Notes under the pieces: generated by a model
The model's input: only the letters and a program-made list of their open reading frames with translations
The model's database searches: none
What the model was told of the DNA's origin: nothing
Translations under genes and position numbers: made by a program
In this document: positions 1 through 64,000 of the stretch, one piece after another
Layout of the letters: every line of letters starts with the position of its first letter
Position numbering within the stretch: the stretch's first letter is position 1
Origin: a virus
IMG/VR virus record: IMGVR_UViG_3300042520_001767
Span: 130,625 to 194,624 of that record
Length of the DNA: 64,000 bases
Direction: 5' to 3' (one strand)

Positions 1-514
1 TTGTTATACTAGTACCTATATGGTTATTATTTTTATCTATTGTTTTATAAACAGAACCTTCAGAAATATATAACCCAATCAAATAAGCTAAATCAGTAGT
101 TATTTTATTGAATTTATCCTTTGGTATATTGTGCTCTTTATTTGATTCTTTATATTCAAAACCAATTTCATCATAATTACCCCATAACTCAAAACCAGAT
201 TGTATGTTAATGTAATCACCTTCATTTAACTGTGACATTTCATACCAATCAAATTTGTTATCAATTTTAGAATAACACCATAATTTATGTGTGTGTGTAC
301 CCTCTATACTACCAGAAGTTGATTCTAATTTAATAGTTTCTTGTAACCCATTATTAACAAATAAATTAGAAGTTCTTGTTTTAAATAACCCTTGAATTGA
401 ATAATCTTGAATATTATAACCTAAGTTTGGGTTATCACCCTTAGATTCATCAATGAATTCAGAAACTTCTTTAACACCTTCATTAGTAAAAACAAACGTA
501 TCTTTTGTTACACA
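1..514 (-). mobile_element. Intein 2 in TerL (partial) with LAGLIDADG motif
   Basis: Starts S|CVTKDTFVFT; block B-like GTHTHKLW; YLIGLYISEG motif; continues off window. Confidence 0.88.
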
Positions 515-2434
515 TGAAATAAGAGTTGCTCGACCACCAGTATTATGGCTAACTACGCCATTTGATATGAATGAATTAGTTTCTGGTACGTGTAAATCAT
601 ACGTATAATCTTCCCCATTATTTATTTCAATTATTTCATCAATATAATATTTCTCGTTATTTTTTATTTGTTCATACAATCCCAATAAATCCATATCGTT
701 AGGTATTTCAATCATCAAACGATTCAATGATTCATAACTTAATCGCTCATATTTTGAAACCCAAAAACGCTCTAAGAATCTAAATTTAGATTTAGTTAAC
801 CCATTTTTATCTAAAATCTTTAGTATTGTTTTTTGAGGTACATCTATGAATCTACTATTTAATTTTTTACCAATTAAATATTGTTTATTTTTTTGTTTTC
901 TATCTAATCTAAAACCTATCTCATCATAAAATTTAATAGCATGGTCAGAATAAATTTTTAAATTATATATCGTACAAACATGGTCTTTATTAGTTATTAT
1001 TGACGACTCCGAAGTTTTTCGTATTTCTTTTTTTACGTGTGAAATAATTCCAAAATTTAAAAGTAATGTTTGTAAAGTTTTAATTAATTTTTTTGATGTA
1101 CTAGAATATTTAATATCTTTTATTGTTGACATTCCATCCCCATCAAACATACCTTGTAAAAAATTAACGATAACTTCTTTAGACATTTTGAGTATTGATA
1201 GCGGTATCTCTTTATCTCTAGCGTTATGTTTTTTAAGTCCAAACTCTTCAAACCATTGTACCAATTCAGTTGAGTGATACATATAATGCCTATCATCTAC
1301 TTTCTTAAACCCATTACCTAATTTAGCTATATCATTTATTAAAAAATTAGTTATCTGCGCATCAACATTAGTTATCGTTATACCTCTACTGGTAAAATTA
1401 CCCTCAGCAACAAATAAACCTAACAAATAACAAAAATCTAAATTATCTGATAAGTTTAATGGTATATTAATGTTTTTTTGGTTGTAATTAACTCTATCAA
1501 ATGAAAAATCAAATTTACTATCTTGCCCAAAATAATTTTGGTTATAATTAATAATTGGTTTATCACCGACAACTAATTCATTCATTCGTACCCAAACTTC
1601 TTCACCATTTCTATTAATTAATAACGGATGTTTCCAACTACCCTCTAACTCTATACCTAATTTTGTTTTTATTTTAAAGGTTTCACCATACTCACTTACA
1701 AATGTTTGAGTTGCTGGTGTTAAAACACCATCTTTATTACAAACCATGTGTGGTACGTCTAAATCAGTAAACCCTAATTTATCTTTTTCAGTAACCAATT
1801 CATCCAACTCAACTAAACCGTTTTCGGTTAATATTAACGAGTCTTTAGTTAAACAACCTAACGCAGTAAGTGCAGCACCAAATACTTCAGCACCATTATC
1901 AATATATGCAGCCTCATCCATGATAAGGAATGTAGGTGTAAATCCCCTCAAAGCATCTTTAGATGTTGCTACTGCTTTTACACGACTACCGTTAGGTAAT
2001 TTAATCTCTTTCTTTGAATCTGTAAGGAAAATTGATTTACCTTCGTTTTTAGGGTTACCATAATATTCATGACCCCATACCCATCTAGGTAATTGATTTA
2101 GAAAATCTTTAATCTTAGCCAAGAACTCAAAAGCTAACTCTTGTTTATTGGCAATAATCAGAATGTTTTCTGGGTTATCAGAATCAGCAAAACCAACCTT
2201 TATTGACATATACGCAGCTGTTGTTGTTGATACCCCAGCCTGTCTAGGTTTTGTTACAATATTAAAACGGTTTTTTTCGTATGCTGTGATAATCTCTCTC
2301 TGTCTAGGGAATAATCTAAATGGTACAAAACCCTCTTGAGTTTTATCAAACGTTTCCAAATAGGTTTCAATTGCATAAGTCGGTTGAGTTAGACATCTAG
2401 CGTATTCTTTAAATATCTCGTTAGTTGTAAGCAT
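1..2434 (-). CDS. terL: Terminase large subunit (T4 gp17-like), 3' end runs off window, contains two inteins
   Basis: Manual translation from ATG 2434: MLTTNEIFKEY...KPRQAGVST (Walker A region)...FLIMDEAAYID (Walker B)...; frame open to position 1; missed by the ORF track because no stop is in the window. Confidence 0.93.
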   Translation of the reverse strand, partial: MLTTNEIFKEYARCLTQPTYAIETYLETFDKTQEGFVPFRLFPRQREIITAYEKNRFNIVTKPRQAGVSTTTAAYMSIKVGFADSDNPENILIIANKQELAFEFLAKIKDFLNQLPRWVWGHEYYGNPKNEGKSIFLTDSKKEIKLPNGSRVKAVATSKDALRGFTPTFLIMDEAAYIDNGAEVFGAALTALGCLTKDSLILTENGLVELDELVTEKDKLGFTDLDVPHMVCNKDGVLTPATQTFVSEYGETFKIKTKLGIELEGSWKHPLLINRNGEEVWVRMNELVVGDKPIINYNQNYFGQDSKFDFSFDRVNYNQKNINIPLNLSDNLDFCYLLGLFVAEGNFTSRGITITNVDAQITNFLINDIAKLGNGFKKVDDRHYMYHSTELVQWFEEFGLKKHNARDKEIPLSILKMSKEVIVNFLQGMFDGDGMSTIKDIKYSSTSKKLIKTLQTLLLNFGIISHVKKEIRKTSESSIITNKDHVCTIYNLKIYSDHAIKFYDEIGFRLDRKQKNKQYLIGKKLNSRFIDVPQKTILKILDKNGLTKSKFRFLERFWVSKYERLSYESLNRLMIEIPNDMDLLGLYEQIKNNEKYYIDEIIEINNGEDYTYDLHVPETNSFISNGVVSHNTGGRATLISCVTKDTFVFTNEGVKEVSEFIDESKGDNPNLGYNIQDYSIQGLFKTRTSNLFVNNGLQETIKLESTSGSIEGTHTHKLWCYSKIDNKFDWYEMSQLNEGDYINIQSGFELWGNYDEIGFEYKESNKEHNIPKDKFNKITTDLAYLIGLYISEGSVYKTIDKNNNHIGTSIT
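542..1855 (-). mobile_element. Intein 1 in TerL (438 aa) with LAGLIDADG homing endonuclease
   Basis: Starts G|CLTKDSLILT, ends NGVVSHN|T; internal YLLGLFVAEG and FLQGMFDGDG motifs. Confidence 0.93.
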
Positions 2435-2487
2435 ATTCTTTTTAGTAATAAATATGCAGAAATCAACTAAAAACATTTAATCAAATA

Positions 2488-2513
2488 ATAAAGACCCCAA
2501 ATGGGGCCTTTAT
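2488..2513. terminator. Intrinsic terminator-like hairpin
   Basis: ATAAAGACCCC-AAAT-GGGGCCTTTAT, intergenic. Confidence 0.6.
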
Positions 2514-2534
2514 CTATTATTATGTTGTTTAAAA

Positions 2535-3848
2535 TTAAAATAATTCATCAATATCAAAACCATCTTCTTGGTCTTCATTATCACTATGACTATCTGTGTT
2601 ATCAATTGTTGTACCACCCATAAGTTCATCAAAATCAAAACCTAATTCATTTGAGACTTCTCCATCATTATATTTAGCACTTTTATTTATAGCTTCATTA
2701 AATTCTTCTGTTTTAATATCATTACTAACTTCATTTACAATATCTTTAATAATTTTCTTCCCTTCATTAGTGTTTGCCATTACTTCTCTCATTTTTACAT
2801 TGAATTCGTCTACTGGTAATGCGGCCATCTCACTATAAATGTGGTGTTTCATATGGAAATCATCTGGTTCTATTGCATTCGTGAATCTAGACCAAAGACC
2901 TGGACCCATACGCATATCCCATGGTTCAGCAGCTAAAAAGTCAGCTTTATTTATAACAAATTCACCAGTTTTTTTATCTTTAGGTAAACCATGTGCTGAC
3001 ATTAATTCCATAACACCTTTTACTAATTCATGGATAAGAACTGGGAAAACCATAGCTTGTACATGAATAACAGCTTTTGGGTTATCCTTACATGGAAACA
3101 TAACCCTAACAACACCACCATTTACACCATTTTCCATATTAGGTATAATATAGTACATGTAATCAGCTGCTGCCATCATTTTAGAATATTTATTAGATAA
3201 ACGAGGTTCAATGTCGGTTAATTCATCATCAACCATGTGAAACATATGATTACATTTTTTAGCTGCACCTTGTGTCATTGCGTTAAGAAATCTTCTTTTA
3301 TAAACTTCTTTATTTGCGTTCTCCATTGATTCATGACTATCAAATTCCATTTGAACCTCCATAGGTTTAGGGTTCTTTTTTGTTCCTTCCATATTTATTC
3401 TATCGGTTAGTTCTGCATGTATTTCAACAACATCTTCACCCATATCATATTCTTCACGAATCATTTTTATCGCCAAGTCAACTAATTTTTTTTTGTTTTT
3501 TGATTCTAATTCCATAGTTTCAATAACCAGTGGCATCATGTTACTCATAACTTCAGAATTATCAATTGAATCACAATCAAAAGCTCGCTTATATCTTTTT
3601 GCTACTTCACTAAATCTTTCCCCCATGATTGTTTCCTCAAAACTATTTTCATGACCTTCTGGTAATACTGGACTACCACTTAAAGAGTGTCTTTTCTCTC
3701 TCAAATCAGCTTCAAGTTCTGGGTTCATTCTTTCAGTTAAACCTTCTGGGTATAGAATACTTTCATTTAAAGGTTTAGACTTACTAACTTGTTTACCTAA
3801 TTTAGACTTTCTTAGTGCTTCTTCAGCTATTTTTCTGTAATCACTCAT
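2535..3848 (-). CDS. Hypothetical phage protein (437 aa, acidic C-terminus)
   Basis: Long ORF in the operon upstream of terL. Confidence 0.8.
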   Translation of the reverse strand: MSDYRKIAEEALRKSKLGKQVSKSKPLNESILYPEGLTERMNPELEADLREKRHSLSGSPVLPEGHENSFEETIMGERFSEVAKRYKRAFDCDSIDNSEVMSNMMPLVIETMELESKNKKKLVDLAIKMIREEYDMGEDVVEIHAELTDRINMEGTKKNPKPMEVQMEFDSHESMENANKEVYKRRFLNAMTQGAAKKCNHMFHMVDDELTDIEPRLSNKYSKMMAAADYMYYIIPNMENGVNGGVVRVMFPCKDNPKAVIHVQAMVFPVLIHELVKGVMELMSAHGLPKDKKTGEFVINKADFLAAEPWDMRMGPGLWSRFTNAIEPDDFHMKHHIYSEMAALPVDEFNVKMREVMANTNEGKKIIKDIVNEVSNDIKTEEFNEAINKSAKYNDGEVSNELGFDFDELMGGTTIDNTDSHSDNEDQEDGFDIDELF

Positions 3849-4906
3849 TATTTTATGTCTTTTACTTTTAATATTTTTATTACATTTCTTTTTTTGTTTA
3901 ACCCTCCAAATAGTTCTTTTTTCTTAATAATTCTACCCTCATTTGTTGGTGATGGTTTATCACCAGTTAAAGGTGCTTCTGATGGGTCATCTTTTGCTAA
4001 ATCTTTATATGAAGAAATTATTTGCGGTAATTTTTCAATTGGTACGTTTATTAATTGTCCCATTTTTGCTAAAAAAACCGATTGTTCCATTGGTGTATCT
4101 AATTTGGCAAAATATTTACCAAACATATTCGTCATCTTATCAACCAATATCTTTACATCACCTTTTAGTTTATCAATGTTTATTTCTTCATCTAAACCAC
4201 CTTCACTCTTTCTTTCAAAACCTTCTTTGAAATATTTACCAGCCCTAAAGGCTTTTAATTGTCTAATACCCATATAATCCTCTTCTGGACCCAATTTACT
4301 ACCAGACCTCATCATCTCTTTGTAGTTTTTGAATTTACCAACAACTTGACCAGAATTTATATTAACGAAGAAATGTTTATAACCACCCAAATCATTTAGA
4401 TTTAAATGATTCATTAAACCTCCTTTATCAAAATCATTTTCTTCAACTGGTCGCTTATTAGATATTTCTTTTTCCATAACTGGTTTAACTATATTTTCCT
4501 CAAAAAAATCGACAGAATATATAACGTTTTGACCATTATCATCTGTTTCATCATGTGAAAAAACAGCCATAACTATCTGGTTATCAGAACCTAAACCTCT
4601 AACCATTTGATATTTTTGTACACCTATAGTAAAAGGTTGTGAAACTTTACCAGTTTTATCATCTTTTATATTTGATAGATATTTTATAGTTTCTTTATCT
4701 TTAGGTGCTATAACTGCTTCTGGTTCCAACATATTTAATTCCTCATCAACAATGTTAATGTTAAAATTTTTACCTAATTTTTTTAAATCATTAGAAACAG
4801 ATGATAAATCTTGTTTTTTAACGTTAATACTTGATTTTGAATTTGAACTACTTGAACTATTAGAGCTACCAAACATAGTTTCTTGTATTGTATTTTTATT
4901 TTTCAT
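3848..4906 (-). CDS. Hypothetical phage protein (352 aa)
   Basis: Long ORF; stop overlaps start of next gene. Confidence 0.8.
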   Translation of the reverse strand: MKNKNTIQETMFGSSNSSSSSNSKSSINVKKQDLSSVSNDLKKLGKNFNINIVDEELNMLEPEAVIAPKDKETIKYLSNIKDDKTGKVSQPFTIGVQKYQMVRGLGSDNQIVMAVFSHDETDDNGQNVIYSVDFFEENIVKPVMEKEISNKRPVEENDFDKGGLMNHLNLNDLGGYKHFFVNINSGQVVGKFKNYKEMMRSGSKLGPEEDYMGIRQLKAFRAGKYFKEGFERKSEGGLDEEINIDKLKGDVKILVDKMTNMFGKYFAKLDTPMEQSVFLAKMGQLINVPIEKLPQIISSYKDLAKDDPSEAPLTGDKPSPTNEGRIIKKKELFGGLNKKRNVIKILKVKDIK

Positions 4907-4910
4907 TGTT

Positions 4911-5303
4911 TTATTTTTTAAATTGCAATATTAGGTCGTTTTCATATAGTTTAGCTTCAACTGATTCACTAGTCTCACCAAATTTAAAACAAAGTCTTTT
5001 TTCTGGGTAAGAGTCATAAGCATTTATATTCTCCCAAGCCAAAGCTATAACACCATCGATTGCATCCCAAACAGCAAATGTATCACTATCTTGGATTACA
5101 TCTAAGTTTAATTCCGATTCTAGTCTACCTACTTTTTTTATAAAGTTATCGTGTGGTGGTGAAGGTCTTCCAGAAGCTGGAAAAGTATCCCAATCATCAC
5201 CGTCAATATTTTTATTTGTATCTGAAAAGATAAATTCATAAATGAAATTACCCTTGTAATCTTTACCAACTCTATTTACATATATTAAAAACAATTCTTT
5301 CAT
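4911..5303 (-). CDS. Hypothetical phage protein (130 aa)
   Basis: ORF tightly coupled to neighbours. Confidence 0.8.
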   Translation of the reverse strand: MKELFLIYVNRVGKDYKGNFIYEFIFSDTNKNIDGDDWDTFPASGRPSPPHDNFIKKVGRLESELNLDVIQDSDTFAVWDAIDGVIALAWENINAYDSYPEKRLCFKFGETSESVEAKLYENDLILQFKK

Positions 5304-7003
5304 TAGTTAATGTACATATTTAATTCATAATTACCACTATCCATACGATAGATTTGAGCGTGGAAACCTTTTCGTTGTGGTTTTCCGTTTAATGTAAGTT
5401 CTTTATTATATCTTTGTGTTTGACCATAAGCAACATGTTGAGGGTCAGATAATTCAAATTCGATTGGTTCGTATCCTCTTGTAATTACATATCTTTCAGC
5501 TTCAGAAAAACAACTAGCAAGTGTTTTATGATAAACCTCATAATCAAATTTACCCTCATTCATTGCTTTTGGGTCTGGTGTTACTTCTGGGCTTGGTAAA
5601 AAAGGTTTATTTTTTCTACTTGGCACTATATTAGGTTGTATTTTATCTGGTGCTGGTTTAATTTGTGGTTGAACTGTTGGTTCAACATCATGATTAAATG
5701 TTTCTTGTACTTTCATCTTTAAATAATTTTTATCAAAGGTACTGTTTTTTTTATCAGAAATCAAACCCTCACCAACAATTTTAGAAACTGGTTTTGATGA
5801 CCACATTTTACATGACCAATACTTAGGTGTTGTTTTATCTTTTGCTTGTGCACATTTATGTCTTGCTCTGAAAGATTTTCTCCTCTCTGGGTTATCTCTT
5901 TTTATTTCCATATTAGGGTCACCAAAATTAACCTTTATAACATTACCTTTTTTATTTTTAACATAAACTTTGAATTTTTTTACATCACCAGAACTAGGTT
6001 TCCCTAATTTAACTTCTTTCCCATGATATTCAGCTTCATTTAAATTAACGTTTTCAACAGAACCATATTCATCAGTATAACCACCTTCGGTTTCACCATC
6101 ATACTCATTTAAATTACCTTCAAAAAAGTGGTACACTTCTTCAATATCATCAGCAGATGAACTTATATGGTCAACAGCCCATGCATGTCCATTTGCACAC
6201 ATTTCATCAATTTGTTGTCGGTTCATTTCTAATAACTCCCCAGATGCGTGGTGTATCGTTTTAAGGTTTTGCCAAAACATATAATTAAGTGACTCATTAT
6301 CGTTTATCACTTCATGGTTTTCGTTAATTGGGACACAATTAGGTACTTGTTTACCATTTTTTTCTTTCATACCTATTTGTTTATAACCTTTCCAACATGA
6401 CTCATTTAGTTTATCATTTGAACCTGGTTGGAACATGTTGTTTTTCTTAGGTTTATCCAAGAATAAATTATCCATTTCATATAATGAATATTCTTGTAAA
6501 CCTTCTTCATCTCCAGATTCATCAGAACTTATTTCATCATTAGAAATATCACTAGTTTCATCACTAGAATTATCTTCACCATTATTACCAGCTGAATTAA
6601 TTTTTTTAATTATATCTTTTTTATCGTTTTCGTCCATTTCAGAAGTGTGTGTTGCTGAAATTAAAGAGTTTATCGCAAATTTTTCTAAGTCAAAGTCAGG
6701 TTGACCTTGAGTTTCAGTGTATTTTCTTAAAGATTGACCCAGTTTACCTGTAAGTTGTTCAATAAATTTTTTAGGGTCTGTTTCTTCATCTGCATCAACA
6801 CCAGCATCAAATGGTTCATCATCAAATGGTTTATCATCAGATACTGGTTCTTCACTACCACTTTCACTATCCCCAAAATCACCAAAACCAGCTTCATCAG
6901 CTGGTTCGGAAATAGGTTCCGCTGGGGCTGGTGCTGGAGCCGCTGGGGCTGGTGCATCAATCTTCAGCTTATATTTTACTTCGTTTACTTTTTCGTTACT
7001 ACT
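5303..7003 (-). CDS. Hypothetical protein; C-terminal part of a probable -1 frameshift fusion with 6985..7986
   Basis: Frame of track ORF 5303..6637 is open up to about 7021 with no ATG/GTG/TTG; the extension encodes SSNEKVNEVKYKLKIDAPAPAAPAPAPAEP...; contains KVNFGDPNM...RRKSFRARH.C...YWSCKMW and CWKGY...VPNCVP modules typical of T4-like phage proteins. Confidence 0.75.
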   Translation of the reverse strand, partial: SSNEKVNEVKYKLKIDAPAPAAPAPAPAEPISEPADEAGFGDFGDSESGSEEPVSDDKPFDDEPFDAGVDADEETDPKKFIEQLTGKLGQSLRKYTETQGQPDFDLEKFAINSLISATHTSEMDENDKKDIIKKINSAGNNGEDNSSDETSDISNDEISSDESGDEEGLQEYSLYEMDNLFLDKPKKNNMFQPGSNDKLNESCWKGYKQIGMKEKNGKQVPNCVPINENHEVINDNESLNYMFWQNLKTIHHASGELLEMNRQQIDEMCANGHAWAVDHISSSADDIEEVYHFFEGNLNEYDGETEGGYTDEYGSVENVNLNEAEYHGKEVKLGKPSSGDVKKFKVYVKNKKGNVIKVNFGDPNMEIKRDNPERRKSFRARHKCAQAKDKTTPKYWSCKMWSSKPVSKIVGEGLISDKKNSTFDKNYLKMKVQETFNHDVEPTVQPQIKPAPDKIQPNIVPSRKNKPFLPSPEVTPDPKAMNEGKFDYEVYHKTLASCFSEAERYVITRGYEPIEFELSDPQHVAYGQTQRYNKELTLNGKPQRKGFHAQIYRMDSGNYELNMYIN

Positions 7004-7986
7004 TTTTTTTTTACAGTACCTTCAGTTAATGAAGTAATCATTTTATCTAATTTTTTCACACTTTCTTCCATAGCTCTCAAAGAAGCCAAATCCATTGCAT
7101 CGATATCACCATCACCACCTTCTGGTTCAACATCTAATCTTTGTTGACCACCATGTAATTCTTCATTTGTTTGTGATAAAATAGAAGAAATTTTTTCTAA
7201 GTCAGTTATTGTTCCACCTGGATACGCTAACGATACTATTGAAATATTCTCTGGTGTAACATCAACACCTCTTTCAACTAATTTTGATTTTAAAAATTCA
7301 ACTAAATCATATGCTTCATGGTCAACACCCTCAGAAGCATTTTCTGGAATATTTATTTCTCTTGGTGGGTTAGGTAATTGATTAGGGTCGTTTTTTCTTC
7401 CCATTTGATAATCAACGTATTCTTCCTCTTCATTTCTAGCCATCATTTCTTCAATAGCTTGTTCAAATTCATTTAATTCTTCTTCTAACGTTTCTTCTTC
7501 ATACACTTCTTCTTTGTACATTTCTTCATTTCCATGTAAATTACCAGCACCAGAAAATCCGTTACTAGAACCACTAGAAAAACCAGCAATACCACTTTCA
7601 GATAACAAATTATCATCTTCAAATACATTTATATCACCACCTTTATTAAAAGCTTCAGCCAATGATTTAAACTTAAAATTTAATTGCTTTATTGCACGAG
7701 CATAAGATGGATACGCTTCTTCTTTTTTGTTTTGTAAACCACCGATATATTTGAAATCCTCTAACACTAAACCAGTTGTTTTAGTTGTTTTTTTGATATA
7801 ATATTCATGGTTTTCTCTAACAATAGCATATGCACTACCATCTGGTCCAATTTTAGTTAATTCAACAGCTGAATTTGTTTTATTTTCATTTTCATTTATT
7901 GGTTTCATTCCCATAAGAGATAATTGACGTTCAAGAATTTCTTTACCTTTAAGACCAATCGGACTAATTAATTGTTTATTTTTCAT
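6985..7986 (-). CDS. Hypothetical acidic phage protein (333 aa), N-terminal part of frameshift fusion
   Basis: ORF ending VKKKVVTKK over an A10 run. Confidence 0.8.
   Translation of the reverse strand: MKNKQLISPIGLKGKEILERQLSLMGMKPINENENKTNSAVELTKIGPDGSAYAIVRENHEYYIKKTTKTTGLVLEDFKYIGGLQNKKEEAYPSYARAIKQLNFKFKSLAEAFNKGGDINVFEDDNLLSESGIAGFSSGSSNGFSGAGNLHGNEEMYKEEVYEEETLEEELNEFEQAIEEMMARNEEEEYVDYQMGRKNDPNQLPNPPREINIPENASEGVDHEAYDLVEFLKSKLVERGVDVTPENISIVSLAYPGGTITDLEKISSILSQTNEELHGGQQRLDVEPEGGDGDIDAMDLASLRAMEESVKKLDKMITSLTEGTVKKKVVTKK
7003..7012 (-). other. A10 slippery site (-1 frameshift or transcriptional slippage)
   Basis: GTA AAA AAA AAA GTA; the -1 frame joins the downstream ORF. Confidence 0.65.
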
Positions 7987-8007
7987 AATTTATTACTTTT
8001 TATTTTG

Positions 8008-8250
8008 TTATAAGTTTGGGCTACCTAAATATACATCCCTATTTTCACCTAATAGGTAACACCCAGTACCACCAGATACTGACCTTACCCATAATGAGAT
8101 ATTAGAAGACGGTGCAACGTTAATTGATACATTATTAACTAGAATTACACAACCAGCGGTTCCACCATATATTTCGCTATAAGTATGGGCTGTTAAATTA
8201 GCATTAGCTGCTAGTACTATAATACTATGTATATCATTTATTTTTGGCAT
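8008..8250 (-). CDS. Small protein (80 aa) paralogous to the N-terminus of 8555..10795
   Basis: MPKINDIHS...YSEIYGGTAGC...GCYLLGE aligns by eye with MPNINAHS...YTEILGGSSGC...GCYLGGE. Confidence 0.8.
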   Translation of the reverse strand: MPKINDIHSIIVLAANANLTAHTYSEIYGGTAGCVILVNNVSINVAPSSNISLWVRSVSGGTGCYLLGENRDVYLGSPNL

Positions 8251-8315
8251 AACTTTTTTGTTTTTATTATAAATATGTTAATATTTTAATTTGTTCTAAA
8301 TATGTATTTTTTTAT

Positions 8316-8555
8316 TTAATTTGGTAAATTAGATGCACAACAATCACCATCACAACCAAAACCACAAAAATCATTTGGTGTTAATTCAATATTGTTTTTA
8401 CTAAAATATTGTCCAAAAAATATTAACCTCTCATTTAATTCAATTTCTGAATCAAAAAACTCTAAAAATGGTTGTCCACTTTCAATTATTTGATTATCTT
8501 TTAATTCCCCATAAAGGAAAACATCTAATTCATTATGTGTAAAAAAATATCTCAT
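8316..8555 (-). CDS. Hypothetical protein (79 aa), coupled to the DUF285 gene
   Basis: TAATG stop/start overlap at 8555 gives a better start than the track start 8585. Confidence 0.65.
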   Translation of the reverse strand: MRYFFTHNELDVFLYGELKDNQIIESGQPFLEFFDSEIELNERLIFFGQYFSKNNIELTPNDFCGFGCDGDCCASNLPN

Positions 8556-10795
8556 TATATTATCCCTCCATCTATTATTGTCCAATTGTTAGGTGCTGAT
8601 ATTAAAACAGCTCTAGCTGATAACGCAGCGTTTGTGTATTTAATAGTTCCAAAATTAATAACTAAATTTGGTTTAACTGGTCTAGATGCCCAACCTATTA
8701 ATAAAGAATCATAATTTGTTGTTGAGTAATCGTTAAATGTTTTCCCTTCCATAAAATTAGTAGTAGTGGTTGAAAACGAAGTTACTCCACTAACAACCCA
8801 ATTATTAATTGGTTGGTCAAAACCAGTTGCGTAATAAAAACAACTTGACATACCAGAAACTGATTTTGTATCCCATGAGTTTATTGGTTGGTTAAAATTA
8901 TTTTGGTTAAAATAAATGGAATTTATGTTAGTCACCTTACTTGTATTCCAGTTTTTAATACTATCTGAACCACCATTATTAAAACTACCATAATCAAATT
9001 TAACACCAAACATAAACGACATACTAGTAACATTTGAGGTACTCCACGCACTATATGTAACACCACTAATTGTAACTAACTTAGTTCCAATATCTTGATT
9101 GAAATTATTACAACCATAAAACATTGTTTGCATTGTTGTCACCTTACTTGTATTCCAGTTTTTAATACTATCTGAACCACCATTATTAAAACTACCAATC
9201 ATATTAAGGTTATTACTAAACATAAACGACATACTAGTAACATTTGAGGTACTCCACGCACTATATGTAACACCACTAATAGTAACCATCTTGGTTCCAA
9301 TATCTTGATTGAAATTTGGTTGACTTTGGAACATCGTTTGCATTGTTGTTACTTTACTTGTATTCCAATTTTTAATACTATCTGAACCACCATTATTAAA
9401 ACTACCATTAGTTGTAGACCCACCATTAAACATAGTTGACATATTAGTGACATTACCCACATCCCATGCACTATATGTAACACCACTAATTGTAACTAAC
9501 TTAGTTCCAATATCTTGATTGAATTTTGGTTGATTTTGAAACATTGTTTGTGTTGTTGTTACTTTACTTGTGTTCCAATTTCCAATATTTTGGTTAAAAT
9601 TACCTATATTTGTTGTTGTATTAGCAAATATAAATGCCATACTAGTGACATTAGCCACATCCCAAGCAACATATGTTACATCATTTATACTAACTAATTT
9701 AGTTGATAAATCTTGATTGAAATTTACTTGATTTTGGAACATCGTTTGTATTGTTGTTACTTTACTTGTATTCCAATTTCCAATATTTTGGTTAAAAGCA
9801 CCAAAATTCGGTCCTATAATACCAAACACAAACGCCATACTAGTAACGTTAACAACATCCCAAGCAACATATGTCATACCATTTATTGTAACTAATTTAG
9901 TTGATAAATCTTGATTGAAATTTACTTGATTATAAAAAGTACCGTACAGGGTCGTTACTTTAGTTGTGTTCCATTTACTGATATCTTGGTTAAAAAGACC
10001 ACGACCAGTTGTTATAAAAAAAGTAGCGTTAAGTGTTATAACATTACTTATATTCCAATTACTTATATCTGAATTAAAACTAATACTATCAGAAAATGTT
10101 GCGTCTAAACTTGTTATGTTTGAAACATCCCATTCATTACTTCTATTTATTGTAGTTATGGCTAAACAACCTCTAAATGAACCAGCTAGTGTTGTTGTAT
10201 CAGTTAAATTTAAAACATCACTAACATTATTTAATGTTAAATTAGCACAACCATAAAAATGTTGGTCTGTTGCACCTAATCTAAAACTATTTCCCCATTG
10301 AGTTATCGCTATTAATTTTAACCTATCACCAGTGTTAGCAAATCTCCATCCATTACATACCCCAGTTATTTTTATTTGATAAATACCAGGTAAACTATAA
10401 GTATGTGTGGTTTCAGCTTGATTCCATGAAGTTATTTTACTACTGGTTCCATCACCCCATTCAACAATAAATCTATAAGTACCTGTCGATATTAATGGTA
10501 ATCTTATTTGTGTTGCGGTTGAACTACCAGCACTGGTGTTATTAGTTAACCATGTTGATATAAAACTTTTTCCAGATTCAAACCATGGTCTTTCACCACC
10601 TAAATAACAACCAGTAGTTGCACTTATTGATTTAACAATAAGTGAAAAACTAGAATATGGTGAAACATTAACTAAAACGTTATTCACGTTCATTGTACAA
10701 CCAGACGAACCTCCAAGTATTTCAGTGTAATTTAAATCGTATAATTCACCATCTTCAGCTGGAACAACGAAACTATGTGCATTTATATTTGGCAT
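8555..10795 (-). CDS. BspA-like/DUF285 repeat surface protein with PKD-like domain (746 aa)
   Basis: Repeats FNQDI..W.TS.VT.M..MF; VEWGDG...THTY..PGIYQIKI PKD-like motif; near-identical DNA repeats at about 8.9-9.95 kb. Confidence 0.85.
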   Translation of the reverse strand: MPNINAHSFVVPAEDGELYDLNYTEILGGSSGCTMNVNNVLVNVSPYSSFSLIVKSISATTGCYLGGERPWFESGKSFISTWLTNNTSAGSSTATQIRLPLISTGTYRFIVEWGDGTSSKITSWNQAETTHTYSLPGIYQIKITGVCNGWRFANTGDRLKLIAITQWGNSFRLGATDQHFYGCANLTLNNVSDVLNLTDTTTLAGSFRGCLAITTINRSNEWDVSNITSLDATFSDSISFNSDISNWNISNVITLNATFFITTGRGLFNQDISKWNTTKVTTLYGTFYNQVNFNQDLSTKLVTINGMTYVAWDVVNVTSMAFVFGIIGPNFGAFNQNIGNWNTSKVTTIQTMFQNQVNFNQDLSTKLVSINDVTYVAWDVANVTSMAFIFANTTTNIGNFNQNIGNWNTSKVTTTQTMFQNQPKFNQDIGTKLVTISGVTYSAWDVGNVTNMSTMFNGGSTTNGSFNNGGSDSIKNWNTSKVTTMQTMFQSQPNFNQDIGTKMVTISGVTYSAWSTSNVTSMSFMFSNNLNMIGSFNNGGSDSIKNWNTSKVTTMQTMFYGCNNFNQDIGTKLVTISGVTYSAWSTSNVTSMSFMFGVKFDYGSFNNGGSDSIKNWNTSKVTNINSIYFNQNNFNQPINSWDTKSVSGMSSCFYYATGFDQPINNWVVSGVTSFSTTTTNFMEGKTFNDYSTTNYDSLLIGWASRPVKPNLVINFGTIKYTNAALSARAVLISAPNNWTIIDGGII

Positions 10796-10830
10796 TAATT
10801 TATCTTTTATAATAAATATTATAATAAAAT

Positions 10831-10860
10831 AATAAAAGCACTCAATTGAGTGCTTTTATT
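10831..10860. terminator. Perfect 30-bp palindrome, bidirectional terminator-like
   Basis: AATAAAAGCACTCAATTGAGTGCTTTTATT. Confidence 0.65.
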
Positions 10861-10870
10861 TAATTGTTGT

Positions 10871-11074
10871 TTATATTAGTTGATACCTAACCCAAATTTC
10901 TGGTTGTTCGGGTAATGTAAATATGGAATGAATAAATAATTTGGTTTTACCTAATTTACCCTTTCTTTCCAAGTAATTTTGGAAATCATTAAAATCTATA
11001 AACCTTCGGGTAAATATACTGTATTTTACGCCATCGTGTTCAAAAATGTCAGAAGTTATTTGGTTTATTTCCAT
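10871..11074 (-). CDS. Hypothetical protein (67 aa)
   Basis: ORF in operon. Confidence 0.6.
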   Translation of the reverse strand: MEINQITSDIFEHDGVKYSIFTRRFIDFNDFQNYLERKGKLGKTKLFIHSIFTLPEQPEIWVRYQLI

Positions 11075-11075
11075 A

Positions 11076-11249
11076 TTAATTTATAGTATCAATTACATAA
11101 GCCTCCGCTTTGGTTAACATATACTTAACACCATCTATTTCAACTAAAAACCTATGATAACTTGGTGAATTTTGAACATCAACATTTGATAGTTCAATTA
11201 TCACATCTTCAATACCTGTTGGGTCTAATTTTTTTATACTTATTTTCAT
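11076..11249 (-). CDS. Hypothetical protein (57 aa, not in track)
   Basis: Manual: MKISIKKLDPTGIEDV...VIDTIN; fills the gap after thyA. Confidence 0.6.
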   Translation of the reverse strand: MKISIKKLDPTGIEDVIIELSNVDVQNSPSYHRFLVEIDGVKYMLTKAEAYVIDTIN

Positions 11250-11251
11250 AA

Positions 11252-12496
11252 CTAGTTACTTAAAGGTGCCTTTATTGTCGGATGTGATTGATAACCTTCA
11301 ATTTTAAAATCATCATTATCTAAATGACCAATCAAAGATAAATCATTACCTAACTCTTTAAAGAACTCATCAGTTTTCATAAATACCAGTTTTGGTAATG
11401 GAAAAGGTTCTCTTGTTCTTTTTGGTATTTTCAAGGTATCATCAATATAACTCATACCAATACTTGTTTGATGTTTAAGGTTACCATTAATTTCTTCAGC
11501 TAAACGTACTCTTTCACTTAGCGTATACTCTCTTCCAATCTGTTCTTTTGCTTGTTCAATATGGTTTGAATACAAATGAACATCACCCAAATTACCAATC
11601 AATTCATCTGGAATCATATTAACTGATTTTGCAATGATTTCTAATAACAATCCATAAGATGCAATATTGAATGGTAAACCTAAGAATGTATCTACTGAAC
11701 GTTGATTCCACATTAATGAGATTGCTCTGGTTGGAATGTTTGCTTCATCAAAATGAAATTGTTTAAAGTTTATTGCTGTTATATGATTTTGTAATACTCT
11801 ACCTCCAATATTTGAATTTTTATAAATCTCAAATCTTTCATCGTGACTTAACTCTCTTGTATAAACTTGAAACGAAAAATGGCATGGCGGCAACGTCATT
11901 TGGTCTAATTCTCCAACATTCCAAGCATTAACCATCAAACGTCTTGAGTCTGGATTTGTTTTAAGTTCGTTGATTAGGTTTTGGATTTGGTCTATTTGTG
12001 TTTCATCATATACACCATGAAGATATTTGTGTGGTTTTATGTTTTTCACCTTTCTCCATTGCTTACCATACACGGGACCAAGTTCACCCCACTTCTTAGC
12101 AAACTCATCATCTGTTTTGATTTTGTTGATGAACTCTTCTTGCCCCGTTAAAGCAAACTTATAGAGTCTATTTGGATATTTTTCTTTAAGTTTTTTAAAC
12201 TCAGACATTTCATGCTTATGATAAGCTTTCAGAGCATCACCATTCCAAATATGACAATTATTATCAACCAAATACTTAATATTTGTATCACCTCGTAAGA
12301 ACCAAAGAAGTTCTGTTACGATTGTTTTGAATGGCATTTTTTTGGTGGTGAGTAATGGAAAATTATTACCATTAAACTTAAACCTAATAGTTCTACCAAA
12401 TACTGATAGTACCTTGCCGTTTCTAGTTTCCTTCTCAATCCCATTTTCTAATATATCCTTTAATAGGTTTGTGTAATCCTTATCTAGTTTATTCAT
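11252..12496 (-). CDS. thyA: Thymidylate synthase ThyA with insertions
   Basis: FPLLTTKK, ELLWFLRG, LGPVYGKQWR, SRRLMVNAWN, LPPCH, QRSVDTFLGLPFNIASY, GDVHLYSNH motifs. Confidence 0.97.
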   Translation of the reverse strand: MNKLDKDYTNLLKDILENGIEKETRNGKVLSVFGRTIRFKFNGNNFPLLTTKKMPFKTIVTELLWFLRGDTNIKYLVDNNCHIWNGDALKAYHKHEMSEFKKLKEKYPNRLYKFALTGQEEFINKIKTDDEFAKKWGELGPVYGKQWRKVKNIKPHKYLHGVYDETQIDQIQNLINELKTNPDSRRLMVNAWNVGELDQMTLPPCHFSFQVYTRELSHDERFEIYKNSNIGGRVLQNHITAINFKQFHFDEANIPTRAISLMWNQRSVDTFLGLPFNIASYGLLLEIIAKSVNMIPDELIGNLGDVHLYSNHIEQAKEQIGREYTLSERVRLAEEINGNLKHQTSIGMSYIDDTLKIPKRTREPFPLPKLVFMKTDEFFKELGNDLSLIGHLDNDDFKIEGYQSHPTIKAPLSN

Positions 12497-12956
12497 TTAC
12501 AATTTCTGTTTTTTTAGTTGTTATTTTTTCAAATGTTGAAATCTTGCCTTTCAATTCACTCAATGAAGTTGTAGTTATGTTACCATTTTTAAAATAGTCA
12601 CTGATGATATCGCTCATCGTTTGTAGTATTTCTTTTGTTGCAGAATCTGGTGTGATTTCATCTTCAGTTTCAACTTTCAAATCAGCAACTTCTTTTAAAA
12701 TTTCAGTTGTGTCAATTTTATCCAATTTACTACTAGTATATTTTTTAATGTTTGTGTTTAATACAGAACCTTGACTATCAGCAGTTTCAAAACGCATGTA
12801 ATCAGTTTTTGCGACATCAGTATATTTGTACTGACCACCATGGTTAAAGATAATTGTTAATTCGTTTGTAATATTGTTGTACACTGAAGCACAAATGTTT
12901 GATGAAGAATAAATCGCTTTAATTATACCATCCTTTTCTTTTCTTTTTAAAATCAT
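12489..12956 (-). CDS. KTSC-domain protein
   Basis: SSNI...Y......LTI.F..G..Y.Y..V...Y..F..A.S.G pattern. Confidence 0.7.
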   Translation of the reverse strand: MILKRKEKDGIIKAIYSSSNICASVYNNITNELTIIFNHGGQYKYTDVAKTDYMRFETADSQGSVLNTNIKKYTSSKLDKIDTTEILKEVADLKVETEDEITPDSATKEILQTMSDIISDYFKNGNITTTSLSELKGKISTFEKITTKKTEIVNE

Positions 12957-12977
12957 TTTTCTTTTTTATTTATGTTA

Positions 12978-13220
12978 TTATAATTTACTATAAGTTTTAT
13001 AAGCACTTATTTCACTTAAATGAAATATTTCACCAATTTCATTAACGTGTTCCAGTGTTTTACCGTATCGTTTAGTTGTTATCACAAAATAATCACCAGT
13101 AATAACTAAACTAGCATCTAAAAATTGCAATTTAGTCAAAGAAGGTGATTGTGTATCGTTAATTCTATTTTTAAATAATACTTCAATCTTTGCAAATATT
13201 GTTTCGTCATTTGTTTTCAT
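12978..13220 (-). CDS. Hypothetical protein (80 aa)
   Basis: ORF. Confidence 0.65.
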   Translation of the reverse strand: MKTNDETIFAKIEVLFKNRINDTQSPSLTKLQFLDASLVITGDYFVITTKRYGKTLEHVNEIGEIFHLSEISAYKTYSKL

Positions 13221-13326
13221 ACTTTACTTTTTTATTCAAAAATACTAATATTTATTTTAAAAATCAATGTTGCATTGATAAATAATTTTTAGTACATTTG
13301 CTAAATAAACTTTAAAACAAAATTAT

Positions 13327-14145
13327 ATGAATAGAGAGATTTATCCAAAAGTTAAAATAATTATGACGAATTCAATTAAAGAAGCCAAAAACTTTGATGA
13401 TGTAAAAGTTAGACCAGAACATATTATTTTATCTATGTTATTAGATGACGATAATGAATGTGTGAAAACACTTAAAAAACTAAAAATAGATACTACAGAA
13501 CTTTATGATAAATTATCTGATTACGTTAGAAAAAATGATTTAACACCTAGAGCGTATACCTCAGTAAAACGAACACTACCTTTTTCTGAAGAAACCAAAT
13601 CAATAATAGCTAAAGGTGTTGATAAAGAATGTGAAGGGTTAAATGATACCATGATTGACACAACACATATCATGTTAGCTATTTTAATAACTAAACAACC
13701 AGTTGTTGATTTTTTAAATTCTGTAGGGGTGAATTATAATTTATTTAAAATAACTATGATAGGAAACAAACCAGAAGACATCAAAAACGGTGCATTAGGT
13801 GATGACATGAATGAAGAAAATGATTCATTCAAAAAGAAACAAAAACCAATCGACCCAAAAAGTAAAACACCAGTTCTGGATAATTTCTGTAGAGACGTGT
13901 CTAAAGCTGTTGAAAAAGGGGAGATTGACCCAGTTGTTGGTAGAACTACCGAAATAAAACGTGTTTCTCAAATCCTTTCTAGAAGAAAGAAAAATAACCC
14001 AATCCTTATCGGTGAACCAGGTGTTGGTAAATGTTTTATTGGTGATACTCAGGTAGTTATGAGGAATGATTTAACTGGTGAAGTTTTTAAAGCTACTATA
14101 AATGAATTCCTAAAAACGTTTACCGATACCGAAACAACAAATTAA
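13327..14145 (+). CDS. clpC: ClpC-type AAA+ chaperone, N-terminal fragment fused to a 37-aa split-intein N part
   Basis: Clp-N repeats, DPVVGR.EI....QILSRRKKNNPILIGEPGVGK followed by CFIGDTQV... and a stop. Confidence 0.92.
   Translation: MNREIYPKVKIIMTNSIKEAKNFDDVKVRPEHIILSMLLDDDNECVKTLKKLKIDTTELYDKLSDYVRKNDLTPRAYTSVKRTLPFSEETKSIIAKGVDKECEGLNDTMIDTTHIMLAILITKQPVVDFLNSVGVNYNLFKITMIGNKPEDIKNGALGDDMNEENDSFKKKQKPIDPKSKTPVLDNFCRDVSKAVEKGEIDPVVGRTTEIKRVSQILSRRKKNNPILIGEPGVGKCFIGDTQVVMRNDLTGEVFKATINEFLKTFTDTETTN
14032..14142 (+). mobile_element. Split intein N-fragment (37 aa)
   Basis: Block A CFIGDTQVVM directly after Walker A Lys. Confidence 0.88.
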
Positions 14146-14206
14146 ACAATTATTATTTATCTTTCTTGTAAATTCTTTATATTTATAAGAAAGATAAATT
14201 TAAAAT

Positions 14207-15640
14207 ATGAAAATAAAATATAAAAAAAATGGTAATTTTGAAATAGAGTTTACTGATTATTTCAAAACTATTGATGATTTAAAAGAATTTATTAAAAAAA
14301 ATAATAAGTTTGTTAATGTTGAAAACATAGAATTAAAAATAATAAATGTATATAACGAATTAGCTAATTTAGATGTTAGTATTAAATCTAGTATTTTAGG
14401 TTGGACAGTTATTAAACAATTTAAATTTAAATATGTTAGACCAAACAATATTAATTTCTGGTTAGAAAGGGGTTATGGTATTGATGAATTTAATCAATAT
14501 AATAATTCATTAATTAATGAATTATGCGATATAAATAACAATAAATTCAAATTTAATAATTTTAAATTTGAAATGATTGGTATACCTAAATGTAAACTTT
14601 GTGGGTCTAATTTAAAAATAGAACCATCTATTGGTCGTTATAATATTATTTGTTGTTTGAACAGTGAGTGTGATACTAATAAACATAAAGAAATTGAATC
14701 AATTAGTCATTTAAGTTTTTTACCTATTGATATGTTTTTGAATAAAAATAAACGAATAAATATAACTAGCAAAATTAATAAAGAATATTGGTTATTGAAT
14801 GGTTATACATATCTTGATTCAATCAATAAAGTTAAGGAAATAAAGAATAATTTAAAATTAGTAAATGTTAATAGTTTTGAGTATTACAAAACAACAACAG
14901 ATAAAACAGATGATGAGATAAGAAAAACAATCAAAGAGATGTCATCATTATGTGTTGAATATTGGTTAGAAAAAGATATAACATTAGAAGAGGCTAAAAA
15001 TAAAATATCTAACTTACAAAAAATAAATTCAAATAAAATAATCAAAAAAAGAAAAGAAAATCCAGAACAATATTCAGCAACAACTCAAACACAAATTGGT
15101 TATTGGTTGAATAAGGGTTTTAGTGAAGAAGAAAGTAAAATAAAATTATCTGAAAGACAAACAACTTTTAGTCTTGAAAAATGTATTCAAAAATATGGTG
15201 AAACAAATGGTTTAAAAAGATTTAATGAAAGACAAAAAAAATGGTTATTGAACAATAAAAGAAACAATTTCTCTAAAATATCACAAGATTTATTTTGGGA
15301 TATTTTAGAATCGGATAAATCAATAAGTGATAATGAGATATATTTTGCGACATATAATAATGGTGAAAAAAACAATAGTGGGAAAAATCATGAATATCGA
15401 TTAGACGTAATTGAAAGTTATATACTACCAGATTTTTTTGATAAAACAACTGGGAGAATAATCGAATTTGATGGAACTTATTATCATAGGTTAACTCCAG
15501 AAAATTCATTAAGAGAGGAAAAAAGAGATAAAATGATAATTAAATCTGGTTATGAAGTGTTACATATTAGTGAATTAGATTATAAAAATAATAAACAAGA
15601 AATAATAGACAAATGTGTTGCGTTTCTAAATAAAAAATAA
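14207..15640 (+). CDS. Free-standing putative homing endonuclease (Vsr/DUF559-like PD-(D/E)XK C-terminus)
   Basis: C-terminal PDFF...IIEFDGTYYH...RD..I...GY.VLHI.E; repeated YWL.KG motifs; lies between the intein halves. Confidence 0.75.
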   Translation: MKIKYKKNGNFEIEFTDYFKTIDDLKEFIKKNNKFVNVENIELKIINVYNELANLDVSIKSSILGWTVIKQFKFKYVRPNNINFWLERGYGIDEFNQYNNSLINELCDINNNKFKFNNFKFEMIGIPKCKLCGSNLKIEPSIGRYNIICCLNSECDTNKHKEIESISHLSFLPIDMFLNKNKRINITSKINKEYWLLNGYTYLDSINKVKEIKNNLKLVNVNSFEYYKTTTDKTDDEIRKTIKEMSSLCVEYWLEKDITLEEAKNKISNLQKINSNKIIKKRKENPEQYSATTQTQIGYWLNKGFSEEESKIKLSERQTTFSLEKCIQKYGETNGLKRFNERQKKWLLNNKRNNFSKISQDLFWDILESDKSISDNEIYFATYNNGEKNNSGKNHEYRLDVIESYILPDFFDKTTGRIIEFDGTYYHRLTPENSLREEKRDKMIIKSGYEVLHISELDYKNNKQEIIDKCVAFLNKK

Positions 15641-15671
15641 TAACTTTACAAAAATAAAAATAAAAATAAAT

Positions 15672-16076
15672 ATGATTAACGAATTTAAAAAAATAACAAA
15701 ATCATTTGATATGAGTGATTTTAGTATCTTAACTGATACTGGTTTTGAAAAATTAGAAAAATTACATGAAACAATTCCATATGATGTATATCATCTTAAA
15801 TTGGCTGATGGTAAAGAATTAAAATGTGCTGATAATCATATCGTATTTATTCAAGAATATGATGAATCAACAATGGAACCAATCTTTTTAAAAGAAATTT
15901 TTGTTAAAGATTTACCTAAACATTCATTTATTATGGTGTCTGATGATAATGGTAATTTAAGTGAATCTGAAGTTGTTGAAATAACCAATTTAGGTTATGA
16001 AGAAATCATGTATGATTTTGAATTAACTGAATCATCAAATAGACGTTATTTCACAAACGGAATTTTATCACATAAT
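15672..16076 (+). mobile_element. Split intein C-fragment (135 aa)
   Basis: Contains blocks B, F and G and ends His-Asn before Thr. Confidence 0.88.
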
Positions 16077-17882
16077 ACATCTATCGTTGAAGGTTTGGCT
16101 CAAATAATACACGAAGGTAACGCACCTAGAACACTTATTGGTAAACGTATCTATGCGTTAGACTTATCTAGCATTGTTGCTGGTACAAAATACCGTGGAC
16201 AATTTGAAGAAAGAATGAAAGCAATTCTAGAAGAATGTAAAGCTAACCCAGATATCGTATTATTTATCGATGAATTACATACAATCATTGGTGCTGGTAA
16301 CGCTTCTGGTTCTCTGGATGCTGCAAACATCTTCAAACCAGCATTGGCTCGTGGAGAACTTCAAGTAATTGGTGCAACAACACTTGATGAATACAGAGAA
16401 AATATTGAAAAAGATGGTGCTCTAGTTAGACGTTTTCAACAAGTGCTTATTGAAGAACCAACATTAGACGAAACAAAAATTATTCTTAATAATATCAAAG
16501 AAAAATACGAGAAACATCATAGAGTTAAATATACTGACGAAGCTATTGAAGAATGTGTTAAATTATCAGCTAGATATATAATGGATAGAAGTATGCCAGA
16601 TAAAGCTATTGATGTTTTAGATGAAGCTGGTGCAACAACTAATATTAGTGTTGAAAAACCAGATAATATCAAAGAATTAGAGAATAAAAGAACTGAAATT
16701 AATGAAAAGAAAAAAGAAGTAGTTGTTAAACAGAAATACGAAGAAGCAGCAAAGCTTCGTGATGAAGAGAAAAAGGTTACAATTGAGTTAGAAAAAGCGA
16801 TGACTGATTGGCAATCTAAATTAGATAATAACGTTACTACCGTAGGTGTTGAAATAATTTCAGAGGTTGTATCTATGATGACTGGAATCCCTCTAACGAA
16901 AATATCTACTCAAGAGACAAAAAGACTTATGAGTTTGGATAAAGAACTCATGGGTAAAGTTATTGGACAAGACGATGCAGTTGCCAAGGTTGTAAAAGCA
17001 ATAAAACGTAATCGTATTGGAATCAAAGATAAAAATAAACCTGTAGGTAGCTTTATTTTCCTAGGTCAAACAGGTGTGGGTAAAACGCTGTTAGCCAAGC
17101 TTTTAGCTGAACAAGTATATGGAGATTCTGATTCATTAGTAAGAATGGACATGTCTGAATATATGGAGAAACATTCTGTATCAAGACTTATTGGTCCACC
17201 TCCTGGGTATGTTGGGTATGACCAAGGTGGTCAATTAACTGAGAAAGTTAGACGTAAACCACATTGTGTTATTTTATTTGATGAGATTGAAAAAGCACAT
17301 GACGATGTATTTAACTTGTTATTACAGTTATTAGATGAAGGTATGCTTACAGATGGTCTGGGTCGTAAAGTTAATTTCAAAAACACTCTTATCATTCTAA
17401 CATCAAATATTGGTGTTAGAGAAGTTAACACTTTTGGTAAAACTATGGGTTTCGAAACAGCTGAAAGTATTGTAAATGAAGAAAACAGAGCTCGTTCAAT
17501 TATTGAAAAAGCTTTGAAGAAAAAATTCAAACCAGAATTCCTAAACCGTATTGATGAAGCAATTGTATTTAGAAGTTTAACTGAAGAAGATATACATAAA
17601 ATCATCTATTTAGAAATTGAAAGCTTACAAAAACGTGTAATTGAAATGGGGTATAACCTAACAGTAACAAAAGAAGCTATTGAATTTTTAGGTAAACAAG
17701 GTTATGATGAAGCTTATGGTGCTAGACCACTAGCCAGAGCTATCCAACATTATGTTGAAGATAAAGTAGCTGATGAGATACTAAACGAAAACATAAAAGA
17801 AGGTGAAACGATAGAAGTTTCATTCGATACTAAAAACGAAGAATTGGTTATTAAACCAATTAAAACTAAAAAAATTAAATAA
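15672..17882 (+). CDS. clpC: Split-intein C part (135 aa) fused to ClpC C-terminal fragment
   Basis: CADNH block B, YFTNGILSHN|TSIVEGLA, LFIDELH, second Walker A GQTGVGKT, FDEIEKAH, YGARPL. Confidence 0.93.
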   Translation: MINEFKKITKSFDMSDFSILTDTGFEKLEKLHETIPYDVYHLKLADGKELKCADNHIVFIQEYDESTMEPIFLKEIFVKDLPKHSFIMVSDDNGNLSESEVVEITNLGYEEIMYDFELTESSNRRYFTNGILSHNTSIVEGLAQIIHEGNAPRTLIGKRIYALDLSSIVAGTKYRGQFEERMKAILEECKANPDIVLFIDELHTIIGAGNASGSLDAANIFKPALARGELQVIGATTLDEYRENIEKDGALVRRFQQVLIEEPTLDETKIILNNIKEKYEKHHRVKYTDEAIEECVKLSARYIMDRSMPDKAIDVLDEAGATTNISVEKPDNIKELENKRTEINEKKKEVVVKQKYEEAAKLRDEEKKVTIELEKAMTDWQSKLDNNVTTVGVEIISEVVSMMTGIPLTKISTQETKRLMSLDKELMGKVIGQDDAVAKVVKAIKRNRIGIKDKNKPVGSFIFLGQTGVGKTLLAKLLAEQVYGDSDSLVRMDMSEYMEKHSVSRLIGPPPGYVGYDQGGQLTEKVRRKPHCVILFDEIEKAHDDVFNLLLQLLDEGMLTDGLGRKVNFKNTLIILTSNIGVREVNTFGKTMGFETAESIVNEENRARSIIEKALKKKFKPEFLNRIDEAIVFRSLTEEDIHKIIYLEIESLQKRVIEMGYNLTVTKEAIEFLGKQGYDEAYGARPLARAIQHYVEDKVADEILNENIKEGETIEVSFDTKNEELVIKPIKTKKIK

Positions 17883-17884
17883 AT

Positions 17885-17915
17885 AAAAAATCCCACAATT
17901 TTTGTGGGATTTTTT
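17885..17915. terminator. Intrinsic terminator after clpC
   Basis: AAAAAATCCCACAA-TTT-TTGTGGGATTTTTT. Confidence 0.75.
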
Positions 17916-17929
17916 TATATTTATAATAT

Positions 17930-18823
17930 ATGATAAAGAAACAATTATTAGAAAAATATGGTGAATATTTGGACCAATTAGATATTAGTGAAAATAAAAC
18001 TAGTATAAAATTATCTATGATTAAAGTTAAACAAGAATATAGGTACAATAAAAATAATTATGGTAATAACCTTAAAATAGGTTCTAAAATTATGTTTGAT
18101 TTAATCAATTATGCTGATGATAATAAACAAATAGTTACTTTAACACCAGATAATGTAGATGGTGTTGGTGTAAATACATTAATACAATTTTATAAAAAAT
18201 TTGGTTTTAAAATGAATAAAGGTTATAATAAAAATTTTGAATATAGTGATACAATGATTCGCTACCCAAAATTACAAGGCATGCGTGAAAATATGAAAAT
18301 AAGAATAAAATCACTTCTTAGGGAAGCGTTAGATAAAACAATTACATGTAATAAATGTGGTTGGAAATGGAAACTTAAAGATGGTGGCGATGACCCTTAC
18401 GTTTGTCATAAATGTCACCCTGAGAATATAACAAAAGAATCGATTAATGAGGCTTTACTAACTAGGGATAAAAAACACATTAAATCTGTTGCTGATTTTG
18501 TAAATTTTGCAAAAGAAAATTTAGGTATTGATGATGATATTAAAGTTGAATTGGCTTTTGAAAGAACCTCAGACTTAAAAACAACAGCTTATTATGACGC
18601 TGCTAATAACAAAGTAAAGGTTTATGTTAAAAATAGAGCTATTGTTGATATAATCAGAAGTTTGGCGCACGAACTTGTCCATCACAAACAAAATATAGAA
18701 GGGAGAATAACAAACACAGAAATCGATGGAGCTGATGGTAGCGATATAGAAAACGAAGCGAATGCAGTTGCGGGTATACTAATAAGAAAATGGGGTAGAC
18801 TCCACACAGAAATATATGATTAA
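17930..18823 (+). CDS. Multidomain protein: GNAT-like + Zn ribbon + zincin-like HExxH domain
   Basis: IGSKIM..LI.YAD...LIQFYKKFGF; CNKC...CHKC; RSLAHELVHHKQ. Confidence 0.6.
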   Translation: MIKKQLLEKYGEYLDQLDISENKTSIKLSMIKVKQEYRYNKNNYGNNLKIGSKIMFDLINYADDNKQIVTLTPDNVDGVGVNTLIQFYKKFGFKMNKGYNKNFEYSDTMIRYPKLQGMRENMKIRIKSLLREALDKTITCNKCGWKWKLKDGGDDPYVCHKCHPENITKESINEALLTRDKKHIKSVADFVNFAKENLGIDDDIKVELAFERTSDLKTTAYYDAANNKVKVYVKNRAIVDIIRSLAHELVHHKQNIEGRITNTEIDGADGSDIENEANAVAGILIRKWGRLHTEIYD

Positions 18824-19127
18824 TATGAAAAATAACTTAAAAGGTGGAAAAGCAGATGAAATGACACCTAAAAAAATTTCGGATAAATTCGATGTTTCAG
18901 TGAAAGATGTCAATAAACAAATTGAAAAAGGAAAGAAAGTTGAATCAGAACATACTGATGATGAAGAAAAACAATTAGAAATTGCCTCTGACCATTTAAC
19001 TGAATTTCCAGATTATTATGATAGAATAGAAAAAATGGAAAAAGAAGCCAAAAAACACTGGGCTAATAAAAAAATAACAAACGAAAGTAAAAAATTTATT
19101 AAAAAATTACTTAGAGAAAACTTATAA
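18816..19127 (+). CDS. Hypothetical protein, DUF5661-like
   Basis: G..VE.EHT......EIA.DHL.E.PDYY motif recalled from that family. Confidence 0.55.
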   Translation: MINMKNNLKGGKADEMTPKKISDKFDVSVKDVNKQIEKGKKVESEHTDDEEKQLEIASDHLTEFPDYYDRIEKMEKEAKKHWANKKITNESKKFIKKLLRENL

Positions 19128-19136
19128 AAAAAGGAC

Positions 19137-19631
19137 CTATTTTTGGTCCTTTTTTATTTCACCTATAAACTCATAACTCCCACATAATCTTTTATTGTCA
19201 TAAATATGATTTTTGTATGTATTTTTTTCATTAACATCATACCTATTTTTTTTATGTTTACTAGTATGTTTCCATAATGGTGATTTATCTCTGTAATTAA
19301 TTAATCTAGGGTGACTAGTTCTAGAGAAAAATCTATGGTCTTGGTTAATATGTATTTGTGCAATTGCGTCAGAAAACCTTACTCCCAACCCCATTCCTTG
19401 ATAATCTGGAAGTATACAAATACGATGACCACGCCACGCATTTTTAAGCGTACCACTAGGCATTGTTATAGCGGCACCAAATGCAACCACATTACCTTCC
19501 CATACCCCAATATAACATCTGGAAGCTTTGTTTATATTTCCATCTAAATAGTGATGGTCTTTAAACATTCCCCAACTATCATAGTTTGTGCGATATATGT
19601 CAATTTTGATTTCTGGTCGGGCAAAAAAAAA
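19137..19631 (-). CDS. GNAT (Mom-like) acetyltransferase domain, probably fused to the upstream ABC ATPase by -1 frameshift
   Basis: W.MFKDHHYL, HRICILPDYQGMGLG; frame extends upstream through ARPEIKIDIYR to the T9 run. Confidence 0.7.
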   Translation of the reverse strand, partial: FFFARPEIKIDIYRTNYDSWGMFKDHHYLDGNINKASRCYIGVWEGNVVAFGAAITMPSGTLKNAWRGHRICILPDYQGMGLGVRFSDAIAQIHINQDHRFFSRTSHPRLINYRDKSPLWKHTSKHKKNRYDVNEKNTYKNHIYDNKRLCGSYEFIGEIKKDQK

Positions 19632-20233
19632 CCGTCCAAGAATTCTCCCGTATCAGTATTTATAACCCAATCTGGTTCTAACCATTCTAAAATGTCACTA
19701 TGACATGTAGATATGACAATATTTTTTAAATCATTATTATTTATGTACCTAGCTAAAGCCATAGAAGCCGATTTAGCGACAATTCTATCAACGACTGAGG
19801 TATACTCATCTATCACCACATTTGATTTAATCTTACGAGCTAAATCAGCTCTAAATTTCTCACCGTTGGATAATACATGATAAGGTTTATACCATGATGG
19901 TATAGAATTGAAACCAACTGAACTTAATCTGTTAATCCCATCTTCTGGATTATCAAAATGTGATATTACTGATTTATTTGAATTCCATTCTGGTTGTTCT
20001 TCAATACCAAATTGTTTAAGTATTGTAGATTTACCACTACCAGAACTACCGACAATTACACCAATTTTAAAATCTTTAGGTAATTTAGTGGGTAAAGCCC
20101 ATGGATAAAATGTTGACGTTCCATCGAATATACAATCGAATGCTGTTTCACTTGCTTCTATAAATTCATCACGCTCAACTGACGAGGTTAAAGGTTTTTT
20201 TTCTCTTTGTAATTTTTCTATAATTTTTCCCAT
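19544..20233 (-). CDS. ABC-type ATPase domain protein
   Basis: GSSGSGKS Walker A, LSNGEKFR signature, VVIDEYTS Walker B; likely start MGKII at 20233. Confidence 0.85.
   Translation of the reverse strand: MGKIIEKLQREKKPLTSSVERDEFIEASETAFDCIFDGTSTFYPWALPTKLPKDFKIGVIVGSSGSGKSTILKQFGIEEQPEWNSNKSVISHFDNPEDGINRLSSVGFNSIPSWYKPYHVLSNGEKFRADLARKIKSNVVIDEYTSVVDRIVAKSASMALARYINNNDLKNIVISTCHSDILEWLEPDWVINTDTGEFLDGFFLPDQKSKLTYIAQTMIVGECLKTITI
19623..19631 (-). other. T9 slippery site
   Basis: GGT TTT TTT TTG; the -1 frame yields FARPEIKIDIYRTNYDSWGMFKDHHYL. Confidence 0.65.
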
Positions 20234-20270
20234 CTGATATTTATTATAAATATCAGAAAAAAAACAAAAA

Positions 20271-20310
20271 AAAAAGTTAGGTTGATAAAATTTTATCAAC
20301 CTAACTTTTT
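20271..20310. terminator. Perfect 40-bp palindrome, terminator-like
   Basis: AAAAAGTTAGGTTGATAAAA-TTTTATCAACCTAACTTTTT. Confidence 0.65.
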
Positions 20311-20331
20311 AATATCTTTAAGATAAAAATA

Positions 20332-20550
20332 TTATTTTTTACCTTCAGTTAATGTTTTGAATTTAGCCTCTAACGCAGCAATTTTACCTTCTAAAACAGA
20401 TGTTTTATTAGTTTGTTTTTTTGCTTGTTCATTAAGCCATTCTTGTTTTTTAACCGCAACAGCTTCATTTACAATGTTATCGATTAAATCTACTAAGTCA
20501 GATTCTTTAATTTTAACTGTTTTTTTTGCAACTGGTTTCATGTTTGACAT
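20332..20550 (-). CDS. Hypothetical coiled-coil protein (72 aa)
   Basis: ORF with KIKESDL motif, preceded by TATTTATA. Confidence 0.75.
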   Translation of the reverse strand: MSNMKPVAKKTVKIKESDLVDLIDNIVNEAVAVKKQEWLNEQAKKQTNKTSVLEGKIAALEAKFKTLTEGKK

Positions 20551-20621
20551 ATTTTTAAATTTTATATAAAAGCTTATTTATATATAAATATAGAATAAAA
20601 TAGAAAAAGTTTATATGTTTA

Positions 20622-20786
20622 TTATTTTTTTGTTGTTTCCACTTTAATTACGTCAAATAAATGTAATAATGTATACCTATCAAAGTTTTTTTTAAAACAA
20701 AAAATGTTAATTGCGTCTTCAAAACTATTAGCTGAAATAGTTGTTATCGGTTCCCCCGATTTGTTTAATAATGAAAATTTACTCAT
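20622..20786 (-). CDS. Hypothetical protein (54 aa, not in track)
   Basis: Manual: MSKFSLLNKSGEP...KVETTKK. Confidence 0.5.
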   Translation of the reverse strand: MSKFSLLNKSGEPITTISANSFEDAINIFCFKKNFDRYTLLHLFDVIKVETTKK

Positions 20787-20813
20787 GGTTGATTATTATT
20801 TAAATTTGTTATT

Positions 20814-22220
20814 TTATATAAAAGTACTCGGTAATAATTGTTTTAATTTTTTATAGTTTTCAATACCTATATCCTCTTCTTTAATAGCGATTCTATCTAA
20901 AGAACCACCGTTTGATTTATCCAAATAAGTGATATCATTAGGTATATCCTTAATTGGGTTACCAATAAGATTCAAAAACTTTAAGTTTTTTAGTAACCCA
21001 ATCTCTTTTGGTAAAGAGATAATGTCATTTTCAGGTAATGATACCATCTCAAGATTAGTTAACTTACCAATTGAAGGGTGAATTTCAGCCATTTTAGCTT
21101 TACAAATAATTAGTTGGTCTAGTTTACTAAACTTACTAATATCTGGCATTTTTGGTATTTCTCGCTTCATAAATATTATTGTTGGTGTTTCCTCATCTAT
21201 CAAATCAAATAAGCTATCGGTAAAACCAAATTTAATTAAATAATCTAGATATTTGTTGTTATCTAAACCTTTTTTATTTTCTTTAGCCATACCAATTAAT
21301 TCCTCATAAAAAAAATTGCTGATACCCTCACTTTTAGATAATACCTCATCAATAATGTTAACATTATTACCGTTTTGTTTATTCTTTAATTGGTTTGTCT
21401 CAAAGTGAATCTGATATAACTCTTGTGTTTCACCTAAAAATAATTTATTTGGTATTATTATATAAATATCAGATTTTTTTCCGTTTGGTTTTCTATTATC
21501 AGTATAACTTTTAAACATACCGTTACCTTTTCTAGCTGTACACCAGTTAGCAAAGTTTTCGAAAATAACACTTGCTTCTGTTGTCTTAGGTATAAATAAC
21601 GTAAAATTTCTATCCCTAACTGGTATTTCAGCTTGCCCAATATCAACAAATCTACGTAATGTTCTCTCCAAAGCACTTGGTTCCTTTTCAATAAAAGGGT
21701 CAACCGAATCAAACAACTGAGATAAAGATTTGTATTGGTTGATATCTGTTGGGTCGGTTACGTCTTTTAAAATGTAACTACCCTTACACAACTCTTTGAA
21801 TTTTCTTTTTCTTTTATTATCTTCAAAAATAGTCAAGTATTTATTTGCTTGCGGTAAATCTTCAACCACTAATCTAGTTGCTATCTCAATACTATTTTCA
21901 TCTTTGTTTTTTAATAAACGAACGAATAAGTTTAACATCCATTGAATATACATTTTATTATCACTTGGGTCAGCAGAAATAATATCAGAAAAAACACCAG
22001 AACAAATGCTAATCATTTGTAAAACACGTTCCTTTTCATTTACCTTTTCAGACAAAATAGCTAACACAACACCAGTACCAGAGGTTATCACTTTTGGTGA
22101 ATAACCATTCTCAACTAATGATGATAATTTACTGTCAACATTATTTTCACTATCACATTCAAATACATCGAATGTTTTAGCTAAAAATGTTAACCTATCT
22201 TTAATGTTTATTTTCCCCAT
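20814..22220 (-). CDS. Leucine-rich-repeat protein (468 aa)
   Basis: C-terminal LRRs IHPSIGKLTNLEMVSLPENDIISLPKEIGLLKNLKFLNLIGNPIKDIP; central WCT motif. Confidence 0.8.
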   Translation of the reverse strand: MGKINIKDRLTFLAKTFDVFECDSENNVDSKLSSLVENGYSPKVITSGTGVVLAILSEKVNEKERVLQMISICSGVFSDIISADPSDNKMYIQWMLNLFVRLLKNKDENSIEIATRLVVEDLPQANKYLTIFEDNKRKRKFKELCKGSYILKDVTDPTDINQYKSLSQLFDSVDPFIEKEPSALERTLRRFVDIGQAEIPVRDRNFTLFIPKTTEASVIFENFANWCTARKGNGMFKSYTDNRKPNGKKSDIYIIIPNKLFLGETQELYQIHFETNQLKNKQNGNNVNIIDEVLSKSEGISNFFYEELIGMAKENKKGLDNNKYLDYLIKFGFTDSLFDLIDEETPTIIFMKREIPKMPDISKFSKLDQLIICKAKMAEIHPSIGKLTNLEMVSLPENDIISLPKEIGLLKNLKFLNLIGNPIKDIPNDITYLDKSNGGSLDRIAIKEEDIGIENYKKLKQLLPSTFI

Positions 22221-22267
22221 ATTATTTTTGTTACAAATATACTTAAAAAATAACAGTTTATCAATGA

Positions 22268-22609
22268 CTAAATAAAAAATCTATCGAAAAAATCCTCATC
22301 AACATACTCTTCAATTCTTTTCTTTAAAAACAATACCAAACCGTCAAGATTATCGCTTTCTCGTTCAATTATATCCAACATAATATAATTTGGGTCTTCA
22401 CCATCAGTTATCCTATATTTTATCTCTGTTATATAATCAATTTTAGAATCTTCAGTTAATTCTTCAACAACAAGGTTATACGTCTCCCATCTAGATTGTT
22501 TCTCTTCATCTAATGTTTCAATCACATTTATAATATGTTTATTATATGCTTTATCTAAAATTGTACGTTTATTATTCGTATGTTTGAATAATATATTTTT
22601 AGCTTCCAT
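22268..22609 (-). CDS. Hypothetical protein (113 aa), paralog of 22740..23060
   Basis: Shared E..Y..TD..DPN motif. Confidence 0.75.
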   Translation of the reverse strand: MEAKNILFKHTNNKRTILDKAYNKHIINVIETLDEEKQSRWETYNLVVEELTEDSKIDYITEIKYRITDGEDPNYIMLDIIERESDNLDGLVLFLKKRIEEYVDEDFFDRFFI

Positions 22610-22739
22610 AGATATAAAATTTATTAAAGTTATCTAACTATAAATATCTGGTTTTCACCCAATATCTACTATTTTTGTTAACTTATTTTAACCATTTAAA
22701 ATATTGATATTTAATAACTTACTTATAAAATATAGGTAT

Positions 22740-23060
22740 TTAAAAATTAATAATTTTATTATATAACCTTTCTAATTCTGGTGTTTTGGTTTTTAGTGTT
22801 TCTATAACCTCGATACAAACTATATTTGGGTCTAAATCGTCTGTTAATTTATATTGCAGTTCTTTAACTTTCAACATATCTTTTAAGTTATTTTTTAATT
22901 CTAAAATAACTTGGTTATAAGTTAACCAAGCTCTCTTATTGTCCATATTACCAATAACAAGTTTTTCAGTTAGTTTAATTTCATATTCGTGTTCTAGATT
23001 AGTATTAAAGTCACCATAATATTCCTTTAACACTAACTTTATTTTAGTATTTAACTCCAT
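22740..23060 (-). CDS. Hypothetical protein (106 aa)
   Basis: ORF; shared motif with 22268..22609. Confidence 0.75.
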   Translation of the reverse strand: MELNTKIKLVLKEYYGDFNTNLEHEYEIKLTEKLVIGNMDNKRAWLTYNQVILELKNNLKDMLKVKELQYKLTDDLDPNIVCIEVIETLKTKTPELERLYNKIINF

Positions 23061-23070
23061 TTTTTTTTAC

Positions 23071-23403
23071 TTAGTTCAACGAAACATTTTTAGATAATGA
23101 ATAATTATCAGTAATTTTATTAAACATCCAATCTTTTATTACTTGTTTAGTAAAGTCATCACCAGTTTTAAATTTGTATTTCATATATTCATATAAGTCT
23201 TTAGGTGAAATAATTTCTTCATCAGCCTTAACCATAATCATAGGTTTTTCAAAATATTCACCACCCTCACGAACAAATTTTTCAGCTGGTTCATAATTAT
23301 TGTCTAAAAATTCTTTCATTTGTTTTACAATACCACTATAGATATTAGTTTCAGCTATTATTCTTTTGTATTGAGATTCTGTAATAATAAGTTTCTTTTT
23401 CAT
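23071..23403 (-). CDS. Hypothetical protein (110 aa)
   Basis: MKKKLIITESQY start, preceded by TATTTATA. Confidence 0.75.
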   Translation of the reverse strand: MKKKLIITESQYKRIIAETNIYSGIVKQMKEFLDNNYEPAEKFVREGGEYFEKPMIMVKADEEIISPKDLYEYMKYKFKTGDDFTKQVIKDWMFNKITDNYSLSKNVSLN

Positions 23404-23426
23404 ATTTATAAATATCTAAGAACACA

Positions 23427-23455
23427 AAAAAAGGTCCCAAATAGGACCTTTTTAT
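23427..23455. terminator. Terminator-like hairpin
   Basis: AAAAAAGGTCC-CAAATA-GGACCTTTTT. Confidence 0.65.
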
Positions 23456-23476
23456 TTTTTAACATTAGTTGTTAAA

Positions 23477-23800
23477 CTATAATTCATTAATCATTTTCTG
23501 TAATTCTTCCTTTGATTTGAAACCTACAAATTTAGCACCATTAACCTCTTTACCATCTTTAAAGAATATTACGGTTGGAATACCCCTAACACCGTATTTT
23601 TGTGCTAATTCTTGATTTCCATCTACATTTACCTTACCAATAGTTATATCACTATTTTGTTCATCCGTTGATAATGATTCCATTACTGGTGTCAACATTT
23701 TGCAAGGTCCACACCAATCTGCGCTAAATTGTAATACACCTATTTTTGATTGAATAACCTCATTAACATTATTTTCTGTAATTTGTTTTACTTTGCTCAT
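23477..23800 (-). CDS. trxA: Thioredoxin
   Basis: FSADWCGPCKML, YGVRGIPT. Confidence 0.96.
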   Translation of the reverse strand: MSKVKQITENNVNEVIQSKIGVLQFSADWCGPCKMLTPVMESLSTDEQNSDITIGKVNVDGNQELAQKYGVRGIPTVIFFKDGKEVNGAKFVGFKSKEELQKMINEL

Positions 23801-23921
23801 CTTTTTTTTTTTATTATTTTATTATTATTTTATTATTATAAGTATAGTGTTTAAATTTTTAAAATCAATAAAGTTAATTAGTAATTTTAGTAAAACTTTT
23901 AAATTGATATTGTAGGTTAAG

Positions 23922-24227
23922 TTAAAAATTAAAAAATGTTCTAGTCGCAATAACAATTTTTTGAAAATCGACATATCTGTCAGAATCAAAATACTCAGCT
24001 ATATATTTACCGCATGTTTTATCGTCAAAACCATATATCAAAATTAAATCATTTGTTATCTTTATTACATCATCGATTTCTTTTTTATCTAAATTACCAG
24101 ATTTTAATGATAAATTTAATGTTCTACAATAACCATAATACGTTGAATATTGTGAAAATTTAAATCTATCTAAAGAAGATTCACAAATAGTTAAAAAAAC
24201 ATAATTATCAAATTTTACCATATTCAC
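23922..24227 (-). CDS. Hypothetical protein (101 aa)
   Basis: ORF. Confidence 0.6.
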   Translation of the reverse strand: MNMVKFDNYVFLTICESSLDRFKFSQYSTYYGYCRTLNLSLKSGNLDKKEIDDVIKITNDLILIYGFDDKTCGKYIAEYFDSDRYVDFQKIVIATRTFFNF

Positions 24228-24267
24228 TCATATTAATATATTTATAAAACAAGAAACAAAAAAAAAT

Positions 24268-24510
24268 ATGGATAAAAATGAAACAAATATGATGATTAAA
24301 TTTATAGAAAGAAAATATCCAGTATCCAGAATAAAAGATAATATGCGTTTCAAAAGGGCTATAATTTTAGATAACGATACCCATTATTTTTTAGGTAATG
24401 AAAATTCCCATAATCAAATAATCTTGCATCTTTGTCAAACTCTTAAAATAATTTTTTATTGTGAGGAAAAAAAGTGTATAGAGATTATAAAAAAATACTT
24501 AAATATTTAA
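24268..24510 (+). CDS. Hypothetical protein (80 aa)
   Basis: ORF preceded by TATTTATA. Confidence 0.65.
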   Translation: MDKNETNMMIKFIERKYPVSRIKDNMRFKRAIILDNDTHYFLGNENSHNQIILHLCQTLKIIFYCEEKKCIEIIKKYLNI

Positions 24511-25092
24511 CTACCACTCCTCAATCTTTTGTAATGTTAATTGTGTCCAATATCTACAGTTAGCACCATTAATACTTCCATACATTTCTTGAATTTGCAT
24601 ATAAACTAATTTGTTGTTATAGTCTAATATTTGACCACTAAAAGGTCTACTACTTCCACCTAATAATTGAGTTGTTGATAAAGGGTGTTCGGTTATCTTA
24701 CCACCTGAGATATAATATGTTTTTGACATATCCCCGTTTAATATGAAATTACCGTTTCTATAAAATGAATATGTTGTTTCATCTTTAACGATTATTTCGA
24801 TATCAAATTTATAACCACCATATAATAAACTAGAATTAGTTTTATTATAACCAAAATGTCTATACTTTATTTTTTCACCAGTTTCTTTATTTTCAACATA
24901 CATTACAGCATCTCTAACTATAAACTTACCAAATAAAGAAATAGATTGTGTTTTATCATTCTCCCATAGATAATAGGATTCTGGGTTACCTTTAGGGTAA
25001 TCATCACTAGGATAAATAGAATCTTTTTCACAAGAGGTTAGATTTAATAAAATAACCGTAACTATAGATAACTTTATAAGTAAATTTTTCAT
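24511..25092 (-). CDS. Putative lipoprotein (193 aa)
   Basis: MKNLLIKLSIVTVILLNLTS-CEKD lipobox, Bacteroidota style. Confidence 0.7.
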   Translation of the reverse strand: MKNLLIKLSIVTVILLNLTSCEKDSIYPSDDYPKGNPESYYLWENDKTQSISLFGKFIVRDAVMYVENKETGEKIKYRHFGYNKTNSSLLYGGYKFDIEIIVKDETTYSFYRNGNFILNGDMSKTYYISGGKITEHPLSTTQLLGGSSRPFSGQILDYNNKLVYMQIQEMYGSINGANCRYWTQLTLQKIEEW

Positions 25093-25148
25093 ACTATTTG
25101 TTTTTATTTATACAAATTTAGTGAATTTATTTTAATATAACAAATTTT

Positions 25149-25565
25149 TTAAATATTTTTTGTTTGTATGTCTGAAAATAAATTAGAAATCTTCTTATCT
25201 TCTGCTTCTTCATCCCTATCGACAATTCTTTTTATATCATACAACATAGCGTCTAACACACTTACCTTATTATCCAATAAACGTACATTATTCGGCATAT
25301 CTTGCCAATCATCCCCTAACAAATCATTTAATTTACTTTCAATTTTATAATTAATATTATTAATGTTTTCTAATTCATTTCTATATTTTTCAATTAAAGA
25401 GTAATCCATTAATTCTTCCAAGGTTGATGAAATAACAATATTATACATACCATTAACTTTGTTTATTAATTGATTTATGTTTTGAGTTAACGATTCAATA
25501 TTAACATCTTCTGTTAATATATGCTTTAACATTTTTATTTGTCCTTCTGTTAATTTTATTTTCAT
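25149..25565 (-). CDS. Hypothetical protein (138 aa)
   Basis: MKIKLTEGQ start, preceded by TATTTATA. Confidence 0.7.
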   Translation of the reverse strand: MKIKLTEGQIKMLKHILTEDVNIESLTQNINQLINKVNGMYNIVISSTLEELMDYSLIEKYRNELENINNINYKIESKLNDLLGDDWQDMPNNVRLLDNKVSVLDAMLYDIKRIVDRDEEAEDKKISNLFSDIQTKNI

Positions 25566-25620
25566 ATCTTTTTATTATAAATATACTTGATTATTTAAAA
25601 ATATTTAACTATATTTTTAA

Positions 25621-26073
25621 ATGGCAAATTTAGACTTTATAAGTGATTTAAAACTAGGTAATGAAGGGGAAGAAACCATCATAAAATACCTATTAGATAA
25701 TGGTTGTAAATACGTTGACTCTAACAATGATAACAAATATGACCTAAAAATGATTAAAAAAGACGTGGAGACAACTTACGAAATAAAAACTGACGTAAAA
25801 TGTGCACCACTTTTTGATACTGGAAATATTTTTATTGAATTTGAATCCAGAGGTAAAGCATCTGGTATATCAGTAACACAAGCTGATTGGTTTGTAACAT
25901 ATTTTAAATACCTAAAAGAAGCGTGGTTTATTAAATCAGATAAATTAAAAAAATTAATAAATGAAAACGATTTCCAAACATTTAAAGACGCTGGTGATGT
26001 CGGAAGTGCAACTCATGGATATTTAATAAAAAGAAAAGACTTTAAAGAATATTTCTATGTGTATAAATTATAA
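25621..26073 (+). CDS. Putative PD-(D/E)XK nuclease
   Basis: G..GE...YDL...YEIKTD pattern. Confidence 0.6.
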   Translation: MANLDFISDLKLGNEGEETIIKYLLDNGCKYVDSNNDNKYDLKMIKKDVETTYEIKTDVKCAPLFDTGNIFIEFESRGKASGISVTQADWFVTYFKYLKEAWFIKSDKLKKLINENDFQTFKDAGDVGSATHGYLIKRKDFKEYFYVYKL

Positions 26074-26683
26074 CAAACAACTATTAATCGAATTAGTCCC
26101 AAAAACATGTCATTTTTCAAACGCAAGAACAATGGTACCCACTAAAGATTGGGATAAAATACGAAGATTATCATACGCTTCAGCAAATAATAAATGTGAA
26201 ATTTGTGGAGATTCTGGTAAAAATCAAGGTTTTAAACACGCTGTAGAATGTCATGAAATATGGGAATATAACGATGAAAACCATATCCAAAAATTAATCG
26301 GTTTAATTTCATTATGTCCTTATTGTCATTTAACCAAACATATAGGTAGAGCGATAGCTATGGGTAAAGAAAAGATTTGTCATGTACAAATGGCAAAGGT
26401 GAATAAGTGGACACAACAACAAATACGAGAACACATTCTAACCTCATTTGAACAACATAAAGAACGTTCTAAATATCAATGGGAATTAGATATCACTATA
26501 TTAGAAAAAGAACCTTACAACATAAAATTAAAAGACTTTGATAAAAGAATATTCGAGGTTAAAAAATATAAGAAAAAGAAGAAAAAGAAAGTTCTTGGTG
26601 CACCTAAAAAGATTCACCCAAAAGCTAAGATGGCCGCTGCGTTAAAACCAAAAACAACAAATAAACGACCACCTAAAAGTTAA
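26057..26683 (+). CDS. HNH endonuclease-family protein
   Basis: CEICG...ECHEIW...LCPYCH..KH. Confidence 0.75.
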   Translation: MCINYNKQLLIELVPKTCHFSNARTMVPTKDWDKIRRLSYASANNKCEICGDSGKNQGFKHAVECHEIWEYNDENHIQKLIGLISLCPYCHLTKHIGRAIAMGKEKICHVQMAKVNKWTQQQIREHILTSFEQHKERSKYQWELDITILEKEPYNIKLKDFDKRIFEVKKYKKKKKKKVLGAPKKIHPKAKMAAALKPKTTNKRPPKS

Positions 26684-27399
26684 TAATGTATTAATGACCA
26701 ATTTCCGTCATAATCCTCAACCAACGCTGTGTTCGATTCAACCCAATCACCAGAATTCATATATTCAATTCCATCTATATTTCTAATCTCAGCTTTATGT
26801 ATATGTCCGCAAATTACACCATCAAAACCTAAAGACTTAGAATGTGACACCATGTGGTTTTCAAAATTACCAATAAAGTTTGTTGCTTCTTTAACACTGG
26901 CTTTTATTTTTTGCGATAATGAAAAATATTCTTTACCCATAAATGCTCTATAATTATTATACCATTTATTTAACCAAAGAGCCATATCATAACAAATAGA
27001 ACCAACCTTAGCCAACCATTTTATTTCATTAATAAAAATATCAAAAATATCTCCATGTAGAACCAAATATTTTTTACCGTTTAAACCATATAGCTCGTGA
27101 TTTTCCACTATTTCTATATTACCTAAACTAATCGGGATGAAATCATATAAAAAGTCATCATGGTTCCCTCTAACCCATATTACTTTAGTCTTATAAGCTT
27201 TTTTCATTATTTTCCTAACACATTTCATATGTTCCCCTGACCAAGAGTTACCCCTTTTTAATGCCCAACCATCAATAATATCCCCATTCAATATTAGTGT
27301 TTCACATTTAATTTCACTTAAAAATTTATAGATGTCTTTTGACCTAGAATAAGTCGAACCTAAATGCAAATCTGAAATTATAACTGTTTTGTAATTCAT
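26680..27399 (-). CDS. Metallophosphoesterase, LpxH/YbbF-like
   Basis: SDLHLG, NGDIIDGW, RGNHDD, HGD, CGHIH, NSGDWVE. Confidence 0.9.
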   Translation of the reverse strand: MNYKTVIISDLHLGSTYSRSKDIYKFLSEIKCETLILNGDIIDGWALKRGNSWSGEHMKCVRKIMKKAYKTKVIWVRGNHDDFLYDFIPISLGNIEIVENHELYGLNGKKYLVLHGDIFDIFINEIKWLAKVGSICYDMALWLNKWYNNYRAFMGKEYFSLSQKIKASVKEATNFIGNFENHMVSHSKSLGFDGVICGHIHKAEIRNIDGIEYMNSGDWVESNTALVEDYDGNWSLIHY

Positions 27400-28100
27400 A
27401 ACCAATAACCAATGTCTTTTTTAAAATATTCTTTATTATTCCTATTTATTGTGTTTTTGATAAAATATTTTATCATTTGTAAAGTACCTAATTTTTTAAA
27501 ACGTCTATCATCAGTATAAGTGTACTCATTTAAAATAACATACTTTTTAGTATCAATACTTTTACTCAAAAAATAATCCTCACAATGCATTAGTGATTCA
27601 TCAAAACCACCAATATTTAAAAACGCTCCTTTATTTATCATCATATAAGAACCAACAACAAAAGGTTTATCTAATTTTGATAAATAAAAAATTATATTAC
27701 AAAAAAAATAAATAATTTTTACCCTTAGATTATTTTCAATGTTTAATAAACAACCCAATAACTCAGCCTTCTTCTCATTGAACATCTCAAAAGAATCTAA
27801 AATTAATGTTGTGTTTTTAAAATAAACATCCGAATCCAAAAATAATAAAACATCACCTTCAGCCTCCAAAGCACCCCTGTTTCTACCAACCGAAGGTAAA
27901 CCACCTTTAATTACTTTTAAATTAGGTAGCAAATTAGTGTAATTACTTATTATTTGTAGTGTGTTGTCTGTTGACTCAGCATCCGCTATTATTATCTCTA
28001 CATATTTTGGTAATCCCTGTTCAATTAAACAGTCCAACAGAACACCTATATAATTTTCTTCGTTTTTACACGGTATTATAATCGATAGTTTTTTTCTCAT
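27396..28100 (-). CDS. Glycosyltransferase family 2
   Basis: IIIPCKNEE, IADAES.D.T, GRN.GA, FLDSD, GGFDE, EDY. Confidence 0.92.
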   Translation of the reverse strand: MRKKLSIIIPCKNEENYIGVLLDCLIEQGLPKYVEIIIADAESTDNTLQIISNYTNLLPNLKVIKGGLPSVGRNRGALEAEGDVLLFLDSDVYFKNTTLILDSFEMFNEKKAELLGCLLNIENNLRVKIIYFFCNIIFYLSKLDKPFVVGSYMMINKGAFLNIGGFDESLMHCEDYFLSKSIDTKKYVILNEYTYTDDRRFKKLGTLQMIKYFIKNTINRNNKEYFKKDIGYWL

Positions 28101-28187
28101 AATTATAAATAGATAAAAACCATGTTATACCATGTTAAGAAATTATTATTTTTTTTATTTAATACCATATTTATTAAATAAAAACCA

Positions 28188-28508
28188 ATGAATATAGTAC
28201 ATGTGAAGACTAATAACCAAGAAATAGAATCTTGGTTAGCCTTATTAGATAATGAAGTTATCGGACATATTTTTATGAAAATAGAAAATAATAATAAAAT
28301 TAAGTTTTTAGATGCTTGGATACATGATGAACATAGAAGAAAAGGTATATATAGAAAACTATGGGAAACTAGATGGAAATATGTAAATGAAAACTATAAA
28401 GACTATATAATATACGCTTGGTGTAAAGAAAATAGCTTACCGCTATTATTAGAAAAAGGATTCGTTTCTGGTGAAACTTGTACTTATGTTGAATTTAACA
28501 ACAATTAA
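28188..28508 (+). CDS. GNAT acetyltransferase
   Basis: WIHDEHRRKGIY motif A; LL.EKGF. Confidence 0.75.
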   Translation: MNIVHVKTNNQEIESWLALLDNEVIGHIFMKIENNNKIKFLDAWIHDEHRRKGIYRKLWETRWKYVNENYKDYIIYAWCKENSLPLLLEKGFVSGETCTYVEFNNN

Positions 28509-28532
28509 TAATATTTATTATAAAAATATATC

Positions 28533-30635
28533 ATGAAATTATTTTTAAATGAAAATACTAAAATAGAAAACTATTCCGAACCATCGACAAAACAATCAAT
28601 AGATGAAATAGATGATATAGCAAATAGTATTTCTGACAATATATCAAAAGAAATTAAAATACCATCCGATGTGTTAAATAGTTTCACTATAAAATCAGAA
28701 CTTAACCCTAAAATTTGGGAAAATGATAAAATAAACCCAAGTGTTCGAACAAAATTAGTTAAAATAGCAAACGACTTCTTTAAAGAACTTAACTTACCAT
28801 CTGAAGTTAAAATGAAAGATATCATATTCACTGGTAGTCTTGCAAATTTTAATTGGTCAAAATATTCCGATATAGATTTACATATAGTATTAGACTTCAG
28901 CCAAATAGAAGCAGAAGACCAATTTAAAGAAGATTTTTTCTACGCACAAAAAACACTATGGAACCAAGCACATGATATTACGGTATTTAATTACCCAATA
29001 GAATTATATGCCCAAGATATAAAAGCTAAATTGGTCGCATCAGCAGTTTATTCACTAAAAACAGATAAATGGATACTTAAACCTTCTAAAGAAGATTTTA
29101 AAGTAAATAAAAAAGTTATCAAACAAAAAGCAGATAGGTTTATAGATAAACTTAAAGATATTAGAAAAGACTACCAAGATAACGAATTACAATCAGTTAT
29201 CGATAAAGTTAAAAACCTAAAAGATAAAATAAAAAACTATAGAACAAGTGGTCTAGAAGATGGTGGCGAATTCGCAATAGAAAATCTAGTATTCAAAACC
29301 CTTAGAAGAACACCTTTTATGGATATACTAGATAGTTACAAAGCTAAAGCTTACGATAAACTTATGTCAGTAAAAGAAAATACAACATTAAATGAAGAAA
29401 TAATAGAAGAAGGTGAATTGGTCGATAACACAAAATTTAAATTGGTTAAAAATAATGACGAAATATCTTATGTCGCAACATATGAAGGTGAAGTTATTGG
29501 TAGCGTTTATATGGATGTAATATATAATTTGGAAAGTTATTTTGAAGGAGATTTTTCAGAAGATGAAATTGATAACCTTTTTACAGATGATAATGTATTC
29601 GTAATCGAATGGCTTGAAGTACCCGATGATTTTTATAAAGGTGCAGGTGTCGGTAGAGCACTTATGAATAAAGCAATTCAATTCGCAAAGAAAAATGGTT
29701 ATAACCAAATATATCTTAATGCAAGCCCAATGGGTGATAGAGGATTAAATGTAAAAGATTTAACAGCTTGGTATAAAACATTCGGATTCTATTCAATTCT
29801 AGACCAAGGAAACAATGTTCAAATGTTATTAAATTTAAACCTAAACGAAAATAAATTAATAATTAAAAATATGCTAAGTCTCTTGACCGAAGCAAATAAC
29901 AGATACGCAACCAAAAGAGATTACTATACAACACTTTTTAAAGTTACAAAAGCTAAACAACTTTATGGAAATGACCCTTATTGGGAAAATGTTCAAGACG
30001 GTCAATGGGTAGGAGCGGTTATTGTAAATATATTCGGTAGAATATCAAAAGTATCTACCTATAACGCACCAGCTGGTCAAGTTAGAACAAACGATTTAGG
30101 TATGAGAGGTGAAAATCCACATTATATGGAATTTAAAATAATGGCGGGTAGAGGTATAGAACACCCAAATTCAAAATCACCAAACTTAAATCCAGCCAGA
30201 ACAAGAAAAGGTTTTGATTCAGAAGAATTTGAAAACGAATCCCAATTTACAATGAAATTGCCAGATGGGGTTACCCTAGAAAATGGTGAAACATCAATAT
30301 CATTTGGAATGCCAAAACCTGGTTCACCAGCATCCGATGCACACATAAAAACTTACCTAATATATGGAGATTTAATACTAGACTTCGTGGAAAATAATTT
30401 AAAAGATAAAATAGGTTACGTTGACGGAACTCAAGCCGATGTAGCAAAAGAAAAAACAGCAGATAAAAACCAATACAAATATGATAAATTTGAAAAAGAA
30501 AAACAAAGAGCAGCAAATAAAGCCCAAAGACCAATAAGTATTGACACAGATAAACAAACTGAATTCGAAAAAAGACAAGCTGATGCAATCGCCAGAAGAG
30601 ATGCAATGATTGCAAGAAGAAACAAAAATAAATAA
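28533..30635 (+). CDS. Pol-beta-type nucleotidyltransferase + GNAT fusion (700 aa)
   Basis: FTGSLANFNWSKYSDIDLHI...IELY; later GAGVGRALMNKAIQFAKKNG...WYKTFGF. Confidence 0.75.
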   Translation: MKLFLNENTKIENYSEPSTKQSIDEIDDIANSISDNISKEIKIPSDVLNSFTIKSELNPKIWENDKINPSVRTKLVKIANDFFKELNLPSEVKMKDIIFTGSLANFNWSKYSDIDLHIVLDFSQIEAEDQFKEDFFYAQKTLWNQAHDITVFNYPIELYAQDIKAKLVASAVYSLKTDKWILKPSKEDFKVNKKVIKQKADRFIDKLKDIRKDYQDNELQSVIDKVKNLKDKIKNYRTSGLEDGGEFAIENLVFKTLRRTPFMDILDSYKAKAYDKLMSVKENTTLNEEIIEEGELVDNTKFKLVKNNDEISYVATYEGEVIGSVYMDVIYNLESYFEGDFSEDEIDNLFTDDNVFVIEWLEVPDDFYKGAGVGRALMNKAIQFAKKNGYNQIYLNASPMGDRGLNVKDLTAWYKTFGFYSILDQGNNVQMLLNLNLNENKLIIKNMLSLLTEANNRYATKRDYYTTLFKVTKAKQLYGNDPYWENVQDGQWVGAVIVNIFGRISKVSTYNAPAGQVRTNDLGMRGENPHYMEFKIMAGRGIEHPNSKSPNLNPARTRKGFDSEEFENESQFTMKLPDGVTLENGETSISFGMPKPGSPASDAHIKTYLIYGDLILDFVENNLKDKIGYVDGTQADVAKEKTADKNQYKYDKFEKEKQRAANKAQRPISIDTDKQTEFEKRQADAIARRDAMIARRNKNK

Positions 30636-30665
30636 AAAAAAAAGGACCATTTGGTCCTTTTTTTT
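30636..30665. terminator. Bidirectional terminator between convergent genes
   Basis: AAAAAAAAGGACC-ATTT-GGTCCTTTTTTT. Confidence 0.75.
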
Positions 30666-31902
30666 AAAACGGTAATTCATTATCGTAATTATTTAATCTC
30701 TCATATAACGATTCATCATATTCTATATCGTATTCGCTAATGTTCATATTGAATCGACCAATTATTTCTAAAACCTCTTTCATTAATTCATCTGGTGCAT
30801 TAACATTATTGAAACCCATAAATTGATTTACTTCAAGAATTCTTTTCGATTCTTGAGTTAAATTAAAACCATTAGCAGTTCTCAATACATAAGGTTTTCT
30901 AAATCGTAAATCTAACGTATGATTTTTGTATCTATAAATCGCACACGCACCACTATTTACCTGCAATGAATATGTACCAACACAATGTGACATAACTTTA
31001 CCCTCATAAATTAATTGATGATTGGTAGTCAATATCTCAATACCACTAAACTTAGCAAAATCTAAATAAACCTTTCTTATGTTTAAATCCGATATATCCT
31101 CAAACTCTAAAATAGTGTTTACAATCTCTTTGGAATACATATCATGTTCTTGTTTCAATCTCTTTAAACCCCATGAACAATTTACCTTGTAACCCAAACT
31201 TGCCGCCATTTTCGTAGTATCAGTAAAATAAGGTGAGGTAAAAAACTCTGGCTTCAAATTATCAATATTTATAAGCACCTTTTTTACCTGTTTCCAAACC
31301 TTAATAAAACTCATTTGTGAAAAACTTCTATTATTTTCAGACAACATCTTCGCAACTGGATAAGGACACTGATAAAGATATTTCAAAATCTCCTTATCAT
31401 TGTATAATTTGTTCTTTATAATACAAGTAAAAGACAACGAATCAACATGCTTGCTCTCAAGAATATTTCTTAACCAACCAAACTTAACCATCAAATATTC
31501 ATATACTAATATGTTTGACTTAGGACAATAGGATTCTAATATTCCCCTATTCAAAACTCTAATCCTTTTCATATTATCAATAAAATAAAATGCTCTGGTT
31601 TTATGCTTATATGTTATAACCCAATTATTCGTTTCCCTACTATAAATAATAGCATTTACAGATATACCATATTTTCTGGTAAGTGATGCAATTCTAAAAT
31701 CACCATTGGGATACTCAAATAAACATATTCTACCTTCAGTATAACTTTGGTTTCTGTCATTGTTATTGTTATCAAATATAACTTTGGCTTTTCGCTTATT
31801 TTGTTCGTAAATATGTTTTAACTTACTAACACTTGGATTTTTAACCTCACTAAGTACAGTTAATGTGCAAACTTGACCTTCTTCAATTTTCTTTTTTGGC
31901 AT
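30664..31902 (-). CDS. PcfJ-like domain protein (412 aa)
   Basis: C-terminal L..EG..M.HCVGTY......AIY motif. Confidence 0.6.
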   Translation of the reverse strand: MPKKKIEEGQVCTLTVLSEVKNPSVSKLKHIYEQNKRKAKVIFDNNNNDRNQSYTEGRICLFEYPNGDFRIASLTRKYGISVNAIIYSRETNNWVITYKHKTRAFYFIDNMKRIRVLNRGILESYCPKSNILVYEYLMVKFGWLRNILESKHVDSLSFTCIIKNKLYNDKEILKYLYQCPYPVAKMLSENNRSFSQMSFIKVWKQVKKVLINIDNLKPEFFTSPYFTDTTKMAASLGYKVNCSWGLKRLKQEHDMYSKEIVNTILEFEDISDLNIRKVYLDFAKFSGIEILTTNHQLIYEGKVMSHCVGTYSLQVNSGACAIYRYKNHTLDLRFRKPYVLRTANGFNLTQESKRILEVNQFMGFNNVNAPDELMKEVLEIIGRFNMNISEYDIEYDESLYERLNNYDNELPF

Positions 31903-31931
31903 AATGTTTAGTCTGATTATTCAAATATAAA

Positions 31932-32489
31932 TTAATTAATTATTGTCAAAGGTGATTTTCTTAACAAATCATATCGGTCAATTATTATTTTACCATCATG
32001 CAATTTAAGTAAATTTCCATCAACAATAATAGACATCTTAAAATTATTTCTAACAATAGAAATAAGACTCGACTCATTATAATCCTCCAAATAACGAGAA
32101 TCTATCCATCGCATATTATGGTCATGTGGTGGACCCTCATTATATAACCAACCAAACATATCTGGAGTAGCAATAATATTAAGACTTAAAGAATTAACAT
32201 AATCACATATCTTACCATTATAGTAAAATTTACCACCATCACAAAATTCAGTACCACTAACAAGAACTGGCAACAATGGATATAATTCACACTCATGAAA
32301 AAGTCCGTCAATACCATAAATGCTATACATCAAACCAAAAGGCTCACTAATAATCCTATCCACCCAATAAAAATCATCAGAAATTACTGGTGGTTTATTT
32401 ACCAATGCAACACTTGAACCAATAGCGATTCTAATCGTTTGGTCAATAACAAATCTTAAATCGTATTCTTTTATTTCTATTTTATCCAT
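31932..32489 (-). CDS. Hypothetical protein (about 185 aa)
   Basis: ORF; likely start MDKIE. Confidence 0.6.
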   Translation of the reverse strand: MDKIEIKEYDLRFVIDQTIRIAIGSSVALVNKPPVISDDFYWVDRIISEPFGLMYSIYGIDGLFHECELYPLLPVLVSGTEFCDGGKFYYNGKICDYVNSLSLNIIATPDMFGWLYNEGPPHDHNMRWIDSRYLEDYNESSLISIVRNNFKMSIIVDGNLLKLHDGKIIIDRYDLLRKSPLTIIN

Positions 32490-32574
32490 ATTGAAAATAA
32501 TGTTATAATGAATGTACAAAGTTATAACATTTTTATTTAATATAAAAATTATATGATAATAATTTTAACCAAAA

Positions 32575-32750
32575 AACCCAAAAAAATTTTTTTAGAAAAT
32601 AGGGGTCCTCTTTTTTTTATACCAAAAATTTCTGGAAAAAAAAATTGAAAATAGGGGTGCCTTAAAAATGAAGTCAAAAAATTTCTGGAAAAAAATTTTT
32701 GAAAATAGGGACCCCTATATATGAAACCAAAAAAAATTTCCAGGAATTTT
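32575..32750. repeat. Three to four about 53-bp imperfect direct repeats
   Basis: GAAAATAGGG at about 32596, 32647, 32701; CAAAAATTTC(T/C)(G/A)G at about 32613, 32665, 32728. Confidence 0.75.
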
Positions 32751-32787
32751 TTCTTTACATCATCATACCCCACATATAGCCACACAC

Positions 32788-32839
32788 GGGGGGGCATACA
32801 TAGGGGGGGTAACGGGAGGGAGGGGGTATGTAGGGGGGG
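32788..32839 (+). other. G-run cluster (G-quadruplex potential)
   Basis: G7-catacata-G7-taac-GGG-a-GGG-a-G5-tatgta-G7. Confidence 0.7.
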
Positions 32840-33024
32840 TCTATATCGTACTAACTTTTAAAATCTATATAACAATATCATTTTAAACAAACGTTCTTTA
32901 AAACGTCTTATTTAAAGTCATGTAAAAAATAGTTATTAAGCAAATAATTATATTATTTATATTAATTCTAAATAATATAATAGGAATAAAAAAAAGGTAC
33001 TTTTTTATAGTACCTTATTTTATA

Positions 33025-33612
33025 TTAGATTTCAATTCCTTGCAATTTTAATTCGGCTTTATCAAAGATAAAATTCCTATATTTATCTTGTTTAAATTGG
33101 CAAAGTTTTTTTATTTTATTTTGTACTATTGTTAATTCTCTTGATTTTGTTTCTTTGTATTCTATTGATTGTAAAATTGTTTTTTTAACAACTAATCCAA
33201 AGATATGAATTTGTAGTGTTTCTTTGTTTAGTTTTACACCTTTAGCTAAGTGTTTATAAGCGTTTTTTTGTGCATCGGATAAAGCTATTGTTTTATCGTT
33301 TTCAAGTCTTAAAGCTTCTTTTACGTCTTCGCTTGATAGTCTTTTTTCTAATGAATTATAAACATTTTTAAATGCTGTTTCAATTAATTCAATAGGGTAG
33401 TTTTTTTGTAGTGTTTCAAAGATTTCATTTTGTTTCTCTTGCAATACTTTAAAATCATTAAGTAAACAATTTTCGTAAGTAATTCCCGCAACAATAGTTT
33501 GGTTTGAAATTTCGCCTTGTTTATTTTCGTAGTTTCTAACGCCTACAAAAGTAGTTCCTTTTATAGTTTTTGCTACTGCTAATAATACTGAATTTTTAGT
33601 TGAAGTTGTCAT
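33025..33612 (-). CDS. Hypothetical protein (about 195 aa)
   Basis: Start MTTSTK follows the leader; the track start lies inside the promoter. Confidence 0.8.
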   Translation of the reverse strand: MTTSTKNSVLLAVAKTIKGTTFVGVRNYENKQGEISNQTIVAGITYENCLLNDFKVLQEKQNEIFETLQKNYPIELIETAFKNVYNSLEKRLSSEDVKEALRLENDKTIALSDAQKNAYKHLAKGVKLNKETLQIHIFGLVVKKTILQSIEYKETKSRELTIVQNKIKKLCQFKQDKYRNFIFDKAELKLQGIEI

Positions 33613-33665
33613 ATTGTGTGTGTGTGTTAATTGATTAGAGTACAAATATCGTGATTAGTTTTGGT

Positions 33666-33806
33666 TTATGCAAATAAATTTGCAGTTATTTTGCATAAAA
33701 TTTTAAAATTAATCAAAACAAGTATTAAAATGCTTATTATTAATACATTACTATTGATAGTTAATAAACCAATAGTAGCAAGAGTTAAATTTATAAGATT
33801 TTTCAT
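33666..33806 (-). CDS. Small hydrophobic protein (46 aa, not in track)
   Basis: Manual: MKNLINLTLATIGLLTINSNVLIISILILVLINF... after the leader. Confidence 0.55.
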   Translation of the reverse strand: MKNLINLTLATIGLLTINSNVLIISILILVLINFKILCKITANLFA

Positions 33807-33911
33807 ATTGTGTATGTGTTAATTGATTAGAGTACAAATATAAGAATAACATTTTTAATATCCTAATGAATTTTATTATTTTTTCATTTATTTTTTTCTT
33901 ATCTTTGTAAT

Positions 33912-33962
33912 GTAGATATGATACGGGTCGCATAATATGTGAGAGAGTAGACTCCGTCACGC
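33912..33962 (+). ncRNA. Repeated structured ncRNA candidate, copy 1
   Basis: Follows TATCTTTG; core ACGGGTCGCATAATATGTGAGAGAGTAGACTCC. Confidence 0.6.
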
Positions 33963-34021
33963 ATTATAAAAAAAAGGTTAAAAACAAAAAAAAATCCTTA
34001 TAGTAAGGATTTTTTAGTTTT

Positions 34022-34561
34022 TTATCTGAAAGGGTTAAAATCGGGTTGTTTTTGGTTTTCTATTTCGTTAATATCTATTGATATATTAAAAAAGTTTTCA
34101 GTTGGTGTGTTAATTCCTTTTACTAGTTCATCAGTAACATTTTGATAAATTGGTTTTAAGTTTTCAAAACTTGCACCACAATAAAGCACATTTGCTTTGA
34201 TATCTAGTTTTACCATTATATATGCTAATTCATAAAAGTATTTGATTTCATCAGTAGTGAAATTTTCAAAATTCTCATTTATAAAATTCATTACTTTGTT
34301 AATATTTTTTGCACCATTAAAATCAAAATGAAACAATTTAACGTGGTTATTTTCGTCAAAGTATCTAACAATTAGATTACTATAAGTAGATTTTTTTGGA
34401 GCGTTTAAACGTCCTGTTTTTGGGTTTATAGTTGTTTTAATAGTTCTATATCCTTTTTTAGAATTAAACTCTAATTCATCATATAAAGTCGTTTTTAAAT
34501 TGAAACTATAAGGATAATTTTCTACTACTATTTTTTCTTGTGTTTTGATAAGATTTTCCAT
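34022..34561 (-). CDS. Hypothetical protein (about 179 aa)
   Basis: Start MENLIK after the module. Confidence 0.8.
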   Translation of the reverse strand: MENLIKTQEKIVVENYPYSFNLKTTLYDELEFNSKKGYRTIKTTINPKTGRLNAPKKSTYSNLIVRYFDENNHVKLFHFDFNGAKNINKVMNFINENFENFTTDEIKYFYELAYIMVKLDIKANVLYCGASFENLKPIYQNVTDELVKGINTPTENFFNISIDINEIENQKQPDFNPFR

Positions 34562-34676
34562 TTTGTGTGTTTTTAATTGGTTACTAATTTTTAACATTAC
34601 AAATATAGGATAATATTTTTAATATCCTACTATAAATAAATTTTTTTTATAACTTTTTTTATTTTATATTTGTAGT

Positions 34677-34730
34677 GTTGAAAGAGTAACGGGTCGCATA
34701 ATATGTGAGAGAGTAGACTCCATCCAGGTG
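34677..34730 (+). ncRNA. Repeated ncRNA candidate, copy 2
   Basis: Follows TATATTTG; core identical to copy 1. Confidence 0.6.
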
Positions 34731-34844
34731 TTATTTTTTTTTATATATGTATATAATTTTTTAACATAATTTTAACATTTAATTTTTGGTTTATTGGTTT
34801 AATTGTTTTATATTTGTAATCTAATCAATTAACACATACACACT

Positions 34845-35096
34845 ATGAACAAATTACAACTATCAATGTTTTTAACTAACCAAATTTTGGTTATAAAGTC
34901 AGGTATGGAATTAACTGCTCAAGTTAAAAAATTTAGAGTAGCTTTTAAAGAAATGGTGGGTTTACCAAAGAGAGCAAGTCATTTGCAAGTATTGGGTGCT
35001 ATTAGAGAGGTTTATATCGCCAATGGTATTGAGGCTGAGTTTATCGAAAAGATAAAAAGACATAAAGCAGAACATTTATTAGAAGCCCTTGTATAA
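34845..35096 (+). CDS. Hypothetical protein (83 aa)
   Basis: Behind a plus-strand promoter/leader copy; terminator AAGCCCTTGTATAAGGGTTTTTT at its end. Confidence 0.8.
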   Translation: MNKLQLSMFLTNQILVIKSGMELTAQVKKFRVAFKEMVGLPKRASHLQVLGAIREVYIANGIEAEFIEKIKRHKAEHLLEALV

Positions 35097-35144
35097 GGGT
35101 TTTTTTTTGTTTTGTATGTACACTATTGTGTCCATAGGTGTTAT

Positions 35145-35245
35145 AAAAAATATAAGGTAGGTTGGAGCTGAACCTTTGGTTCTACGCCTGGCGGCAGTCT
35201 ACTCTATCAAGTTATTAGCTCGACCCGTCTTGATTTCTCATTGAC
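35145..35245 (-). ncRNA. Repeated ncRNA candidate, copy 3 (long form, minus strand)
   Basis: Reverse complement ACGGGTCGAGCTAATAACTTGATAGAGTAGACTGCCGCCAGGCGTAGAACCAAAGGTTCAGCTCC...TTTTTT. Confidence 0.6.
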
Positions 35246-35307
35246 TTAGTAAAGATAGGTAAAATAAATGTAACCACCAAATTTATTGGTGGTTATTTTT
35301 ATTTATT

Positions 35308-35502
35308 TTAGACAAATTCTATATTGTTTTCAAAACTTGAATATCTTTCGCCTTTTGAAGTTTCGTAAGTAAACTCTTTATTACAAACGTCATCACTTTG
35401 TAAGTTTACTATTTTTACGTTATTCTCTTTAAGGTTACCACTTAAAAAAGATACTAGAGTTTTGTTGTTGAATGCTTCAGTTAAGATTTTTCTATTTGTC
35501 AT
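35308..35502 (-). CDS. Hypothetical protein (64 aa)
   Basis: ORF after module. Confidence 0.7.
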   Translation of the reverse strand: MTNRKILTEAFNNKTLVSFLSGNLKENNVKIVNLQSDDVCNKEFTYETSKGERYSSFENNIEFV

Positions 35503-35581
35503 GATGTCTTTGTGTTTTTGATTACATTACAAATATAGTGAAAATAAAATAACCTACCAAATAAATGATAGGTTATTTTTA

Positions 35582-35773
35582 TTATACTTCTGTTAGTGTT
35601 TTTCTATCTAGTGTTACATTATCTATACCACCATCATCAAAATGTGTTTCTAAATAAATTTCTTCATCATTGTAGTCAGACATTTTGATTTCTACAAAAT
35701 CATCATATTGATTTTCTAATTCAGCTATTCGTGTAGTTAACTTGGTTAATTCATCTTTAGTTAATTTTTCCAT
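35582..35773 (-). CDS. Hypothetical protein (63 aa)
   Basis: ORF after module. Confidence 0.7.
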   Translation of the reverse strand: MEKLTKDELTKLTTRIAELENQYDDFVEIKMSDYNDEEIYLETHFDDGGIDNVTLDRKTLTEV

Positions 35774-35923
35774 TTTTTTTTGATTTTAATTGATATATGT
35801 AAAGATAGTTAAAATAAACTAATTAACCAAATTTATTTGTGGGTAAAAACTATAATATTTAATACAATAAATAATATAACTAGACCCCAAATTTTAATAT
35901 TTTCTTTTGTTGATTTTTTCATT

Positions 35924-36121
35924 TTATACATTTTCTGCGTGTTTTAATAATTCGATTGAATCAGAGATAAATTCTTCATCAGTCATGTTAATCATTTCTT
36001 CTGCGGTTTCAGCATCCATCCAAAATGTTATTTTATCATCTTTGGAGATATTAAATAAACCTTCTGCCATCATACTACCTTTATTCAATTGGAATCCGTT
36101 AACGTCTCTTAATACTTTCAT
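35924..36121 (-). CDS. Hypothetical protein (65 aa)
   Basis: ORF after module. Confidence 0.7.
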   Translation of the reverse strand: MKVLRDVNGFQLNKGSMMAEGLFNISKDDKITFWMDAETAEEMINMTDEEFISDSIELLKHAENV

Positions 36122-36208
36122 GGTGTTTATGTGTTAATTGATTAGATTACAAATGTAATAAAAATAATCCATATTACCAAACATAATATGGATTATTTTT
36201 AATTTATT

Positions 36209-36520
36209 TTACCATGTAATATAAACATAGTAATTTGGTGAACATATAACGACCTTAAAACCTTTTTCTTCTAAATAAGGTTTCATTTTGGTTTCAACTA
36301 GGTTTTGTAAATTACCATTACCACCAAATTCTTCTTTAACCACTTTATTGTTGGTGTGTTCTAATGTATAACTACCGATTGATATTTCATTACCTTTAGA
36401 ATTTTTGGCAACTTGTTCCATTCTTGGATAGAGTACTTCATTATATACTCTATCGAATTTTGGTCTATCAGTATCTAATATTTCAGATACTAAACTTTTT
36501 AATTTTGCAATGTCGTTCAT
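36209..36520 (-). CDS. Hypothetical protein (103 aa)
   Basis: ORF after module. Confidence 0.75.
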   Translation of the reverse strand: MNDIAKLKSLVSEILDTDRPKFDRVYNEVLYPRMEQVAKNSKGNEISIGSYTLEHTNNKVVKEEFGGNGNLQNLVETKMKPYLEEKGFKVVICSPNYYVYITW

Positions 36521-36586
36521 GGTGTTTATGTGTTAATTGATTAGAGTGTAAATATAGTGAATAGTTTTGAATTACACAAATTTATT

Positions 36587-36811
36587 TTAGTTTTGATTTA
36601 CATTTGGTTCAAATCCCCAATGTGTTCTCATTTCGTTATTTAGGTGTTCGATATCAAAACCTAATAAATTACCTATTTCAAATTTATAACCATAATCATA
36701 ATTAATAAATTTTACAGCTTCAAAACCAAATTGTAATTCTCTTACTCTAATTTCTGAACCAATTGGTTCTATACCTTGTAATGGGTTTTTAAAGAATTGT
36801 TCTATTGTCAT
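36587..36811 (-). CDS. Hypothetical protein (74 aa)
   Basis: ORF after module. Confidence 0.7.
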   Translation of the reverse strand: MTIEQFFKNPLQGIEPIGSEIRVRELQFGFEAVKFINYDYGYKFEIGNLLGFDIEHLNNEMRTHWGFEPNVNQN

Positions 36812-36890
36812 AATATGTTATTTTTTGATTACATTACAAATATAAGAATAATAATCCACACTACCTAATATAATGTGGATTTTTTTTAAT

Positions 36891-37187
36891 TTATTTTCTA
36901 ATTTCATTATAACTTTTCAAATATGAATTGTAGTTTTGTCTTTTGATAACTAACAAATTGTAACCTAAATTCGTTAGTTCATTGTATAGTGGTAATGCTT
37001 GGGGAGTGGTGGCATTTTTAGACGTTTTAAGACAATATTTATAGTCAGCTGAACTATGTTGTCCTATGTGTTGGTATGATGAAACATGACCATTAAAATC
37101 ACAAACTTCGTGAGGGAACAAAGCATAAACTTCGTTATCTTTATTAACTCTAAAAATAACTTCTGTTATGTGTAAATCTTTTTGCAT
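36891..37187 (-). CDS. Hypothetical protein (98 aa)
   Basis: ORF after module; ALFP...Y.HIGQHS motif. Confidence 0.75.
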   Translation of the reverse strand: MQKDLHITEVIFRVNKDNEVYALFPHEVCDFNGHVSSYQHIGQHSSADYKYCLKTSKNATTPQALPLYNELTNLGYNLLVIKRQNYNSYLKSYNEIRK

Positions 37188-37273
37188 TGTATTTTATTTT
37201 AATTGGTTAGAGTACAAATATAAGATAAAAAATCCACACTACCTAATATAATGTGGATTATTTTTAATTTATT

Positions 37274-37555
37274 TTATGATTCCCAAAACATAATGGTTCC
37301 TGGGTCGTTCCATTCAGCATACCATCCGTGTTTGGTTAATAGTTTCATAAACTCGTTATGTACTCCAAAATCGTATCTATTGTGATTTTCAGAGTAGTAG
37401 TTGAATAGGTCGAAACCATCTTTTGCTTTATCTCCATTCTCTCCAGAACTCCAAATTCCACCTTTAGAACCATTGAACTCTTCGGTTGTTCTCATAAACA
37501 AATTTGGATATTTTGTTTCGATTGCTTTCATCATTGCGTTTCTTGTACTTGCCAT
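37274..37555 (-). CDS. Hypothetical protein (93 aa)
   Basis: ORF after module. Confidence 0.75.
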   Translation of the reverse strand: MASTRNAMMKAIETKYPNLFMRTTEEFNGSKGGIWSSGENGDKAKDGFDLFNYYSENHNRYDFGVHNEFMKLLTKHGWYAEWNDPGTIMFWES

Positions 37556-37633
37556 AATCTTAGTGTATTGGTGGTTGCTTCATTGCAACAGTACAAATAT
37601 AAGAATAATAATCCACACTACCAAATTATTTGA

Positions 37634-37831
37634 TTATAATTTTGATATAAATAATTTTGCTTTTGATTCGTGAGCAACTATCTGCCAACCCCAAATTTGA
37701 TATTCAAATGTTTTAGGTCTATCATTCCAATATTGTTTAGGTTCTGTTTGAGAATCTATATACTTTTGTATATAACCATTTACCACCCTATAACCTAATG
37801 ATTCCAAATATTCTTTATCTTTATCATCCAT
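37634..37831 (-). CDS. Hypothetical protein (65 aa)
   Basis: Start MDDKDK after promoter. Confidence 0.6.
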   Translation of the reverse strand: MDDKDKEYLESLGYRVVNGYIQKYIDSQTEPKQYWNDRPKTFEYQIWGWQIVAHESKAKLFISKL

Positions 37832-37912
37832 AGTACAAAGATAAGACATTATTTTTTAATATCCTAATACATTTTATTTTTTTTTAAACTTTTTTTATCT
37901 TATCTTTGTAAT

Positions 37913-37992
37913 GTTGAAAGGGTAACGGGTCACGACAAGTGAAAGAGTAGACTCCCACCAGGTGTAGAACCAAAGGTTCAGCTCCGTCACGT
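37913..37992 (+). ncRNA. Repeated ncRNA candidate, copy 4 (long form)
   Basis: ACGGGTCACGACAAGTGAAAGAGTAGACTCCCACCAGGTGTAGAACCAAAGGTTCAGCTCCGTCACG. Confidence 0.6.
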
Positions 37993-38089
37993 CTATATGT
38001 GAACTGCTACCGACAAGGCACAAAAAAAGGTAGGACACAACCCCTACCTTTCCCACGTTAATTACTTAACGTTTCACCAATTAAACATA

Positions 38090-38290
38090 TTATTCTATTC
38101 CGTATTTATTATATTTTTTCTTTGATTTTTCATCAAGGATAATCGCCACTACTCCAACACCACCAAACGCCATAAAAAATGATACTGCTTCGATTATTGT
38201 TTGATTTGAAATTGCATTAAACATTACTACCATTGAGGTAATCATTCCAACGATTGTGATAACTTGTAAAAATAAGATTGATTTTTTCAT
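38090..38290 (-). CDS. Small two-TM membrane protein (66 aa)
   Basis: Two hydrophobic helices; tandem paralog of the next gene. Confidence 0.75.
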   Translation of the reverse strand: MKKSILFLQVITIVGMITSMVVMFNAISNQTIIEAVSFFMAFGGVGVVAIILDEKSKKKYNKYGIE

Positions 38291-38338
38291 GATGTTTGTT
38301 TTTTGATTAGATTGTAAAGATAAGAAAAATAAATTAGA

Positions 38339-38533
38339 CTACCAAATATTTTTTTCTTTTTCTTTTTGTATTTCTTCAATTATAATTGCTACAATTGCTA
38401 CACAACTAAAAACAGCAAAAGTAATAATTGATATAATTAATACATTATCGTTATTGGTTGTAAACATAAAAAACATAGATGTTATTAACCCAATTAAAGA
38501 AATGATTTGTAAAGGTAAGATAAATTTTTTCAT
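38339..38533 (-). CDS. Small two-TM membrane protein (64 aa)
   Basis: MKKFILPLQII...ITSM resembles MKKSILFLQVI...ITSM. Confidence 0.75.
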   Translation of the reverse strand: MKKFILPLQIISLIGLITSMFFMFTTNNDNVLIISIITFAVFSCVAIVAIIIEEIQKEKEKNIW

Positions 38534-38606
38534 TATATTTGTATTTTTATTAGATTGTAAAGATAAGGATAATATTTCTATTATCCAAATCTTTTTTTAA
38601 TTATTT

Positions 38607-38828
38607 TTATTTTAATTTTGCAACAAAATAATTAACAACATCAGGTATATATTTTTTATAGTATGGTTGATTATCCATGCACCATTCTTTTACTTGTTGT
38701 TTTGTGGTAAAAGGTTTAACGTGTGATTGATTACGCATAATCATATCAAACATTGGTTCTAAATCGTTGATAAATGCACCAACCGTCCAACCCTCCCAAA
38801 TGTGTTTGTCTAAATTAATTTTTGCCAT
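38607..38828 (-). CDS. Hypothetical protein (73 aa)
   Basis: ORF after module. Confidence 0.75.
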   Translation of the reverse strand: MAKINLDKHIWEGWTVGAFINDLEPMFDMIMRNQSHVKPFTTKQQVKEWCMDNQPYYKKYIPDVVNYFVAKLK

Positions 38829-38888
38829 AATATATGTGTGTTAATTGATTACATTACAAATATAAGACTTTAATTTGATATAACCTAA

Positions 38889-39047
38889 TTAATATCTAAA
38901 AACTTTTGGTCTTATTCTTTTTTTTAAACCAACTTCCGAACACTTCATACATTGTTGTTTTCCGTTATCGTGTTTTACAATAACAATATCAAAACCGTGA
39001 TGTAATACTTCAACTTGTGTTTGAGTTCCAACGATTATAACTTTCAT
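38889..39047 (-). CDS. Hypothetical protein (52 aa, not in track)
   Basis: Manual: MKVIIVGTQTQVEVLHHG... after module. Confidence 0.55.
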   Translation of the reverse strand: MKVIIVGTQTQVEVLHHGFDIVIVKHDNGKQQCMKCSEVGLKKRIRPKVFRY

Positions 39048-39119
39048 AGTGTGTTTTGATTAGATTACAAATATAAGATAAAAAAATAAGACTACCAAAT
39101 AATGATAGTCTTTTTTTAA

Positions 39120-39452
39120 TTATTCTCTTAATAATTCTTTCAATTTTTGAATTGCTTTTTTATCATTACCGCCAATATGCCAATCGGTAATTTTGGTTTT
39201 TGGTAAACCACTTGAACCATTGTAATTTTTACCATCTTTCCAATTGTATATGGTTGCAACCGTGCCATCAGCAAATTCAATTTCCCATTCAGCATCTACC
39301 TTGTAACCATCGCCATCATGTGGTTTTCCAAATAACGCTTTAAGTTCAGCATAGGTAGCTGTAATTGAACCTTGTAAATGAGTTCCGTTACAATCAATAC
39401 TTTTGTCATTGTGAGTGAAAAAAGTAGCTTTTTTTGTGATTTTCTTTAACAT
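39120..39452 (-). CDS. Hypothetical protein (110 aa)
   Basis: ORF after module; FGKP...DG.K.DAEW motif. Confidence 0.8.
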   Translation of the reverse strand: MLKKITKKATFFTHNDKSIDCNGTHLQGSITATYAELKALFGKPHDGDGYKVDAEWEIEFADGTVATIYNWKDGKNYNGSSGLPKTKITDWHIGGNDKKAIQKLKELLRE

Positions 39453-39519
39453 AGTTTCTTTGTTTTAATTGATTAGATTACAAATATAAGGATAAGTTTT
39501 GATATATGCAAATAATTTT

Positions 39520-39765
39520 TTAATTATTTTCTAAACAAGTACCAAAAAAGTCAATTTCTGTTTCTGGATATTGTTTATCTAAATACATATTTAGTGTATT
39601 TAGATTTCTAAATCTTTTTATCGTTTCTTTATCCGACCAAGAATCTTGGAATTCATATTCTTTAATAATAGCGACATAACCACCTTTGAATATTTTACCT
39701 TTGTTAGGTATTAATAAAGTGTTATCAGTCAATACGTTTTCTCTTAAACAAAATTCATTTACCAT
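39520..39765 (-). CDS. Hypothetical protein (81 aa)
   Basis: ORF after module. Confidence 0.75.
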   Translation of the reverse strand: MVNEFCLRENVLTDNTLLIPNKGKIFKGGYVAIIKEYEFQDSWSDKETIKRFRNLNTLNMYLDKQYPETEIDFFGTCLENN

Positions 39766-39852
39766 GATAAGTGTGTGTTAATTGATTACATTACAAATAT
39801 AAGACTTTAATTTGATATAACCTAATTTATTATCGGTTATTTTTATGTGTAA

Positions 39853-40257
39853 TTACATTTCTAAAAGTTGATTATAAAAATCAATTGTTATTTTCCTATC
39901 TTTTGTACAATAATCAGTTAGATAATCTAAATAATTTCTAAAATACATATTATTGTTTAATTTACCTCTATATCTTTTAAAATGTTCTAAGTCTTCTCTA
40001 CTTAAATTTAATTTATCACATTCACTGATAACAAGTTTTTGACCTCTAGCTAAAACTCCAAATCTTTGTTGTAGTGCAATTTCATTTTTTGTGAAAGTAG
40101 GTGTATTATTTTGACTATGTGATGTACCACGACCAAAAGTAAAAAAGCTATTTATTATATTGCTTTCAGTACCTTTAAAACAATCCACCCAACGCCCACA
40201 TTTAGATATAATAAAACCAACTTTAATGCCCTCATTATTTATATATGTTGTTTTCAT
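39853..40257 (-). CDS. Hypothetical protein (about 134 aa)
   Basis: Start MKTTY after leader. Confidence 0.75.
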   Translation of the reverse strand: MKTTYINNEGIKVGFIISKCGRWVDCFKGTESNIINSFFTFGRGTSHSQNNTPTFTKNEIALQQRFGVLARGQKLVISECDKLNLSREDLEHFKRYRGKLNNNMYFRNYLDYLTDYCTKDRKITIDFYNQLLEM

Positions 40258-40387
40258 AAAATTATATTTGATTAGATTACAAATATAAGACATTAAATTG
40301 ATATATGCAAATAATAAGTGAAAATAAATAATAAATTATTTTGCTATTTTATTTGGTAGATTAAAAAAGAATTCTTATATTTGTAAT

Positions 40388-40440
40388 GTAGATAAGATAC
40401 GGGTCACATAATATGTGATAGAGTAGACTCCATCCAGGAA
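40388..40440 (+). ncRNA. Repeated ncRNA candidate, copy 5
   Basis: ACGGGTCACATAATATGTGATAGAGTAGACTCC after TATATTTG. Confidence 0.6.
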
Positions 40441-40474
40441 TATAAATAATAAAAACAACAAAATAAAAAACCCT

Positions 40475-40672
40475 TTAATAAGGGTTTTTAGGTGTGTGTT
40501 TTTTGCCAGTGGTAATATCTACCCATTTTTGGTTTTTCTCTCGTTCAGCGAGCTTATTTACGTTCTTAATCTTATTGTCTGCTTTTTCTTGAGCTTCAGC
40601 TTCAGTCATTCCACATTGTATTGCGAAGTCATAAGTTGATTTTCTTAAAATTTGTTCTACCTTTGCGTTCAT
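40475..40672 (-). CDS. Hypothetical protein (65 aa)
   Basis: ORF after module. Confidence 0.7.
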   Translation of the reverse strand: MNAKVEQILRKSTYDFAIQCGMTEAEAQEKADNKIKNVNKLAEREKNQKWVDITTGKKHTPKNPY

Positions 40673-40946
40673 AGTATGTGTGTGTTAATTGATTAGATTA
40701 CAAATATAGTAATTAGTTTTGGATTACGCAAATAAATCACTATTTATTTTTAATTTATTTTTTTGTGTTATTTTATTTGGTATATTGAAAATTAATTCTA
40801 TCTTTGCAAACTGTACAATGCTGACTTAAACAAGTTATCAATAAAGATATATACCCTATAACACAAATAATAAAAGGGTATCTATTACGGATACCCTTTT
40901 ATAACTAATCAAACTAAACACAATCAAAACTAAACACAATCAATTT

Positions 40947-41115
40947 TGTGTAAGAGACAGGATTCGAACCTGTAAGTGAACACTTTCTTGTATCGTCATA
41001 CATTACTTGCTATTTAACATTGTAAGGCTCAGATTTGAACTGAAATTCTTCTAGAAAGCGTGATTCCCATTTTCACCATATCTTACAAAGCGTTTACCAT
41101 TTCCGCCACTCGAAC
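40947..41115 (-). tRNA. Degenerate or nested tRNA-like element (pseudo-tRNA)
   Basis: D-arm-like GTGGCGGAAATGGTAAACGC; T-arms TCAGTTCAAATCTGA and ACAGGTTCGAATCCTGT; no canonical anticodon arm. Confidence 0.45.
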
Positions 41116-41218
41116 AATATAAAGGTAATGAATTAATTCGACACTACCAAATAATTTTTAAACTTTTTTTTAACCTCAGCACTGCCATGAACTGCTTTAT
41201 GTACACAATTGTGTATAT

Positions 41219-41410
41219 TTAGTCGCTCACCGTTTCAATAAATGATATAGCATCTTTATAGGAATTGAATTCAATTGGTCTTGTAATATTATCTTCTTCT
41301 TTCCATGTTAGAGTTTCCCATCTATAAAAGAATTTTAAAAATGTTTTTTTAACTGCAACTCTATAATTATTTTTTTTATAAGTAACTTTTAAGTCTTCCT
41401 TTTTTATCAT
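41219..41410 (-). CDS. Hypothetical protein (63 aa)
   Basis: ORF coupled to upstream gene. Confidence 0.65.
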   Translation of the reverse strand: MIKKEDLKVTYKKNNYRVAVKKTFLKFFYRWETLTWKEEDNITRPIEFNSYKDAISFIETVSD

Positions 41411-41679
41411 TTTACTTTTATAGTTTTTTCTATGCTATTATCACTAACTTTATTATTAAAATTTACTTTATAAACATCATTAGTCTTTGGATGTTTTTTG
41501 TGTCTAAATTCGTGAATTACATTATCACCTTGTTTATAACTTGCCATGTATTGCCATGATTCTCCATCGTTATAAGCTATTTTAGGTTCATCTAATCCAT
41601 CATTGATTGGATGTTTTGCTAATATATCCCATATTACGCTCCATTCAATACTATCTTTTTTTAATAAAACTATATCCAT
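41407..41679 (-). CDS. Hypothetical protein (about 90 aa)
   Basis: Start MDIVLL after promoter. Confidence 0.7.
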   Translation of the reverse strand: MDIVLLKKDSIEWSVIWDILAKHPINDGLDEPKIAYNDGESWQYMASYKQGDNVIHEFRHKKHPKTNDVYKVNFNNKVSDNSIEKTIKVK

Positions 41680-41752
41680 ACTTATTATTTCTTTAACAAA
41701 GGTAAGAATAATAATCCATATTACCAAATATAACATGGATTATTTTTAATAA

Positions 41753-41986
41753 TTATAGAGTTTTTTTGATATCTAATTCTAAGTCTTGACGACTTGAACC
41801 ACCATATCGTTTATCTACTTTACCTCGTTTATTCCAGCAAATGTTAACGAATCCATTATGTAAGCTATCTCTACCCCAAATCGGGTCTAATACCATGCCT
41901 ACTATTAAGTTATCTACTTTCTTGTATCTTAAATTCTTTACAAGATAACCACCCATTGTTTCTGTTATTCTATCTAAATTTTCCAT
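41753..41986 (-). CDS. Hypothetical protein (77 aa)
   Basis: ORF after promoter. Confidence 0.7.
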   Translation of the reverse strand: MENLDRITETMGGYLVKNLRYKKVDNLIVGMVLDPIWGRDSLHNGFVNICWNKRGKVDKRYGGSSRQDLELDIKKTL

Positions 41987-42081
41987 ATAACAAAGATAAT
42001 AAATTTATTTCAATATTCCTAATTTTTTAATAAAAAAAAGAGGGACACAACTCCCTCTTTCCAATCAATCAAACAAACAAC

Positions 42082-42720
42082 TTATTCTTTAATGTCAAAT
42101 ATCAACTCTTCAAAACCTTTAGGTATATCGCTTTTTCTAGTTGTTACACTAATTAAGTTTCTTGCCCATACTCCAACCAATGAACTATCGCCTCTAAAAT
42201 CTCCCCCACCTCTGCCGTTGCCATCACAAGTTAATAATGGTAAAGGGTGTACTTGCCAACCATCCGCATCTCTTGGTGTTTTTGTTTTATCCACAAATTG
42301 CTTTTTATCGTGGTTAATTAAATACCTAGCGTTTAGTGGTGCAACATTTTTATAATCGTGTTTATACTTGTCTTTTACATTTTCATCGTGCGTTAACTTA
42401 CCTACGATTTCAGCTAAAGTATATAAATTAACTCCTTTATCTTTAATAACATTACTATTGGTATACTGACATGTTTCATCTGCTAACGCCTTGATTTCCA
42501 TCTGTGTAAGTGTTGATGGGTCTTCGTTGTCTGCATAATCACCCGACCAAACAAGTCTTTGAGGTGTTATCATAAGTTGTTTTTCAACAAACCTAACAAA
42601 AGGATTTTTCATCCAAGAATGTTCCATTAATTTAGCACCAGTACCAAAATCGTAAGATGATACACTTGAAATTGGTTTATTGTTTTCAGAAATAAACACG
42701 CTTTTATAATACTGTCCCAT
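42082..42720 (-). CDS. Hypothetical protein (212 aa)
   Basis: MGQYY start, KLMEHSW, HPLPLLT..GNGRGGGD motifs. Confidence 0.85.
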   Translation of the reverse strand: MGQYYKSVFISENNKPISSVSSYDFGTGAKLMEHSWMKNPFVRFVEKQLMITPQRLVWSGDYADNEDPSTLTQMEIKALADETCQYTNSNVIKDKGVNLYTLAEIVGKLTHDENVKDKYKHDYKNVAPLNARYLINHDKKQFVDKTKTPRDADGWQVHPLPLLTCDGNGRGGGDFRGDSSLVGVWARNLISVTTRKSDIPKGFEELIFDIKE

Positions 42721-42783
42721 AATATATTGTTTTAATTTGTTTTAACAAAGATAAGTAATTTATTTCAATCTACCAAATTTATT

Positions 42784-43011
42784 TTAATCTTTTTTCAAAA
42801 TAATTTCGTGTAGATAAACTTGTGCCTCACTTCCAAAATCATTGTATTGGATAAGGATAGGGTACATACTAAAATCGTCATTATCAAATTCCTCATCAAT
42901 GTCTTCAATGAAATTGATTGTGTAATCGTTTCCTTGGATTGGGTCGGGGTCATTCCAAACTAATTGCTTATTCTCTGCAACTGCTTGTTTTAAATCTGCT
43001 AAATTTCTCAT
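42784..43011 (-). CDS. Hypothetical protein (75 aa)
   Basis: ORF after promoter. Confidence 0.7.
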   Translation of the reverse strand: MRNLADLKQAVAENKQLVWNDPDPIQGNDYTINFIEDIDEEFDNDDFSMYPILIQYNDFGSEAQVYLHEIILKKD

Positions 43012-43082
43012 AGTGTTTGTTTTTGTTTTAACAAAGATAAGTAAAATAATTCAATTATAAAAATATTTTGTGGTATTTTTTG

Positions 43083-43325
43083 TTAAAATTTTATTTTTCT
43101 GTTTAATACTTCTTTTTCCCAACACTCAATAACCTCTTTTTTGGTTTTTTTCCATAATGCTGTTCTTTCACCAAAGGCAACATAACCATAATTTTTGTTG
43201 AATATGTAGAATGCTAATTGTGGCATACAACCCCAATTTCTACCCTCTGCTTTTGCTTTCTCATAATCACGTTCCCATTTTTCAGTTTGACGTTGATTAT
43301 ACTTTTTGATTGATAAAACTTCCAT
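43083..43325 (-). CDS. Hypothetical protein (about 80 aa)
   Basis: Start MEVLS after promoter. Confidence 0.7.
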   Translation of the reverse strand: MEVLSIKKYNQRQTEKWERDYEKAKAEGRNWGCMPQLAFYIFNKNYGYVAFGERTALWKKTKKEVIECWEKEVLNRKIKF

Positions 43326-43384
43326 AGTATTTGTTTTTGTTTTAACAAAGATAAGGATAATCTTTCGATTATCCAAATCTTTTA

Positions 43385-43684
43385 CTATATTTTTTCAGTA
43401 AATTTTGCGTGCATAAAAATATCACCAATAGTTACTTCGTCTTGTGGTGTAACTCTACCTAAACGATATTTAAGAATTTCTTCTCTATGGTTCGTTGATA
43501 TGTTTTGGAACGTATCAAGCAAACGATATTTTATTTGTCTTGGTGTAACTTTACCAACAACTTTTTCAACAACCTCAACTGCTAAAAAAGTCTTTGCACT
43601 TTTGTTATACCATATATCAAAGGTGTTATCGTTGGTTGTGTTGTCTGCCAACTCAATGTCTGTCAAAATTAATTCTAATGTCAT
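43385..43684 (-). CDS. Hypothetical protein (99 aa)
   Basis: ORF after promoter. Confidence 0.7.
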   Translation of the reverse strand: MTLELILTDIELADNTTNDNTFDIWYNKSAKTFLAVEVVEKVVGKVTPRQIKYRLLDTFQNISTNHREEILKYRLGRVTPQDEVTIGDIFMHAKFTEKI

Positions 43685-43758
43685 AAGTTCTATGTTTTAT
43701 TTGTTTCAGTAAAGATAAGGATAATATTTCTATTATCCAAATCTTTTTACAATTATTT

Positions 43759-43887
43759 TTAGTAACCCCCAGTGAAAGTAATTAATATTCCACCATTTTT
43801 TTCTTCCGATTCAAAGGTTACTCCCGATTGAATAAAACCTACTAACATATCGGTAAAAGTTTCTGTTGATACAAATAATGTTCTCAT
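43759..43887 (-). CDS. Small protein (42 aa, not in track), paralog of 58035..58163
   Basis: MRTLFVSTETFTDMLVGFIQSGVTFESEEKNGGILITFTGGY. Confidence 0.75.
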   Translation of the reverse strand: MRTLFVSTETFTDMLVGFIQSGVTFESEEKNGGILITFTGGY

Positions 43888-43962
43888 AATGTTTGTTTTA
43901 ATTAGTTATGAAACAAAGATAAGCATAATCTTTCGATTATGCAAATCTTTTTACCATTATTT

Positions 43963-44613
43963 TTAGTGTACCAATTCAACAAGTCTTTGTTGTGTAGGTT
44001 TATGACTTTGTATCAATTCGTCCAATGTCATAAATCTTTTGCAACTTTCTTTATCTCTATGTAACCATTCGTTGGTATTGTAAGTCAAACCAACAATTTT
44101 AAATGCTCTAACTTCTTTACCACTTTCAAGTATTACATTAACAATCTCACGTTTAAAATCAACATATACTTTGTGGTATTTTTTATCGTTAAAATAATTG
44201 TAGCGACTATCAGTATCAGTATATTTTTTGTTTTTGCTAACAAAAAATAATTCGGTTTCGTAACTATGGTTGTTCTCCAATGGTTTTTCTTTGTTTCGTT
44301 CCACCATTTTATCCAATGTCTGGTGGTAAGTTTCTCTGTTAGGATATCTATACCCTAACTCAATATTTACTGCTTTACCAAACTCTTTACTAAACTCTTT
44401 GATATCGTTCTTTATTTGACCAACAAAGAGTTTCATCATTGTAAGGTTGTGTTTAGCAATCGTTTCTTTAAAACGTTCTTCCTCTTTCAAACACTCATTG
44501 ATAGTATCAAAACTAAAACGTGTTACACCATTGCTTGGTTTAGGGTTGATTTTTGTAAATTCTTTAATCAAACCATTGATTAAACCTTGTTGTAAACTTG
44601 TTAAATTTTCCAT
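43963..44613 (-). CDS. Hypothetical protein (216 aa)
   Basis: ORF after module. Confidence 0.8.
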   Translation of the reverse strand: MENLTSLQQGLINGLIKEFTKINPKPSNGVTRFSFDTINECLKEEERFKETIAKHNLTMMKLFVGQIKNDIKEFSKEFGKAVNIELGYRYPNRETYHQTLDKMVERNKEKPLENNHSYETELFFVSKNKKYTDTDSRYNYFNDKKYHKVYVDFKREIVNVILESGKEVRAFKIVGLTYNTNEWLHRDKESCKRFMTLDELIQSHKPTQQRLVELVH

Positions 44614-44689
44614 TTGTTTTTTGTTTTAATTGATTAGATTACAAATATAAGGATAATATTTCTATTATCCAAATTTATTTAAAAGTTTT

Positions 44690-44965
44690 TTATTGCCAAC
44701 CTTGTTTAGTTATTTTAGGTTTACCATCAACCAATTCCCATTTCTCAAACCATTCTCCAAATTCACCACGTCTACTACGTGTTACAAAAACTGGGTCTTC
44801 TCCAATATGTTCATGTAGTATTCTATCTATCAATGCTTTTTTTAATTCAGCATACGTTTTAAATCTCTCCGTTTTATATGGACTTGTTACTCTATATTTT
44901 TCTACATCATATTCATGTTTACTATTCCATGTCATGTAATTCACTTGTGGTTTAAATTGTGCCAT
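44690..44965 (-). CDS. Hypothetical protein (91 aa)
   Basis: ORF after module. Confidence 0.75.
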   Translation of the reverse strand: MAQFKPQVNYMTWNSKHEYDVEKYRVTSPYKTERFKTYAELKKALIDRILHEHIGEDPVFVTRSRRGEFGEWFEKWELVDGKPKITKQGWQ

Positions 44966-45136
44966 AATTTCTTTGTGTTAATTGATTAGATTACAAAGAT
45001 AATAAATTTATTTCAACATACCAAATTTATTTTAACTTATTTTTAATTGTATTATTACCTTTTTGTTTTTCAATTACATTTATACAATGTGGTAACTTTA
45101 TCCATTGGTTTTACTATATGTTTACTACATTAGTCA

Positions 45137-45159
45137 CTGTTAGCAGGTAGTTATAACCA
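45137..45159 (+). mobile_element. Array head site A (attI-like or half attC)
   Basis: CTGTTAGCAGGTAG|TTATAACCA; 18/20 identical to 51991-52010. Confidence 0.55.
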
Positions 45160-45162
45160 ATA

Positions 45163-45399
45163 TTAAAAAGCATCTTCATCTTCGTAATATGTGTTTTCTC
45201 CACGAATCGCATAAATTTCTTTTAATAAGTCTTTATCGTCAATTAACCTTGTTAAAAGTGTTTCATCCCATTTGCCCATATCTGATAAATCGTCATTTAA
45301 ACTTTCTAAAACTTCTAAAGTATTATCTACTTCTTCATCTCCATAATCTGAACGCAACTCATTTAATTCAATTTCAATTCTTTGTTTTAAATTTTCCAT
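45163..45399 (-). CDS. Cassette ORF, hypothetical (78 aa)
   Basis: Between head site A and attC-like site 1. Confidence 0.75.
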   Translation of the reverse strand: MENLKQRIEIELNELRSDYGDEEVDNTLEVLESLNDDLSDMGKWDETLLTRLIDDKDLLKEIYAIRGENTYYEDEDAF

Positions 45400-45411
45400 A
45401 ATAAATACTGG

Positions 45412-45545
45412 TTATAACAGCAATTACACGATATTGCTAGATTGTGATTAATTTAAACTTTGTTTTGTATCTTTCAATTCCGTGTTAAACCGAAAGATAG
45501 TTTTGTGCTTTTACGCAACAGACGTGTAGCTGCAAAACGTTGGCG
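45412..45545 (+). mobile_element. attC-like site 1
   Basis: TTATAAC-A-GCAATTACACG...CGTGTAGCTGC-AAAAC-GTTGGCG. Confidence 0.75.
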
Positions 45546-45713
45546 GTCATTGTACCACCAAAAGGATAAAATAAAAGTTCATTGACAATATTAAAGATGC
45601 TTTGTGCAGACGCAGAATGCTGTAATAGTTTTGTTTCGGTAATCTATTTTTATAATGCAGTGTCGTTGACACTTAAAACTATTTCAAAATTAACAAATAA
45701 AAAAAGAAAGCTT

Positions 45714-45851
45714 ATGAAACAAATTAAAAAGTTACCAAAAACCGTGAAGTCAATTATTGTTCAATCTATTAAAACACTTTGGGTTATCGGGACATCTATT
45801 ACGGCAACTGCCGTTCTGTCTTCATCATTATATTGTCAAAGAACTAATTAA
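45714..45851 (+). CDS. Possible small peptide (45 aa) in a largely non-coding cassette
   Basis: MKQIKKLP...; the track start 45582 is doubtful. Confidence 0.3.
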   Translation: MKQIKKLPKTVKSIIVQSIKTLWVIGTSITATAVLSSSLYCQRTN

Positions 45852-46229
45852 AATATTATTTAAATGTTCATTGAAAATATTGAAAGTACCTACGTTAACT
45901 GACCACTAACGTAACAATTAATCAAACCAAAGTAAGGCTTGTCGTTTTACTTTTGATTAATTTGTGAATAACAAAGTGTTTATCGGAAACCGTAAGAGGT
46001 TGGTCGCTTACCGACAAAAAAATAATCCATAGAAATGGGAACAATTATTTTTGGGGCGTACATTCTCCTAAGAAAATTAAGAAAGTTTGTAAAGATTAAA
46101 TTTGACGTAACAATTAGATTTAAAAACTAACAAACCGAGCCGAAACTCTTAGGAGGGGTAAGCTCAACATAAGGACACTTTCAATATATTTCAAAGAACT
46201 TAATTGTATTAATAAACAAAACAACGAAC

Positions 46230-46355
46230 CGCCAACAGCAGTTACACAAGATGCAAGGATTTAGTGGAATTACCGTTTCGCATTGAACTTTTATCTTAAA
46301 TAGAAAATATGCAGTCACGAAGTCTTGCACCTCGTGTAGCTGCGGAACGTTATAA
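46230..46355 (+). mobile_element. attC-like site 2
   Basis: CGCCAAC-A-GCAGTTACAC...GTGTAGCTGC-GGAAC-GTTATAA. Confidence 0.75.
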
Positions 46356-46361
46356 GCTATG

Positions 46362-46595
46362 TTACTTAGACCACGCAGAATCGTTTTTCAACATCCGAAG
46401 AACCGCAGGAAATAAGTGTTGTAAATCATTAGCAGTTAATCCTTTCTTTTCGGCAACAACTGCCATATAATGAGCTAACATTGCTTCATCTTCGGTATCT
46501 TCTGTAAAAAGCCAATTTTGCACCATTTTATTTGCTGGTGTTACTTCTTTTATCCCTTTATTCCATTTGAAATTTAATACTTGTGAATTTTCCAT
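46362..46595 (-). CDS. Hypothetical protein (77 aa)
   Basis: Stop abuts attC 2; start behind a promoter module. Confidence 0.75.
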   Translation of the reverse strand: MENSQVLNFKWNKGIKEVTPANKMVQNWLFTEDTEDEAMLAHYMAVVAEKKGLTANDLQHLFPAVLRMLKNDSAWSK

Positions 46596-46669
46596 AACGT
46601 TTATTGATTAGATTACAAATATAAAACAAATAATCCACACTACCAAATATAATATGGATTATTTTTAAT

Positions 46670-47002
46670 TTATTTATTTTCACTAAATTCGTTTATCTCA
46701 TCTTGGTAGTGTTCAAATAAAGATAAAATCCTTCTTTTTTCAAAATCATTAACCCTTTTGTTTCTTTCTGAACGTTTCCAAAAATCATAACTCTCTGAAT
46801 CATTTGTATGATATTTAAAGTTAAATTCTTTATCATCTATTGCAAGTCTTAAATGATAAATATAACTACCATATCCAAGCCATTCCATTTTAAAACTAAT
46901 TAACCAAACATCTTTGATATTATTTGGAATTAGTTTCCCTAATTCCTTTTTGAAATTTTCAGTACATACAAAATGTAAATTAGATGTGATGTGTGCTTTC
47001 AT
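46670..47002 (-). CDS. Hypothetical protein (110 aa)
   Basis: ORF after module. Confidence 0.75.
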   Translation of the reverse strand: MKAHITSNLHFVCTENFKKELGKLIPNNIKDVWLISFKMEWLGYGSYIYHLRLAIDDKEFNFKYHTNDSESYDFWKRSERNKRVNDFEKRRILSLFEHYQDEINEFSENK

Positions 47003-47062
47003 AATTTCTTTGTGTTTATTGATTAGATTACAAATATAAGAAATAGTTTTGTAACTACCAAA

Positions 47063-47203
47063 TTATTCCTTATTTTTTTCAATAATCTTTTTTAATTTAT
47101 CAACATAGTTTGGGTCTTCTGCATAGTTTTGTCTTAAATAGTCAAAGTATTCAGCTTCACTCTTCATATCATTTAGGTATCTAGCACTATAAAAAGCGTA
47201 ATC
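47063..47203 (-). pseudogene. Orphan alternative 3' end of the glucosaminidase gene
   Basis: Encodes DYAFYSARYLNDMKSEAEYFDYLRQNYAEDPNYVDKLKKIIEKNKE with no start codon. Confidence 0.85.
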
Positions 47204-47212
47204 AAATAAAAA

Positions 47213-47932
47213 TTATTTATTATATTCTGCTACTTGTTTACATAAGTTAATAAATTCTTCATTCCCCATAGCTAATTTAGCATAATTGATATTAACATGA
47301 ACCCATTGAATATTACCACTAATATAACCTTTATTCGGGTCAATTCTGTCAACAGACGCAGTTCTAAGATTACCCCTAATTATTCTAGGTAAAATCAAAT
47401 CAACACCACTTAGAGCACATTTACCATTTTGTTTATCAAATAGTTCAGCAATTTCCTCAAATGTAATAGTTATTTCAATATTTCTTACTTCTGCTTGTTT
47501 AATTAAATACCTATAAAATACTCTAGGTACTTTACCAATATTTCTTTGACCTAAAGAAGTACAACCACAAGATTTAGTGTTACTTTTAACAACATCTGAA
47601 GCTTTAATTTCTAATTTATTTCCACATTCACATTGACAATTTAAATAAATAACGTTATCCATTCTATTTTTACCATTTGGTACTTTTTTTCTAAAAGGGT
47701 TATCAATAAGAGTAAGTTTGTTTATTTTATCCCCTTTTTTATATCCATGATATTCAATCAATGGTACTGAAAATAATCTATAATTTTTAATACAACCACA
47801 AGAATTAGATTTACCTTGTTTTAAATTATTTAAATTTACCATTCTTTGAGTACCGCATTTACACTCACATTTAACTTTACCTTCAATTATAGTAGGGTCA
47901 ATTATTTTCCAAAATATTTCTTTATCATCCAT
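47213..47932 (-). CDS. HNH homing endonuclease with CxCxCG...SCGC repeats
   Basis: CECKCG...SCGC twice; CALSG...SVDRIDPNKGY..GNIQWVH..IN. Confidence 0.8.
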   Translation of the reverse strand: MDDKEIFWKIIDPTIIEGKVKCECKCGTQRMVNLNNLKQGKSNSCGCIKNYRLFSVPLIEYHGYKKGDKINKLTLIDNPFRKKVPNGKNRMDNVIYLNCQCECGNKLEIKASDVVKSNTKSCGCTSLGQRNIGKVPRVFYRYLIKQAEVRNIEITITFEEIAELFDKQNGKCALSGVDLILPRIIRGNLRTASVDRIDPNKGYISGNIQWVHVNINYAKLAMGNEEFINLCKQVAEYNK

Positions 47933-47980
47933 AATAATAAATATATGGATATAATGCAAAAAGTAAAGTAAAGTATCAAT

Positions 47981-48532
47981 CTATTTATTAATATTATTAT
48001 TAATAATAACTTTTAATTTATCAACATATTTTGGGTCTTCTGCATAATTCTGTTCTAAATATTGAAAATACTCATCTTGACTCTTAATTTCATTCAAGTA
48101 TGCCGCTTGAAATAGGGCATAATCATTTACACAATCACGCCATGTGTCAAAGACTGCATGGCCTTTGTTTTCACCCTTGTTTGTTGTAGGTCTTAATTTT
48201 GCTGGTTTCATACCAAAAAAATTATTATTCTCCTTGAATATAGAACTCTTAAAATGACCACTTTCAAGTTCAGCTTGTGCCAATACTATTTGTGGGTATT
48301 TAATATTCAATTGTAAAATATATTCCTTTAATTTTTCTTTTGAAAATTCATTATATTGTTTCATTACGATTACTTTAGTTTCTTCTGTTACTATAATTGT
48401 CCTATACATTTGAGTTGCCATAATAACCGATACTAAAAATGTTGCAATAACAAAAAATAATGTAAACAACAAAAATTCTTTTGTCGTTACTTTTTTAAAC
48501 GCTAAACGCTCTGCATCAAATTTATAATACAT
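47981..48532 (-). CDS. GH73-like glucosaminidase (cell-wall hydrolase) with N-terminal TM anchor
   Basis: AQAELESG, NNFFGMK, F.TW.DCV.DY, YAEDP.Y..KL. Confidence 0.8.
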   Translation of the reverse strand: MYYKFDAERLAFKKVTTKEFLLFTLFFVIATFLVSVIMATQMYRTIIVTEETKVIVMKQYNEFSKEKLKEYILQLNIKYPQIVLAQAELESGHFKSSIFKENNNFFGMKPAKLRPTTNKGENKGHAVFDTWRDCVNDYALFQAAYLNEIKSQDEYFQYLEQNYAEDPKYVDKLKVIINNNINK

Positions 48533-48692
48533 ATATTTATTTTTTTAATTAATATCTTATTCATTCAATGCAAAGATAAAACAAATAATCCAAACTACCT
48601 AATTTTTTAACAAAAAAAATGAGAATCTTTCGACTCTCATTTCTCCTAGCTTCGGACACAACCCCTAAGCTATCTAATCAAAAAACTATTCC

Positions 48693-48881
48693 TTATAATT
48701 TATTATATCTTTTCATAACCTCAGAATATCGGTCCACCAATTCATCATATAACCCAGAATTGATTGGTTTTAATTTATTTAAGTATTTACCTACATTTGT
48801 ATCTTCAGGTTTTTTTGTTCCTAATTTAATTCCACGAATTCCATTTTCAATGTGTTTAACATAAGTTTCTTCTATAGTCAT
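48693..48881 (-). CDS. Hypothetical protein (62 aa)
   Basis: ORF. Confidence 0.65.
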   Translation of the reverse strand: MTIEETYVKHIENGIRGIKLGTKKPEDTNVGKYLNKLKPINSGLYDELVDRYSEVMKRYNKL

Positions 48882-48952
48882 AATTATGTTTTTATATTTT
48901 TAATAAATGTAACGTTTATATTTCAATAATCCAAATCTTTTTGTAATTATTT

Positions 48953-49285
48953 TTAGTATGCTGAGACTGACATTTTTTGGTTTTGTTCATATGATTGTTT
49001 TTCGAATTCATCATCTGAATTTGAAAGCTCGTGAAAGTATTTTTTTAACTCTTCACTAATTTTGTCTAACTTTAATTTTTGTTTATCCGTACATGGTAAA
49101 TTAAAAGCTTCAATTGTATTATTAACACAAACTTTACCTAACATACCACCACCCAAATAATTTTGATAAGCACTCATTTTATGACCCTTAAAACCCTTAC
49201 GGGTTAAATCAATTTCAATCCCACCACCTCTATGTGAAACCTCAAGTCTTAATGTAATTTCTGAGAATTGTATTTTCTTTGCCAT
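48953..49285 (-). CDS. Hypothetical protein (110 aa)
   Basis: ORF after promoter. Confidence 0.75.
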   Translation of the reverse strand: MAKKIQFSEITLRLEVSHRGGGIEIDLTRKGFKGHKMSAYQNYLGGGMLGKVCVNNTIEAFNLPCTDKQKLKLDKISEELKKYFHELSNSDDEFEKQSYEQNQKMSVSAY

Positions 49286-49327
49286 GTTGTTTGTTTTTGA
49301 TTATTTATCAAAGATAAGGATAATATT

Positions 49328-49567
49328 TCAATTATAAAAATATTTTGTGGTATTTTTTGTTAAAATTTTACACAATTCTTCATAGTCATTATCTCGCTCT
49401 TCTTCCGTAGCATAAGAGTAACTTGTATCTTCCACATCAATAAGATAAGGGAAATCTAAATTAAAATCCTCTTCTTTTGATATAGCCATTTTAGTTATAT
49501 CATTCTCAATTGATTCTTGATTCCATTTGATTTTATCAAGGTCAAAGTTTAAATCTCCGTTTGTCAT
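49328..49567 (-). CDS. Hypothetical protein (79 aa)
   Basis: ORF after promoter. Confidence 0.7.
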   Translation of the reverse strand: MTNGDLNFDLDKIKWNQESIENDITKMAISKEEDFNLDFPYLIDVEDTSYSYATEEERDNDYEELCKILTKNTTKYFYN

Positions 49568-49624
49568 AAGTTCTATGTTTTATTTGTTTTATCAAAGATA
49601 AGTATAATATTTCAATTATCCAAA

Positions 49625-49855
49625 TTATAATTCACAAATTCTTAATCCAAAATCAGTTTCTACATAAACCAATTCATTTGTATTACCCTTGTGGACTTCA
49701 TTTAAAACATAATCCAATTCTTCAATAGGGTAATCCCAAATTGTCCACTCTAAAATTTCTTCTGCAAATTCTTGGATGTCTTCAAGTGTTAGGTTTTTTG
49801 TTTCATTATAACCTATTCGCTTTGCGTATTCTTCTAATGATATTGTTTCTAACAT
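49625..49855 (-). CDS. Hypothetical protein (76 aa)
   Basis: ORF after module. Confidence 0.7.
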   Translation of the reverse strand: MLETISLEEYAKRIGYNETKNLTLEDIQEFAEEILEWTIWDYPIEELDYVLNEVHKGNTNELVYVETDFGLRICEL

Positions 49856-49932
49856 AGTGTTTGTTTTTGATTACATTACAAATATAAAAAAAAGAAATGA
49901 CACTACCAAATGATAGTGCCATTATTTTTAAA

Positions 49933-50769
49933 TTAATTTTCTACTTTGTCTAACTCTTTTTGAATAATAGCAACCAATTCATACTTTTCATCAGCCATTG
50001 CTTTTTCTTTGAATCTATCTAATACAAGTTTGTGATATTCACAATCTTCTGTAGGGTAACATTCATGTTCGTATGCTATATCAATAATTGTTGACATATA
50101 GTCACTTAATGAATATTCGTCTTCAAAGTTATCTTCTTCTGTAAACTTTTCTTCGTTACATTCAAAATATGCATCAACATCTCCATATTGTACAATCATT
50201 GCCATCTCCAATGCTTCAAAACTACCACCTTCGGGAACATTTACTTCAACCTCAACTCCACCAACCAAAGTATAAGTACCTACATTATATCCAAAGTCTT
50301 CATCAGAATATTCAACTTCAAAACGTGCTTCGGGATATTTTTCAGATAGTTTCACAAGTAAAGCAAATGGTGTACTCCATGCTGTATTAAAACTAATTAA
50401 GTTATCAGATATAGTTACTTCACTAGCATTCCACTTTGTACCCCAATTATTTATTTGCCAACCATACCAATCAGAAAACCCATATTTTTCAATAAACTTA
50501 TCAGACATTTTTTTTGTAATACCTCTTGATAAACCCCAAGCCTTTTCACTATCGGTTAATTCACCTTTTGCAATACGTTCTTCTTGTGCTTCGTATTCTT
50601 TTTTTGTAATTATTTTTACGGGACTTGTTGTACCCTCTAATTCTTTTGGAATAGGTGCAACTTTATCAAAATCAAATTCACTTCTTTCACTTTTGATTTC
50701 ACTTTTTATCTTTGCTAATAATTCATCACTCGCATTGATATTCACATTGTTTGTTATCCAGTTTGGCAT
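49933..50769 (-). CDS. DUF1281/YubB ferredoxin-like domain protein
   Basis: MPNWITN start; WY.W..NNWGTKWNA...F.TAWSTP...YSDEDFG. Confidence 0.7.
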   Translation of the reverse strand: MPNWITNNVNINASDELLAKIKSEIKSERSEFDFDKVAPIPKELEGTTSPVKIITKKEYEAQEERIAKGELTDSEKAWGLSRGITKKMSDKFIEKYGFSDWYGWQINNWGTKWNASEVTISDNLISFNTAWSTPFALLVKLSEKYPEARFEVEYSDEDFGYNVGTYTLVGGVEVEVNVPEGGSFEALEMAMIVQYGDVDAYFECNEEKFTEEDNFEDEYSLSDYMSTIIDIAYEHECYPTEDCEYHKLVLDRFKEKAMADEKYELVAIIQKELDKVEN

Positions 50770-50830
50770 AATGTTTTGTTTTAATTGATTAGTTATACAA
50801 ATATAAGGCTTTATTTTGATATATCCAAAT

Positions 50831-51037
50831 TTATAACATAGATAATATCACTTTTCTATAAGATTTTTTAAAACCCCTTGCTTTTAATTCTCTCCATACA
50901 TGGTCAGAATCTAATAACTCACAACTAACCATTAAATTATCATTACTAAAAATATCAATTACGTAACCATTCGGATTGTAATATACCATTACTTTTGTGA
51001 TACCTTTTTCTACTTGACCTAAATAAATCTTTTCCAT
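50831..51037 (-). CDS. Hypothetical protein (68 aa)
   Basis: ORF after promoter. Confidence 0.65.
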   Translation of the reverse strand: MEKIYLGQVEKGITKVMVYYNPNGYVIDIFSNDNLMVSCELLDSDHVWRELKARGFKKSYRKVILSML

Positions 51038-51116
51038 TTTGTTTTTGATTATGAATCAAAGATAAGGATTATATTTCTATAATCCAAATCTTTTTGTAAT
51101 AATTTTATATAATCTA

Positions 51117-51329
51117 TTATTCAATTTGATTATATCCAAAACCTAATATTTTAACTTCTTTTTTACTTGAATCACAACCAATCACATTACAAATTTCAAC
51201 CCATCCATATTCTGAATAGTCTTCAGCATATAAAATAAGATTGAAACCCTCTGCTTTTGTTTCCCAATTCTTTTGTTTTAAAGCTTCGACTTGGTGTGGT
51301 GCTAAAATCTTTTTAAATTCTTTTTCCAT
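51117..51329 (-). CDS. Hypothetical protein (70 aa)
   Basis: ORF after module. Confidence 0.7.
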   Translation of the reverse strand: MEKEFKKILAPHQVEALKQKNWETKAEGFNLILYAEDYSEYGWVEICNVIGCDSSKKEVKILGFGYNQIE

Positions 51330-51406
51330 AGTGTTTGTGTTTATTGATTAGATTACAAATATAAAACAAATAATCCATATTACCTAACATAATATGGATT
51401 ATTTTT

Positions 51407-51715
51407 TTAATAAATTGCAATTTGTTTTAATTCCACATCACGGATATATTCTTCTCCATCTTCATCAAAACAATTAAAACTCATATAAAATACACTGGTA
51501 TTGTTTTCATAAGGTAAAATAACACTTTTAAGAGTTTTTTCATCATGAATAACCTTAACACGTTCTTCATAACAAAATTCATCTTCGATTGCTTGACCAA
51601 CCTTATTAACAAGGTTAGCATAAAAATTATCATTTAATAAAGTGTCATCAATATCTTTGATGATTGCAAACACTTCACTCTCGCCCATTTCATTCAATGT
51701 ATAATTCTTTATCAT
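51407..51715 (-). CDS. Hypothetical protein (about 102 aa)
   Basis: Start MIKNY after leader. Confidence 0.7.
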   Translation of the reverse strand: MIKNYTLNEMGESEVFAIIKDIDDTLLNDNFYANLVNKVGQAIEDEFCYEERVKVIHDEKTLKSVILPYENNTSVFYMSFNCFDEDGEEYIRDVELKQIAIY

Positions 51716-51796
51716 AATTTCTTTGTGTTTATTGATTAGATTACAAATATAAAACAAATAATCCATATTACCAAACATAATATGGATTATTTTTAT

Positions 51797-51961
51797 TTAT
51801 TCTTCATTCATTCTTCTAGTTAATTCTTTTCTAGCTAAATCCATAAAATACCAATCATAACAAGTAGAAAAATGAACCCCAAAATAATCATCTTCTGCTT
51901 TCCCTTTTAGGTACAGTTTGATATAAGTTAAGAAAATATAATCATATCGTAACTTATTCAT
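51797..51961 (-). CDS. Hypothetical protein (54 aa, not in track)
   Basis: Manual: MNKLRYDYIFLTY...RRMNEE. Confidence 0.55.
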   Translation of the reverse strand: MNKLRYDYIFLTYIKLYLKGKAEDDYFGVHFSTCYDWYFMDLARKELTRRMNEE

Positions 51962-51990
51962 TTTTAGTTAAATATCGTATAGTAGTGTAG

Positions 51991-52013
51991 CTGTTAGTAA
52001 GTAGTTATAAGAA
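51991..52013 (+). mobile_element. Array head site B (attI-like or half attC)
   Basis: CTGTTAGTAAGTAG|TTATAAGAA. Confidence 0.55.
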
Positions 52014-52020
52014 ATAAAAA

Positions 52021-52176
52021 TTATTTCTCATCTCTTATCTTCAACATCCAATCAGCCATATTATATGCGCTTTTTGAAAGTTCTTTATAGTTTTCTAAAT
52101 GCTTTGTTCTTGTATAAATTATTTCCATAGCTTTTATCGCTAGTTTATCTCTTAAAGTTAATTTATTTTTACCCAT
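52021..52176 (-). CDS. Cassette ORF (51 aa, not in track)
   Basis: Manual: MGKNKLTLRDKLAIKAMEII...KIRDEK. Confidence 0.65.
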   Translation of the reverse strand: MGKNKLTLRDKLAIKAMEIIYTRTKHLENYKELSKSAYNMADWMLKIRDEK

Positions 52177-52188
52177 AATTTTTACTTC

Positions 52189-52322
52189 TTATAACAGCAA
52201 TTACACGCTATTGCTAGATTGTGATTAATTTAAACTTTGTTTTGTATCTTAAAGTTCCGTGTTAAACTGAAAGATAGTTTTGTGCTTTTACGCAACAGAC
52301 GTGTAGTTGCAGAACGTTATAT
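52189..52322 (+). mobile_element. attC-like site 3 (near-identical to site 1)
   Basis: TTATAAC-A-GCAATTACACG...CGTGTAGTTGC-AGAAC-GTTATAT. Confidence 0.78.
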
Positions 52323-52328
52323 GATAGC

Positions 52329-52559
52329 TTACCCAACATCGTGTCCGAACTTTATATCGAAATAATTTGAACTATCAATCACATCGTTTTCATTTGCACA
52401 ATAACCATCAAGCCAAGCATCTGTAATTTGCTCTTTTTCTAATTCAATATATTTTTTATTTTTAATTATTGCTAATACGCTTCTACCTACAAATCCTGAA
52501 TCTCCTTCTTTTTTAGCTAATTCTGTAAAATCATTGATTAATTTTTGTAATGCTGTCAT
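52329..52559 (-). CDS. Cassette ORF, hypothetical (about 76 aa)
   Basis: Start MTALQKL; between attC 3 and 4. Confidence 0.75.
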   Translation of the reverse strand: MTALQKLINDFTELAKKEGDSGFVGRSVLAIIKNKKYIELEKEQITDAWLDGYCANENDVIDSSNYFDIKFGHDVG

Positions 52560-52583
52560 AATCTTTGTGTTTAAAAAGCCATC

Positions 52584-52714
52584 ATATAACAATTCATTGT
52601 AGCAATTGTGGCACTTGGCTTTATTAATAATTGGTTTTGTACTTGTTTGGTTAGGTTTTAATTCGATAATTTGGCAGTCCTAATCCACAACTGCAACAAT
52701 GCTTAACGTTATAA
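52584..52714 (+). mobile_element. attC-like site 4
   Basis: ATATAAC-AATT-CATTGTAGCAATTGTGG...CCACAACTGCAACAATG-CTTAAC-GTTATAA. Confidence 0.72.
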
Positions 52715-52720
52715 GTAATA

Positions 52721-52942
52721 TTATTTTTGTTGCTCATCCGTAATAAATCCACCTATCCTTCCAAATCCTTCCCTCTCATATACATAAACAAATTTACCTT
52801 TAGCATTTTTAAATAAATTTTCAATATTATTAGTTTGTTTAACTGAGTAAATTTCACCATTTTCATTAATCATTATTACGGATGGTACATAAAACCAATC
52901 TTTAACCTCATATTTTTTTGCTAATTCATTATATTTTTCCAT
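52721..52942 (-). CDS. Cassette ORF, hypothetical (73 aa)
   Basis: Between attC 4 and 5. Confidence 0.75.
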   Translation of the reverse strand: MEKYNELAKKYEVKDWFYVPSVIMINENGEIYSVKQTNNIENLFKNAKGKFVYVYEREGFGRIGGFITDEQQK

Positions 52943-52980
52943 AATTTCTTTTTATATCGTAAAACAAAAATAATACATAT

Positions 52981-53034
52981 TTATAACAAATGATAAACAA
53001 CATTAAAACGATTGTTTATCATCGGACGTTAGCA
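52981..53034 (+). mobile_element. attC-like site 5 (short, 54 bp)
   Basis: TTATAAC-AAA-TGATAAACAA...TTGTTTATCA-TCGGAC-GTTAGCA. Confidence 0.75.
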
Positions 53035-53041
53035 GAAATGG

Positions 53042-53467
53042 CTACTGACCGTACTTCATTGAAAGTTCTTCAAATTTTCTGCGTTCAGATTGTTCCTTTA
53101 ATCTTTTATCTCTTGCTTCTCTTAATTTAGGTAGTCTAACTTTGATATTACCCAACCACTCATTAAAACACACTTTTACATTTTCAAAATATTCAGGTTT
53201 ATCACAATCTTGTTTTCTACCATAAAATATCTCTCCATTGTCATCTACTATAATGTTTTGCTTTTGAAAAGTAAGGTTACTGAATGAAAACAACCCACCA
53301 AAAGGATAGTCGTTGAATGAAGAAGAAGATTGTTTATGCCATCTTTTGCAAGCCGATAATAAGTCTTTTTCATTTTCAATCGTACAACTATCATCCCAAG
53401 TGTCTTCATTATACATATAATGTCCTCTTTGAGAGTAGTTCACTATAATTCTTATTTTACGTTCCAT
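53042..53467 (-). CDS. Cassette ORF, hypothetical (141 aa)
   Basis: Between attC 5 and 6. Confidence 0.75.
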   Translation of the reverse strand: MERKIRIIVNYSQRGHYMYNEDTWDDSCTIENEKDLLSACKRWHKQSSSSFNDYPFGGLFSFSNLTFQKQNIIVDDNGEIFYGRKQDCDKPEYFENVKVCFNEWLGNIKVRLPKLREARDKRLKEQSERRKFEELSMKYGQ

Positions 53468-53513
53468 TTTTCTGTGTTTTTAAATTATACCCTTGTAAAT
53501 TAACCGCCACTAC

Positions 53514-53644
53514 CGCTAACAAGGGTTTGTAGCAATAGGGGCAGAAGTGCTTTAATTAAGCTGTGTACTTCTAATCAGCTTTGGTGGTACATTGAACAGT
53601 AGTGCTATAAATCCCCTACTGCTACAAGCCCAGAATCGTTAGGC
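53514..53644 (+). mobile_element. attC-like site 6
   Basis: CGCTAAC-AA-GGGTTTGTAGCAATAGGGG...CCCCTACTGCTACAAGCCC-AGAATC-GTTAGGC. Confidence 0.78.
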
Positions 53645-53872
53645 AAAATGTAAAACAGAACCACCACTTGATATAGCTAAATTATTTGCGGTTGAATATT
53701 CCATTTTTCTTGCTTCGTCTTTATCAAAAGTCCAATTAAATTTATACCCATTTAATGTGCTATATCCGTGTCCTTTCATAAATTTTTTACCCTTTTTAAC
53801 CAAATACACTTCGCCTAACATCCGTTTTGCGTCAGGCGGGTTTTGGTGGTTAATTTTTGTTTCTGTTTTCAT
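53639..53872 (-). CDS. Cassette ORF (77 aa) whose N-terminus is encoded inside attC 7
   Basis: MKTETKINHQNPPDAKRMLGEV reads through the site. Confidence 0.65.
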   Translation of the reverse strand: MKTETKINHQNPPDAKRMLGEVYLVKKGKKFMKGHGYSTLNGYKFNWTFDKDEARKMEYSTANNLAISSGGSVLHFA

Positions 53873-53946
53873 ATCAAATTTTGTAATTAAGTGAAAGTTT
53901 TGTGCTTCGATTTCCCGCCCGAACGCAAAGCGGAGTTCCGTTAGCA
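53813..53946 (+). mobile_element. attC-like site 7
   Basis: GCCTAAC-AT-CCGTTTTGCGT-CAGGCGGG...CCCGCCCG-AACGCAAAGCGG-AGTTCC-GTTAGCA. Confidence 0.78.
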
Positions 53947-53950
53947 GTAA

Positions 53951-54133
53951 TTATTCCCACTTTGGTGCTCTATCGTGTTCAATACATAAATTTTCAACTA
54001 TGCTTTGAGCAATTATCTCTAATTCTTCCTCGTCAATATGGTTTATCAATACGGAGTTTCTTAATGTATCTAAAACATTTTCTTTTGTGCTTTGTGTTGC
54101 CATCACGTTTAGTATTATAACTACTGCTAACAT
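53951..54133 (-). CDS. Cassette ORF, hypothetical (50-60 aa)
   Basis: Between attC 7 and truncated attC 8. Confidence 0.6.
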   Translation of the reverse strand: MLAVVIILNVMATQSTKENVLDTLRNSVLINHIDEEELEIIAQSIVENLCIEHDRAPKWE

Positions 54134-54250
54134 TCGCTAAACAATAGTTGGGTTAATTTTTAAATTTAAAGTTCAGTTTGTACTTTTTTAATCAGTCTTT
54201 TACCTAAGTTTGGGTTTGTGACCATTTTTGAATTTCGTTTGTTTCAAGTA
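54125..54250 (+). mobile_element. attC-like site 8, left arm only
   Basis: TGCTAAC-ATT-CGCTAAACAATAGTTGGG...; right arm replaced by a 31-codon ORF and a promoter module. Confidence 0.55.
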
Positions 54251-54360
54251 CTTTAATATCATAAAGTTCATGGAATACACTTTTTTTATTAGTTGCCATA
54301 CGTTTAATTGATTAGATTACAAAGATAAGGCGAATATTTCTATTCGCCAAAAACTAAATG

Positions 54361-54504
54361 TTAAAGTTTTGTTAAACATTCATCACAAACAATACTATCA
54401 TCTTCCAAAACCCACATTTTACCATCTTGAAATAAATCTTCTTCATATTCGTAGAATTCAATGTGTTGACAAATTACACAAGTTAACCTTATATCATTTT
54501 CCAT
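54361..54504 (-). CDS. Small Cys-rich protein (47 aa, not in track)
   Basis: Manual: MENDIRLTCVIC...VCDECLTKL. Confidence 0.55.
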   Translation of the reverse strand: MENDIRLTCVICQHIEFYEYEEDLFQDGKMWVLEDDSIVCDECLTKL

Positions 54505-54528
54505 AGTTATAAATTAATCTCAAAGATT

Positions 54529-54831
54529 TTAATTACAATTTTTGCATAGGTCTTGGTCATCATCTACATCGAAATCCATTTCTTCTCTATTAAAATGCTC
54601 ATGACAAGAATTACACATAAATAGGGGTTCTCCTATATTACAGAAAAAATCCTCTTCTACAAAATATACCGTTTCGTAATAAGCTATTACAATATCCATA
54701 GGGATTTCACTTTCATCTTCTACTTCTCTTCCAACTACCTCTTCTAAAGAACCATCGTCTTTGTGTTGGCTGTACCAACGACTTCTTAATTCTTGTAATT
54801 CATCTTGGTTTAACTCGTGTACTGATTTCAT
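54529..54831 (-). CDS. Hypothetical protein with C-terminal Zn finger (100 aa)
   Basis: CNSC...CKNC. Confidence 0.7.
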   Translation of the reverse strand: MKSVHELNQDELQELRSRWYSQHKDDGSLEEVVGREVEDESEIPMDIVIAYYETVYFVEEDFFCNIGEPLFMCNSCHEHFNREEMDFDVDDDQDLCKNCN

Positions 54832-54841
54832 AATATAAGTT

Positions 54842-55021
54842 TTAAAGGTTAACTGAACTTGCTACTTCATTTCTAATTTTATCTGCATTAATACCTACTG
54901 CTTCTAAAATACTTTCCATACCAACAAGTTTGTAATATAATTTATCATATTCTTTACTTGTACTATTAGATAGAAAAAATTCTTTTAAAGTTAATCTATA
55001 TTTTGCTATTGCTTTTTCCAT
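54842..55021 (-). CDS. Hypothetical protein (59 aa, not in track)
   Basis: Manual: MEKAIAKYRL... after module. Confidence 0.6.
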   Translation of the reverse strand: MEKAIAKYRLTLKEFFLSNSTSKEYDKLYYKLVGMESILEAVGINADKIRNEVASSVNL

Positions 55022-55089
55022 GATTTTTCTTTGTGTTAATTGATTAGATTACAAATATAAGTAAAAAAATTATATCTACCAAATTTATT

Positions 55090-55386
55090 TTATGCTATTT
55101 TATATAACATAAGGGTATAATTTTCAGTACTAGCATACCAACCCCTTTTTATACACCATTCATTGAATTTGATATAAACATCAATATCATATCGCTTATT
55201 ATCATAAATCCTATTATCTAAACTACATATAGGATTTTTATCCTTATCAGTATATGACACATCTGAACCATTTCTTAACCATAAACAATTATAATTGCAT
55301 ATATCATTACTAAACTCAAGTCCATCCTTAATTTCTAAACTAGGAAACCTTTTTTCTAATGCTAAGATTATTTCTGTTTTTGTCAT
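55090..55386 (-). CDS. Hypothetical protein (98 aa)
   Basis: ORF after module. Confidence 0.7.
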   Translation of the reverse strand: MTKTEIILALEKRFPSLEIKDGLEFSNDICNYNCLWLRNGSDVSYTDKDKNPICSLDNRIYDNKRYDIDVYIKFNEWCIKRGWYASTENYTLMLYKIA

Positions 55387-55472
55387 AATGTCTTTGTGTT
55401 TTTGATTACATTACAAATATAGTGAAAATAAAATAACCCACCAAATAAATGATAGGTTATTTTTAATTTATT

Positions 55473-55709
55473 TTATTCTATATTATTACACAATTCTTCC
55501 ATATAATGATTAACATTTTGATAATGGATTTCAGTTTCATTTATAGCTTCAATTTCAGCATATAATTCAGCTGGTAAGTCGTCAGCATCTAAATAGTCTT
55601 TTCGTTCCTTAAAAACGCTCATTTCACGTTCAAATGTTCCTTTAGTGTTTATTTGACTATCCACATAAACTTTAATTAGTTTTTTTTGTTTGTTTGTTAA
55701 ATTTCTCAT
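55473..55709 (-). CDS. Hypothetical protein (78 aa)
   Basis: ORF after module. Confidence 0.7.
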   Translation of the reverse strand: MRNLTNKQKKLIKVYVDSQINTKGTFEREMSVFKERKDYLDADDLPAELYAEIEAINETEIHYQNVNHYMEELCNNIE

Positions 55710-55794
55710 GATTTCTTTGTGTTAATTGATTAGATTACAAATATAAAACAAATAACCCATATTACCAAACATAATATGGATTATTTTAAATTAT

Positions 55795-56310
55795 TTATTT
55801 ATTTTTAATCTCATATTTTTGACTAACCAATAATTGATTAACGTAAACGAAATAATTTTTTTCATTTTCAGTTTTTAAAATATAAGTATAAGATTCATAT
55901 TTATAACCATTGGTTAAACGAATAGCTTTAATTCTTTTGTTTAAATTAACTAATTCATTTCCTCTTAAATCAAAATAACTTTTACCGTCACAATTAAATT
56001 TTTGCCAAGATTTTAAAACTAATTTAGTATCATCCTCGAATAAGAAAATTATTTCGTCATTTTCCATACAATGACCTATCCCAACTGATTTTACAGATGT
56101 ACTGTTATAACTAATTACCCCACCAATAATTTTAAACATTGGTGTAATACTAAAACCTATTTTACCATCTTCACTACATAATAGACGTTCTGATAAAAAT
56201 ATATATTCTTTATCATTCATAACATCTTTTTCGTAGTTTAATTTCAAATTATTTTGGCTAAAACTCAATGTGCTCAATAGTAGTAGAGCTCCTAATAATA
56301 ATTTTTTCAT
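55795..56310 (-). CDS. Secreted protein (171 aa)
   Basis: Signal peptide MKKLLLGALLLLSTLSFS-Q, Bacteroidota type. Confidence 0.75.
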   Translation of the reverse strand: MKKLLLGALLLLSTLSFSQNNLKLNYEKDVMNDKEYIFLSERLLCSEDGKIGFSITPMFKIIGGVISYNSTSVKSVGIGHCMENDEIIFLFEDDTKLVLKSWQKFNCDGKSYFDLRGNELVNLNKRIKAIRLTNGYKYESYTYILKTENEKNYFVYVNQLLVSQKYEIKNK

Positions 56311-56412
56311 AATTTATTTTTGTTTTAATTGATTAGATTACAAAGATAAGAATAATTTTTTAAATTACCAAACTTTTATTGAATTATTTTTTGGTTCATT
56401 GATAGGTTCGTC

Positions 56413-56634
56413 TTAGTCAAATTCCCCATTGTTTTGACAACCCTCATACCATAAGTCGGGACAATCACATTGTGCTAATGTATGTTTGCAACACGCACAC
56501 TCAATGTCTTCATCGTTCATTTCGTGTAATAACACACTACCACAATGTCCACACGTTACAATATTTATATTCGCTAATGCTTGTACTCGGTCTTGTAACG
56601 CTATTTGTTTTTCTGCTAATTGTCTTTTTGTCAT
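56413..56634 (-). CDS. Cys-rich Zn-binding protein (73 aa)
   Basis: CGHC...CACC...CDCPD. Confidence 0.7.
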   Translation of the reverse strand: MTKRQLAEKQIALQDRVQALANINIVTCGHCGSVLLHEMNDEDIECACCKHTLAQCDCPDLWYEGCQNNGEFD

Positions 56635-56678
56635 ATCGTTTGTGTTTTGATTAGTTATTCAAAGATAAGAATTTTATT

Positions 56679-57005
56679 TTAATTAAACAAACAAACTTCC
56701 ATCAAATAATCATGTTGTTCATCACTTAATTTACCAACACTATCATACTCATATTTCTTATGAATATAAACTTCATCAGAAATCTCAACCTTTGTAGTTA
56801 TCGTAATATCCAATAACGCTCCAATAATACTCTCAAATCCCATCCCATCATCTAAACTACCATCTAATAAAGAGTCTTTAGCTTTTTGAATTAACTCTTC
56901 TCTTGTTTTAGTTTTGATTGTTTTAATCGGATAACATCCAACCCCACCACCCCATAAATTTCCCAATACCATTCCTTTCGCTTTGTAACTAATTTTCTTT
57001 GACAT
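56679..57005 (-). CDS. Hypothetical protein (108 aa)
   Basis: ORF after promoter. Confidence 0.7.
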   Translation of the reverse strand: MSKKISYKAKGMVLGNLWGGGVGCYPIKTIKTKTREELIQKAKDSLLDGSLDDGMGFESIIGALLDITITTKVEISDEVYIHKKYEYDSVGKLSDEQHDYLMEVCLFN

Positions 57006-57148
57006 ATTATTTTGTTTTTATTATTAATTCCTTTTAACAAATATAAATAAAATAATCAAATATACCAAACAAATTTTCAATTATTTTTAATTATTTTTTT
57101 TATCATATTTTATTTGGTAATATCAAAACTATTCCCTATCTTTGTAAT

Positions 57149-57213
57149 GTAGATATGATACGGGTCGAGCTAACAACTTGATAGAGTAGACTGCCGCCAG
57201 GCGTAGAACCAAA
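57149..57213 (+). ncRNA. Repeated ncRNA candidate, copy 6
   Basis: ACGGGTCGAGCTAACAACTTGATAGAGTAGACTGCCGCCAGGCGTAGAACC. Confidence 0.6.
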
Positions 57214-57262
57214 TAAAAAATAACCATAAAAAAATAACCCTACCATTATGATAGGGTTATTT

Positions 57263-57664
57263 TTATTCAAATTCACACATTTCTTTTGTTAATAAATTAA
57301 ATTCTTTACCCTCACGAACATACCACTTCTCACCAATGAAAATGTAATCATATTCTTCACCTCTAATTTCTTCTTTGGTTGAATATTCATCTATACATAA
57401 TTCTTCATTTCTATCCCTATGGTAAGCTATAACAACATCAGCTTGCGGAATATCAAACGAATGTGGTTTGGTTGGATTAGGGAATGGTTTTTCTCTTAAA
57501 CTAGATATATCACCCAAACTAATTAAATCATTAACCTTATCAATGGAATCATAATTCTCTAATAATAATCGCCCATTGTTGCTCGGATAACCATCCCAAT
57601 GACAATAAATTGTTTTTATTTTACCATCATTATCTTGTACTGAAATTGTGCTTCTAGTTGCCAT
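57263..57664 (-). CDS. Hypothetical protein (133 aa)
   Basis: MATRSTI...IYCHWDGYP motif common in phage proteins. Confidence 0.8.
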   Translation of the reverse strand: MATRSTISVQDNDGKIKTIYCHWDGYPSNNGRLLLENYDSIDKVNDLISLGDISSLREKPFPNPTKPHSFDIPQADVVIAYHRDRNEELCIDEYSTKEEIRGEEYDYIFIGEKWYVREGKEFNLLTKEMCEFE

Positions 57665-57731
57665 AATATTTTTTGTTTTGATTAGTTATACAAATATAAT
57701 ACTTTTATTTTAATTTACCAAATTTATTTTG

Positions 57732-57953
57732 TTAAAAATACTCTTCTTCATATTGCTCAATTTGAAAATTAATTTCTTCACAAACTCTTTCATTATCAAA
57801 AGTTTTTTCTAAAATATCCATTGCTTGCTCTTCTGTAAGATTACCATCTTTAAATGACTTCACATCATCAATATTATATAGAGTATCTACATAATACCCA
57901 TTCTCTCTTAACACTGCTTTTGCTTTTTCAATTGCTTCTAAATCTCTTACCAT
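57732..57953 (-). CDS. Hypothetical protein (about 73 aa)
   Basis: Start MVRDL after leader. Confidence 0.7.
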   Translation of the reverse strand: MVRDLEAIEKAKAVLRENGYYVDTLYNIDDVKSFKDGNLTEEQAMDILEKTFDNERVCEEINFQIEQYEEEYF

Positions 57954-58034
57954 AATATTTTTGTTTTGATTAGTTATACAAATATAAATAAAATAATCCA
58001 CATTACCAAATATAATGTGGATTATTTTTAATGT

Positions 58035-58163
58035 TTAATACCCACCCGTAAATGTAATTAATATCCCACCATTTTTTTCTACCGATTCAAATGTTACTCC
58101 CGCTTTGATTAATCCCGATAACATGTCATTAAAAGTTTCTGTTGATACAAATAAAGTTCCCAT
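58035..58163 (-). CDS. Small protein (42 aa, not in track), paralog of 43759..43887
   Basis: MGTLFVSTETFNDMLSGLIKAGVTFESVEKNGGILITFTGGY. Confidence 0.75.
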   Translation of the reverse strand: MGTLFVSTETFNDMLSGLIKAGVTFESVEKNGGILITFTGGY

Positions 58164-58243
58164 AGTGTTTGTGTTTATTGATTAGAGTACAAATATAAAA
58201 CAAATAATCCATATTACCTAACATAATATGGATTATTTTTAAA

Positions 58244-58951
58244 TTATTTTTCAATAAGACCTCTCACTGAATTATTACTAATTTCTATCTTTTCAGCCAA
58301 CAAATCTTTTGTGTCACTTTCGGGATTACTCATTATTAATTGCCTTAACATTTGGTCGGTCATCCCAATCTGTTCCAATATGTGTAACATCGTTTCTCCA
58401 TCAACACAATTACCATGGTCAAGCGTTTTAAGTGTTTGTATAACTTCGTTTACCTTGTCAAATGTTTCGGGTTTACTACATTGATATGTTGGTGGTTCTT
58501 TGCAATCACAACATAAATGAACTCCATTTTCCATCTTTGTCATTACAGTTTCTTCTTCTTTTATATTACATTCATCACAAGTCTTATAGGGTATCCCACC
58601 ACTTGATAATTCTTCTTTAACCACAAATAATTCATACCAATTATTTTCAATACATTCAGAATCATTTAAATCCAATGCAACATCAATATCCCTAGCTCCC
58701 CTTAAAATTGAATCATGGTCATTAACACTCATTACAAAGGCTACGTCATTGTCAACACGTTCCGTATAACCACTAATCGCATCATTTATCTCACTAGAGG
58801 TATTTAATACACAAATCATTCTTTTTTCAATTTCAGAAATAAGATTAGATAAAGAATCTAAATCACGCCCAACTTCATCATCTAACTCATATAAAGAATA
58901 TTTCTGCATTGTTCCTACTAACTGATTAAAACTTTTTCTTAATGTTCCCAT
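58244..58951 (-). CDS. Hypothetical protein with Zn-finger segment (235 aa)
   Basis: CDEC...CCDC. Confidence 0.75.
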   Translation of the reverse strand: MGTLRKSFNQLVGTMQKYSLYELDDEVGRDLDSLSNLISEIEKRMICVLNTSSEINDAISGYTERVDNDVAFVMSVNDHDSILRGARDIDVALDLNDSECIENNWYELFVVKEELSSGGIPYKTCDECNIKEEETVMTKMENGVHLCCDCKEPPTYQCSKPETFDKVNEVIQTLKTLDHGNCVDGETMLHILEQIGMTDQMLRQLIMSNPESDTKDLLAEKIEISNNSVRGLIEK

Positions 58952-59042
58952 AGTGTTTGTGTTTATTGATTAGATTACAAATATAATAATTTTATTTTAA
59001 TCCACCAAATAATTGATAGGTTATTTTTAATTTATTTTAATT

Positions 59043-59306
59043 CTAAAAGTCTTCTAATAATTCCCCATTATAAGGGTCATAAATTGTTCCACTTTCAACT
59101 GCTTCACATTCAACAAGAAACAATCCAGCATCTTGATTATAATACATTTCAACTTCAATAGGGTCATTGGCAAGTATTTCTGCTTCTTCACGTGTTGCAC
59201 CACTATTCATATTTGATAGTACTCTTTGTTCCCACGCTATTGGTGTTTTTTCTTTTGATAAAGTAATCGTTACTGATTCGTAGTTATCTGAATTATTTAA
59301 TTTCAT
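59043..59306 (-). CDS. Hypothetical protein (87 aa)
   Basis: ORF after module. Confidence 0.7.
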   Translation of the reverse strand: MKLNNSDNYESVTITLSKEKTPIAWEQRVLSNMNSGATREEAEILANDPIEVEMYYNQDAGLFLVECEAVESGTIYDPYNGELLEDF

Positions 59307-59381
59307 AGTGTTTGTGTTTATTGATTAGATTACAAATATAATAATTTTATTTTAATATACCAAATTTATTTTTAATTATTT

Positions 59382-59612
59382 TTAATCATTGATATATTCC
59401 CATCCATCCAATTCTTTTAACTCCATTTCTATTGGTCTTAAACCATAAGGTTCAGCATCCAAATAATAATCAAAGATATAACCCAATGGTTCTAACTCAA
59501 TCAATAACCTATCCAACTCAAAATAGGTGTTTTCACAATTTTCATCAAAGGTTTCCAATATAGCTTTTACTTCATCGGGAATCAATTCGGGTGTCTCAAA
59601 TAAATCTTTCAT
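59382..59612 (-). CDS. Hypothetical protein (76 aa)
   Basis: ORF after promoter. Confidence 0.7.
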   Translation of the reverse strand: MKDLFETPELIPDEVKAILETFDENCENTYFELDRLLIELEPLGYIFDYYLDAEPYGLRPIEMELKELDGWEYIND

Positions 59613-59743
59613 ATCTTATATCGTTTTGTTTTAACAAATATAATACTTTTATCCCATTATACCAAATAAAATAACATAAAAAATAATTTATTTTTTTTAT
59701 ATGAAAATTAGGATATGTCATTCATATTACCTATCTTTGTAGT

Positions 59744-59847
59744 GTTGGTGGTAATAACCGAAACAGGTCGCTTAATCAAGTGATAGAGTGGACTGCCGCC
59801 AGGCGTAGAACCAAAGGTTCAGCTCCAACCTACCTTATATTTTTTTT
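59744..59847 (+). ncRNA. Repeated ncRNA candidate, copy 7 (long form)
   Basis: ACAGGTCGCTTAATCAAGTGATAGAGTGGACTGCCGCCAGGCGTAGAACCAAAGGTTCAGCTCC...TTTTTT. Confidence 0.6.
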
Positions 59848-59943
59848 ACCATATAACAAAAAAATTTGCAAAGATAAGAAATAAATCCCACCTTTGCAAA
59901 TAAAGTTATTAACAAGGGGAATATTTCATCCCCTTGATTATTG

Positions 59944-60831
59944 TTAATAATTTAAAGCAAATTCCAAACTTGCTTGGTTCATATTATATCCATTACCTTG
60001 AAGTAAGGTTTCAATCTTTCCATTTTCACGTTTAGGACTTGATAATTCGTGTGTAGTGTAATATGTGATTCCACTATGTAAACCCCATAATGTGTTACCT
60101 TTATCATTCATTTCACGCTCAATAGAATTATATAAAGATTCCATTTTGTTTATACTACGTGTAGCCTTATCTGCTAAATCATTTACACTAGTATAAACCT
60201 TATCAAAACCTAATAAGTGTTTAACCATTTTATGTGCTAAATCACGTGTAATTTCAGTACTAGCAAAATCATTGTATAATTGAATTTGTTTCATACTTTC
60301 ATTTAAAGCAGTCTCAATCAAAAAGGGAATTTCTTTTATCCTACGCTCTAGGCTTGCAGTATGTCTAAACTTACTTTGACCACTCTTATAAAACATATAA
60401 AATTGGTTTTGACAACTCATTGTCAAATCACCAATACCAACCGATAACCCAGTACTACCATCATTACTATCTACAATAGTAATGTACTTTTTAATAACAT
60501 CATTACCTACTCTACCATCACCATTAATAGATAATTGTAAAAATACTTTACGTCCACCATTCAACGCACCACCTTTAGTAACCTCAATATCACTACCGAA
60601 TGGCTCAATACCACGCAATACCAAATCTACAATCTCTTCATTCTGTGATACAGAATATCCCTCCTTAACTGTATTAATAACCTCATTGGTCTTGCTATTA
60701 ATAAGACCAAAATAATCACTAGGTACATAAAGACCATTAGAATTTAATGCCATCATTGGTGCTTTTTCAATAGTGAAATCTAAACCATTGTTTAATAAAA
60801 TTTCCTGCAATTTTGAGCTTTGTGTATTCAT
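59944..60831 (-). CDS. DUF932/DUF945-like protein
   Basis: Y...QNEE, G.L.GGRKVF, NDGS, C.NQ, RHT, TLWG motifs. Confidence 0.75.
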   Translation of the reverse strand: MNTQSSKLQEILLNNGLDFTIEKAPMMALNSNGLYVPSDYFGLINSKTNEVINTVKEGYSVSQNEEIVDLVLRGIEPFGSDIEVTKGGALNGGRKVFLQLSINGDGRVGNDVIKKYITIVDSNDGSTGLSVGIGDLTMSCQNQFYMFYKSGQSKFRHTASLERRIKEIPFLIETALNESMKQIQLYNDFASTEITRDLAHKMVKHLLGFDKVYTSVNDLADKATRSINKMESLYNSIEREMNDKGNTLWGLHSGITYYTTHELSSPKRENGKIETLLQGNGYNMNQASLEFALNY

Positions 60832-61078
60832 AATATATAGTGTTTGATTAATTGATTAATTTTCTACTCTACAAATATAAAACATTTATTCAATTCAACA
60901 AAATAATTTAACACTTATTTTTATTCTTTTACATTATTCTTAGTAAATAACCATTATCATTACGAATAATATAATGAACCCCATACCTATATTCTAGTTT
61001 TATTGAATTATTCGCAATAAATCAAAAATAACCACTATTTTATTTGGTAGATTAAAAACTATTCCCTATCTTTGTAAT

Positions 61079-61144
61079 GTAGATAAGATACAGGTCGCTT
61101 TATCAAGTGAAAGAGTAGACTCCACCATACCTTATATTTTTTTT
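61079..61144 (+). ncRNA. Repeated ncRNA candidate, copy 8
   Basis: ACAGGTCGCTTTATCAAGTGAAAGAGTAGACTCC...ACCTTATATTTTTT. Confidence 0.6.
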
Positions 61145-61225
61145 ATATGTGAAAATTAAAAATGCAAAATAAGACTATAATTTAATATAGTCTTATTTTG
61201 CATTTTAAGGTACTTTTAAGATACG

Positions 61226-62047
61226 TTAAACCAATTCCGATACTTGGCTTTCAATAGACTTATAAACGCTATCTATAGAGCTAAAAATAGCATCTATATT
61301 ATTTTTAGTGTCAATAACAAAACCACTAGAAAAAGCTAATTTGTTTTTTTCTGAACCACCACTACCCGTCATTTTTTTATACTTTAATCCTACAATAACA
61401 TTTTTTTTATCCAAAAAACGTAAATCATCAGCATCGCCATTAATAACCTCAAAACCATTGTAAGAAGTTGGTAATTTGTCAAATACCATAGCTACATTAA
61501 AACCACGTTTTAATAATTCCATTGCCTTGGTATCGTTAGACTCACTACGACTAAAAGTTAAATGATAATTATTTGGTAACACTTTATCAAAACGTAAATA
61601 ATTTTTTGTATAATCATAAAATTGTACGTCAGGAAACATTTCAAAAATGTTTTTAGTGTTATTATCAAATACCCTATATTTCTCAAAAGGTAAATCACTA
61701 GTGCCATTTAATCTAATAGTAACAATAGCTTTGCCCTCATTTTTTTTAACCGCTTTGCCAATTTCAGTATGCAATTGATTCATAAACTCAATACGATTAC
61801 TTAAAAAATATTCAGTCTTATTTATACGACCTTGCATTACACTAGTATACATACCACCAAAACCACTACCCACTAAACAACTATCGGCACAACCTTTACT
61901 AGCATGACTACAAACATTAATACCTTTACTATTCAAATTGAAAGGACTCATATACGTAATATAAGTAATATAGCCCAATTTCTCGCCTTTAATGGTTTTT
62001 GCATTGTTAGTACTTAATAACGGTTTTCTTTTTACTGAATTACTCAT
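61226..62047 (-). CDS. Gp88-like protein
   Basis: C..AS.GC...CL, RLNGTSD, VQFYDYTK, YHLTFSRSE, GD..DLRFLD, VGLK.K. Confidence 0.75.
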   Translation of the reverse strand: MSNSVKRKPLLSTNNAKTIKGEKLGYITYITYMSPFNLNSKGINVCSHASKGCADSCLVGSGFGGMYTSVMQGRINKTEYFLSNRIEFMNQLHTEIGKAVKKNEGKAIVTIRLNGTSDLPFEKYRVFDNNTKNIFEMFPDVQFYDYTKNYLRFDKVLPNNYHLTFSRSESNDTKAMELLKRGFNVAMVFDKLPTSYNGFEVINGDADDLRFLDKKNVIVGLKYKKMTGSGGSEKNKLAFSSGFVIDTKNNIDAIFSSIDSVYKSIESQVSELV

Positions 62048-62251
62048 AGTGTTTGTGTTTATTGATTAGATTACAAATATAAGATAAAGTTTTTAATCTA
62101 CAAAATATTTTAACAACTTTTTTAAAATATTTTTTTTACCTTAGTATATAATAAGTTTCTTTATTAATACATTACAAATATAAAACAAAATTATTTAATA
62201 TCCTAATATAAATAATTTTTTTTATAACTTTTTTTTACCTATCTTTGTAAT

Positions 62252-62305
62252 GTACATAAGATACAGGTCGCTTTATCAAGTGAAAGAGTAGACTCCATCC
62301 AAGAC
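62252..62305 (+). ncRNA. Repeated ncRNA candidate, copy 9
   Basis: Core identical to copy 8, after TATCTTTG. Confidence 0.6.
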
Positions 62306-62886
62306 TAAATCCAACTTATTAAGAATCATTATAAATAAACTAAATATTTTGGTATATCCAATTATTATAACTACCTTTGTAGGTAAATTGATAATATAAC
62401 TATTTTTGCCTATGTAAACAATTATAACCATAACCATTATTATACCCATACCACAAATAGTGGATGGAGAAATACACCCAAAAAGTAATCTTTTTGGGCA
62501 AGTATACATGCTCATAACTCAAGAAGTTATGAGCTAAACTTGTGTACCCATATTTGTGGAATAATCCACACGAAACCATATACCCAAATTTTAAATATCG
62601 GGTAAGGTTCTATATATAATAATGTTAACCAGTCATTTTGTTATTTAGCAAACTAATAATATTAAATTCAATTTTAATAGGTTATCTCAATTTAATAACC
62701 TAATTTTATTATCAACACTATAAAAAACCCGAAGGCATGACGTGAACCAAGTTTAAATAACCCTTGTATACACAATTGTGTACATGTAGGAGTAATACTA
62801 TACCCTTATCTTAATATTGGTAAGGAAAACCATGCAAAAAAATTTCAGCTGGAAAATTAGTCGAGAGTTTGAGAACAGTATAGAGT

Positions 62887-63040
62887 TTTTCTATCATTTT
62901 CTGTATTATAATTTTCTATCATTTTCTGTATTATAATTTTCTGTCATTTTCTTATATTATAATTTTCTGTCATTTCCTATACTATTATTTCCTATATTAT
63001 AGTTTTCTGTCATTTCCTATACTATCATTTCCTATATTCT
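62887..63040. repeat. About five 25-26-bp degenerate tandem repeats
   Basis: TTTTCTATCATTTTCTGTATTATAA twice, then variants. Confidence 0.8.
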
Positions 63041-63283
63041 ATCTATCTTCTTTATCTATTATGTTTATTGGTTCATTACCAATCAATACTTTATGCTTAT
63101 ATAGTATTAAATAATCATTTTCTATTTTGTGGTACTACTTTCTTACTTCTTTTCTTTATTTCTGGTATCAATAGCCCTTTTTATCATCAAAAACGCATTA
63201 TAATTCTTACGTGAGAATTTAGGTACATAAAAGAACTAATATTTATATAATAATATTATATATTAGTACTTACTTTGCTAGTT

Positions 63284-63703
63284 TTAAATTTTGATATTAT
63301 TTAGGTTATATTTTTCCAGTATATTATTTTTCAGTATTTTTTTTATTAGTTTTATTGCGTCTTTATTGTTATATGTACACAATTGTGTACATATTTGTTT
63401 ATTTATTTTAACTTCGTTAAATAGGTTATTATTATAGTCTGTATTTTTGTATAGTAATATTGTATTAATTTTATTAAGGTTATCTATATTTAATCTGTAA
63501 TAGTATTCTATATTTTTATTATTTAGTTCTTGATTAAAGAAATAGAATCTTTTTTGTATTTGATAATTGTTTGGGGTGTTAATGTAGTATATTTTATTAT
63601 TTTTATTATATCTTATTTCTTCAATTAGTATATTGTTTATATATTCTTTTGTTATGTGTATTTGAAAAGAGTTTTTATGTAAAGACATTTCTTGTTTATA
63701 CAT
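63284..63703 (-). CDS. Hypothetical N/I/K/Y-rich protein (about 139 aa)
   Basis: Likely start MYKQE; low complexity. Confidence 0.4.
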   Translation of the reverse strand: MYKQEMSLHKNSFQIHITKEYINNILIEEIRYNKNNKIYYINTPNNYQIQKRFYFFNQELNNKNIEYYYRLNIDNLNKINTILLYKNTDYNNNLFNEVKINKQICTQLCTYNNKDAIKLIKKILKNNILEKYNLNNIKI

Positions 63704-63743
63704 TTCTATTATATTTTTAGTTGAATGGGTGTTTTTGTTGTGT

Positions 63744-64000
63744 TTATTTATTATATACTGAATTCCATACTGAATCACTTACTGAATCCCTTACTGAATT
63801 ACTTACTGAATCCCTTACTGAATTATGTACTGAACGATTTACTGAATTCCATACTGAAATACTTACTGAACTATATACTGAATCCCATACTGAATTCCTT
63901 ACTGAATTATCTACTGAATTCCATACTGAATTCCTTACTGAAATACTTACTGAAATACTTACTGAAATACTTACTGAAATACTTACTGAATCGCATACTG
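63744..64000 (-). CDS. 3' end of a protein with (S-V-x-x)n tetrapeptide repeats
   Basis: About 21 12-bp units TACTGAAnnnnn; minus frame reads ...SVRNSVWNSVDNSVRNSVWDSV...SVWNSVYNK-stop. Confidence 0.65.
   Translation of the reverse strand, partial: VCDSVSISVSISVSISVSISVRNSVWNSVDNSVRNSVWDSVYSSVSISVWNSVNRSVHNSVRDSVSNSVRDSVSDSVWNSVYNK

Follow-up and report, generated by a model that had tools for sequence, protein, structure and literature searches.

Several described systems resemble the element reported here in part. In T4-type phages, promoter-early/stem-loop (PeSL) cassettes are repeated promoter-plus-terminator modules that flank small, variable early ORFs in the hyperplastic regions of large myoviruses (PMC2839356, PMC4122927). 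PeSLs contain no RNA gene, and a text search of the 2014 PeSL paper found no mention of antisense or small RNA. Phages also encode decoy RNAs, such as RNA anti-CRISPRs (solitary repeat units) and pseudo-ToxI. These are ORF-less, promoter-driven small RNAs that copy a host repeat and are sometimes present in several copies per genome. The lambda nut and HK022 put elements are short structured RNAs that are encoded just downstream of early promoters, combine a hairpin with a conserved linear part and act on RNA polymerase. In the cis-antisense and type I antitoxin small RNAs of prophages, for example in the SR4/bsrG layout, the small RNA gene is convergent with a protein gene and shares its terminator region.

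The sequence analysed here (the window) is a 64,000-nt stretch of the virus record IMGVR_UViG_3300042520_001767, positions 130,625 to 194,624. Its 33-63 kb array contains about 40 genes, each behind TTTGG-N19-TAnnTTTG and a shared TAATCTAATCAAT(T/A)AACACA leader. This array of near-identical early promoters and stem-loops flanking small ORFs is built like PeSL cassettes. The PeSL layout describes the context but does not account for an additional divergent, structured transcription unit with a covarying hairpin and an invariant 12-mer. This unit belongs to a widespread RNA family of giant Bacteroidota phages that has not been described.

Nine conserved elements in the window

The original prediction proposed nine dispersed copies of an ORF-less, promoter-driven structured RNA, and this observation is confirmed. 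All nine sites match TGANAGAGTRGACTSC exactly at the predicted places. The nine copies of TGAnAGAGTRGACTSC compare with 0.13 expected, and none of 100 shuffled sequences reaches nine. A covariance model built from relatives recovers exactly these nine at E-values of 1e-24 to 1e-06 (Table 1). It also returns one weak match at 18777-18818 (E 0.0045), which lies inside an ORF, and one at E 0.76.

Table 1. Positions of the small RNA (sRNA) copies and the two linked protein genes in the window. Scores are those of the covariance model.
Feature	Position (strand)	Promoter box	Core	Form and 3' end	Context	Score (bits)
sRNA copy 1	33900..34018 (+)	33900-33907	33940-33955	RNA from about 33912; short form; runs to the bidirectional terminator hairpin at about 33994-34018		70
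sRNA copy 2	34665..34745 (+)	34665-34672	34706-34721	Tail of the CCAGG type; U-run 34736-34744	Back-to-back with the minus-strand promoter at 34600	77
sRNA copy 3	35144..35257 (-)	TATCTTTA at 35250-35257	35194-35209	Long form with the two extra hairpins, then AACCUACCUUAUA and a U-run	The only minus-strand copy; convergent with the + ORF at 34845-35096	28
sRNA copy 4	37901..38050 (+)	37901-37908	37940-37955	Long form plus a conserved 3' extension; ends at terminator hairpin 38028-38050		58
sRNA copy 5	40376..40490 (+)	40376-40383, with a canonical -33 TTTGG	40416-40431	Degenerate tail; terminator hairpin at about 40466-40490		66
sRNA copy 6	57137..57265 (+)	57137-57144	57179-57194 (GACUGC)	Long form truncated inside the second extra hairpin; terminator hairpin at about 57238-57265		39.5
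sRNA copy 7	59732..59848 (+)	59732-59739	59781-59796 (GUGGACUGC)	Long form; U-run 59840-59847	Just downstream of the DUF932 gene; faced by a convergent minus-strand promoter box (CAAAGATA on the + strand, 59869-59876)	27
DUF932 gene (PF06067 / TIGR03299)	59944..60831 (-)			295 aa	Flanked by copies 7 and 8	
sRNA copy 8	61067..61145 (+)	61067-61074, with -33 TTTGG	61108-61123	Typical short form (ACCAUACCUUAUA plus U8)	Between the DUF932 and GP88 genes	66
GP88 gene (PF17338)	61226..62047 (-)			273 aa; invariant C-x6-C-x3-C motif; weak radical-SAM-like predicted fold	Flanked by copies 8 and 9	
sRNA copy 9	62240..62330 (+)	62240-62247	62281-62296	Degenerate tail; no clear terminator	Back-to-back (65 bp) with the minus-strand promoter box at 62175	56

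Each copy has a Bacteroidota-type TAnnTTT(G/A) box that ends 4-5 nt before the predicted RNA start, and the conserved core lies about 30-40 nt downstream of the box. Eight copies were predicted to lie back-to-back with a minus-strand gene promoter. A minus-strand promoter box lies 57-100 bp upstream of copies 1, 2, 4, 6, 7 and 9, and about 195 bp upstream of copy 8. Only a near-consensus box is seen at copy 5, and copy 3 is the exception. The inner hairpin stays paired, and several copies end in a U-run, as predicted.

Two details of the original prediction are not correct. The proposed pairing of GGTC with GACT is not supported. Relatives show UC..GA changing to UU..AA, CC..GG and CU..AG, so the UC of GGUC pairs with the GA of UGA as the base of the inner hairpin. 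The short forms had been taken for deletions, but the short form is the family norm. The long-form hairpins are an insertion seen only in this phage and are not the ancestral state.

Comparison with known RNA families

None of the 4227 models of Rfam 15 has a match at its gathering score anywhere in the window, and there is no match to any known riboswitch in Rfam. At E-values up to 10, searches of 33850-40520 and 59725-59860 return only chance-level hits on terminators or AT-rich flanks. ARAGORN finds no tRNA or tmRNA gene in the window.

A partial likeness to 5S rRNA is present. In both RNAs, a hairpin is followed directly by GAGAGUAG, the 3' strand of loop E next to helix IV in 5S rRNA. Bacteroidota 5S contains GUGGGAGAGUAGGUCG and the element contains GUGAGAGAGUAGACUCC. 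In three window copies, GCCGCCAG follows at the same spacing as the 3' strand of 5S helix I, but this part occurs only in this phage. Local alignment against 22 Bacteroidota 5S sequences, which share the GAGAGUAG string, gives only marginal scores (p from 0.003 to 0.3). The 5S covariance model (RF00001) has no match at E-values up to 10 in two phage contigs or in a 136-nt search around copy 7. The opposing strand of loop E and helices II and III are absent.

The conserved core is nearly confined to phages. The core pattern gives 29 hit loci in 185,579 bacterial and archaeal species genomes. Only 4 copies are true matches. All four are on three small MAG contigs of likely phage origin and none lies in a repeat array. 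The core also has no counterpart in 151 Bacteroidota genomes. It therefore does not mimic a host CRISPR repeat or a ToxI-type antitoxin. ToxI-like antitoxins form tandem direct repeats of about 36 nt, whereas the copies in the window are 0.4-17 kb apart, each has its own promoter, and their hairpins differ from copy to copy.

Structure and conservation of the RNA family

The family comprises 124 covariance-model matches across two search sets (66, including the nine of the window, and 58) in viral and metagenome contigs from lakes and oceans. It occurs in phages of roughly 330-360 kb, with 2-13 copies per giant phage contig that are always clustered. A promoter box lies at a fixed distance in all nine window copies and in the 38 first-collected family members, which were selected for having such a box. 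The -33 TTTG is often present.

The predicted RNA is about 65-140 nt long. It has a weak 5' hairpin (P1), a conserved ACGGG linker and a well-supported variable inner hairpin (P3) closed by U-A, C-G and R·U pairs. These are followed by a nearly invariant segment, (N)AGAGUAGACUCC, which has no supported pairing, and by a C/A-rich tail (CC-NNC-N4-C-YUAUA). The P3 pairs covary in two separate sequence sets, A4 and A7. In A4, pair 53-100 is UA in 53 and CG in 7 sequences, and pair 54-99 is CG in 47, UA in 8 and UG in 2, with no unpaired cells. In A7, pair 48-85 is CG in 28, UA in 19 and UG in 4. None of 500 shuffles reaches the observed covariation score, and slid controls collapse. The neighbouring pair is G·U in 38 of 56 sequences. 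This pair would be C·A on the other strand, which marks the + strand as the RNA strand. Differences in P3 length are not multiples of three, which is not consistent with a coding sequence. Single-copy folding energies are unremarkable (z from -0.15 to -2.9) and P1 is thermodynamically marginal. The 12-nt segment AGAGUAGACUCC shows no variation, so for this segment alone selection at the RNA level cannot be separated from a DNA-level site.

A run of six or more T residues occurs within 32 nt in 40 of 114 copies, against a background of 9.8% (3.6-fold enrichment). The other copies run on to the terminator shared with the convergent neighbouring gene. There are two tail classes. One is usually followed by a U-run, and the other more often runs on to a distal terminator, with exceptions. 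With their own promoter, no ORF and a U-run or terminator, the units have the layout of bacterial-type small RNA genes.

Genomic context

The RNA genes lie opposite to the flanking early genes, usually back-to-back with the promoter of the neighbour. Flanking genes are on the opposite strand in the window and in the sequences designated L003, L014, L132, L133 and L134, so the arrangement is not that of a riboswitch aptamer upstream of a regulated gene. A divergent promoter box is present in 58 of 93 copies, with spacing peaks near 65 and 97 bp. Convergent promoters are not enriched overall (23 of 114 copies, against 17% background).

The RNA genes flank DUF932 and GP88 genes, two highly conserved genes of unknown function. 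This linkage is the strongest clue to the role of the RNA and was not part of the original prediction. In the two complete giant phage genomes that have only two copies, the sRNAs flank DUF932 (genome G049) and GP88 (genome G048). The same order is seen in the window, in G002, in G047 and in a 331-kb NCBI contig. In all, 25 of 69 RNA-bearing loci carry DUF932 or GP88 directly beside the RNA on the opposite strand, down to 42-50% protein identity. Both proteins stay at 60-85% identity across the listed homologues. However, phages with 9-13 copies place most of them beside unrelated small genes, so the RNA is not tied only to DUF932 or GP88. No RNA-binding fold was found in the predicted structures, but the DUF932 model is poor (pLDDT 66) and the fold matches of GP88 are weak (Z 5-5.8).

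Discussion

The interpretation given in the original prediction is partly supported. Comparative evidence supports an ORF-less, promoter-driven structured RNA gene. No transcript has been seen, as no RNA run contains the region, and 'early and abundant' is inferred from promoter type only. The functions that were proposed, a decoy for a defence protein or an antisense regulator, gain nothing from the tests.

A possible but less favoured alternative is a cis-acting intergenic module. In this view, a short, strongly transcribed unit pointing head-on against the neighbouring genes would block or pair with read-through transcripts from the upstream gene, and would act by interference between divergent or convergent promoters. 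It would insulate single early genes, first of all DUF932 and GP88, and the RNA would be a by-product or a cis-antisense RNA. The opposite orientation, the fixed promoter spacing, the bidirectional terminators shared with the convergent gene and the PeSL-like array are congruent with this view. So is the presence of one unit per intergenic region, on both sides of DUF932 or GP88 even where only two copies exist. Copies on both sides of one gene fit a cis role as well as, or better than, a trans-acting partner. A subset also has a convergent distal promoter, such as the box at 59869, whose transcript would carry the exact complement of the RNA. On the other hand, pure interference or cis-antisense action needs no conserved sequence, yet the 12-mer and its flanking ACGGG stay fixed across phages whose DUF932 proteins are only about 45-50% identical, while the stems covary. 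Copy 2 is followed by a co-directional gene. In contrast to the SR4/bsrG layout, one conserved core is placed beside many unrelated genes, overlap with the neighbouring mRNA is at most the terminator, and no toxin is evident. An element that acts mainly at the DNA level is the least likely alternative. It would be a protein-binding site or a homology patch for recombination that moves DUF932, GP88 and other cassettes between phages, as PeSL motifs do (PMC2839356). Direct repeats flank single genes and copy number varies from 2 to 13 among related phages. However, compensatory changes keep the hairpin while its sequence drifts, and the dominant G·U pair works on one strand only, both of which point to selection on RNA. 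Copies within one genome share a short core with variable stems rather than the long identical stretches of recombination substrates, and their position relative to the promoter is fixed.

Two further readings are unlikely. The first is a base-pairing regulatory RNA with AGAGUAGACUCC as a seed for a conserved host or phage RNA, for example nascent 16S rRNA around GGAGUCUGC, or an mRNA. Hairpins, a conserved segment with no supported pairing and a U-run are typical of bacterial sRNAs. The best duplex in two of four Bacteroidota rRNA operons is the conserved 16S site GGAUYGGAGUCUGCAACUCG, at about -17.6 to -17.9 kcal/mol. In the other two operons this site is weaker than unrelated sites, so the score is within what 6 kb gives by chance. 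The exact 12-mer or its complement is not enriched in 151 Bacteroidota genomes (11 hits, against about 26 for the reversed control). No conserved complementary site is found in DUF932 or GP88 mRNAs from three phages each, or elsewhere in the window, and the A/C-rich leader shared by early mRNAs has no complementarity to the seed. The other reading is a ligand- or protein-responsive attenuator, riboswitch-like or nut/put-like, in which the conserved nucleotides around P3 would form a binding site that overlaps a weak terminator made of the core, the tail and the U-run. Binding would decide whether polymerase stops after about 70 nt or reads on antisense into the neighbouring early gene. Conserved unpaired nucleotides are flanked by variable, covarying stems, the element sits at the very start of the transcript, and there are two tail classes. 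In many copies, the core can pair with its own tail just before the U-run in two registers, UAGAC/GUCUA and GUAG/CUAC, but these hairpins are weak (-2 to -8 kcal/mol). No sense-strand gene or operon lies downstream to be regulated, and there is no sequence likeness to nut or put. No pseudoknot or multi-helix junction is found: permutation tests show no pairing of the tail with the 5' leader, P1 or P3, and no covariation extends the proposed GGG:UCC pairing.

The reading that best fits the data, held tentatively, is that these are genes for a phage-specific structured small RNA. The analysis itself establishes the Bacteroidota host-type promoter at a fixed distance from the conserved RNA start, the order of hairpins, invariant segment and tail, the two kinds of 3' end, the orientation opposite to early genes, and the bracketing of DUF932 and/or GP88 genes across distant giant phages. 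Expression and function are inferred. Host RNA polymerase would make the RNA right after infection. The RNA would act through its invariant segment as the recognition site for a conserved partner, with the hairpins as scaffold and protection. The partner is most likely a protein, and the linked DUF932 or GP88 products are the leading candidates. GP88 looks like a divergent three-cysteine, radical-SAM-like enzyme, so the RNA could be its substrate or guide, although this last step is speculation. If DUF932 or GP88 is the partner, the RNA and the two proteins would form one early module of these giant phages.

Distribution of the RNA family

The motif TGANAGAGTRGACTSC occurs nine times in the window, which has 27.8% G+C. 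Eight copies are on the + strand and one is on the minus strand. Shuffled sequences contain 0.13 copies on average and none of 100 shuffles reaches nine. The window belongs to a phage, as it contains a large terminase gene. Each copy lies behind a TAnnTTT(G/A) box, which is the -7 element of Bacteroidota promoters, and several copies also have a -33 TTTGG. A search of the whole window against Rfam 15 gives no match at gathering scores. At E up to 10, the regions themselves return only chance hits on terminators. ARAGORN finds no tRNA or tmRNA. The observation of nine dispersed copies made in the original prediction is therefore upheld.

An exact-pattern scan of IMG/VR returns 41 loci. About half of these are true relatives, with the same promoter box, the same ACGGGUC, a variable hairpin, the same core and a related tail. 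A covariance model, R1, was built from 14 sequences. In the window, R1 recovers exactly the nine copies, plus one weak match and one match at E 0.76. The weak match (17 bits, E 0.0045) contains GGGGTAGACTCC, lies inside an ORF and has no promoter box. It is probably chance or a decayed copy. When the window and 22 related loci are searched together, R1 finds 66 matches, nine of which are the window's own. These include diverged copies that the exact pattern missed. A metagenome scan gives at least 119 loci from freshwater and marine samples, and R1 confirms 58 more copies in the first 100 of them.

The same core pattern gives 29 loci in a set of 185,579 prokaryotic species with one genome each. 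Only four copies, on three small AT-rich MAG contigs, are real. The exact conserved 12-mer, on either strand, is rarer in 151 Bacteroidota genomes (11 hits) than its reversed control (about 26 hits). The element is therefore specific to phages. Whole-contig searches show 6, 8 and 13 clustered copies in three partial contigs, for which CheckV completeness estimates imply genomes of about 340-360 kb. Two complete genomes of 353 and 362 kb with terminal repeats carry two copies each. The DNA runs that contain the window are all lake-water metagenomes, and no RNA run is listed for the region. There is no nucleotide match for window positions 33500-41000 in 50,697 phage records, and no close DUF932 is found in a cultured Bacteroidota phage.

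Positions of features named in the text
Feature	Sequence	Coordinates	Strand
Large terminase gene with intein	window	2-2476	-
Thymidylate synthase gene	window	11252-12496	-
ClpB-like AAA+ ATPase gene	window	15672-17882	+
ORF containing the weak R1 match	window	17930-18823	
Weak R1 match	window	18777-18818	+
Array of small genes	window	33000-63000	-
46-aa hydrophobic ORF	window	33666-33806	-
Conserved 3' extension	window	37985-38050	
Conserved 3' extension	L003	7543-7600	
Conserved 3' extension	L014	2947-3010	
Gene served by the distal promoter	window	59382-59612	
RNA copy 7	window	59781	
Convergent promoter downstream of copy 7	window	59869-59876	
Distal promoter	window	59869-59905	-
DUF932 gene	window	59944-60831	
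RNA copy 8	window	61108	
GP88 (PF17338) gene	window	61226-62047	-
RNA copy 9	window	62281	

Structure of the RNA

The inner hairpin (P3) is supported by covariation. In the first alignment (A4, 63 distinct rows), the two closing pairs are never unpaired. One is U-A in 53 rows and C-G in 7, and the other is C-G in 47, U-A in 8 and U·G in 2. The inner pairs show up to six pair types. No shuffle of 500 reaches the observed covariation score, and sliding the partners destroys the signal. The separate metagenome alignment (A7, 55 rows) gives the same picture. In both alignments, the UC of GGUC pairs with the GA of UGA. This is not congruent with the original prediction, in which GGUC was proposed to pair with GACU, and that helix is rejected. 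The next pair is G·U in most sequences, so the structure exists only on the + strand RNA. Hairpin lengths differ by amounts that are not multiples of three, which indicates that the element is not coding.

The 5' hairpin (P1) shows several pair types, such as GU..AC with U-A, C-G or A-U inside. It is thermodynamically marginal and imperfectly aligned, and is treated as probable only. A helix between the GGG linker and the UCC of the core shows only one-sided changes. Its extension by the flanking bases does not covary, as C precedes GGG with tail base A (38 copies) more often than with G (19 copies).

The segment (N)AGAGUAGACUCC is nearly invariant. Within the core, GUAGACUCC is essentially fixed, apart from the GACUGC and GUGGACUGC variants of the window. 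The tail has three main versions: CCGACACGUCUAUA, CCAACCUACCUUAUA and CCACCGAACCCUAUA. Several attractive examples of a closing helix between the 5' leader and the tail, found by eye, did not survive a permutation test of own against other tails (p 0.25). Permutation tests also found no pairing of P1 with the tail, P3 with the tail, or P1 with P3 (p 0.45, 0.18 and 0.91, respectively). A mutual-information scan over all column pairs recovers only the known stems, plus correlations within the tail that reflect tail classes.

In many copies, the core can form a weak hairpin with its own tail (UAGAC/GUCUA or GUAG/CUAC) just before a U-run. A run of six or more T within 32 nt follows 40 of 114 copies, compared with 9.8% of random positions. 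The extra hairpins of the long forms, GCCGCCAGGCG and GAACCAAAGGUUC, occur only in this phage among all loci fetched. They are an insertion into the common short form and not the ancestral state, whereas the original prediction read the short forms as likely deletions. Some long predicted transcripts, in the window and in the RNA-bearing loci L003 and L014, carry a conserved 3' extension (..AACUGCU-NCC-GACAAGGCAC-A7-hairpin with loop ACACAAC). In two of these three, the stretch before the A-run repeats the 3' strand of the terminator stem (CUACC / CUCCC), which could form an alternative pairing.

The string 'hairpin + GAGAGUAG' equals the 3' side of 5S rRNA helix IV and loop E. In three window copies, GCCGCCAG follows, as in 5S helix I, but this part is private to this phage. 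The 5S covariance model finds nothing and alignment scores are marginal. Membership in 5S rRNA is rejected, and the resemblance is recorded as a lead only.

Genomic setting

The array contains about 40 small minus-strand genes. Nearly every one has its own TTTGG-N19-TAnnTTTG promoter and a shared, near-identical A/C-rich leader, TAATCTAATCAAT(T/A)AACACA..ATG, with no Shine-Dalgarno sequence. Hairpin terminators sit between the genes. This is the architecture described as PeSL cassettes in T4-type phages (PMC2839356, PMC4122927). The RNA units lie in some of these intergenic regions, on the strand opposite to the flanking genes. The same orientation is found in the RNA-bearing loci L003, L014, L132, L133 and L134. 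In the window, a 46-aa hydrophobic ORF (MKNLINLTLATIGLL...) lies behind the promoter that is back-to-back with RNA copy 1 and is a possible small membrane peptide.

Across the family, a divergent promoter box lies within 130 nt upstream in 58 of 93 copies, with spacing clustered near 65 and 97 bp. A convergent promoter just downstream exists in some copies, such as copy 7, but is not enriched overall. The distal promoter at copy 7 (TTTGCAAAGG...TATCTTTG) is a second promoter for the gene it serves, and its transcript would run antisense through copy 7. The same TTTGCAAAGGTA motif follows the RNA in several other phages (L007, L011, L015, L017, L029 and L040).

Outside the array, the large terminase is interrupted by an intein with a LAGLIDADG domain. 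The ClpB-like AAA+ ATPase also shows a weak intein-splicing hit near its N-terminus. The thymidylate synthase is long (414 aa) for its family and may carry an insertion.

Linkage to DUF932 and GP88

The main new finding is a linkage of the RNA to two protein families. In the window, copies 7 and 8 flank a DUF932 gene and copies 8 and 9 flank a GP88 gene. In the complete 362-kb genome (G049), the only two copies flank its DUF932 gene. In the complete 353-kb genome (G048), the only two copies flank a GP88 gene. The order RNA-DUF932-RNA-GP88 recurs in another RNA-bearing phage sequence (G002), and a further one (G047) shows RNA-DUF932-RNA. An NCBI contig of 331,044 bp (L134) and its relatives show the same layout, and in L134 the module sits within the first 9 kb. 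The size of this contig, and the lake habitat of the DNA runs that contain the window, resemble those of the bS21-encoding Bacteroidetes phages (PMC9723584). A tblastn of both proteins against the 69 RNA-bearing loci, many only 1-5 kb long, finds one or both genes directly beside the RNA, on the opposite strand, in 25 of them. Protein identity falls as low as 42-50%. No conserved complementary site for the RNA is found in DUF932 or GP88 mRNAs from three phages each.

Both proteins are unusually conserved for early phage genes, with 60-85% identity over the 120 homologues listed for each. GP88 has 7,831 relatives at E<=1e-5, of which the 120 listed are all at 70% identity or more. The two proteins are not detectably related to each other. 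DUF932 matches TIGR03299, 'phage/plasmid-like protein', below that model's cut-off. Its structural model is poor and matches no fold. The AlphaFold model of GP88 is fair (pLDDT 81) but has no Foldseek match. Its best VIA-align structural rows are weak (Z 5.0-5.8) and are led by radical-SAM enzymes. GP88 has an invariant C46-x6-C53-x3-C57 motif after the first strand and may be a divergent Fe-S / SAM enzyme. Its language-model look-alikes are DUF7227 and DUF5131.

Interpretation

The analysis itself establishes a phage-specific RNA family with a host-type promoter, a covarying hairpin, an invariant segment with no supported pairing and frequent U-runs. It also establishes clustering in early cassette regions and conserved bracketing of DUF932 and GP88. 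The remainder is inference from sequence: that the RNA is made early by host polymerase, that it works through the invariant segment as a recognition site for a conserved partner, and that the linked proteins are the best candidates for this partner. This reading is preferred tentatively and falls short of being more likely than not. The interpretation in the original prediction is partly supported: an ORF-less, promoter-driven structured RNA gene is supported by comparative evidence, but early abundance is inferred from promoter type only, and the proposed decoy or antisense functions gain nothing from the tests.

The strongest rival, which is less likely but possible, is a cis-acting head-on insulator or antisense unit. 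It explains the orientation and the bracketing, but does not explain why a 12-mer stays fixed while the stems drift. A base-pairing regulator is unlikely, as no conserved target, and no host target or host look-alike of the 12-mer, is found in the sequences searched. An attenuator that decides between a 70-nt stop and antisense read-through is equally unlikely. It fits the overlap of the core and weak terminator, but there is no regulated sense-strand gene and no complex fold. A mainly DNA-level element is slightly less likely again, as it conflicts with the strand-specific G·U pairs and the compensatory changes.

A more speculative possibility, which is unlikely on present evidence, is that the RNA, DUF932 and GP88 form one conserved early-infection machine of giant Bacteroidota phages. 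In this view, the invariant AGAGUAGACUCC segment would be bound, or chemically modified, by the linked proteins, with GP88 as a divergent three-cysteine, radical-SAM-like enzyme. The resulting ribonucleoprotein, or modified RNA, would act on the host at take-over. This would give a first function to DUF932, a family spread through phages, plasmids and integrative elements. A related alternative is that the RNA copies part of the 5S rRNA loop E arm and acts on the ribosome.

Phage-encoded small structured RNAs are known, but they are poorly known outside a few model phages and none is known to have been described for the large freshwater and marine phages of Bacteroidota. The family reported here is new and no family in Rfam 15 matches it. 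A text search of one large survey of viral structured RNAs (PMC10690425) for terms describing this setting found nothing, so that survey neither describes nor excludes it. The R1 covariance model can be used to annotate the family in viromes. The family is common, multi-copy, strongly conserved and specific to phages, and it is physically tied to two very conserved genes of unknown function. One of these, DUF932, is widespread in mobile elements and sits near anti-restriction genes in E. coli prophages. The linkage to DUF932 and GP88 makes the mechanism testable and gives a concrete experimental handle on all three components.

Follow-up and report, generated by a model that had tools for sequence, protein, structure and literature searches.

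Integrons are known as gene-capture devices of bacteria, and the question raised by this viral locus is whether its small genes and structured sites constitute a cassette system of that kind and, if so, which enzyme could move them. Two arrays, A and B, were recognized in the window, the whole stretch of 64,000 nucleotides analyzed here (Table 1). Array A is, with good though not complete confidence, an integrase-less integron-type cassette cluster (CALIN) located among the early genes of a large Flavobacterium phage. The criterion for such a cluster, at least two close attC sites with no integrase nearby, was met by the two full sites of array A, which are 687 bp apart, and by the six sites of array B. 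Both arrays fall outside the strict integron definition.

The arrays are surrounded by about 30 promoter/stem-loop modules, and between 33 and 64 kb of the window dozens of small genes on the - strand each lie behind a repeated promoter/terminator module; the attC-like sites and these modules have no sequence in common. A + strand promoter box, TATCTTTGTAATGTAGATA, is also repeated (33895, 34660, 37936, 57132, 59735, 61062, and 62235), and behind each box lies a conserved, ORF-free stretch of 60-100 nt that may represent a small RNA family. Elsewhere, the large terminase subunit (2-2476, - strand) is split by an intein with a LAGLIDADG endonuclease domain, and a ClpB/ClpC-like ATPase (13327-17882, + strand) is in two pieces, the second beginning with an intein fragment, with an ORF of a DUF559-type endonuclease between them. 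Two tandem repeat arrays (62867-63043 and 63716-63991), whose periods are about 25 nt and 12 nt, occupy the right end of the window.

Table 1. Coordinates of the two arrays and their parts (positions in the window)
Feature	Position	Strand	Description and basis
Array A	45150-46601	+	Head site, two complete cassettes, third unit without attC
Array A head site	45120..45150	+	...CACTGTTAGCAGGTA|G, last letter is the G of the first GTT; read directly
Cassette 1	45151..45539	+	389 bp; from TTATAACCA... to the G closing attC 1
Cassette 1 cargo ORF	45163..45399	-	78 aa; antisense to attC polarity; ORF list
attC 1	45409..45541	+	R'' TGGTTATAAC, stem GCAATTACAC/GTGTAGCTGC, spacer AAAAC, then GTT; phage subtype; covariance model 104.5 bits, E 3e-20
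Cassette 2	45540..46349	+	810 bp; almost non-coding; small + strand ORFs only (ORF lists)
attC 2	46228..46351	+	Host chromosomal subtype; covariance model 76.7 bits, E 3e-14
Third unit	46350..46604	+	Starts TTATAAGCT; ends ATAAC|GTT fused to promoter module; read directly
Third unit ORF	46362-46595	-	77 aa; no family (Pfam, PHROGs)
Phage promoter/terminator module	46597..46668	-	TTGATTAGATTACAAATATAA class; right end of array A; repeat families D1-D4
Array B	52004..54239	+	Head at 52004; covariance-model matches and signature pairs
Array B attC sites	52187-52318, 52582-52710, 52979-53030, 53512-53640, 53811-53942, 54123-54239	+	Covariance model

The ends of the cassettes provide the first line of evidence. 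The sequence-only reading had claimed that the head site is the exact complement of the opening of attC 1, that the close of attC 1 is the exact complement of the opening of attC 2, and that these junctions delimit two cassettes. All four motifs were recovered where they had been placed (GTTATAACCA at 45150-45159 and TGGTTATAAC at 45409-45418; GTTGGCGGT at 45539-45547 and ACCGCCAAC at 46228-46236), and in both cases the pairing runs further than had been claimed: the ends of cassette 1 pair over 10 bp, an A/G mismatch and 4 bp, and those of cassette 2 over 9 bp, a bulged T, an A/G mismatch and further pairs. Both proposed cassettes are supported by signature pairs, at 45150/45418 (type A, with the junction 9-mer present upstream) and at 45539/46236 (type B, with the bulged T). 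An inverted repeat of the form GTT...AAC brackets every cassette and extends to about 15 nt, interrupted by a fixed A/G mismatch or by a bulged T. A signature scan of the whole window returned five such pairs, all in the + orientation and all within arrays A and B, compared with 0 to 1 pairs in each of 30 shuffled windows (mean 0.1). The disappearance of the junction matches in a larger sample had been named as an outcome that would refute the earlier reading, and this did not occur: among 72 elements drawn from IMG/VR, phage records and the window, 54 had an exact reverse-complement 9-mer no more than 3 kb upstream, usually at a distance of 200-600 bp, against a mean of 3.5 and a maximum of 10 in permuted controls. 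The element type is present in 71 IMG/VR stretches and 62 stretches of Flavobacterium genomes, and across all loci the signature delimits 248 phage and 181 bacterial cassettes. The junction rule is hence an observed property, which meets the integron criterion of a G|TT cassette boundary whose first bases are complementary to the cassette's own R''; the exact crossover point is inferred.

The remaining parts of array A are less regular. On direct reading the head site has no 5' arm, and the covariance model described below gave no match there; it resembles a truncated attC of which only the 3' arm is left and is not a proven attI, with no recombinase beside it. The same head class, GTTAG-N-TA|GTT, is found in array A, in array B (52004) and in several phage loci without a recombinase. 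The GTT closing attC 2 begins at 46349, and the unit beyond it contains no attC core and no covariance-model match; ATAAC|GTT at 46597-46604 is a site remnant that abuts the promoter module, in agreement with the earlier suggestion that the attC of this unit had been lost to such a module, and may have been left by recombination at a secondary GTT within the module. Array B includes a short attC of 52 nt (52979-53030) and a decayed one (54123-54239). With regard to cargo, Pfam and PHROGs assigned no family to the ten small ORFs examined in or beside the arrays, except for weak PHROG matches of unknown function for a 51-aa ORF of array B; the ORF of cassette 1 matched neither database. The ORFs of cassette 2 are exemplified by one of 45 aa (45714-45851, +), and the cargo DNA of this cassette was not found in 401 Flavobacterium genomes, which gave only short A-rich chance matches.

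The structure of the sites was observed by covariation as well as by folding. Site lengths range from 52 to 141 nt with a sharp mode at 128-134 nt. In an alignment of 94 sites the mean column identity was only 39%, with an invariant starting AAC and closing CGTT, and all 11 pairs predicted by RNAalifold showed double compensatory changes (for example, GC 30, CG 20, UA 15 and AU 13 at one pair); at one alignment position a T.G pair was kept in 58 sequences. Applied to the window, the covariance model built from this alignment gave eight matches, four of them to sites that had not been used in building it; every match is on the + strand and falls within array A or array B. Single-strand folds of the sites within the arrays barely exceeded those of shuffled sequences (z between -0.5 and -2.2); the structure became clear only when the circular junctions were rebuilt and covariation was considered. 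Junctions were rebuilt for four window cassettes, that of cassette 4 with its join at 52706, which is 2 nt before the closing G at 52708. Each formed one long hairpin with a variable tip, in which an asymmetric internal loop lies between the outer stem (15-21 bp) and an inner stem containing a mismatch. In all four the - (bottom) strand gave the more stable fold; the strand actually used is an inference. Bottom-strand folding into attC-like sites, proposed earlier as a check, was borne out as regards the long hairpins with their mismatch and, in cassette 2, a bulged T, but not as regards the unpaired bases, which are not at the canonical attC positions. The criterion for an attC site (an imperfect hairpin, AAC/GTT R boxes, an inner L-box stem, an unpaired spacer, bases that are unpaired or extrahelical, and a length of 57-141 nt) was met.

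Comparison between phages indicates that cassettes move as units. It had been inferred from the window alone that the site is reused and the cargo exchanged, on the basis of near-identity between attC 1 and attC 3 behind unrelated ORFs; the two sites (attC 3 at 52187-52318) are identical at 123 of 132 positions, an unrelated ORF indeed precedes attC 3, and the inference extends to other phages, in which 53 cassettes with sites of the attC 1 type carry 45 unrelated ORF families and whole cassettes recur. For three pairs of otherwise unrelated contigs, the homologous stretch is delimited by the G|TT ends of a cassette (in L001 and L065 the homology covers 601-1046 and the cassette 601-1040, with 95% identity), and the structured 130-nt site always travels with the unit. 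Two further contigs, L054 and L067, share the same ORF, with junction sequences that differ between the two contigs but remain matched within each cassette, and several phages have the same gene beside the head site and a different first cassette past the GTT. Homologues of the cassette 1 ORF exist at 61-99% identity; two of them (88-89%) lie inside attC arrays of phage contigs of 34-73 kb, where the homologue and a methyltransferase-like gene form a two-gene cassette. The alternative assignment of each ORF to the attC downstream in the sense direction was rejected, as an ORF keeps the attC on one side and its other neighbour changes. Unit mobility is thereby observed across contigs, and the claim that the cassettes had been circles recombined at G|TT is supported by the boundaries, where homology ends. 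For array A itself, neither a circle or other recombination product nor an empty site came to light. Homology to sister jumbo phages ends ahead of the head site, at 45026, and is not regained further along the loci; the sisters diverge over the entire array A region, and no precise empty site could be defined in them. Recombination of the sites by a cognate recombinase is inferred.

The absence of such products leaves some room, though not much, for the view that the arrays are inert relics, which entered once by any form of recombination, have not moved since, and keep their sites as spacers or leaders. The lack of a recombinase in the window and sister records, the truncation or decay of the third unit and of several array B sites, and the failure to recover an empty site would all suit relics. 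They are outweighed by three observations: attC 1 is 85-95% identical to sites of unrelated Flavobacterium phages despite unrelated cargo, a pattern that speaks for selection acting on the site; the same cassettes are found as exact units in more than one phage; and the junction mismatch and bulge have been retained over hundreds of cassettes. That the system is currently active in this particular phage is nevertheless an inference.

The link to host arrays is also directly observed. Of 101 Flavobacterium genomes sampled, 84 contained matches to the covariance model, frequently with more than 30 matches per genome. attC 2 is 96-98% identical to attC sites of chromosomal arrays in F. erciyesense, F. 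succinicans and others, and its matches comprised 30 bacterial and 6 phage loci; with attC 2 of the host type and attC 1 of the phage subtype, cassettes of both types lie side by side in array A. In F. faecale and F. frigoris the host arrays begin 45-150 bp past a recombinase gene, and in F. ponti and other Flavobacterium species the array likewise adjoins such a gene. The locus of F. faecale WV33 (L104:603-5822, chromosome positions about 3,664,600-3,669,800) has its array after a 350-aa recombinase on the same strand (L104:603-1655), with the first cassette, preceded by a TATATTTAAGA|GTT junction, starting at 1804; F. frigoris has a similar layout with a recombinase ORF of 584 aa. A TATATA-N3|GTT motif precedes the recombinase-proximal first cassette in L104, L091, L128 and the phage locus L020, and the array heads in the window, which have no adjoining recombinase, belong to another class. 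Taken together, virus and host appear to share one gene-shuffling system.

These host loci also bear on a reading of the elements as structured RNA or regulatory signals (leaders, antisense RNAs or terminators), whose flanking complementarity would serve 5'-3' pairing of cistrons at the RNA level. The sites do lie just upstream of each - strand ORF, with some cargo start codons in array B overlapping the AAC of a site (e.g., the ATG at 53819-53821), and the mismatch of the outer stem would be a G.T wobble on the mRNA-sense strand. In bacteria, however, sites of the same family are found downstream of ORFs on the other strand and beside a recombinase, so that the position of the family relative to transcripts is not fixed; G|TT is the exact point at which homology between contigs is lost; and a search of the window against Rfam at gathering thresholds, together with a tRNA scan, found nothing. 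This reading is accordingly regarded as very improbable, and array A continues to be treated here as a CALIN.

As to the enzyme, no recombinase was detected among 30 ORFs of at least 183 aa scanned in the 64-kb window only, in 16 of the 19 near-complete phage records in which the site occurs, or, for tyrosine recombinases, in four sister jumbo-phage records that are 20-58% complete. The host array-linked tyrosine recombinase is closest to integron integrases (TIGR02249, 207-217 bits), and host and phage array-linked recombinases together scored 140-217 bits, under the cut-off of 265. The match to TIGR02249 is in two pieces, and the host enzymes lack roughly profile positions 177-239; the best solved structure for the host enzyme is VchIntIA (2a3v), and the alignment to it shows the same gap. 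The criterion of an adjacent intI with the IntI-specific additional domain was therefore not met. In known integrases this insertion contacts the extrahelical bases of the site; without it, recognition by the array-linked recombinase must differ, an inference for which there are no recombination data. A few phages carry a 266-aa homologue beside the array (40% identical, E 4e-64). One of them, IMGVR_UViG_3300033566_000060 (L020; 69.8 kb, with terminal repeats), has a complete integron-like layout at 6700-9510, in which the gene of the 266-aa Xer/IntI-like recombinase (8710-9510) and the attC array are divergent, with about 50 bp between the 5' end of the gene and the start of the first cassette. 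Since none is encoded in the window, the enzyme acting on array A would most likely be supplied in trans, by the host or by a recombinase-carrying co-infecting phage.

A last alternative, that the ORF units are small transposon-like elements whose terminal inverted repeats are moved by a transposase or HUH nuclease with AAC/GTT targets and no tyrosine recombinase, can hardly be maintained, for although an inverted repeat of 15-21 nt brackets each ORF, no transposase was found among the large window ORFs scanned, the repeat sequence varies by cassette with only GTT/AAC fixed, the 130-nt structured site always moves with the unit, and a tyrosine recombinase adjoins the arrays in hosts and some phages.

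For the CALIN interpretation, the following mechanism may be proposed. Each cassette is a discrete unit ending in an attC-like site of about 130 nt, and in the cassette circle its two ends would form the outer stem of the folded site; the complementarity of the cassette ends is proposed to result from the former existence of the unit as a circle. Exchange would take place at G|TT, at sites belonging to the family used by Flavobacterium chromosomal arrays beside an Xer/IntI-like tyrosine recombinase. Phage cargo is antisense to attC polarity, whereas bacterial cargo has the canonical sense orientation, and the criterion of sense cargo expressed from a Pc promoter at the attI end is not met in phage. 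The sole promoter module of array A sits at its far end and is likely the promoter for the - strand cargo, although its role in transcription is inferred; the antisense cargo would probably be read from it, and the array could serve as a store in which small early genes are swapped in and out. This cargo orientation, opposite to that of canonical integrons, counts against the CALIN explanation, as do the lack of a recombinase in the window, the missing IntI-specific insertion of the array-linked enzyme, the lack of a recombination product for array A and the weak single-strand folds of the sites within the arrays. The earlier designation of the array as integron-type can consequently be retained for the structure of its sites, but not in the sense of a canonical integron, given the absence of an integrase from the window, the antisense cargo and the missing IntI insertion.

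A broader hypothesis can be advanced only tentatively, with somewhat less than even confidence: Flavobacterium and its phages may share an undescribed integron class, characterized by an Xer-like recombinase without the IntI insertion and a long outer stem with a fixed mismatch, in which virulent phages, mostly lacking a recombinase, borrow the host enzyme to exchange small early genes among themselves and with arrays of the host, the cargo, perhaps of counter-defence function, being reversed for phage promoters. Chromosomal integrons have been found to store anti-phage defence genes (bioRxiv 10.1101/2024.07.02.601686). The presence of the same sites in virulent phages of the same genus points to a route for rapid reshuffling of early genes, and the 96-98% identity of an array A site to host sites suggests that host and virus exchange small genes directly and in both directions. 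The findings also suggest that a recombinase need not have the domain considered diagnostic of integron integrases in order to operate a cassette array, in which case the search space for integron-like systems would be wider.

Several known systems resemble parts of this one. In the integration of CTX phage at dif, the substrate of an Xer-type recombinase that lacks the IntI insertion is a folded DNA hairpin; the likeness lies in this type of tyrosine recombinase and in the folded single-stranded site, but whole elements integrate at dif and cassette arrays are not involved. In T4-type phages, PeSL promoter/stem-loop modules, which Arbiol et al. are said to have described in 2010, reportedly occur between small early genes, with modular shuffling proposed, and reportedly act via homologous recombination between modules. 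Repeated promoter/stem-loop modules among small early genes of a large phage are likewise found here, but the attC-like sites are a separate element with site-specific boundaries and a link to a recombinase, and the PeSL criterion is not met. The Vibrio cholerae superintegron, a sedentary chromosomal integron whose attC repeats are species-specific, contains near-identical sites (VCRs) of about 120-130 nt, with R''/R' complementarity and exchange at G|TT. It is similar in its long arrays and in the near-identical structured sites that follow unrelated small ORFs, whereas the Flavobacterium arrays adjoin a recombinase that lacks the IntI insertion and is co-directional with the cassettes, and their outer stem is at least 15 nt long with a fixed mismatch.

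A literature search yielded no description of this Flavobacterium system, which is not proof of absence. The closest precedent is the report by Qi et al. (2023, PMC9892861) of 17 CALINs among 10,705 phage genomes, one of them in a virulent Polaribacter phage; some phage attC sites recombined with attI1 under IntI1, and Flavobacterium phages did not turn up in a term search of the paper. Like array A, those clusters have at least two attC-type sites with cassettes and no integrase nearby. In contrast to them, the sites analyzed here are up to 98% identical to those of the host genus and occur in 71 IMG/VR stretches, their cargo is consistently antisense, and an Xer-like recombinase is linked to them. 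Phage CALINs are already published, and the Flavobacterium cluster is a distinct and better-supported variant of them.

Follow-up and report, generated by a model that had tools for sequence, protein, structure and literature searches.

The region at 51975-54165 of the window, a 64-kb stretch that is part of a phage genome, very probably represents mobile gene cassettes arrayed in the manner of an integron, located in the early region of a large phage of the Flavobacterium type. Integrons are viewed as platforms of bacteria, and no paper on cassette arrays in phage genomes was found in the literature. The array (array B) consists of five complete and two partial TAAC...GTTA imperfect palindromes that alternate with six small ORFs on the minus strand. 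The initial annotation had placed an array at 51991-54300. This array is real, but the arrays of the window extend beyond it, with a second one (array A) at 45125-46352. The alternation of small ORFs and palindromes described there is likewise borne out, whereas the size range of 54-134 bp is slightly off, as the complete sites measure 48-128 nt.

Array B starts with an attI-like half-site (51975-52007, plus strand) that comprises a right arm only, ends in ...GTAGTTA and contains the GTTAT crossover region at 52004-52008. It has no left arm and is not matched by R1, the covariance model of the sites built here. An invariant TAGTTA is common to the half-sites of array B, array A, lillamy, L089, L090 and L095. 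The five complete attC-like sites el1 to el5 (128, 125, 48, 125 and 128 nt) are all found on the plus strand, namely el1 at 52192-52319 (R1 129 bits), el2 at 52587-52711 (56 bits, E 4e-10), the short-form el3 at 52984-53031 (29 bits, E 7e-4, arms seen in the sequence), el4 at 53517-53641 (56 bits) and el5 at 53816-53943 (110 bits). The right end of el4 is GTTAGGC, the classical form. The promoter-proximal array end carries a decayed site (el6, 54128-54165, plus strand) of which the left arm alone is retained. It is weakly matched by R1 at 54121-54224 (E 0.76), and its left flank remains complementary to the one following 53940.

The cargo of cassettes B1 (52021-52176, 51 aa; total cassette span 52005-52316), B2 (52329-52559, 76 aa) and B3 (52721-52942, 73 aa) was taken from the ORF list. 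B1 has weak matches to PHROGs of unknown function, and B2 has no match in Pfam or PHROG. The B4 cargo (53042-53467, 141 aa) has 29 homologues with 46-91% identity, none with a family, and in other phage contigs the gene is located outside any cassette. The B5 ORF (53639-53821, 60 aa) takes its ATG start from within TAACAT of el5 and its TAA stop from the TTA of the el4 GTTA. It shares 87% nucleotide identity with the 462-kb phage LR756500 up to TAACAT, and both flanking sites differ. The B6 ORF (53951-54133) encodes 60 aa from an ATG inside TAACAT, with an alternative start at 54103. All six ORFs are encoded on the minus strand, and no function was assigned to any cargo in the window by Pfam or PHROGs.

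Array A is built analogously. Its attI-like half-site (45125-45153, plus strand) aligns with that of array B and is followed by an acidic cargo of 78 aa from the ORF list (A1, 45163-45399, minus strand) that has no Pfam or PHROG family match. Site A1 (45415-45541, plus strand, R1 107 bits) is a near copy of el1 with about 90% identity and ends in GTTG instead of GTTA. The A2 cargo of about 690 nt (45542-46232) contains no convincing ORF and has no Rfam match; site A2 (46233-46352, plus strand, R1 52 bits) has the left core CAAC. Within the window, R1 matches are found in both arrays only, all on the plus strand. Outside the window, el1 is 86-89% identical to sites of the Flavobacterium phages lillamy9, sniff9, morran9 and snusmum9.

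The six junction complementarities reported in the initial annotation are all present at their positions. The repeat search recovered 52004/52175-52195 (21 nt, 95%) as well as 52316/52576 (93%), 53638/53805 (87%) and 53940/54117 (93%), each over 15 nt; the pairs 52708/52978 (9/10) and 53028/53507 (11/14) were checked by eye. Across the cargo, the 10 nt outside the core match at 8.2 of 10 positions (n=25), compared to 4.2 for the two flanks of the same site (n=28) and 4.0 for all other pairings (n=241). Flank pairing across the cargo is thus well beyond chance. In a per-position test of 27 junctions from the window, lillamy9-1 and L090, positions 1-12 beyond GTT/AAC are paired in 22-27 of the junctions and positions 13-16 in 5-7. 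The pairing extends over exactly 12 nt and then falls to chance level; position 8 is never paired, with A opposite C in 25 of 27 cases. All 27 junctions obey the integron junction rule, with crossover at G|TT and a cassette start that complements the left core of the cassette's own site, and all six junctions of array B retain the 12-nt pairing.

For the model R1, stem pairs were set by hand and the sequences were then re-aligned, because RNAalifold gave no structure on a plain MAFFT alignment, in which the arms were misaligned. In the resulting site alignment, 89% of the cells are paired, compared to 30-40% in slid controls. Compensatory changes occur in 18 of 19 stem pairs while the site sequences diverge, in agreement with the earlier observation that the sites differ among themselves. 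Typical features are a 15-bp outer helix, a central loop of 1 nt versus 5-6 nt, a bulge, AAC/GTT cores and two conserved odd pairs, one A.C in 29 and one T.G in 24 of 31 sequences. Across sites, loop and bulge keep the same strand asymmetry. Outside the two fixed odd pairs, wobble counts (8 G.T, 16 A.C) favour neither strand, and DNA folding energies of the two strands show no useful difference. By analogy to attC, whose bottom strand recombines in folded form, the sites would fold as single strands, and the choice of the folding strand follows the same analogy. Identical hairpins are present in the mRNA as well, where roles at the RNA level could exist. The resemblance to the Flavo-1 motif suggested earlier did not hold: the whole window has no Rfam match at gathering score, and at E<=10 the section 51000-56000 yields chance-level Rfam matches only and none for Flavo-1.

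Cassette movement is directly visible in other phages with sites of this family. The Flavobacterium phages lillamy9-1 and lillamy9-3 (both 38268 bp) differ in the position of one cassette. This unit of 439-444 nt, an ORF with its upstream site, has moved at 100% identity from an internal position to the TAGTTATA half-site at the array end, and the overlaps at the translocation junctions are GTTATAA, GTTAT and CGTTAT. In five further isolates, each indel has its breakpoints at the GTTA of a site; these changes comprise a deletion, two insertions and a replacement, seen in lillamy9-7, lillamy9-6, sniff9-1 and morran9-1. In total, there are at least seven independent breakpoints, all at GTTA, and each unit moved, lost or gained in Lillamyvirus is an ORF with one site.

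Cassettes are also shared over larger distances. The window cassette B1 (52002-52319) corresponds to positions 3770-4087 of L089, an unrelated viral contig in IMG/VR, at 92% identity; the similarity starts and ends at GTTA, and the copy adjoins another half-site. In L095, the half-site module is kept (79% over 73 nt) and the first cassette is different. Both el1 and the B5 cargo occur elsewhere with neither neighbour conserved, so site and cargo are not always inherited together. The mobile unit is TTA-cargo-TAAC-site-G on the plus strand, i.e. an ORF plus its upstream site, and the cargo is therefore antisense to the classical cassette direction. The proposal of a cassette array with integron-type junctions and reversed cargo is thus supported by the lillamy translocation, the whole-cassette indels in Lillamyvirus and the recurrence of B1. 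An assignment of the minus strand as the top strand with canonical cargo, derived from the loop and bulge asymmetry, is contradicted by the lillamy translocation and the L089 cassette. For the window phage itself, no movement was seen. Its nearest IMG/VR relatives share 43-63% amino acid identity in the anchor gene (49933-50769) and are without the arrays, with a single site in only one of them. They are too distant and array-less and thus provide no test of gain or loss. Cassette activity in the window phage itself is putative.

The initial annotation assumed that the phage runs the gene-capture system. This part was not confirmed. By Pfam, no tyrosine or serine recombinase is encoded among the ORFs of the 64-kb window, which covers part of the phage genome. 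Five further phage records were searched, among them lillamy9-1 as the one complete array-bearing genome. Neither PF00589 nor PF00239 has a match in complete lillamy9-1, the record of the 462-kb phage or three viral contigs with an estimated completeness of 38-82%. Lillamy gp001 beside the array end, a candidate for a hidden recombinase, matches an exonuclease PHROG instead.

The same site family is found in 29 of 41 Flavobacterium genomes, with up to at least 42 sites each. Three genomes (G338, G316 and G319) each have a single close homologue of the Pedobacter recombinase, located 4-6.5 kb from an array. In a sample of 301 Bacteroidota genomes, a site lies within 1.5 kb at 14 of 30 recombinase loci. 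At most chromosomal loci seen, recombinase gene and array have the same orientation. The array-linked enzyme scores 192 bits against TIGR02249 (cut-off 265), with the match split into two stretches; about 17 residues are found where the IntI profile has about 74 positions, and the match to IntI4 (PDB 2a3v) is likewise divided in two. The best NCBIfam model is NF040815 (XerA / integron-integrase) with a score of 203 against a cut-off of 220. Judged by its sequence, the array-linked recombinase is Xer/IntI-like and without the IntI-specific insert, and its action on folded DNA is putative. The phage arrays appear to be clusters that lack an integrase of their own and depend on an enzyme of the host. 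Since the sites fill Flavobacterium chromosomes beside this Xer/IntI-like recombinase, the enzyme probably acts in trans.

A phage promoter is predicted at 54320-54350 on the minus strand, with a -7 box of the Bacteroidota type (TATCTTTG at 54327-54320) followed by the recurrent leader of the phage (TAATCTAATCAAT). Box and leader recur at 45001, 46623 and 51751. Inside the sites, no -7 box is found on the coding strand, and the sole -7-like box internal to array B is TATTTTTG at 52972 in cassette B3. The promoter at about 54327 thus probably drives array B by read-through. The earlier suggestion of read-through from one phage promoter is plausible in this form. In Lillamyvirus, cassettes often carry DNA methyltransferases.

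Taken together, a cassette comprises one small gene and its upstream attC-like site, arranged on the plus strand as TTA, antisense cargo, TAAC, hairpin and G. In the free circle, an outer helix of 15 bp would form between the two cassette ends, made up of AAC/GTT and a further 12 bp and containing a fixed A.C mismatch. This helix would stack on an internal loop, which is asymmetric, and on an inner stem (about 20 bp) with the conserved T.G wobble, the bulge and a second A.C mismatch. A Xer/IntI-type tyrosine recombinase would cut within GTTAT, site-by-site recombination would release the cassette as a circle, and the circle could be re-inserted at the TAGTTATA half-site at the promoter-distal array end or at another site. 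The phage itself seems to lack such a recombinase. During infection, the array-linked recombinase of the host would probably act in trans, which would allow unrelated phages and host chromosomes to share cassettes. Transcription from the phage promoter at about 54327 would read through the array and express the cargo.

Alternatively, the hairpins might be regulatory RNA or DNA elements such as terminators, attenuators, RNase sites or mRNA stabilisers, with shuffling as a by-product of homologous or microhomology recombination, a scheme already proposed for the PeSL promoter-terminator motifs of T4-type phages. The sites do sit in a read-through operon and must also fold in the mRNA, near-identical copies (el1 and A1; el1 and lillamy, 86-89%) could support homologous exchange, and PeSLs are a precedent in phages (PMC2839356, PMC4122927). 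This explanation is nevertheless unlikely. The half-site and the site of the moved lillamy cassette share only GTTATAA, yet the exchange is exact, and the independent breakpoints, at least seven in number, all fall at GTTA. Most sites diverge in sequence with only the fold kept, the 12-bp pairing with its fixed A.C would be useless in a linear transcript with the arms 150-600 nt apart, and the same site family adjoins a dedicated tyrosine recombinase in host genomes.

That the palindromes alone are mobile, as REP/RAYT or IS200/IS605-type miniature hairpin transposons inserting between ordinary phage genes, is very unlikely. The occurrence of el1 in several phages with neither neighbouring ORF conserved and of the B4 cargo outside any cassette would fit, but Lillamyvirus units and the recurring B1 consist of an ORF with one site, and flank pairing spans the cargo and not the hairpin, the flanks of a site itself pairing at chance level (4.2/10). 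No target duplications were found, nor any HUH transposase in Pfam scans of the window. It is also very unlikely that the arrays are inert relics, captured once from a host array and immobile now in the window phage. Partial sites at both ends of array B, the lack of a recombinase in the window and the array-less relatives would agree with such an origin. Against it, the five complete sites have all retained the entire fold with its fixed mismatches, the 12-nt pairing is intact at all six junctions, another viral contig holds a copy of B1 at 92% identity, and integrase-less Lillamyvirus arrays have been rearranged among co-isolated phages.

As integron-like cassette arrays, the phage arrays share a number of features with integrons (IntI/attI/attC), including sedentary chromosomal ones such as the Vibrio cholerae superintegron. 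These are promoterless single-gene cassettes in one orientation, imperfect palindromes of about 50-130 nt with AAC/GTT cores whose fold rather than sequence is conserved, crossover in GTT, cassette starts that pair with the left core of their own site, and a non-palindromic primary insertion site at one array end. A Xer-related tyrosine recombinase beside chromosomal arrays and near-uniform sites in some arrays are further common traits. In contrast to integrons, the recombinase linked to the arrays has no IntI-specific insert (the additional domain near patch III that defines IntI), the outer helix measures 15 bp with a fixed A.C instead of a 7-bp R box, the central loop differs (1 nt versus 5-6 nt), and the carrier is a virus. 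All phage arrays examined have reversed cargo, which places the site at the head of the gene, where it can provide the ATG. Unlike attI, which adjoins intI and the Pc promoter and from which cargo is read away, the insertion half-site is promoter-distal, with the cargo read towards it and no intI adjacent; in lillamy, it did receive a cassette, as attI would.

CALINs are similar in that arrays of sites and cassettes occur without a nearby recombinase gene and are presumed to be served in trans. They are, however, defined by canonical attC models in bacterial replicons, whereas the sites here are non-canonical and located in a lytic-type phage genome. The shared direction of recombinase gene and array at most chromosomal loci is reminiscent of the inverted-integrase integrons of the Treponema denticola type, and NF040815 as the best, albeit sub-threshold, model points to the XerA-like archaeal 'integron integrases'. 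The host phylum here, in contrast to both, is Bacteroidota, one of the clades previously found without integrons (2024 preprint). PeSL cassettes of T4-type phages also contain small accessory early genes in hyperplastic regions that are bracketed by stem-loops and shuffled as modules. In PeSLs, an early promoter is joined to a terminator-like stem-loop of conserved sequence, and these units are thought to recombine through homology, whereas the sites here have no coding-strand promoter, are divergent in sequence and recombine at one fixed position.

It appears reasonably likely that Bacteroidota and their phages share a second, previously unrecognised integron system. This system would combine a Xer-like recombinase without the IntI insert, attC-like hairpins with a 15-bp outer helix and fixed A.C mismatches, and integrase-less phage arrays with reversed cargo. 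In infected cells, phages would borrow the host enzyme to exchange early genes, such as methyltransferases and other genes with a likely counter-defence role, with unrelated phages and with host chromosomes. Flavobacterium chromosomes commonly contain a site family that follows the integron junction rule, and there it is linked to a simpler recombinase. Unrelated phages use this family too, and co-isolated strains of them differ visibly by single-gene cassettes that were moved, gained or lost. The lillamy, sniff and morran phages and their host Flavobacterium sp. LMO9 are kept in culture, which makes the proposed system open to direct testing. If it is confirmed, it would offer a mechanism by which small early phage genes turn over rapidly, a route for gene traffic between phage and host, and a natural reference for asking which IntI and attC features the recombination of folded DNA truly requires.

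Array B (51975-54165) consists of six small minus-strand ORFs that alternate with imperfect palindromes. According to the ORF list and a reading of 51700-54700, these cargo genes lie at 52021-52176, 52329-52559, 52721-52942, 53042-53467, 53639-53821 and 53951-54133. The palindromic sites el1 (52192-52319), el2 (52587-52711), el3 (52984-53031), el4 (53517-53641) and el5 (53816-53943) start with TAAC and end with GTTA on the plus strand. On the same strand, sequence reading identified a half-site with only the right arm at the low end of the array (51975-52007) and a partial site with only the left arm at its high end (54128 onward). Array A, a second array built in the same way, is found at 45125-46352 in the order half-site, acidic 78-aa cargo, site A1, cargo of ~690 nt and site A2. 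Site A1 is a near copy of el1 that ends in GTTG, and the core of A2 is CAAC. The ~690-nt cargo (45542-46232) is nearly non-coding, has no convincing ORF and has no Rfam match. Its longest plus-strand frame spans 89 aa from a TTG (45 aa and hydrophobic when counted from the first ATG), its minus-strand frames 34-49 aa; the product could be a small membrane peptide or an RNA.

The window is phage DNA, encoding a large terminase with an intein, a thymidylate synthase and a split ClpC. The terminase intein (terminase region, 2-2476) carries a LAGLIDADG domain. ClpC (13327-17882) is split over two ORFs, the second with an intein-splicing signal, and a 477-aa DUF559-type endonuclease-like gene is located between them. 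Since related viral contigs of 128 kb and 206 kb are rated 38% and 58% complete by CheckV, the genome of the window phage is probably very large.

A covariance model (R1) was built from aligned sites of the window and two Flavobacterium phages, with the pairing set by hand. It matches the 64-kb window at eight places, every one inside arrays A and B and on the plus strand, opposite to the genes. Over 32 sites, 89% of the cells pair, versus 30-40% with the partner column slid; compensatory changes have occurred at 18 of the 19 stem pairs, and there is almost no variation in the TAAC/GTTA core. Irregularities of the stem are conserved as well: a T.G wobble at the fifth pair (24/31 sequences), an A.C mismatch farther into the stem (29/31) and a loop of unequal sides, TAAC being followed by a single base (A) and GTTA preceded by five or six bases, the last of them C. 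The strand that would fold was chosen by analogy with integrons. No Rfam family, Flavo-1 included, matches the sites, and the resemblance to Flavo-1 proposed in the initial annotation was thus not borne out.

The complementarities quoted there for six junctions were all recovered by repeat search and by eye. Measured over 27 junctions (window array B; lillamy9-1, L004 2248-8962; IMG/VR contig L090, 1060-6289), the sequence after GTT pairs with that before the next AAC in 22-27 junctions at each of positions 1-12, apart from position 8, and at chance (5-7/27) at positions 13-16. Position 8 outside the core is unpaired in all 27; in 25 of them C precedes AAC and A follows GTT, so that the outer helix keeps a fixed A.C mismatch. 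This C belongs, in several cassettes, to the CAT of the cargo start codon. Flanks match at 8.2/10 across the cargo versus 4.2/10, the chance level, for the two flanks of one site. Given the 12-nt pairing across the cargo and the fixed mismatch, the ends of a cassette closed as a circle, as assumed by analogy with integrons, would complete a 15-bp outer helix. The cross-cargo pairing is hard to account for if no such circle, or synapse equivalent to it, really forms as an intermediate.

By blastn, el1 shares 86-89% identity with sites of the Flavobacterium phages lillamy9, sniff9, morran9 and snusmum9, whose arrays hold 9-13 sites of the same kind. The lillamy9-1 and lillamy9-3 genomes (each 38268 bp) differ in a single unit of 439-444 nt, comprising ORF gp015 and the site upstream of it. 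This unit is placed between two sites in lillamy9-1; in lillamy9-3 it directly follows, with 100% identity, the half-site ...TGTAGTTATAA at the promoter-distal array end. The three junction overlaps are GTTATAA, GTTAT and CGTTAT. One cassette deletion, two insertions and one replacement among lillamy9-7, lillamy9-6, sniff9-1 and morran9-1 all have their breakpoints at the site-terminal GTTA. Whole cassettes have thus been moved, gained or lost among these phages. L089, a viral contig unrelated to the window phage, holds a copy of window cassette B1 (52002-52319) at 92% identity; the similarity has GTTA at both its start and its end, and the copy again adjoins a half-site, ...CGATAGTTATAGG. Viral contig L095 keeps the window half-site module (79% over 73 nt) with a different first cassette. 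L089 carries two copies of one half-site (..CGTCTATACGATAGTTAT..) 690 nt apart, at 3081 and 3769, which may represent either a duplication of the array end or a pair of primary insertion sites. L090 4579-4730 and window 52173-52323 share a site and the 15-nt leader to the start codon (91% identity) with different downstream ORFs, a hint that new cassettes could form by gene swap behind an existing site.

From the translocation, the indels and the L089 and L095 comparisons, the mobile unit on the plus strand is defined as TTA, cargo, TAAC, site and G. This definition puts the site upstream of its gene, the reverse of classical integron cassettes, and in the same events the half-site behaves like attI. 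The moved units uphold the reversed cargo direction claimed initially. All phage arrays examined have their cargo antisense to the site (window 5/5, lillamy 12/12, L090 9/9, L095 6/6). At bacterial loci, cargo occurs in either orientation. A chromosomal mini-array of Pedobacter sp. BS3 (L044 14325-15824) shares the phage layout, its three small ORFs being antisense to the sites; ~10 kb away, a kinase cassette in sense orientation adjoins the recombinase gene. Cassettes B5 and B6 have their ATG inside the TAACAT of the site, and for B5 the TTA of the GTTA before it serves as the stop codon. Conservation between B5 and its copy in the 462-kb phage LR756500 extends right up to the TAACAT ATG.

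Homology-driven shuffling between regulatory stem-loops, as with the PeSLs of T4-type phages, does not fit a half-site exchange that rested on 7-nt identity, a constant breakpoint position and a 12-bp pairing that spans the cargo. Transposition of the hairpin only does not fit either, as ORF and site moved together. The arrays of the window phage may be inert relics, yet both sites and junctions are fully intact there.

A recurrent minus-strand promoter module, a Bacteroidota -7 box (TAnnTTTG) directly followed by the leader TAATCTAATCAAT, is found at 54327, 51751, 46623 and 45001, often preceded by a short hairpin overlapping the -33 region. Array B is likely expressed by read-through from the predicted promoter at 54327, because its interior holds just one further -7-like box (52972). 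Neither Pfam nor PHROG matches assign a function to the window cargo. Lillamyvirus arrays encode DNA methyltransferases in several cassettes and an HTH regulator in one, content that is compatible with an anti-restriction or takeover role and no proof of one for the window phage.

Neither integron-like arrays in phages nor this system in Bacteroidota was found described in the papers searched; the paper on the lillamy phages does not mention cassettes, palindromes or hairpins, and a 2024 preprint lists Bacteroidota among the clades in which integrons had not been found before. Sites of this family are abundant in the phylum. A two-arm pattern search yielded 37 loci, mostly from Bacteroidota, and 29 of 41 sampled Flavobacterium genomes contain sites (E<=1e-8), some 42 or more. 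The Flavobacterium genomes G304, G322, G338 and G342 carry between 28 and at least 46 scored sites, numbers comparable to chromosomal superintegrons; many of the sites are on short contigs, a pattern to be expected where assemblies break at long arrays.

The initial annotation proposed that the phage runs an integrase-dependent gene-capture system. No tyrosine or serine recombinase was detected among the 40 largest ORFs of the window, in the complete lillamy9-1 genome (the scene of movement), in the full LR756500 record, in the L090 contig or in two relatives of the window phage, which leaves that proposal unsupported. Lillamy gp001, a neighbour of the array end, resembles an exonuclease instead of a recombinase. 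Pedobacter sp. BS3 encodes a 305-aa tyrosine recombinase 2 kb from the first site. Its best model is XerA/integron-integrase (203 bits, cut-off 220); the insert specific to IntI is missing, so that the integron-integrase model matches in two stretches (192 bits, cut-off 265), and the nearest PDB structures are XerA, IntI4 and XerD. Homologues (E<=1e-40) occur in 111 of 301 Bacteroidota genomes, and among the 30 best loci, each taken as the gene with 1.5 kb of flank on either side, 14 hold a site, in most cases on the strand of the gene and downstream of it. In three Flavobacterium genomes (G338, G316, G319), the only homologue at E<=1e-30 and an array are 4-6.5 kb apart. Most simply, the phage arrays would be served in trans by the enzyme of the host.
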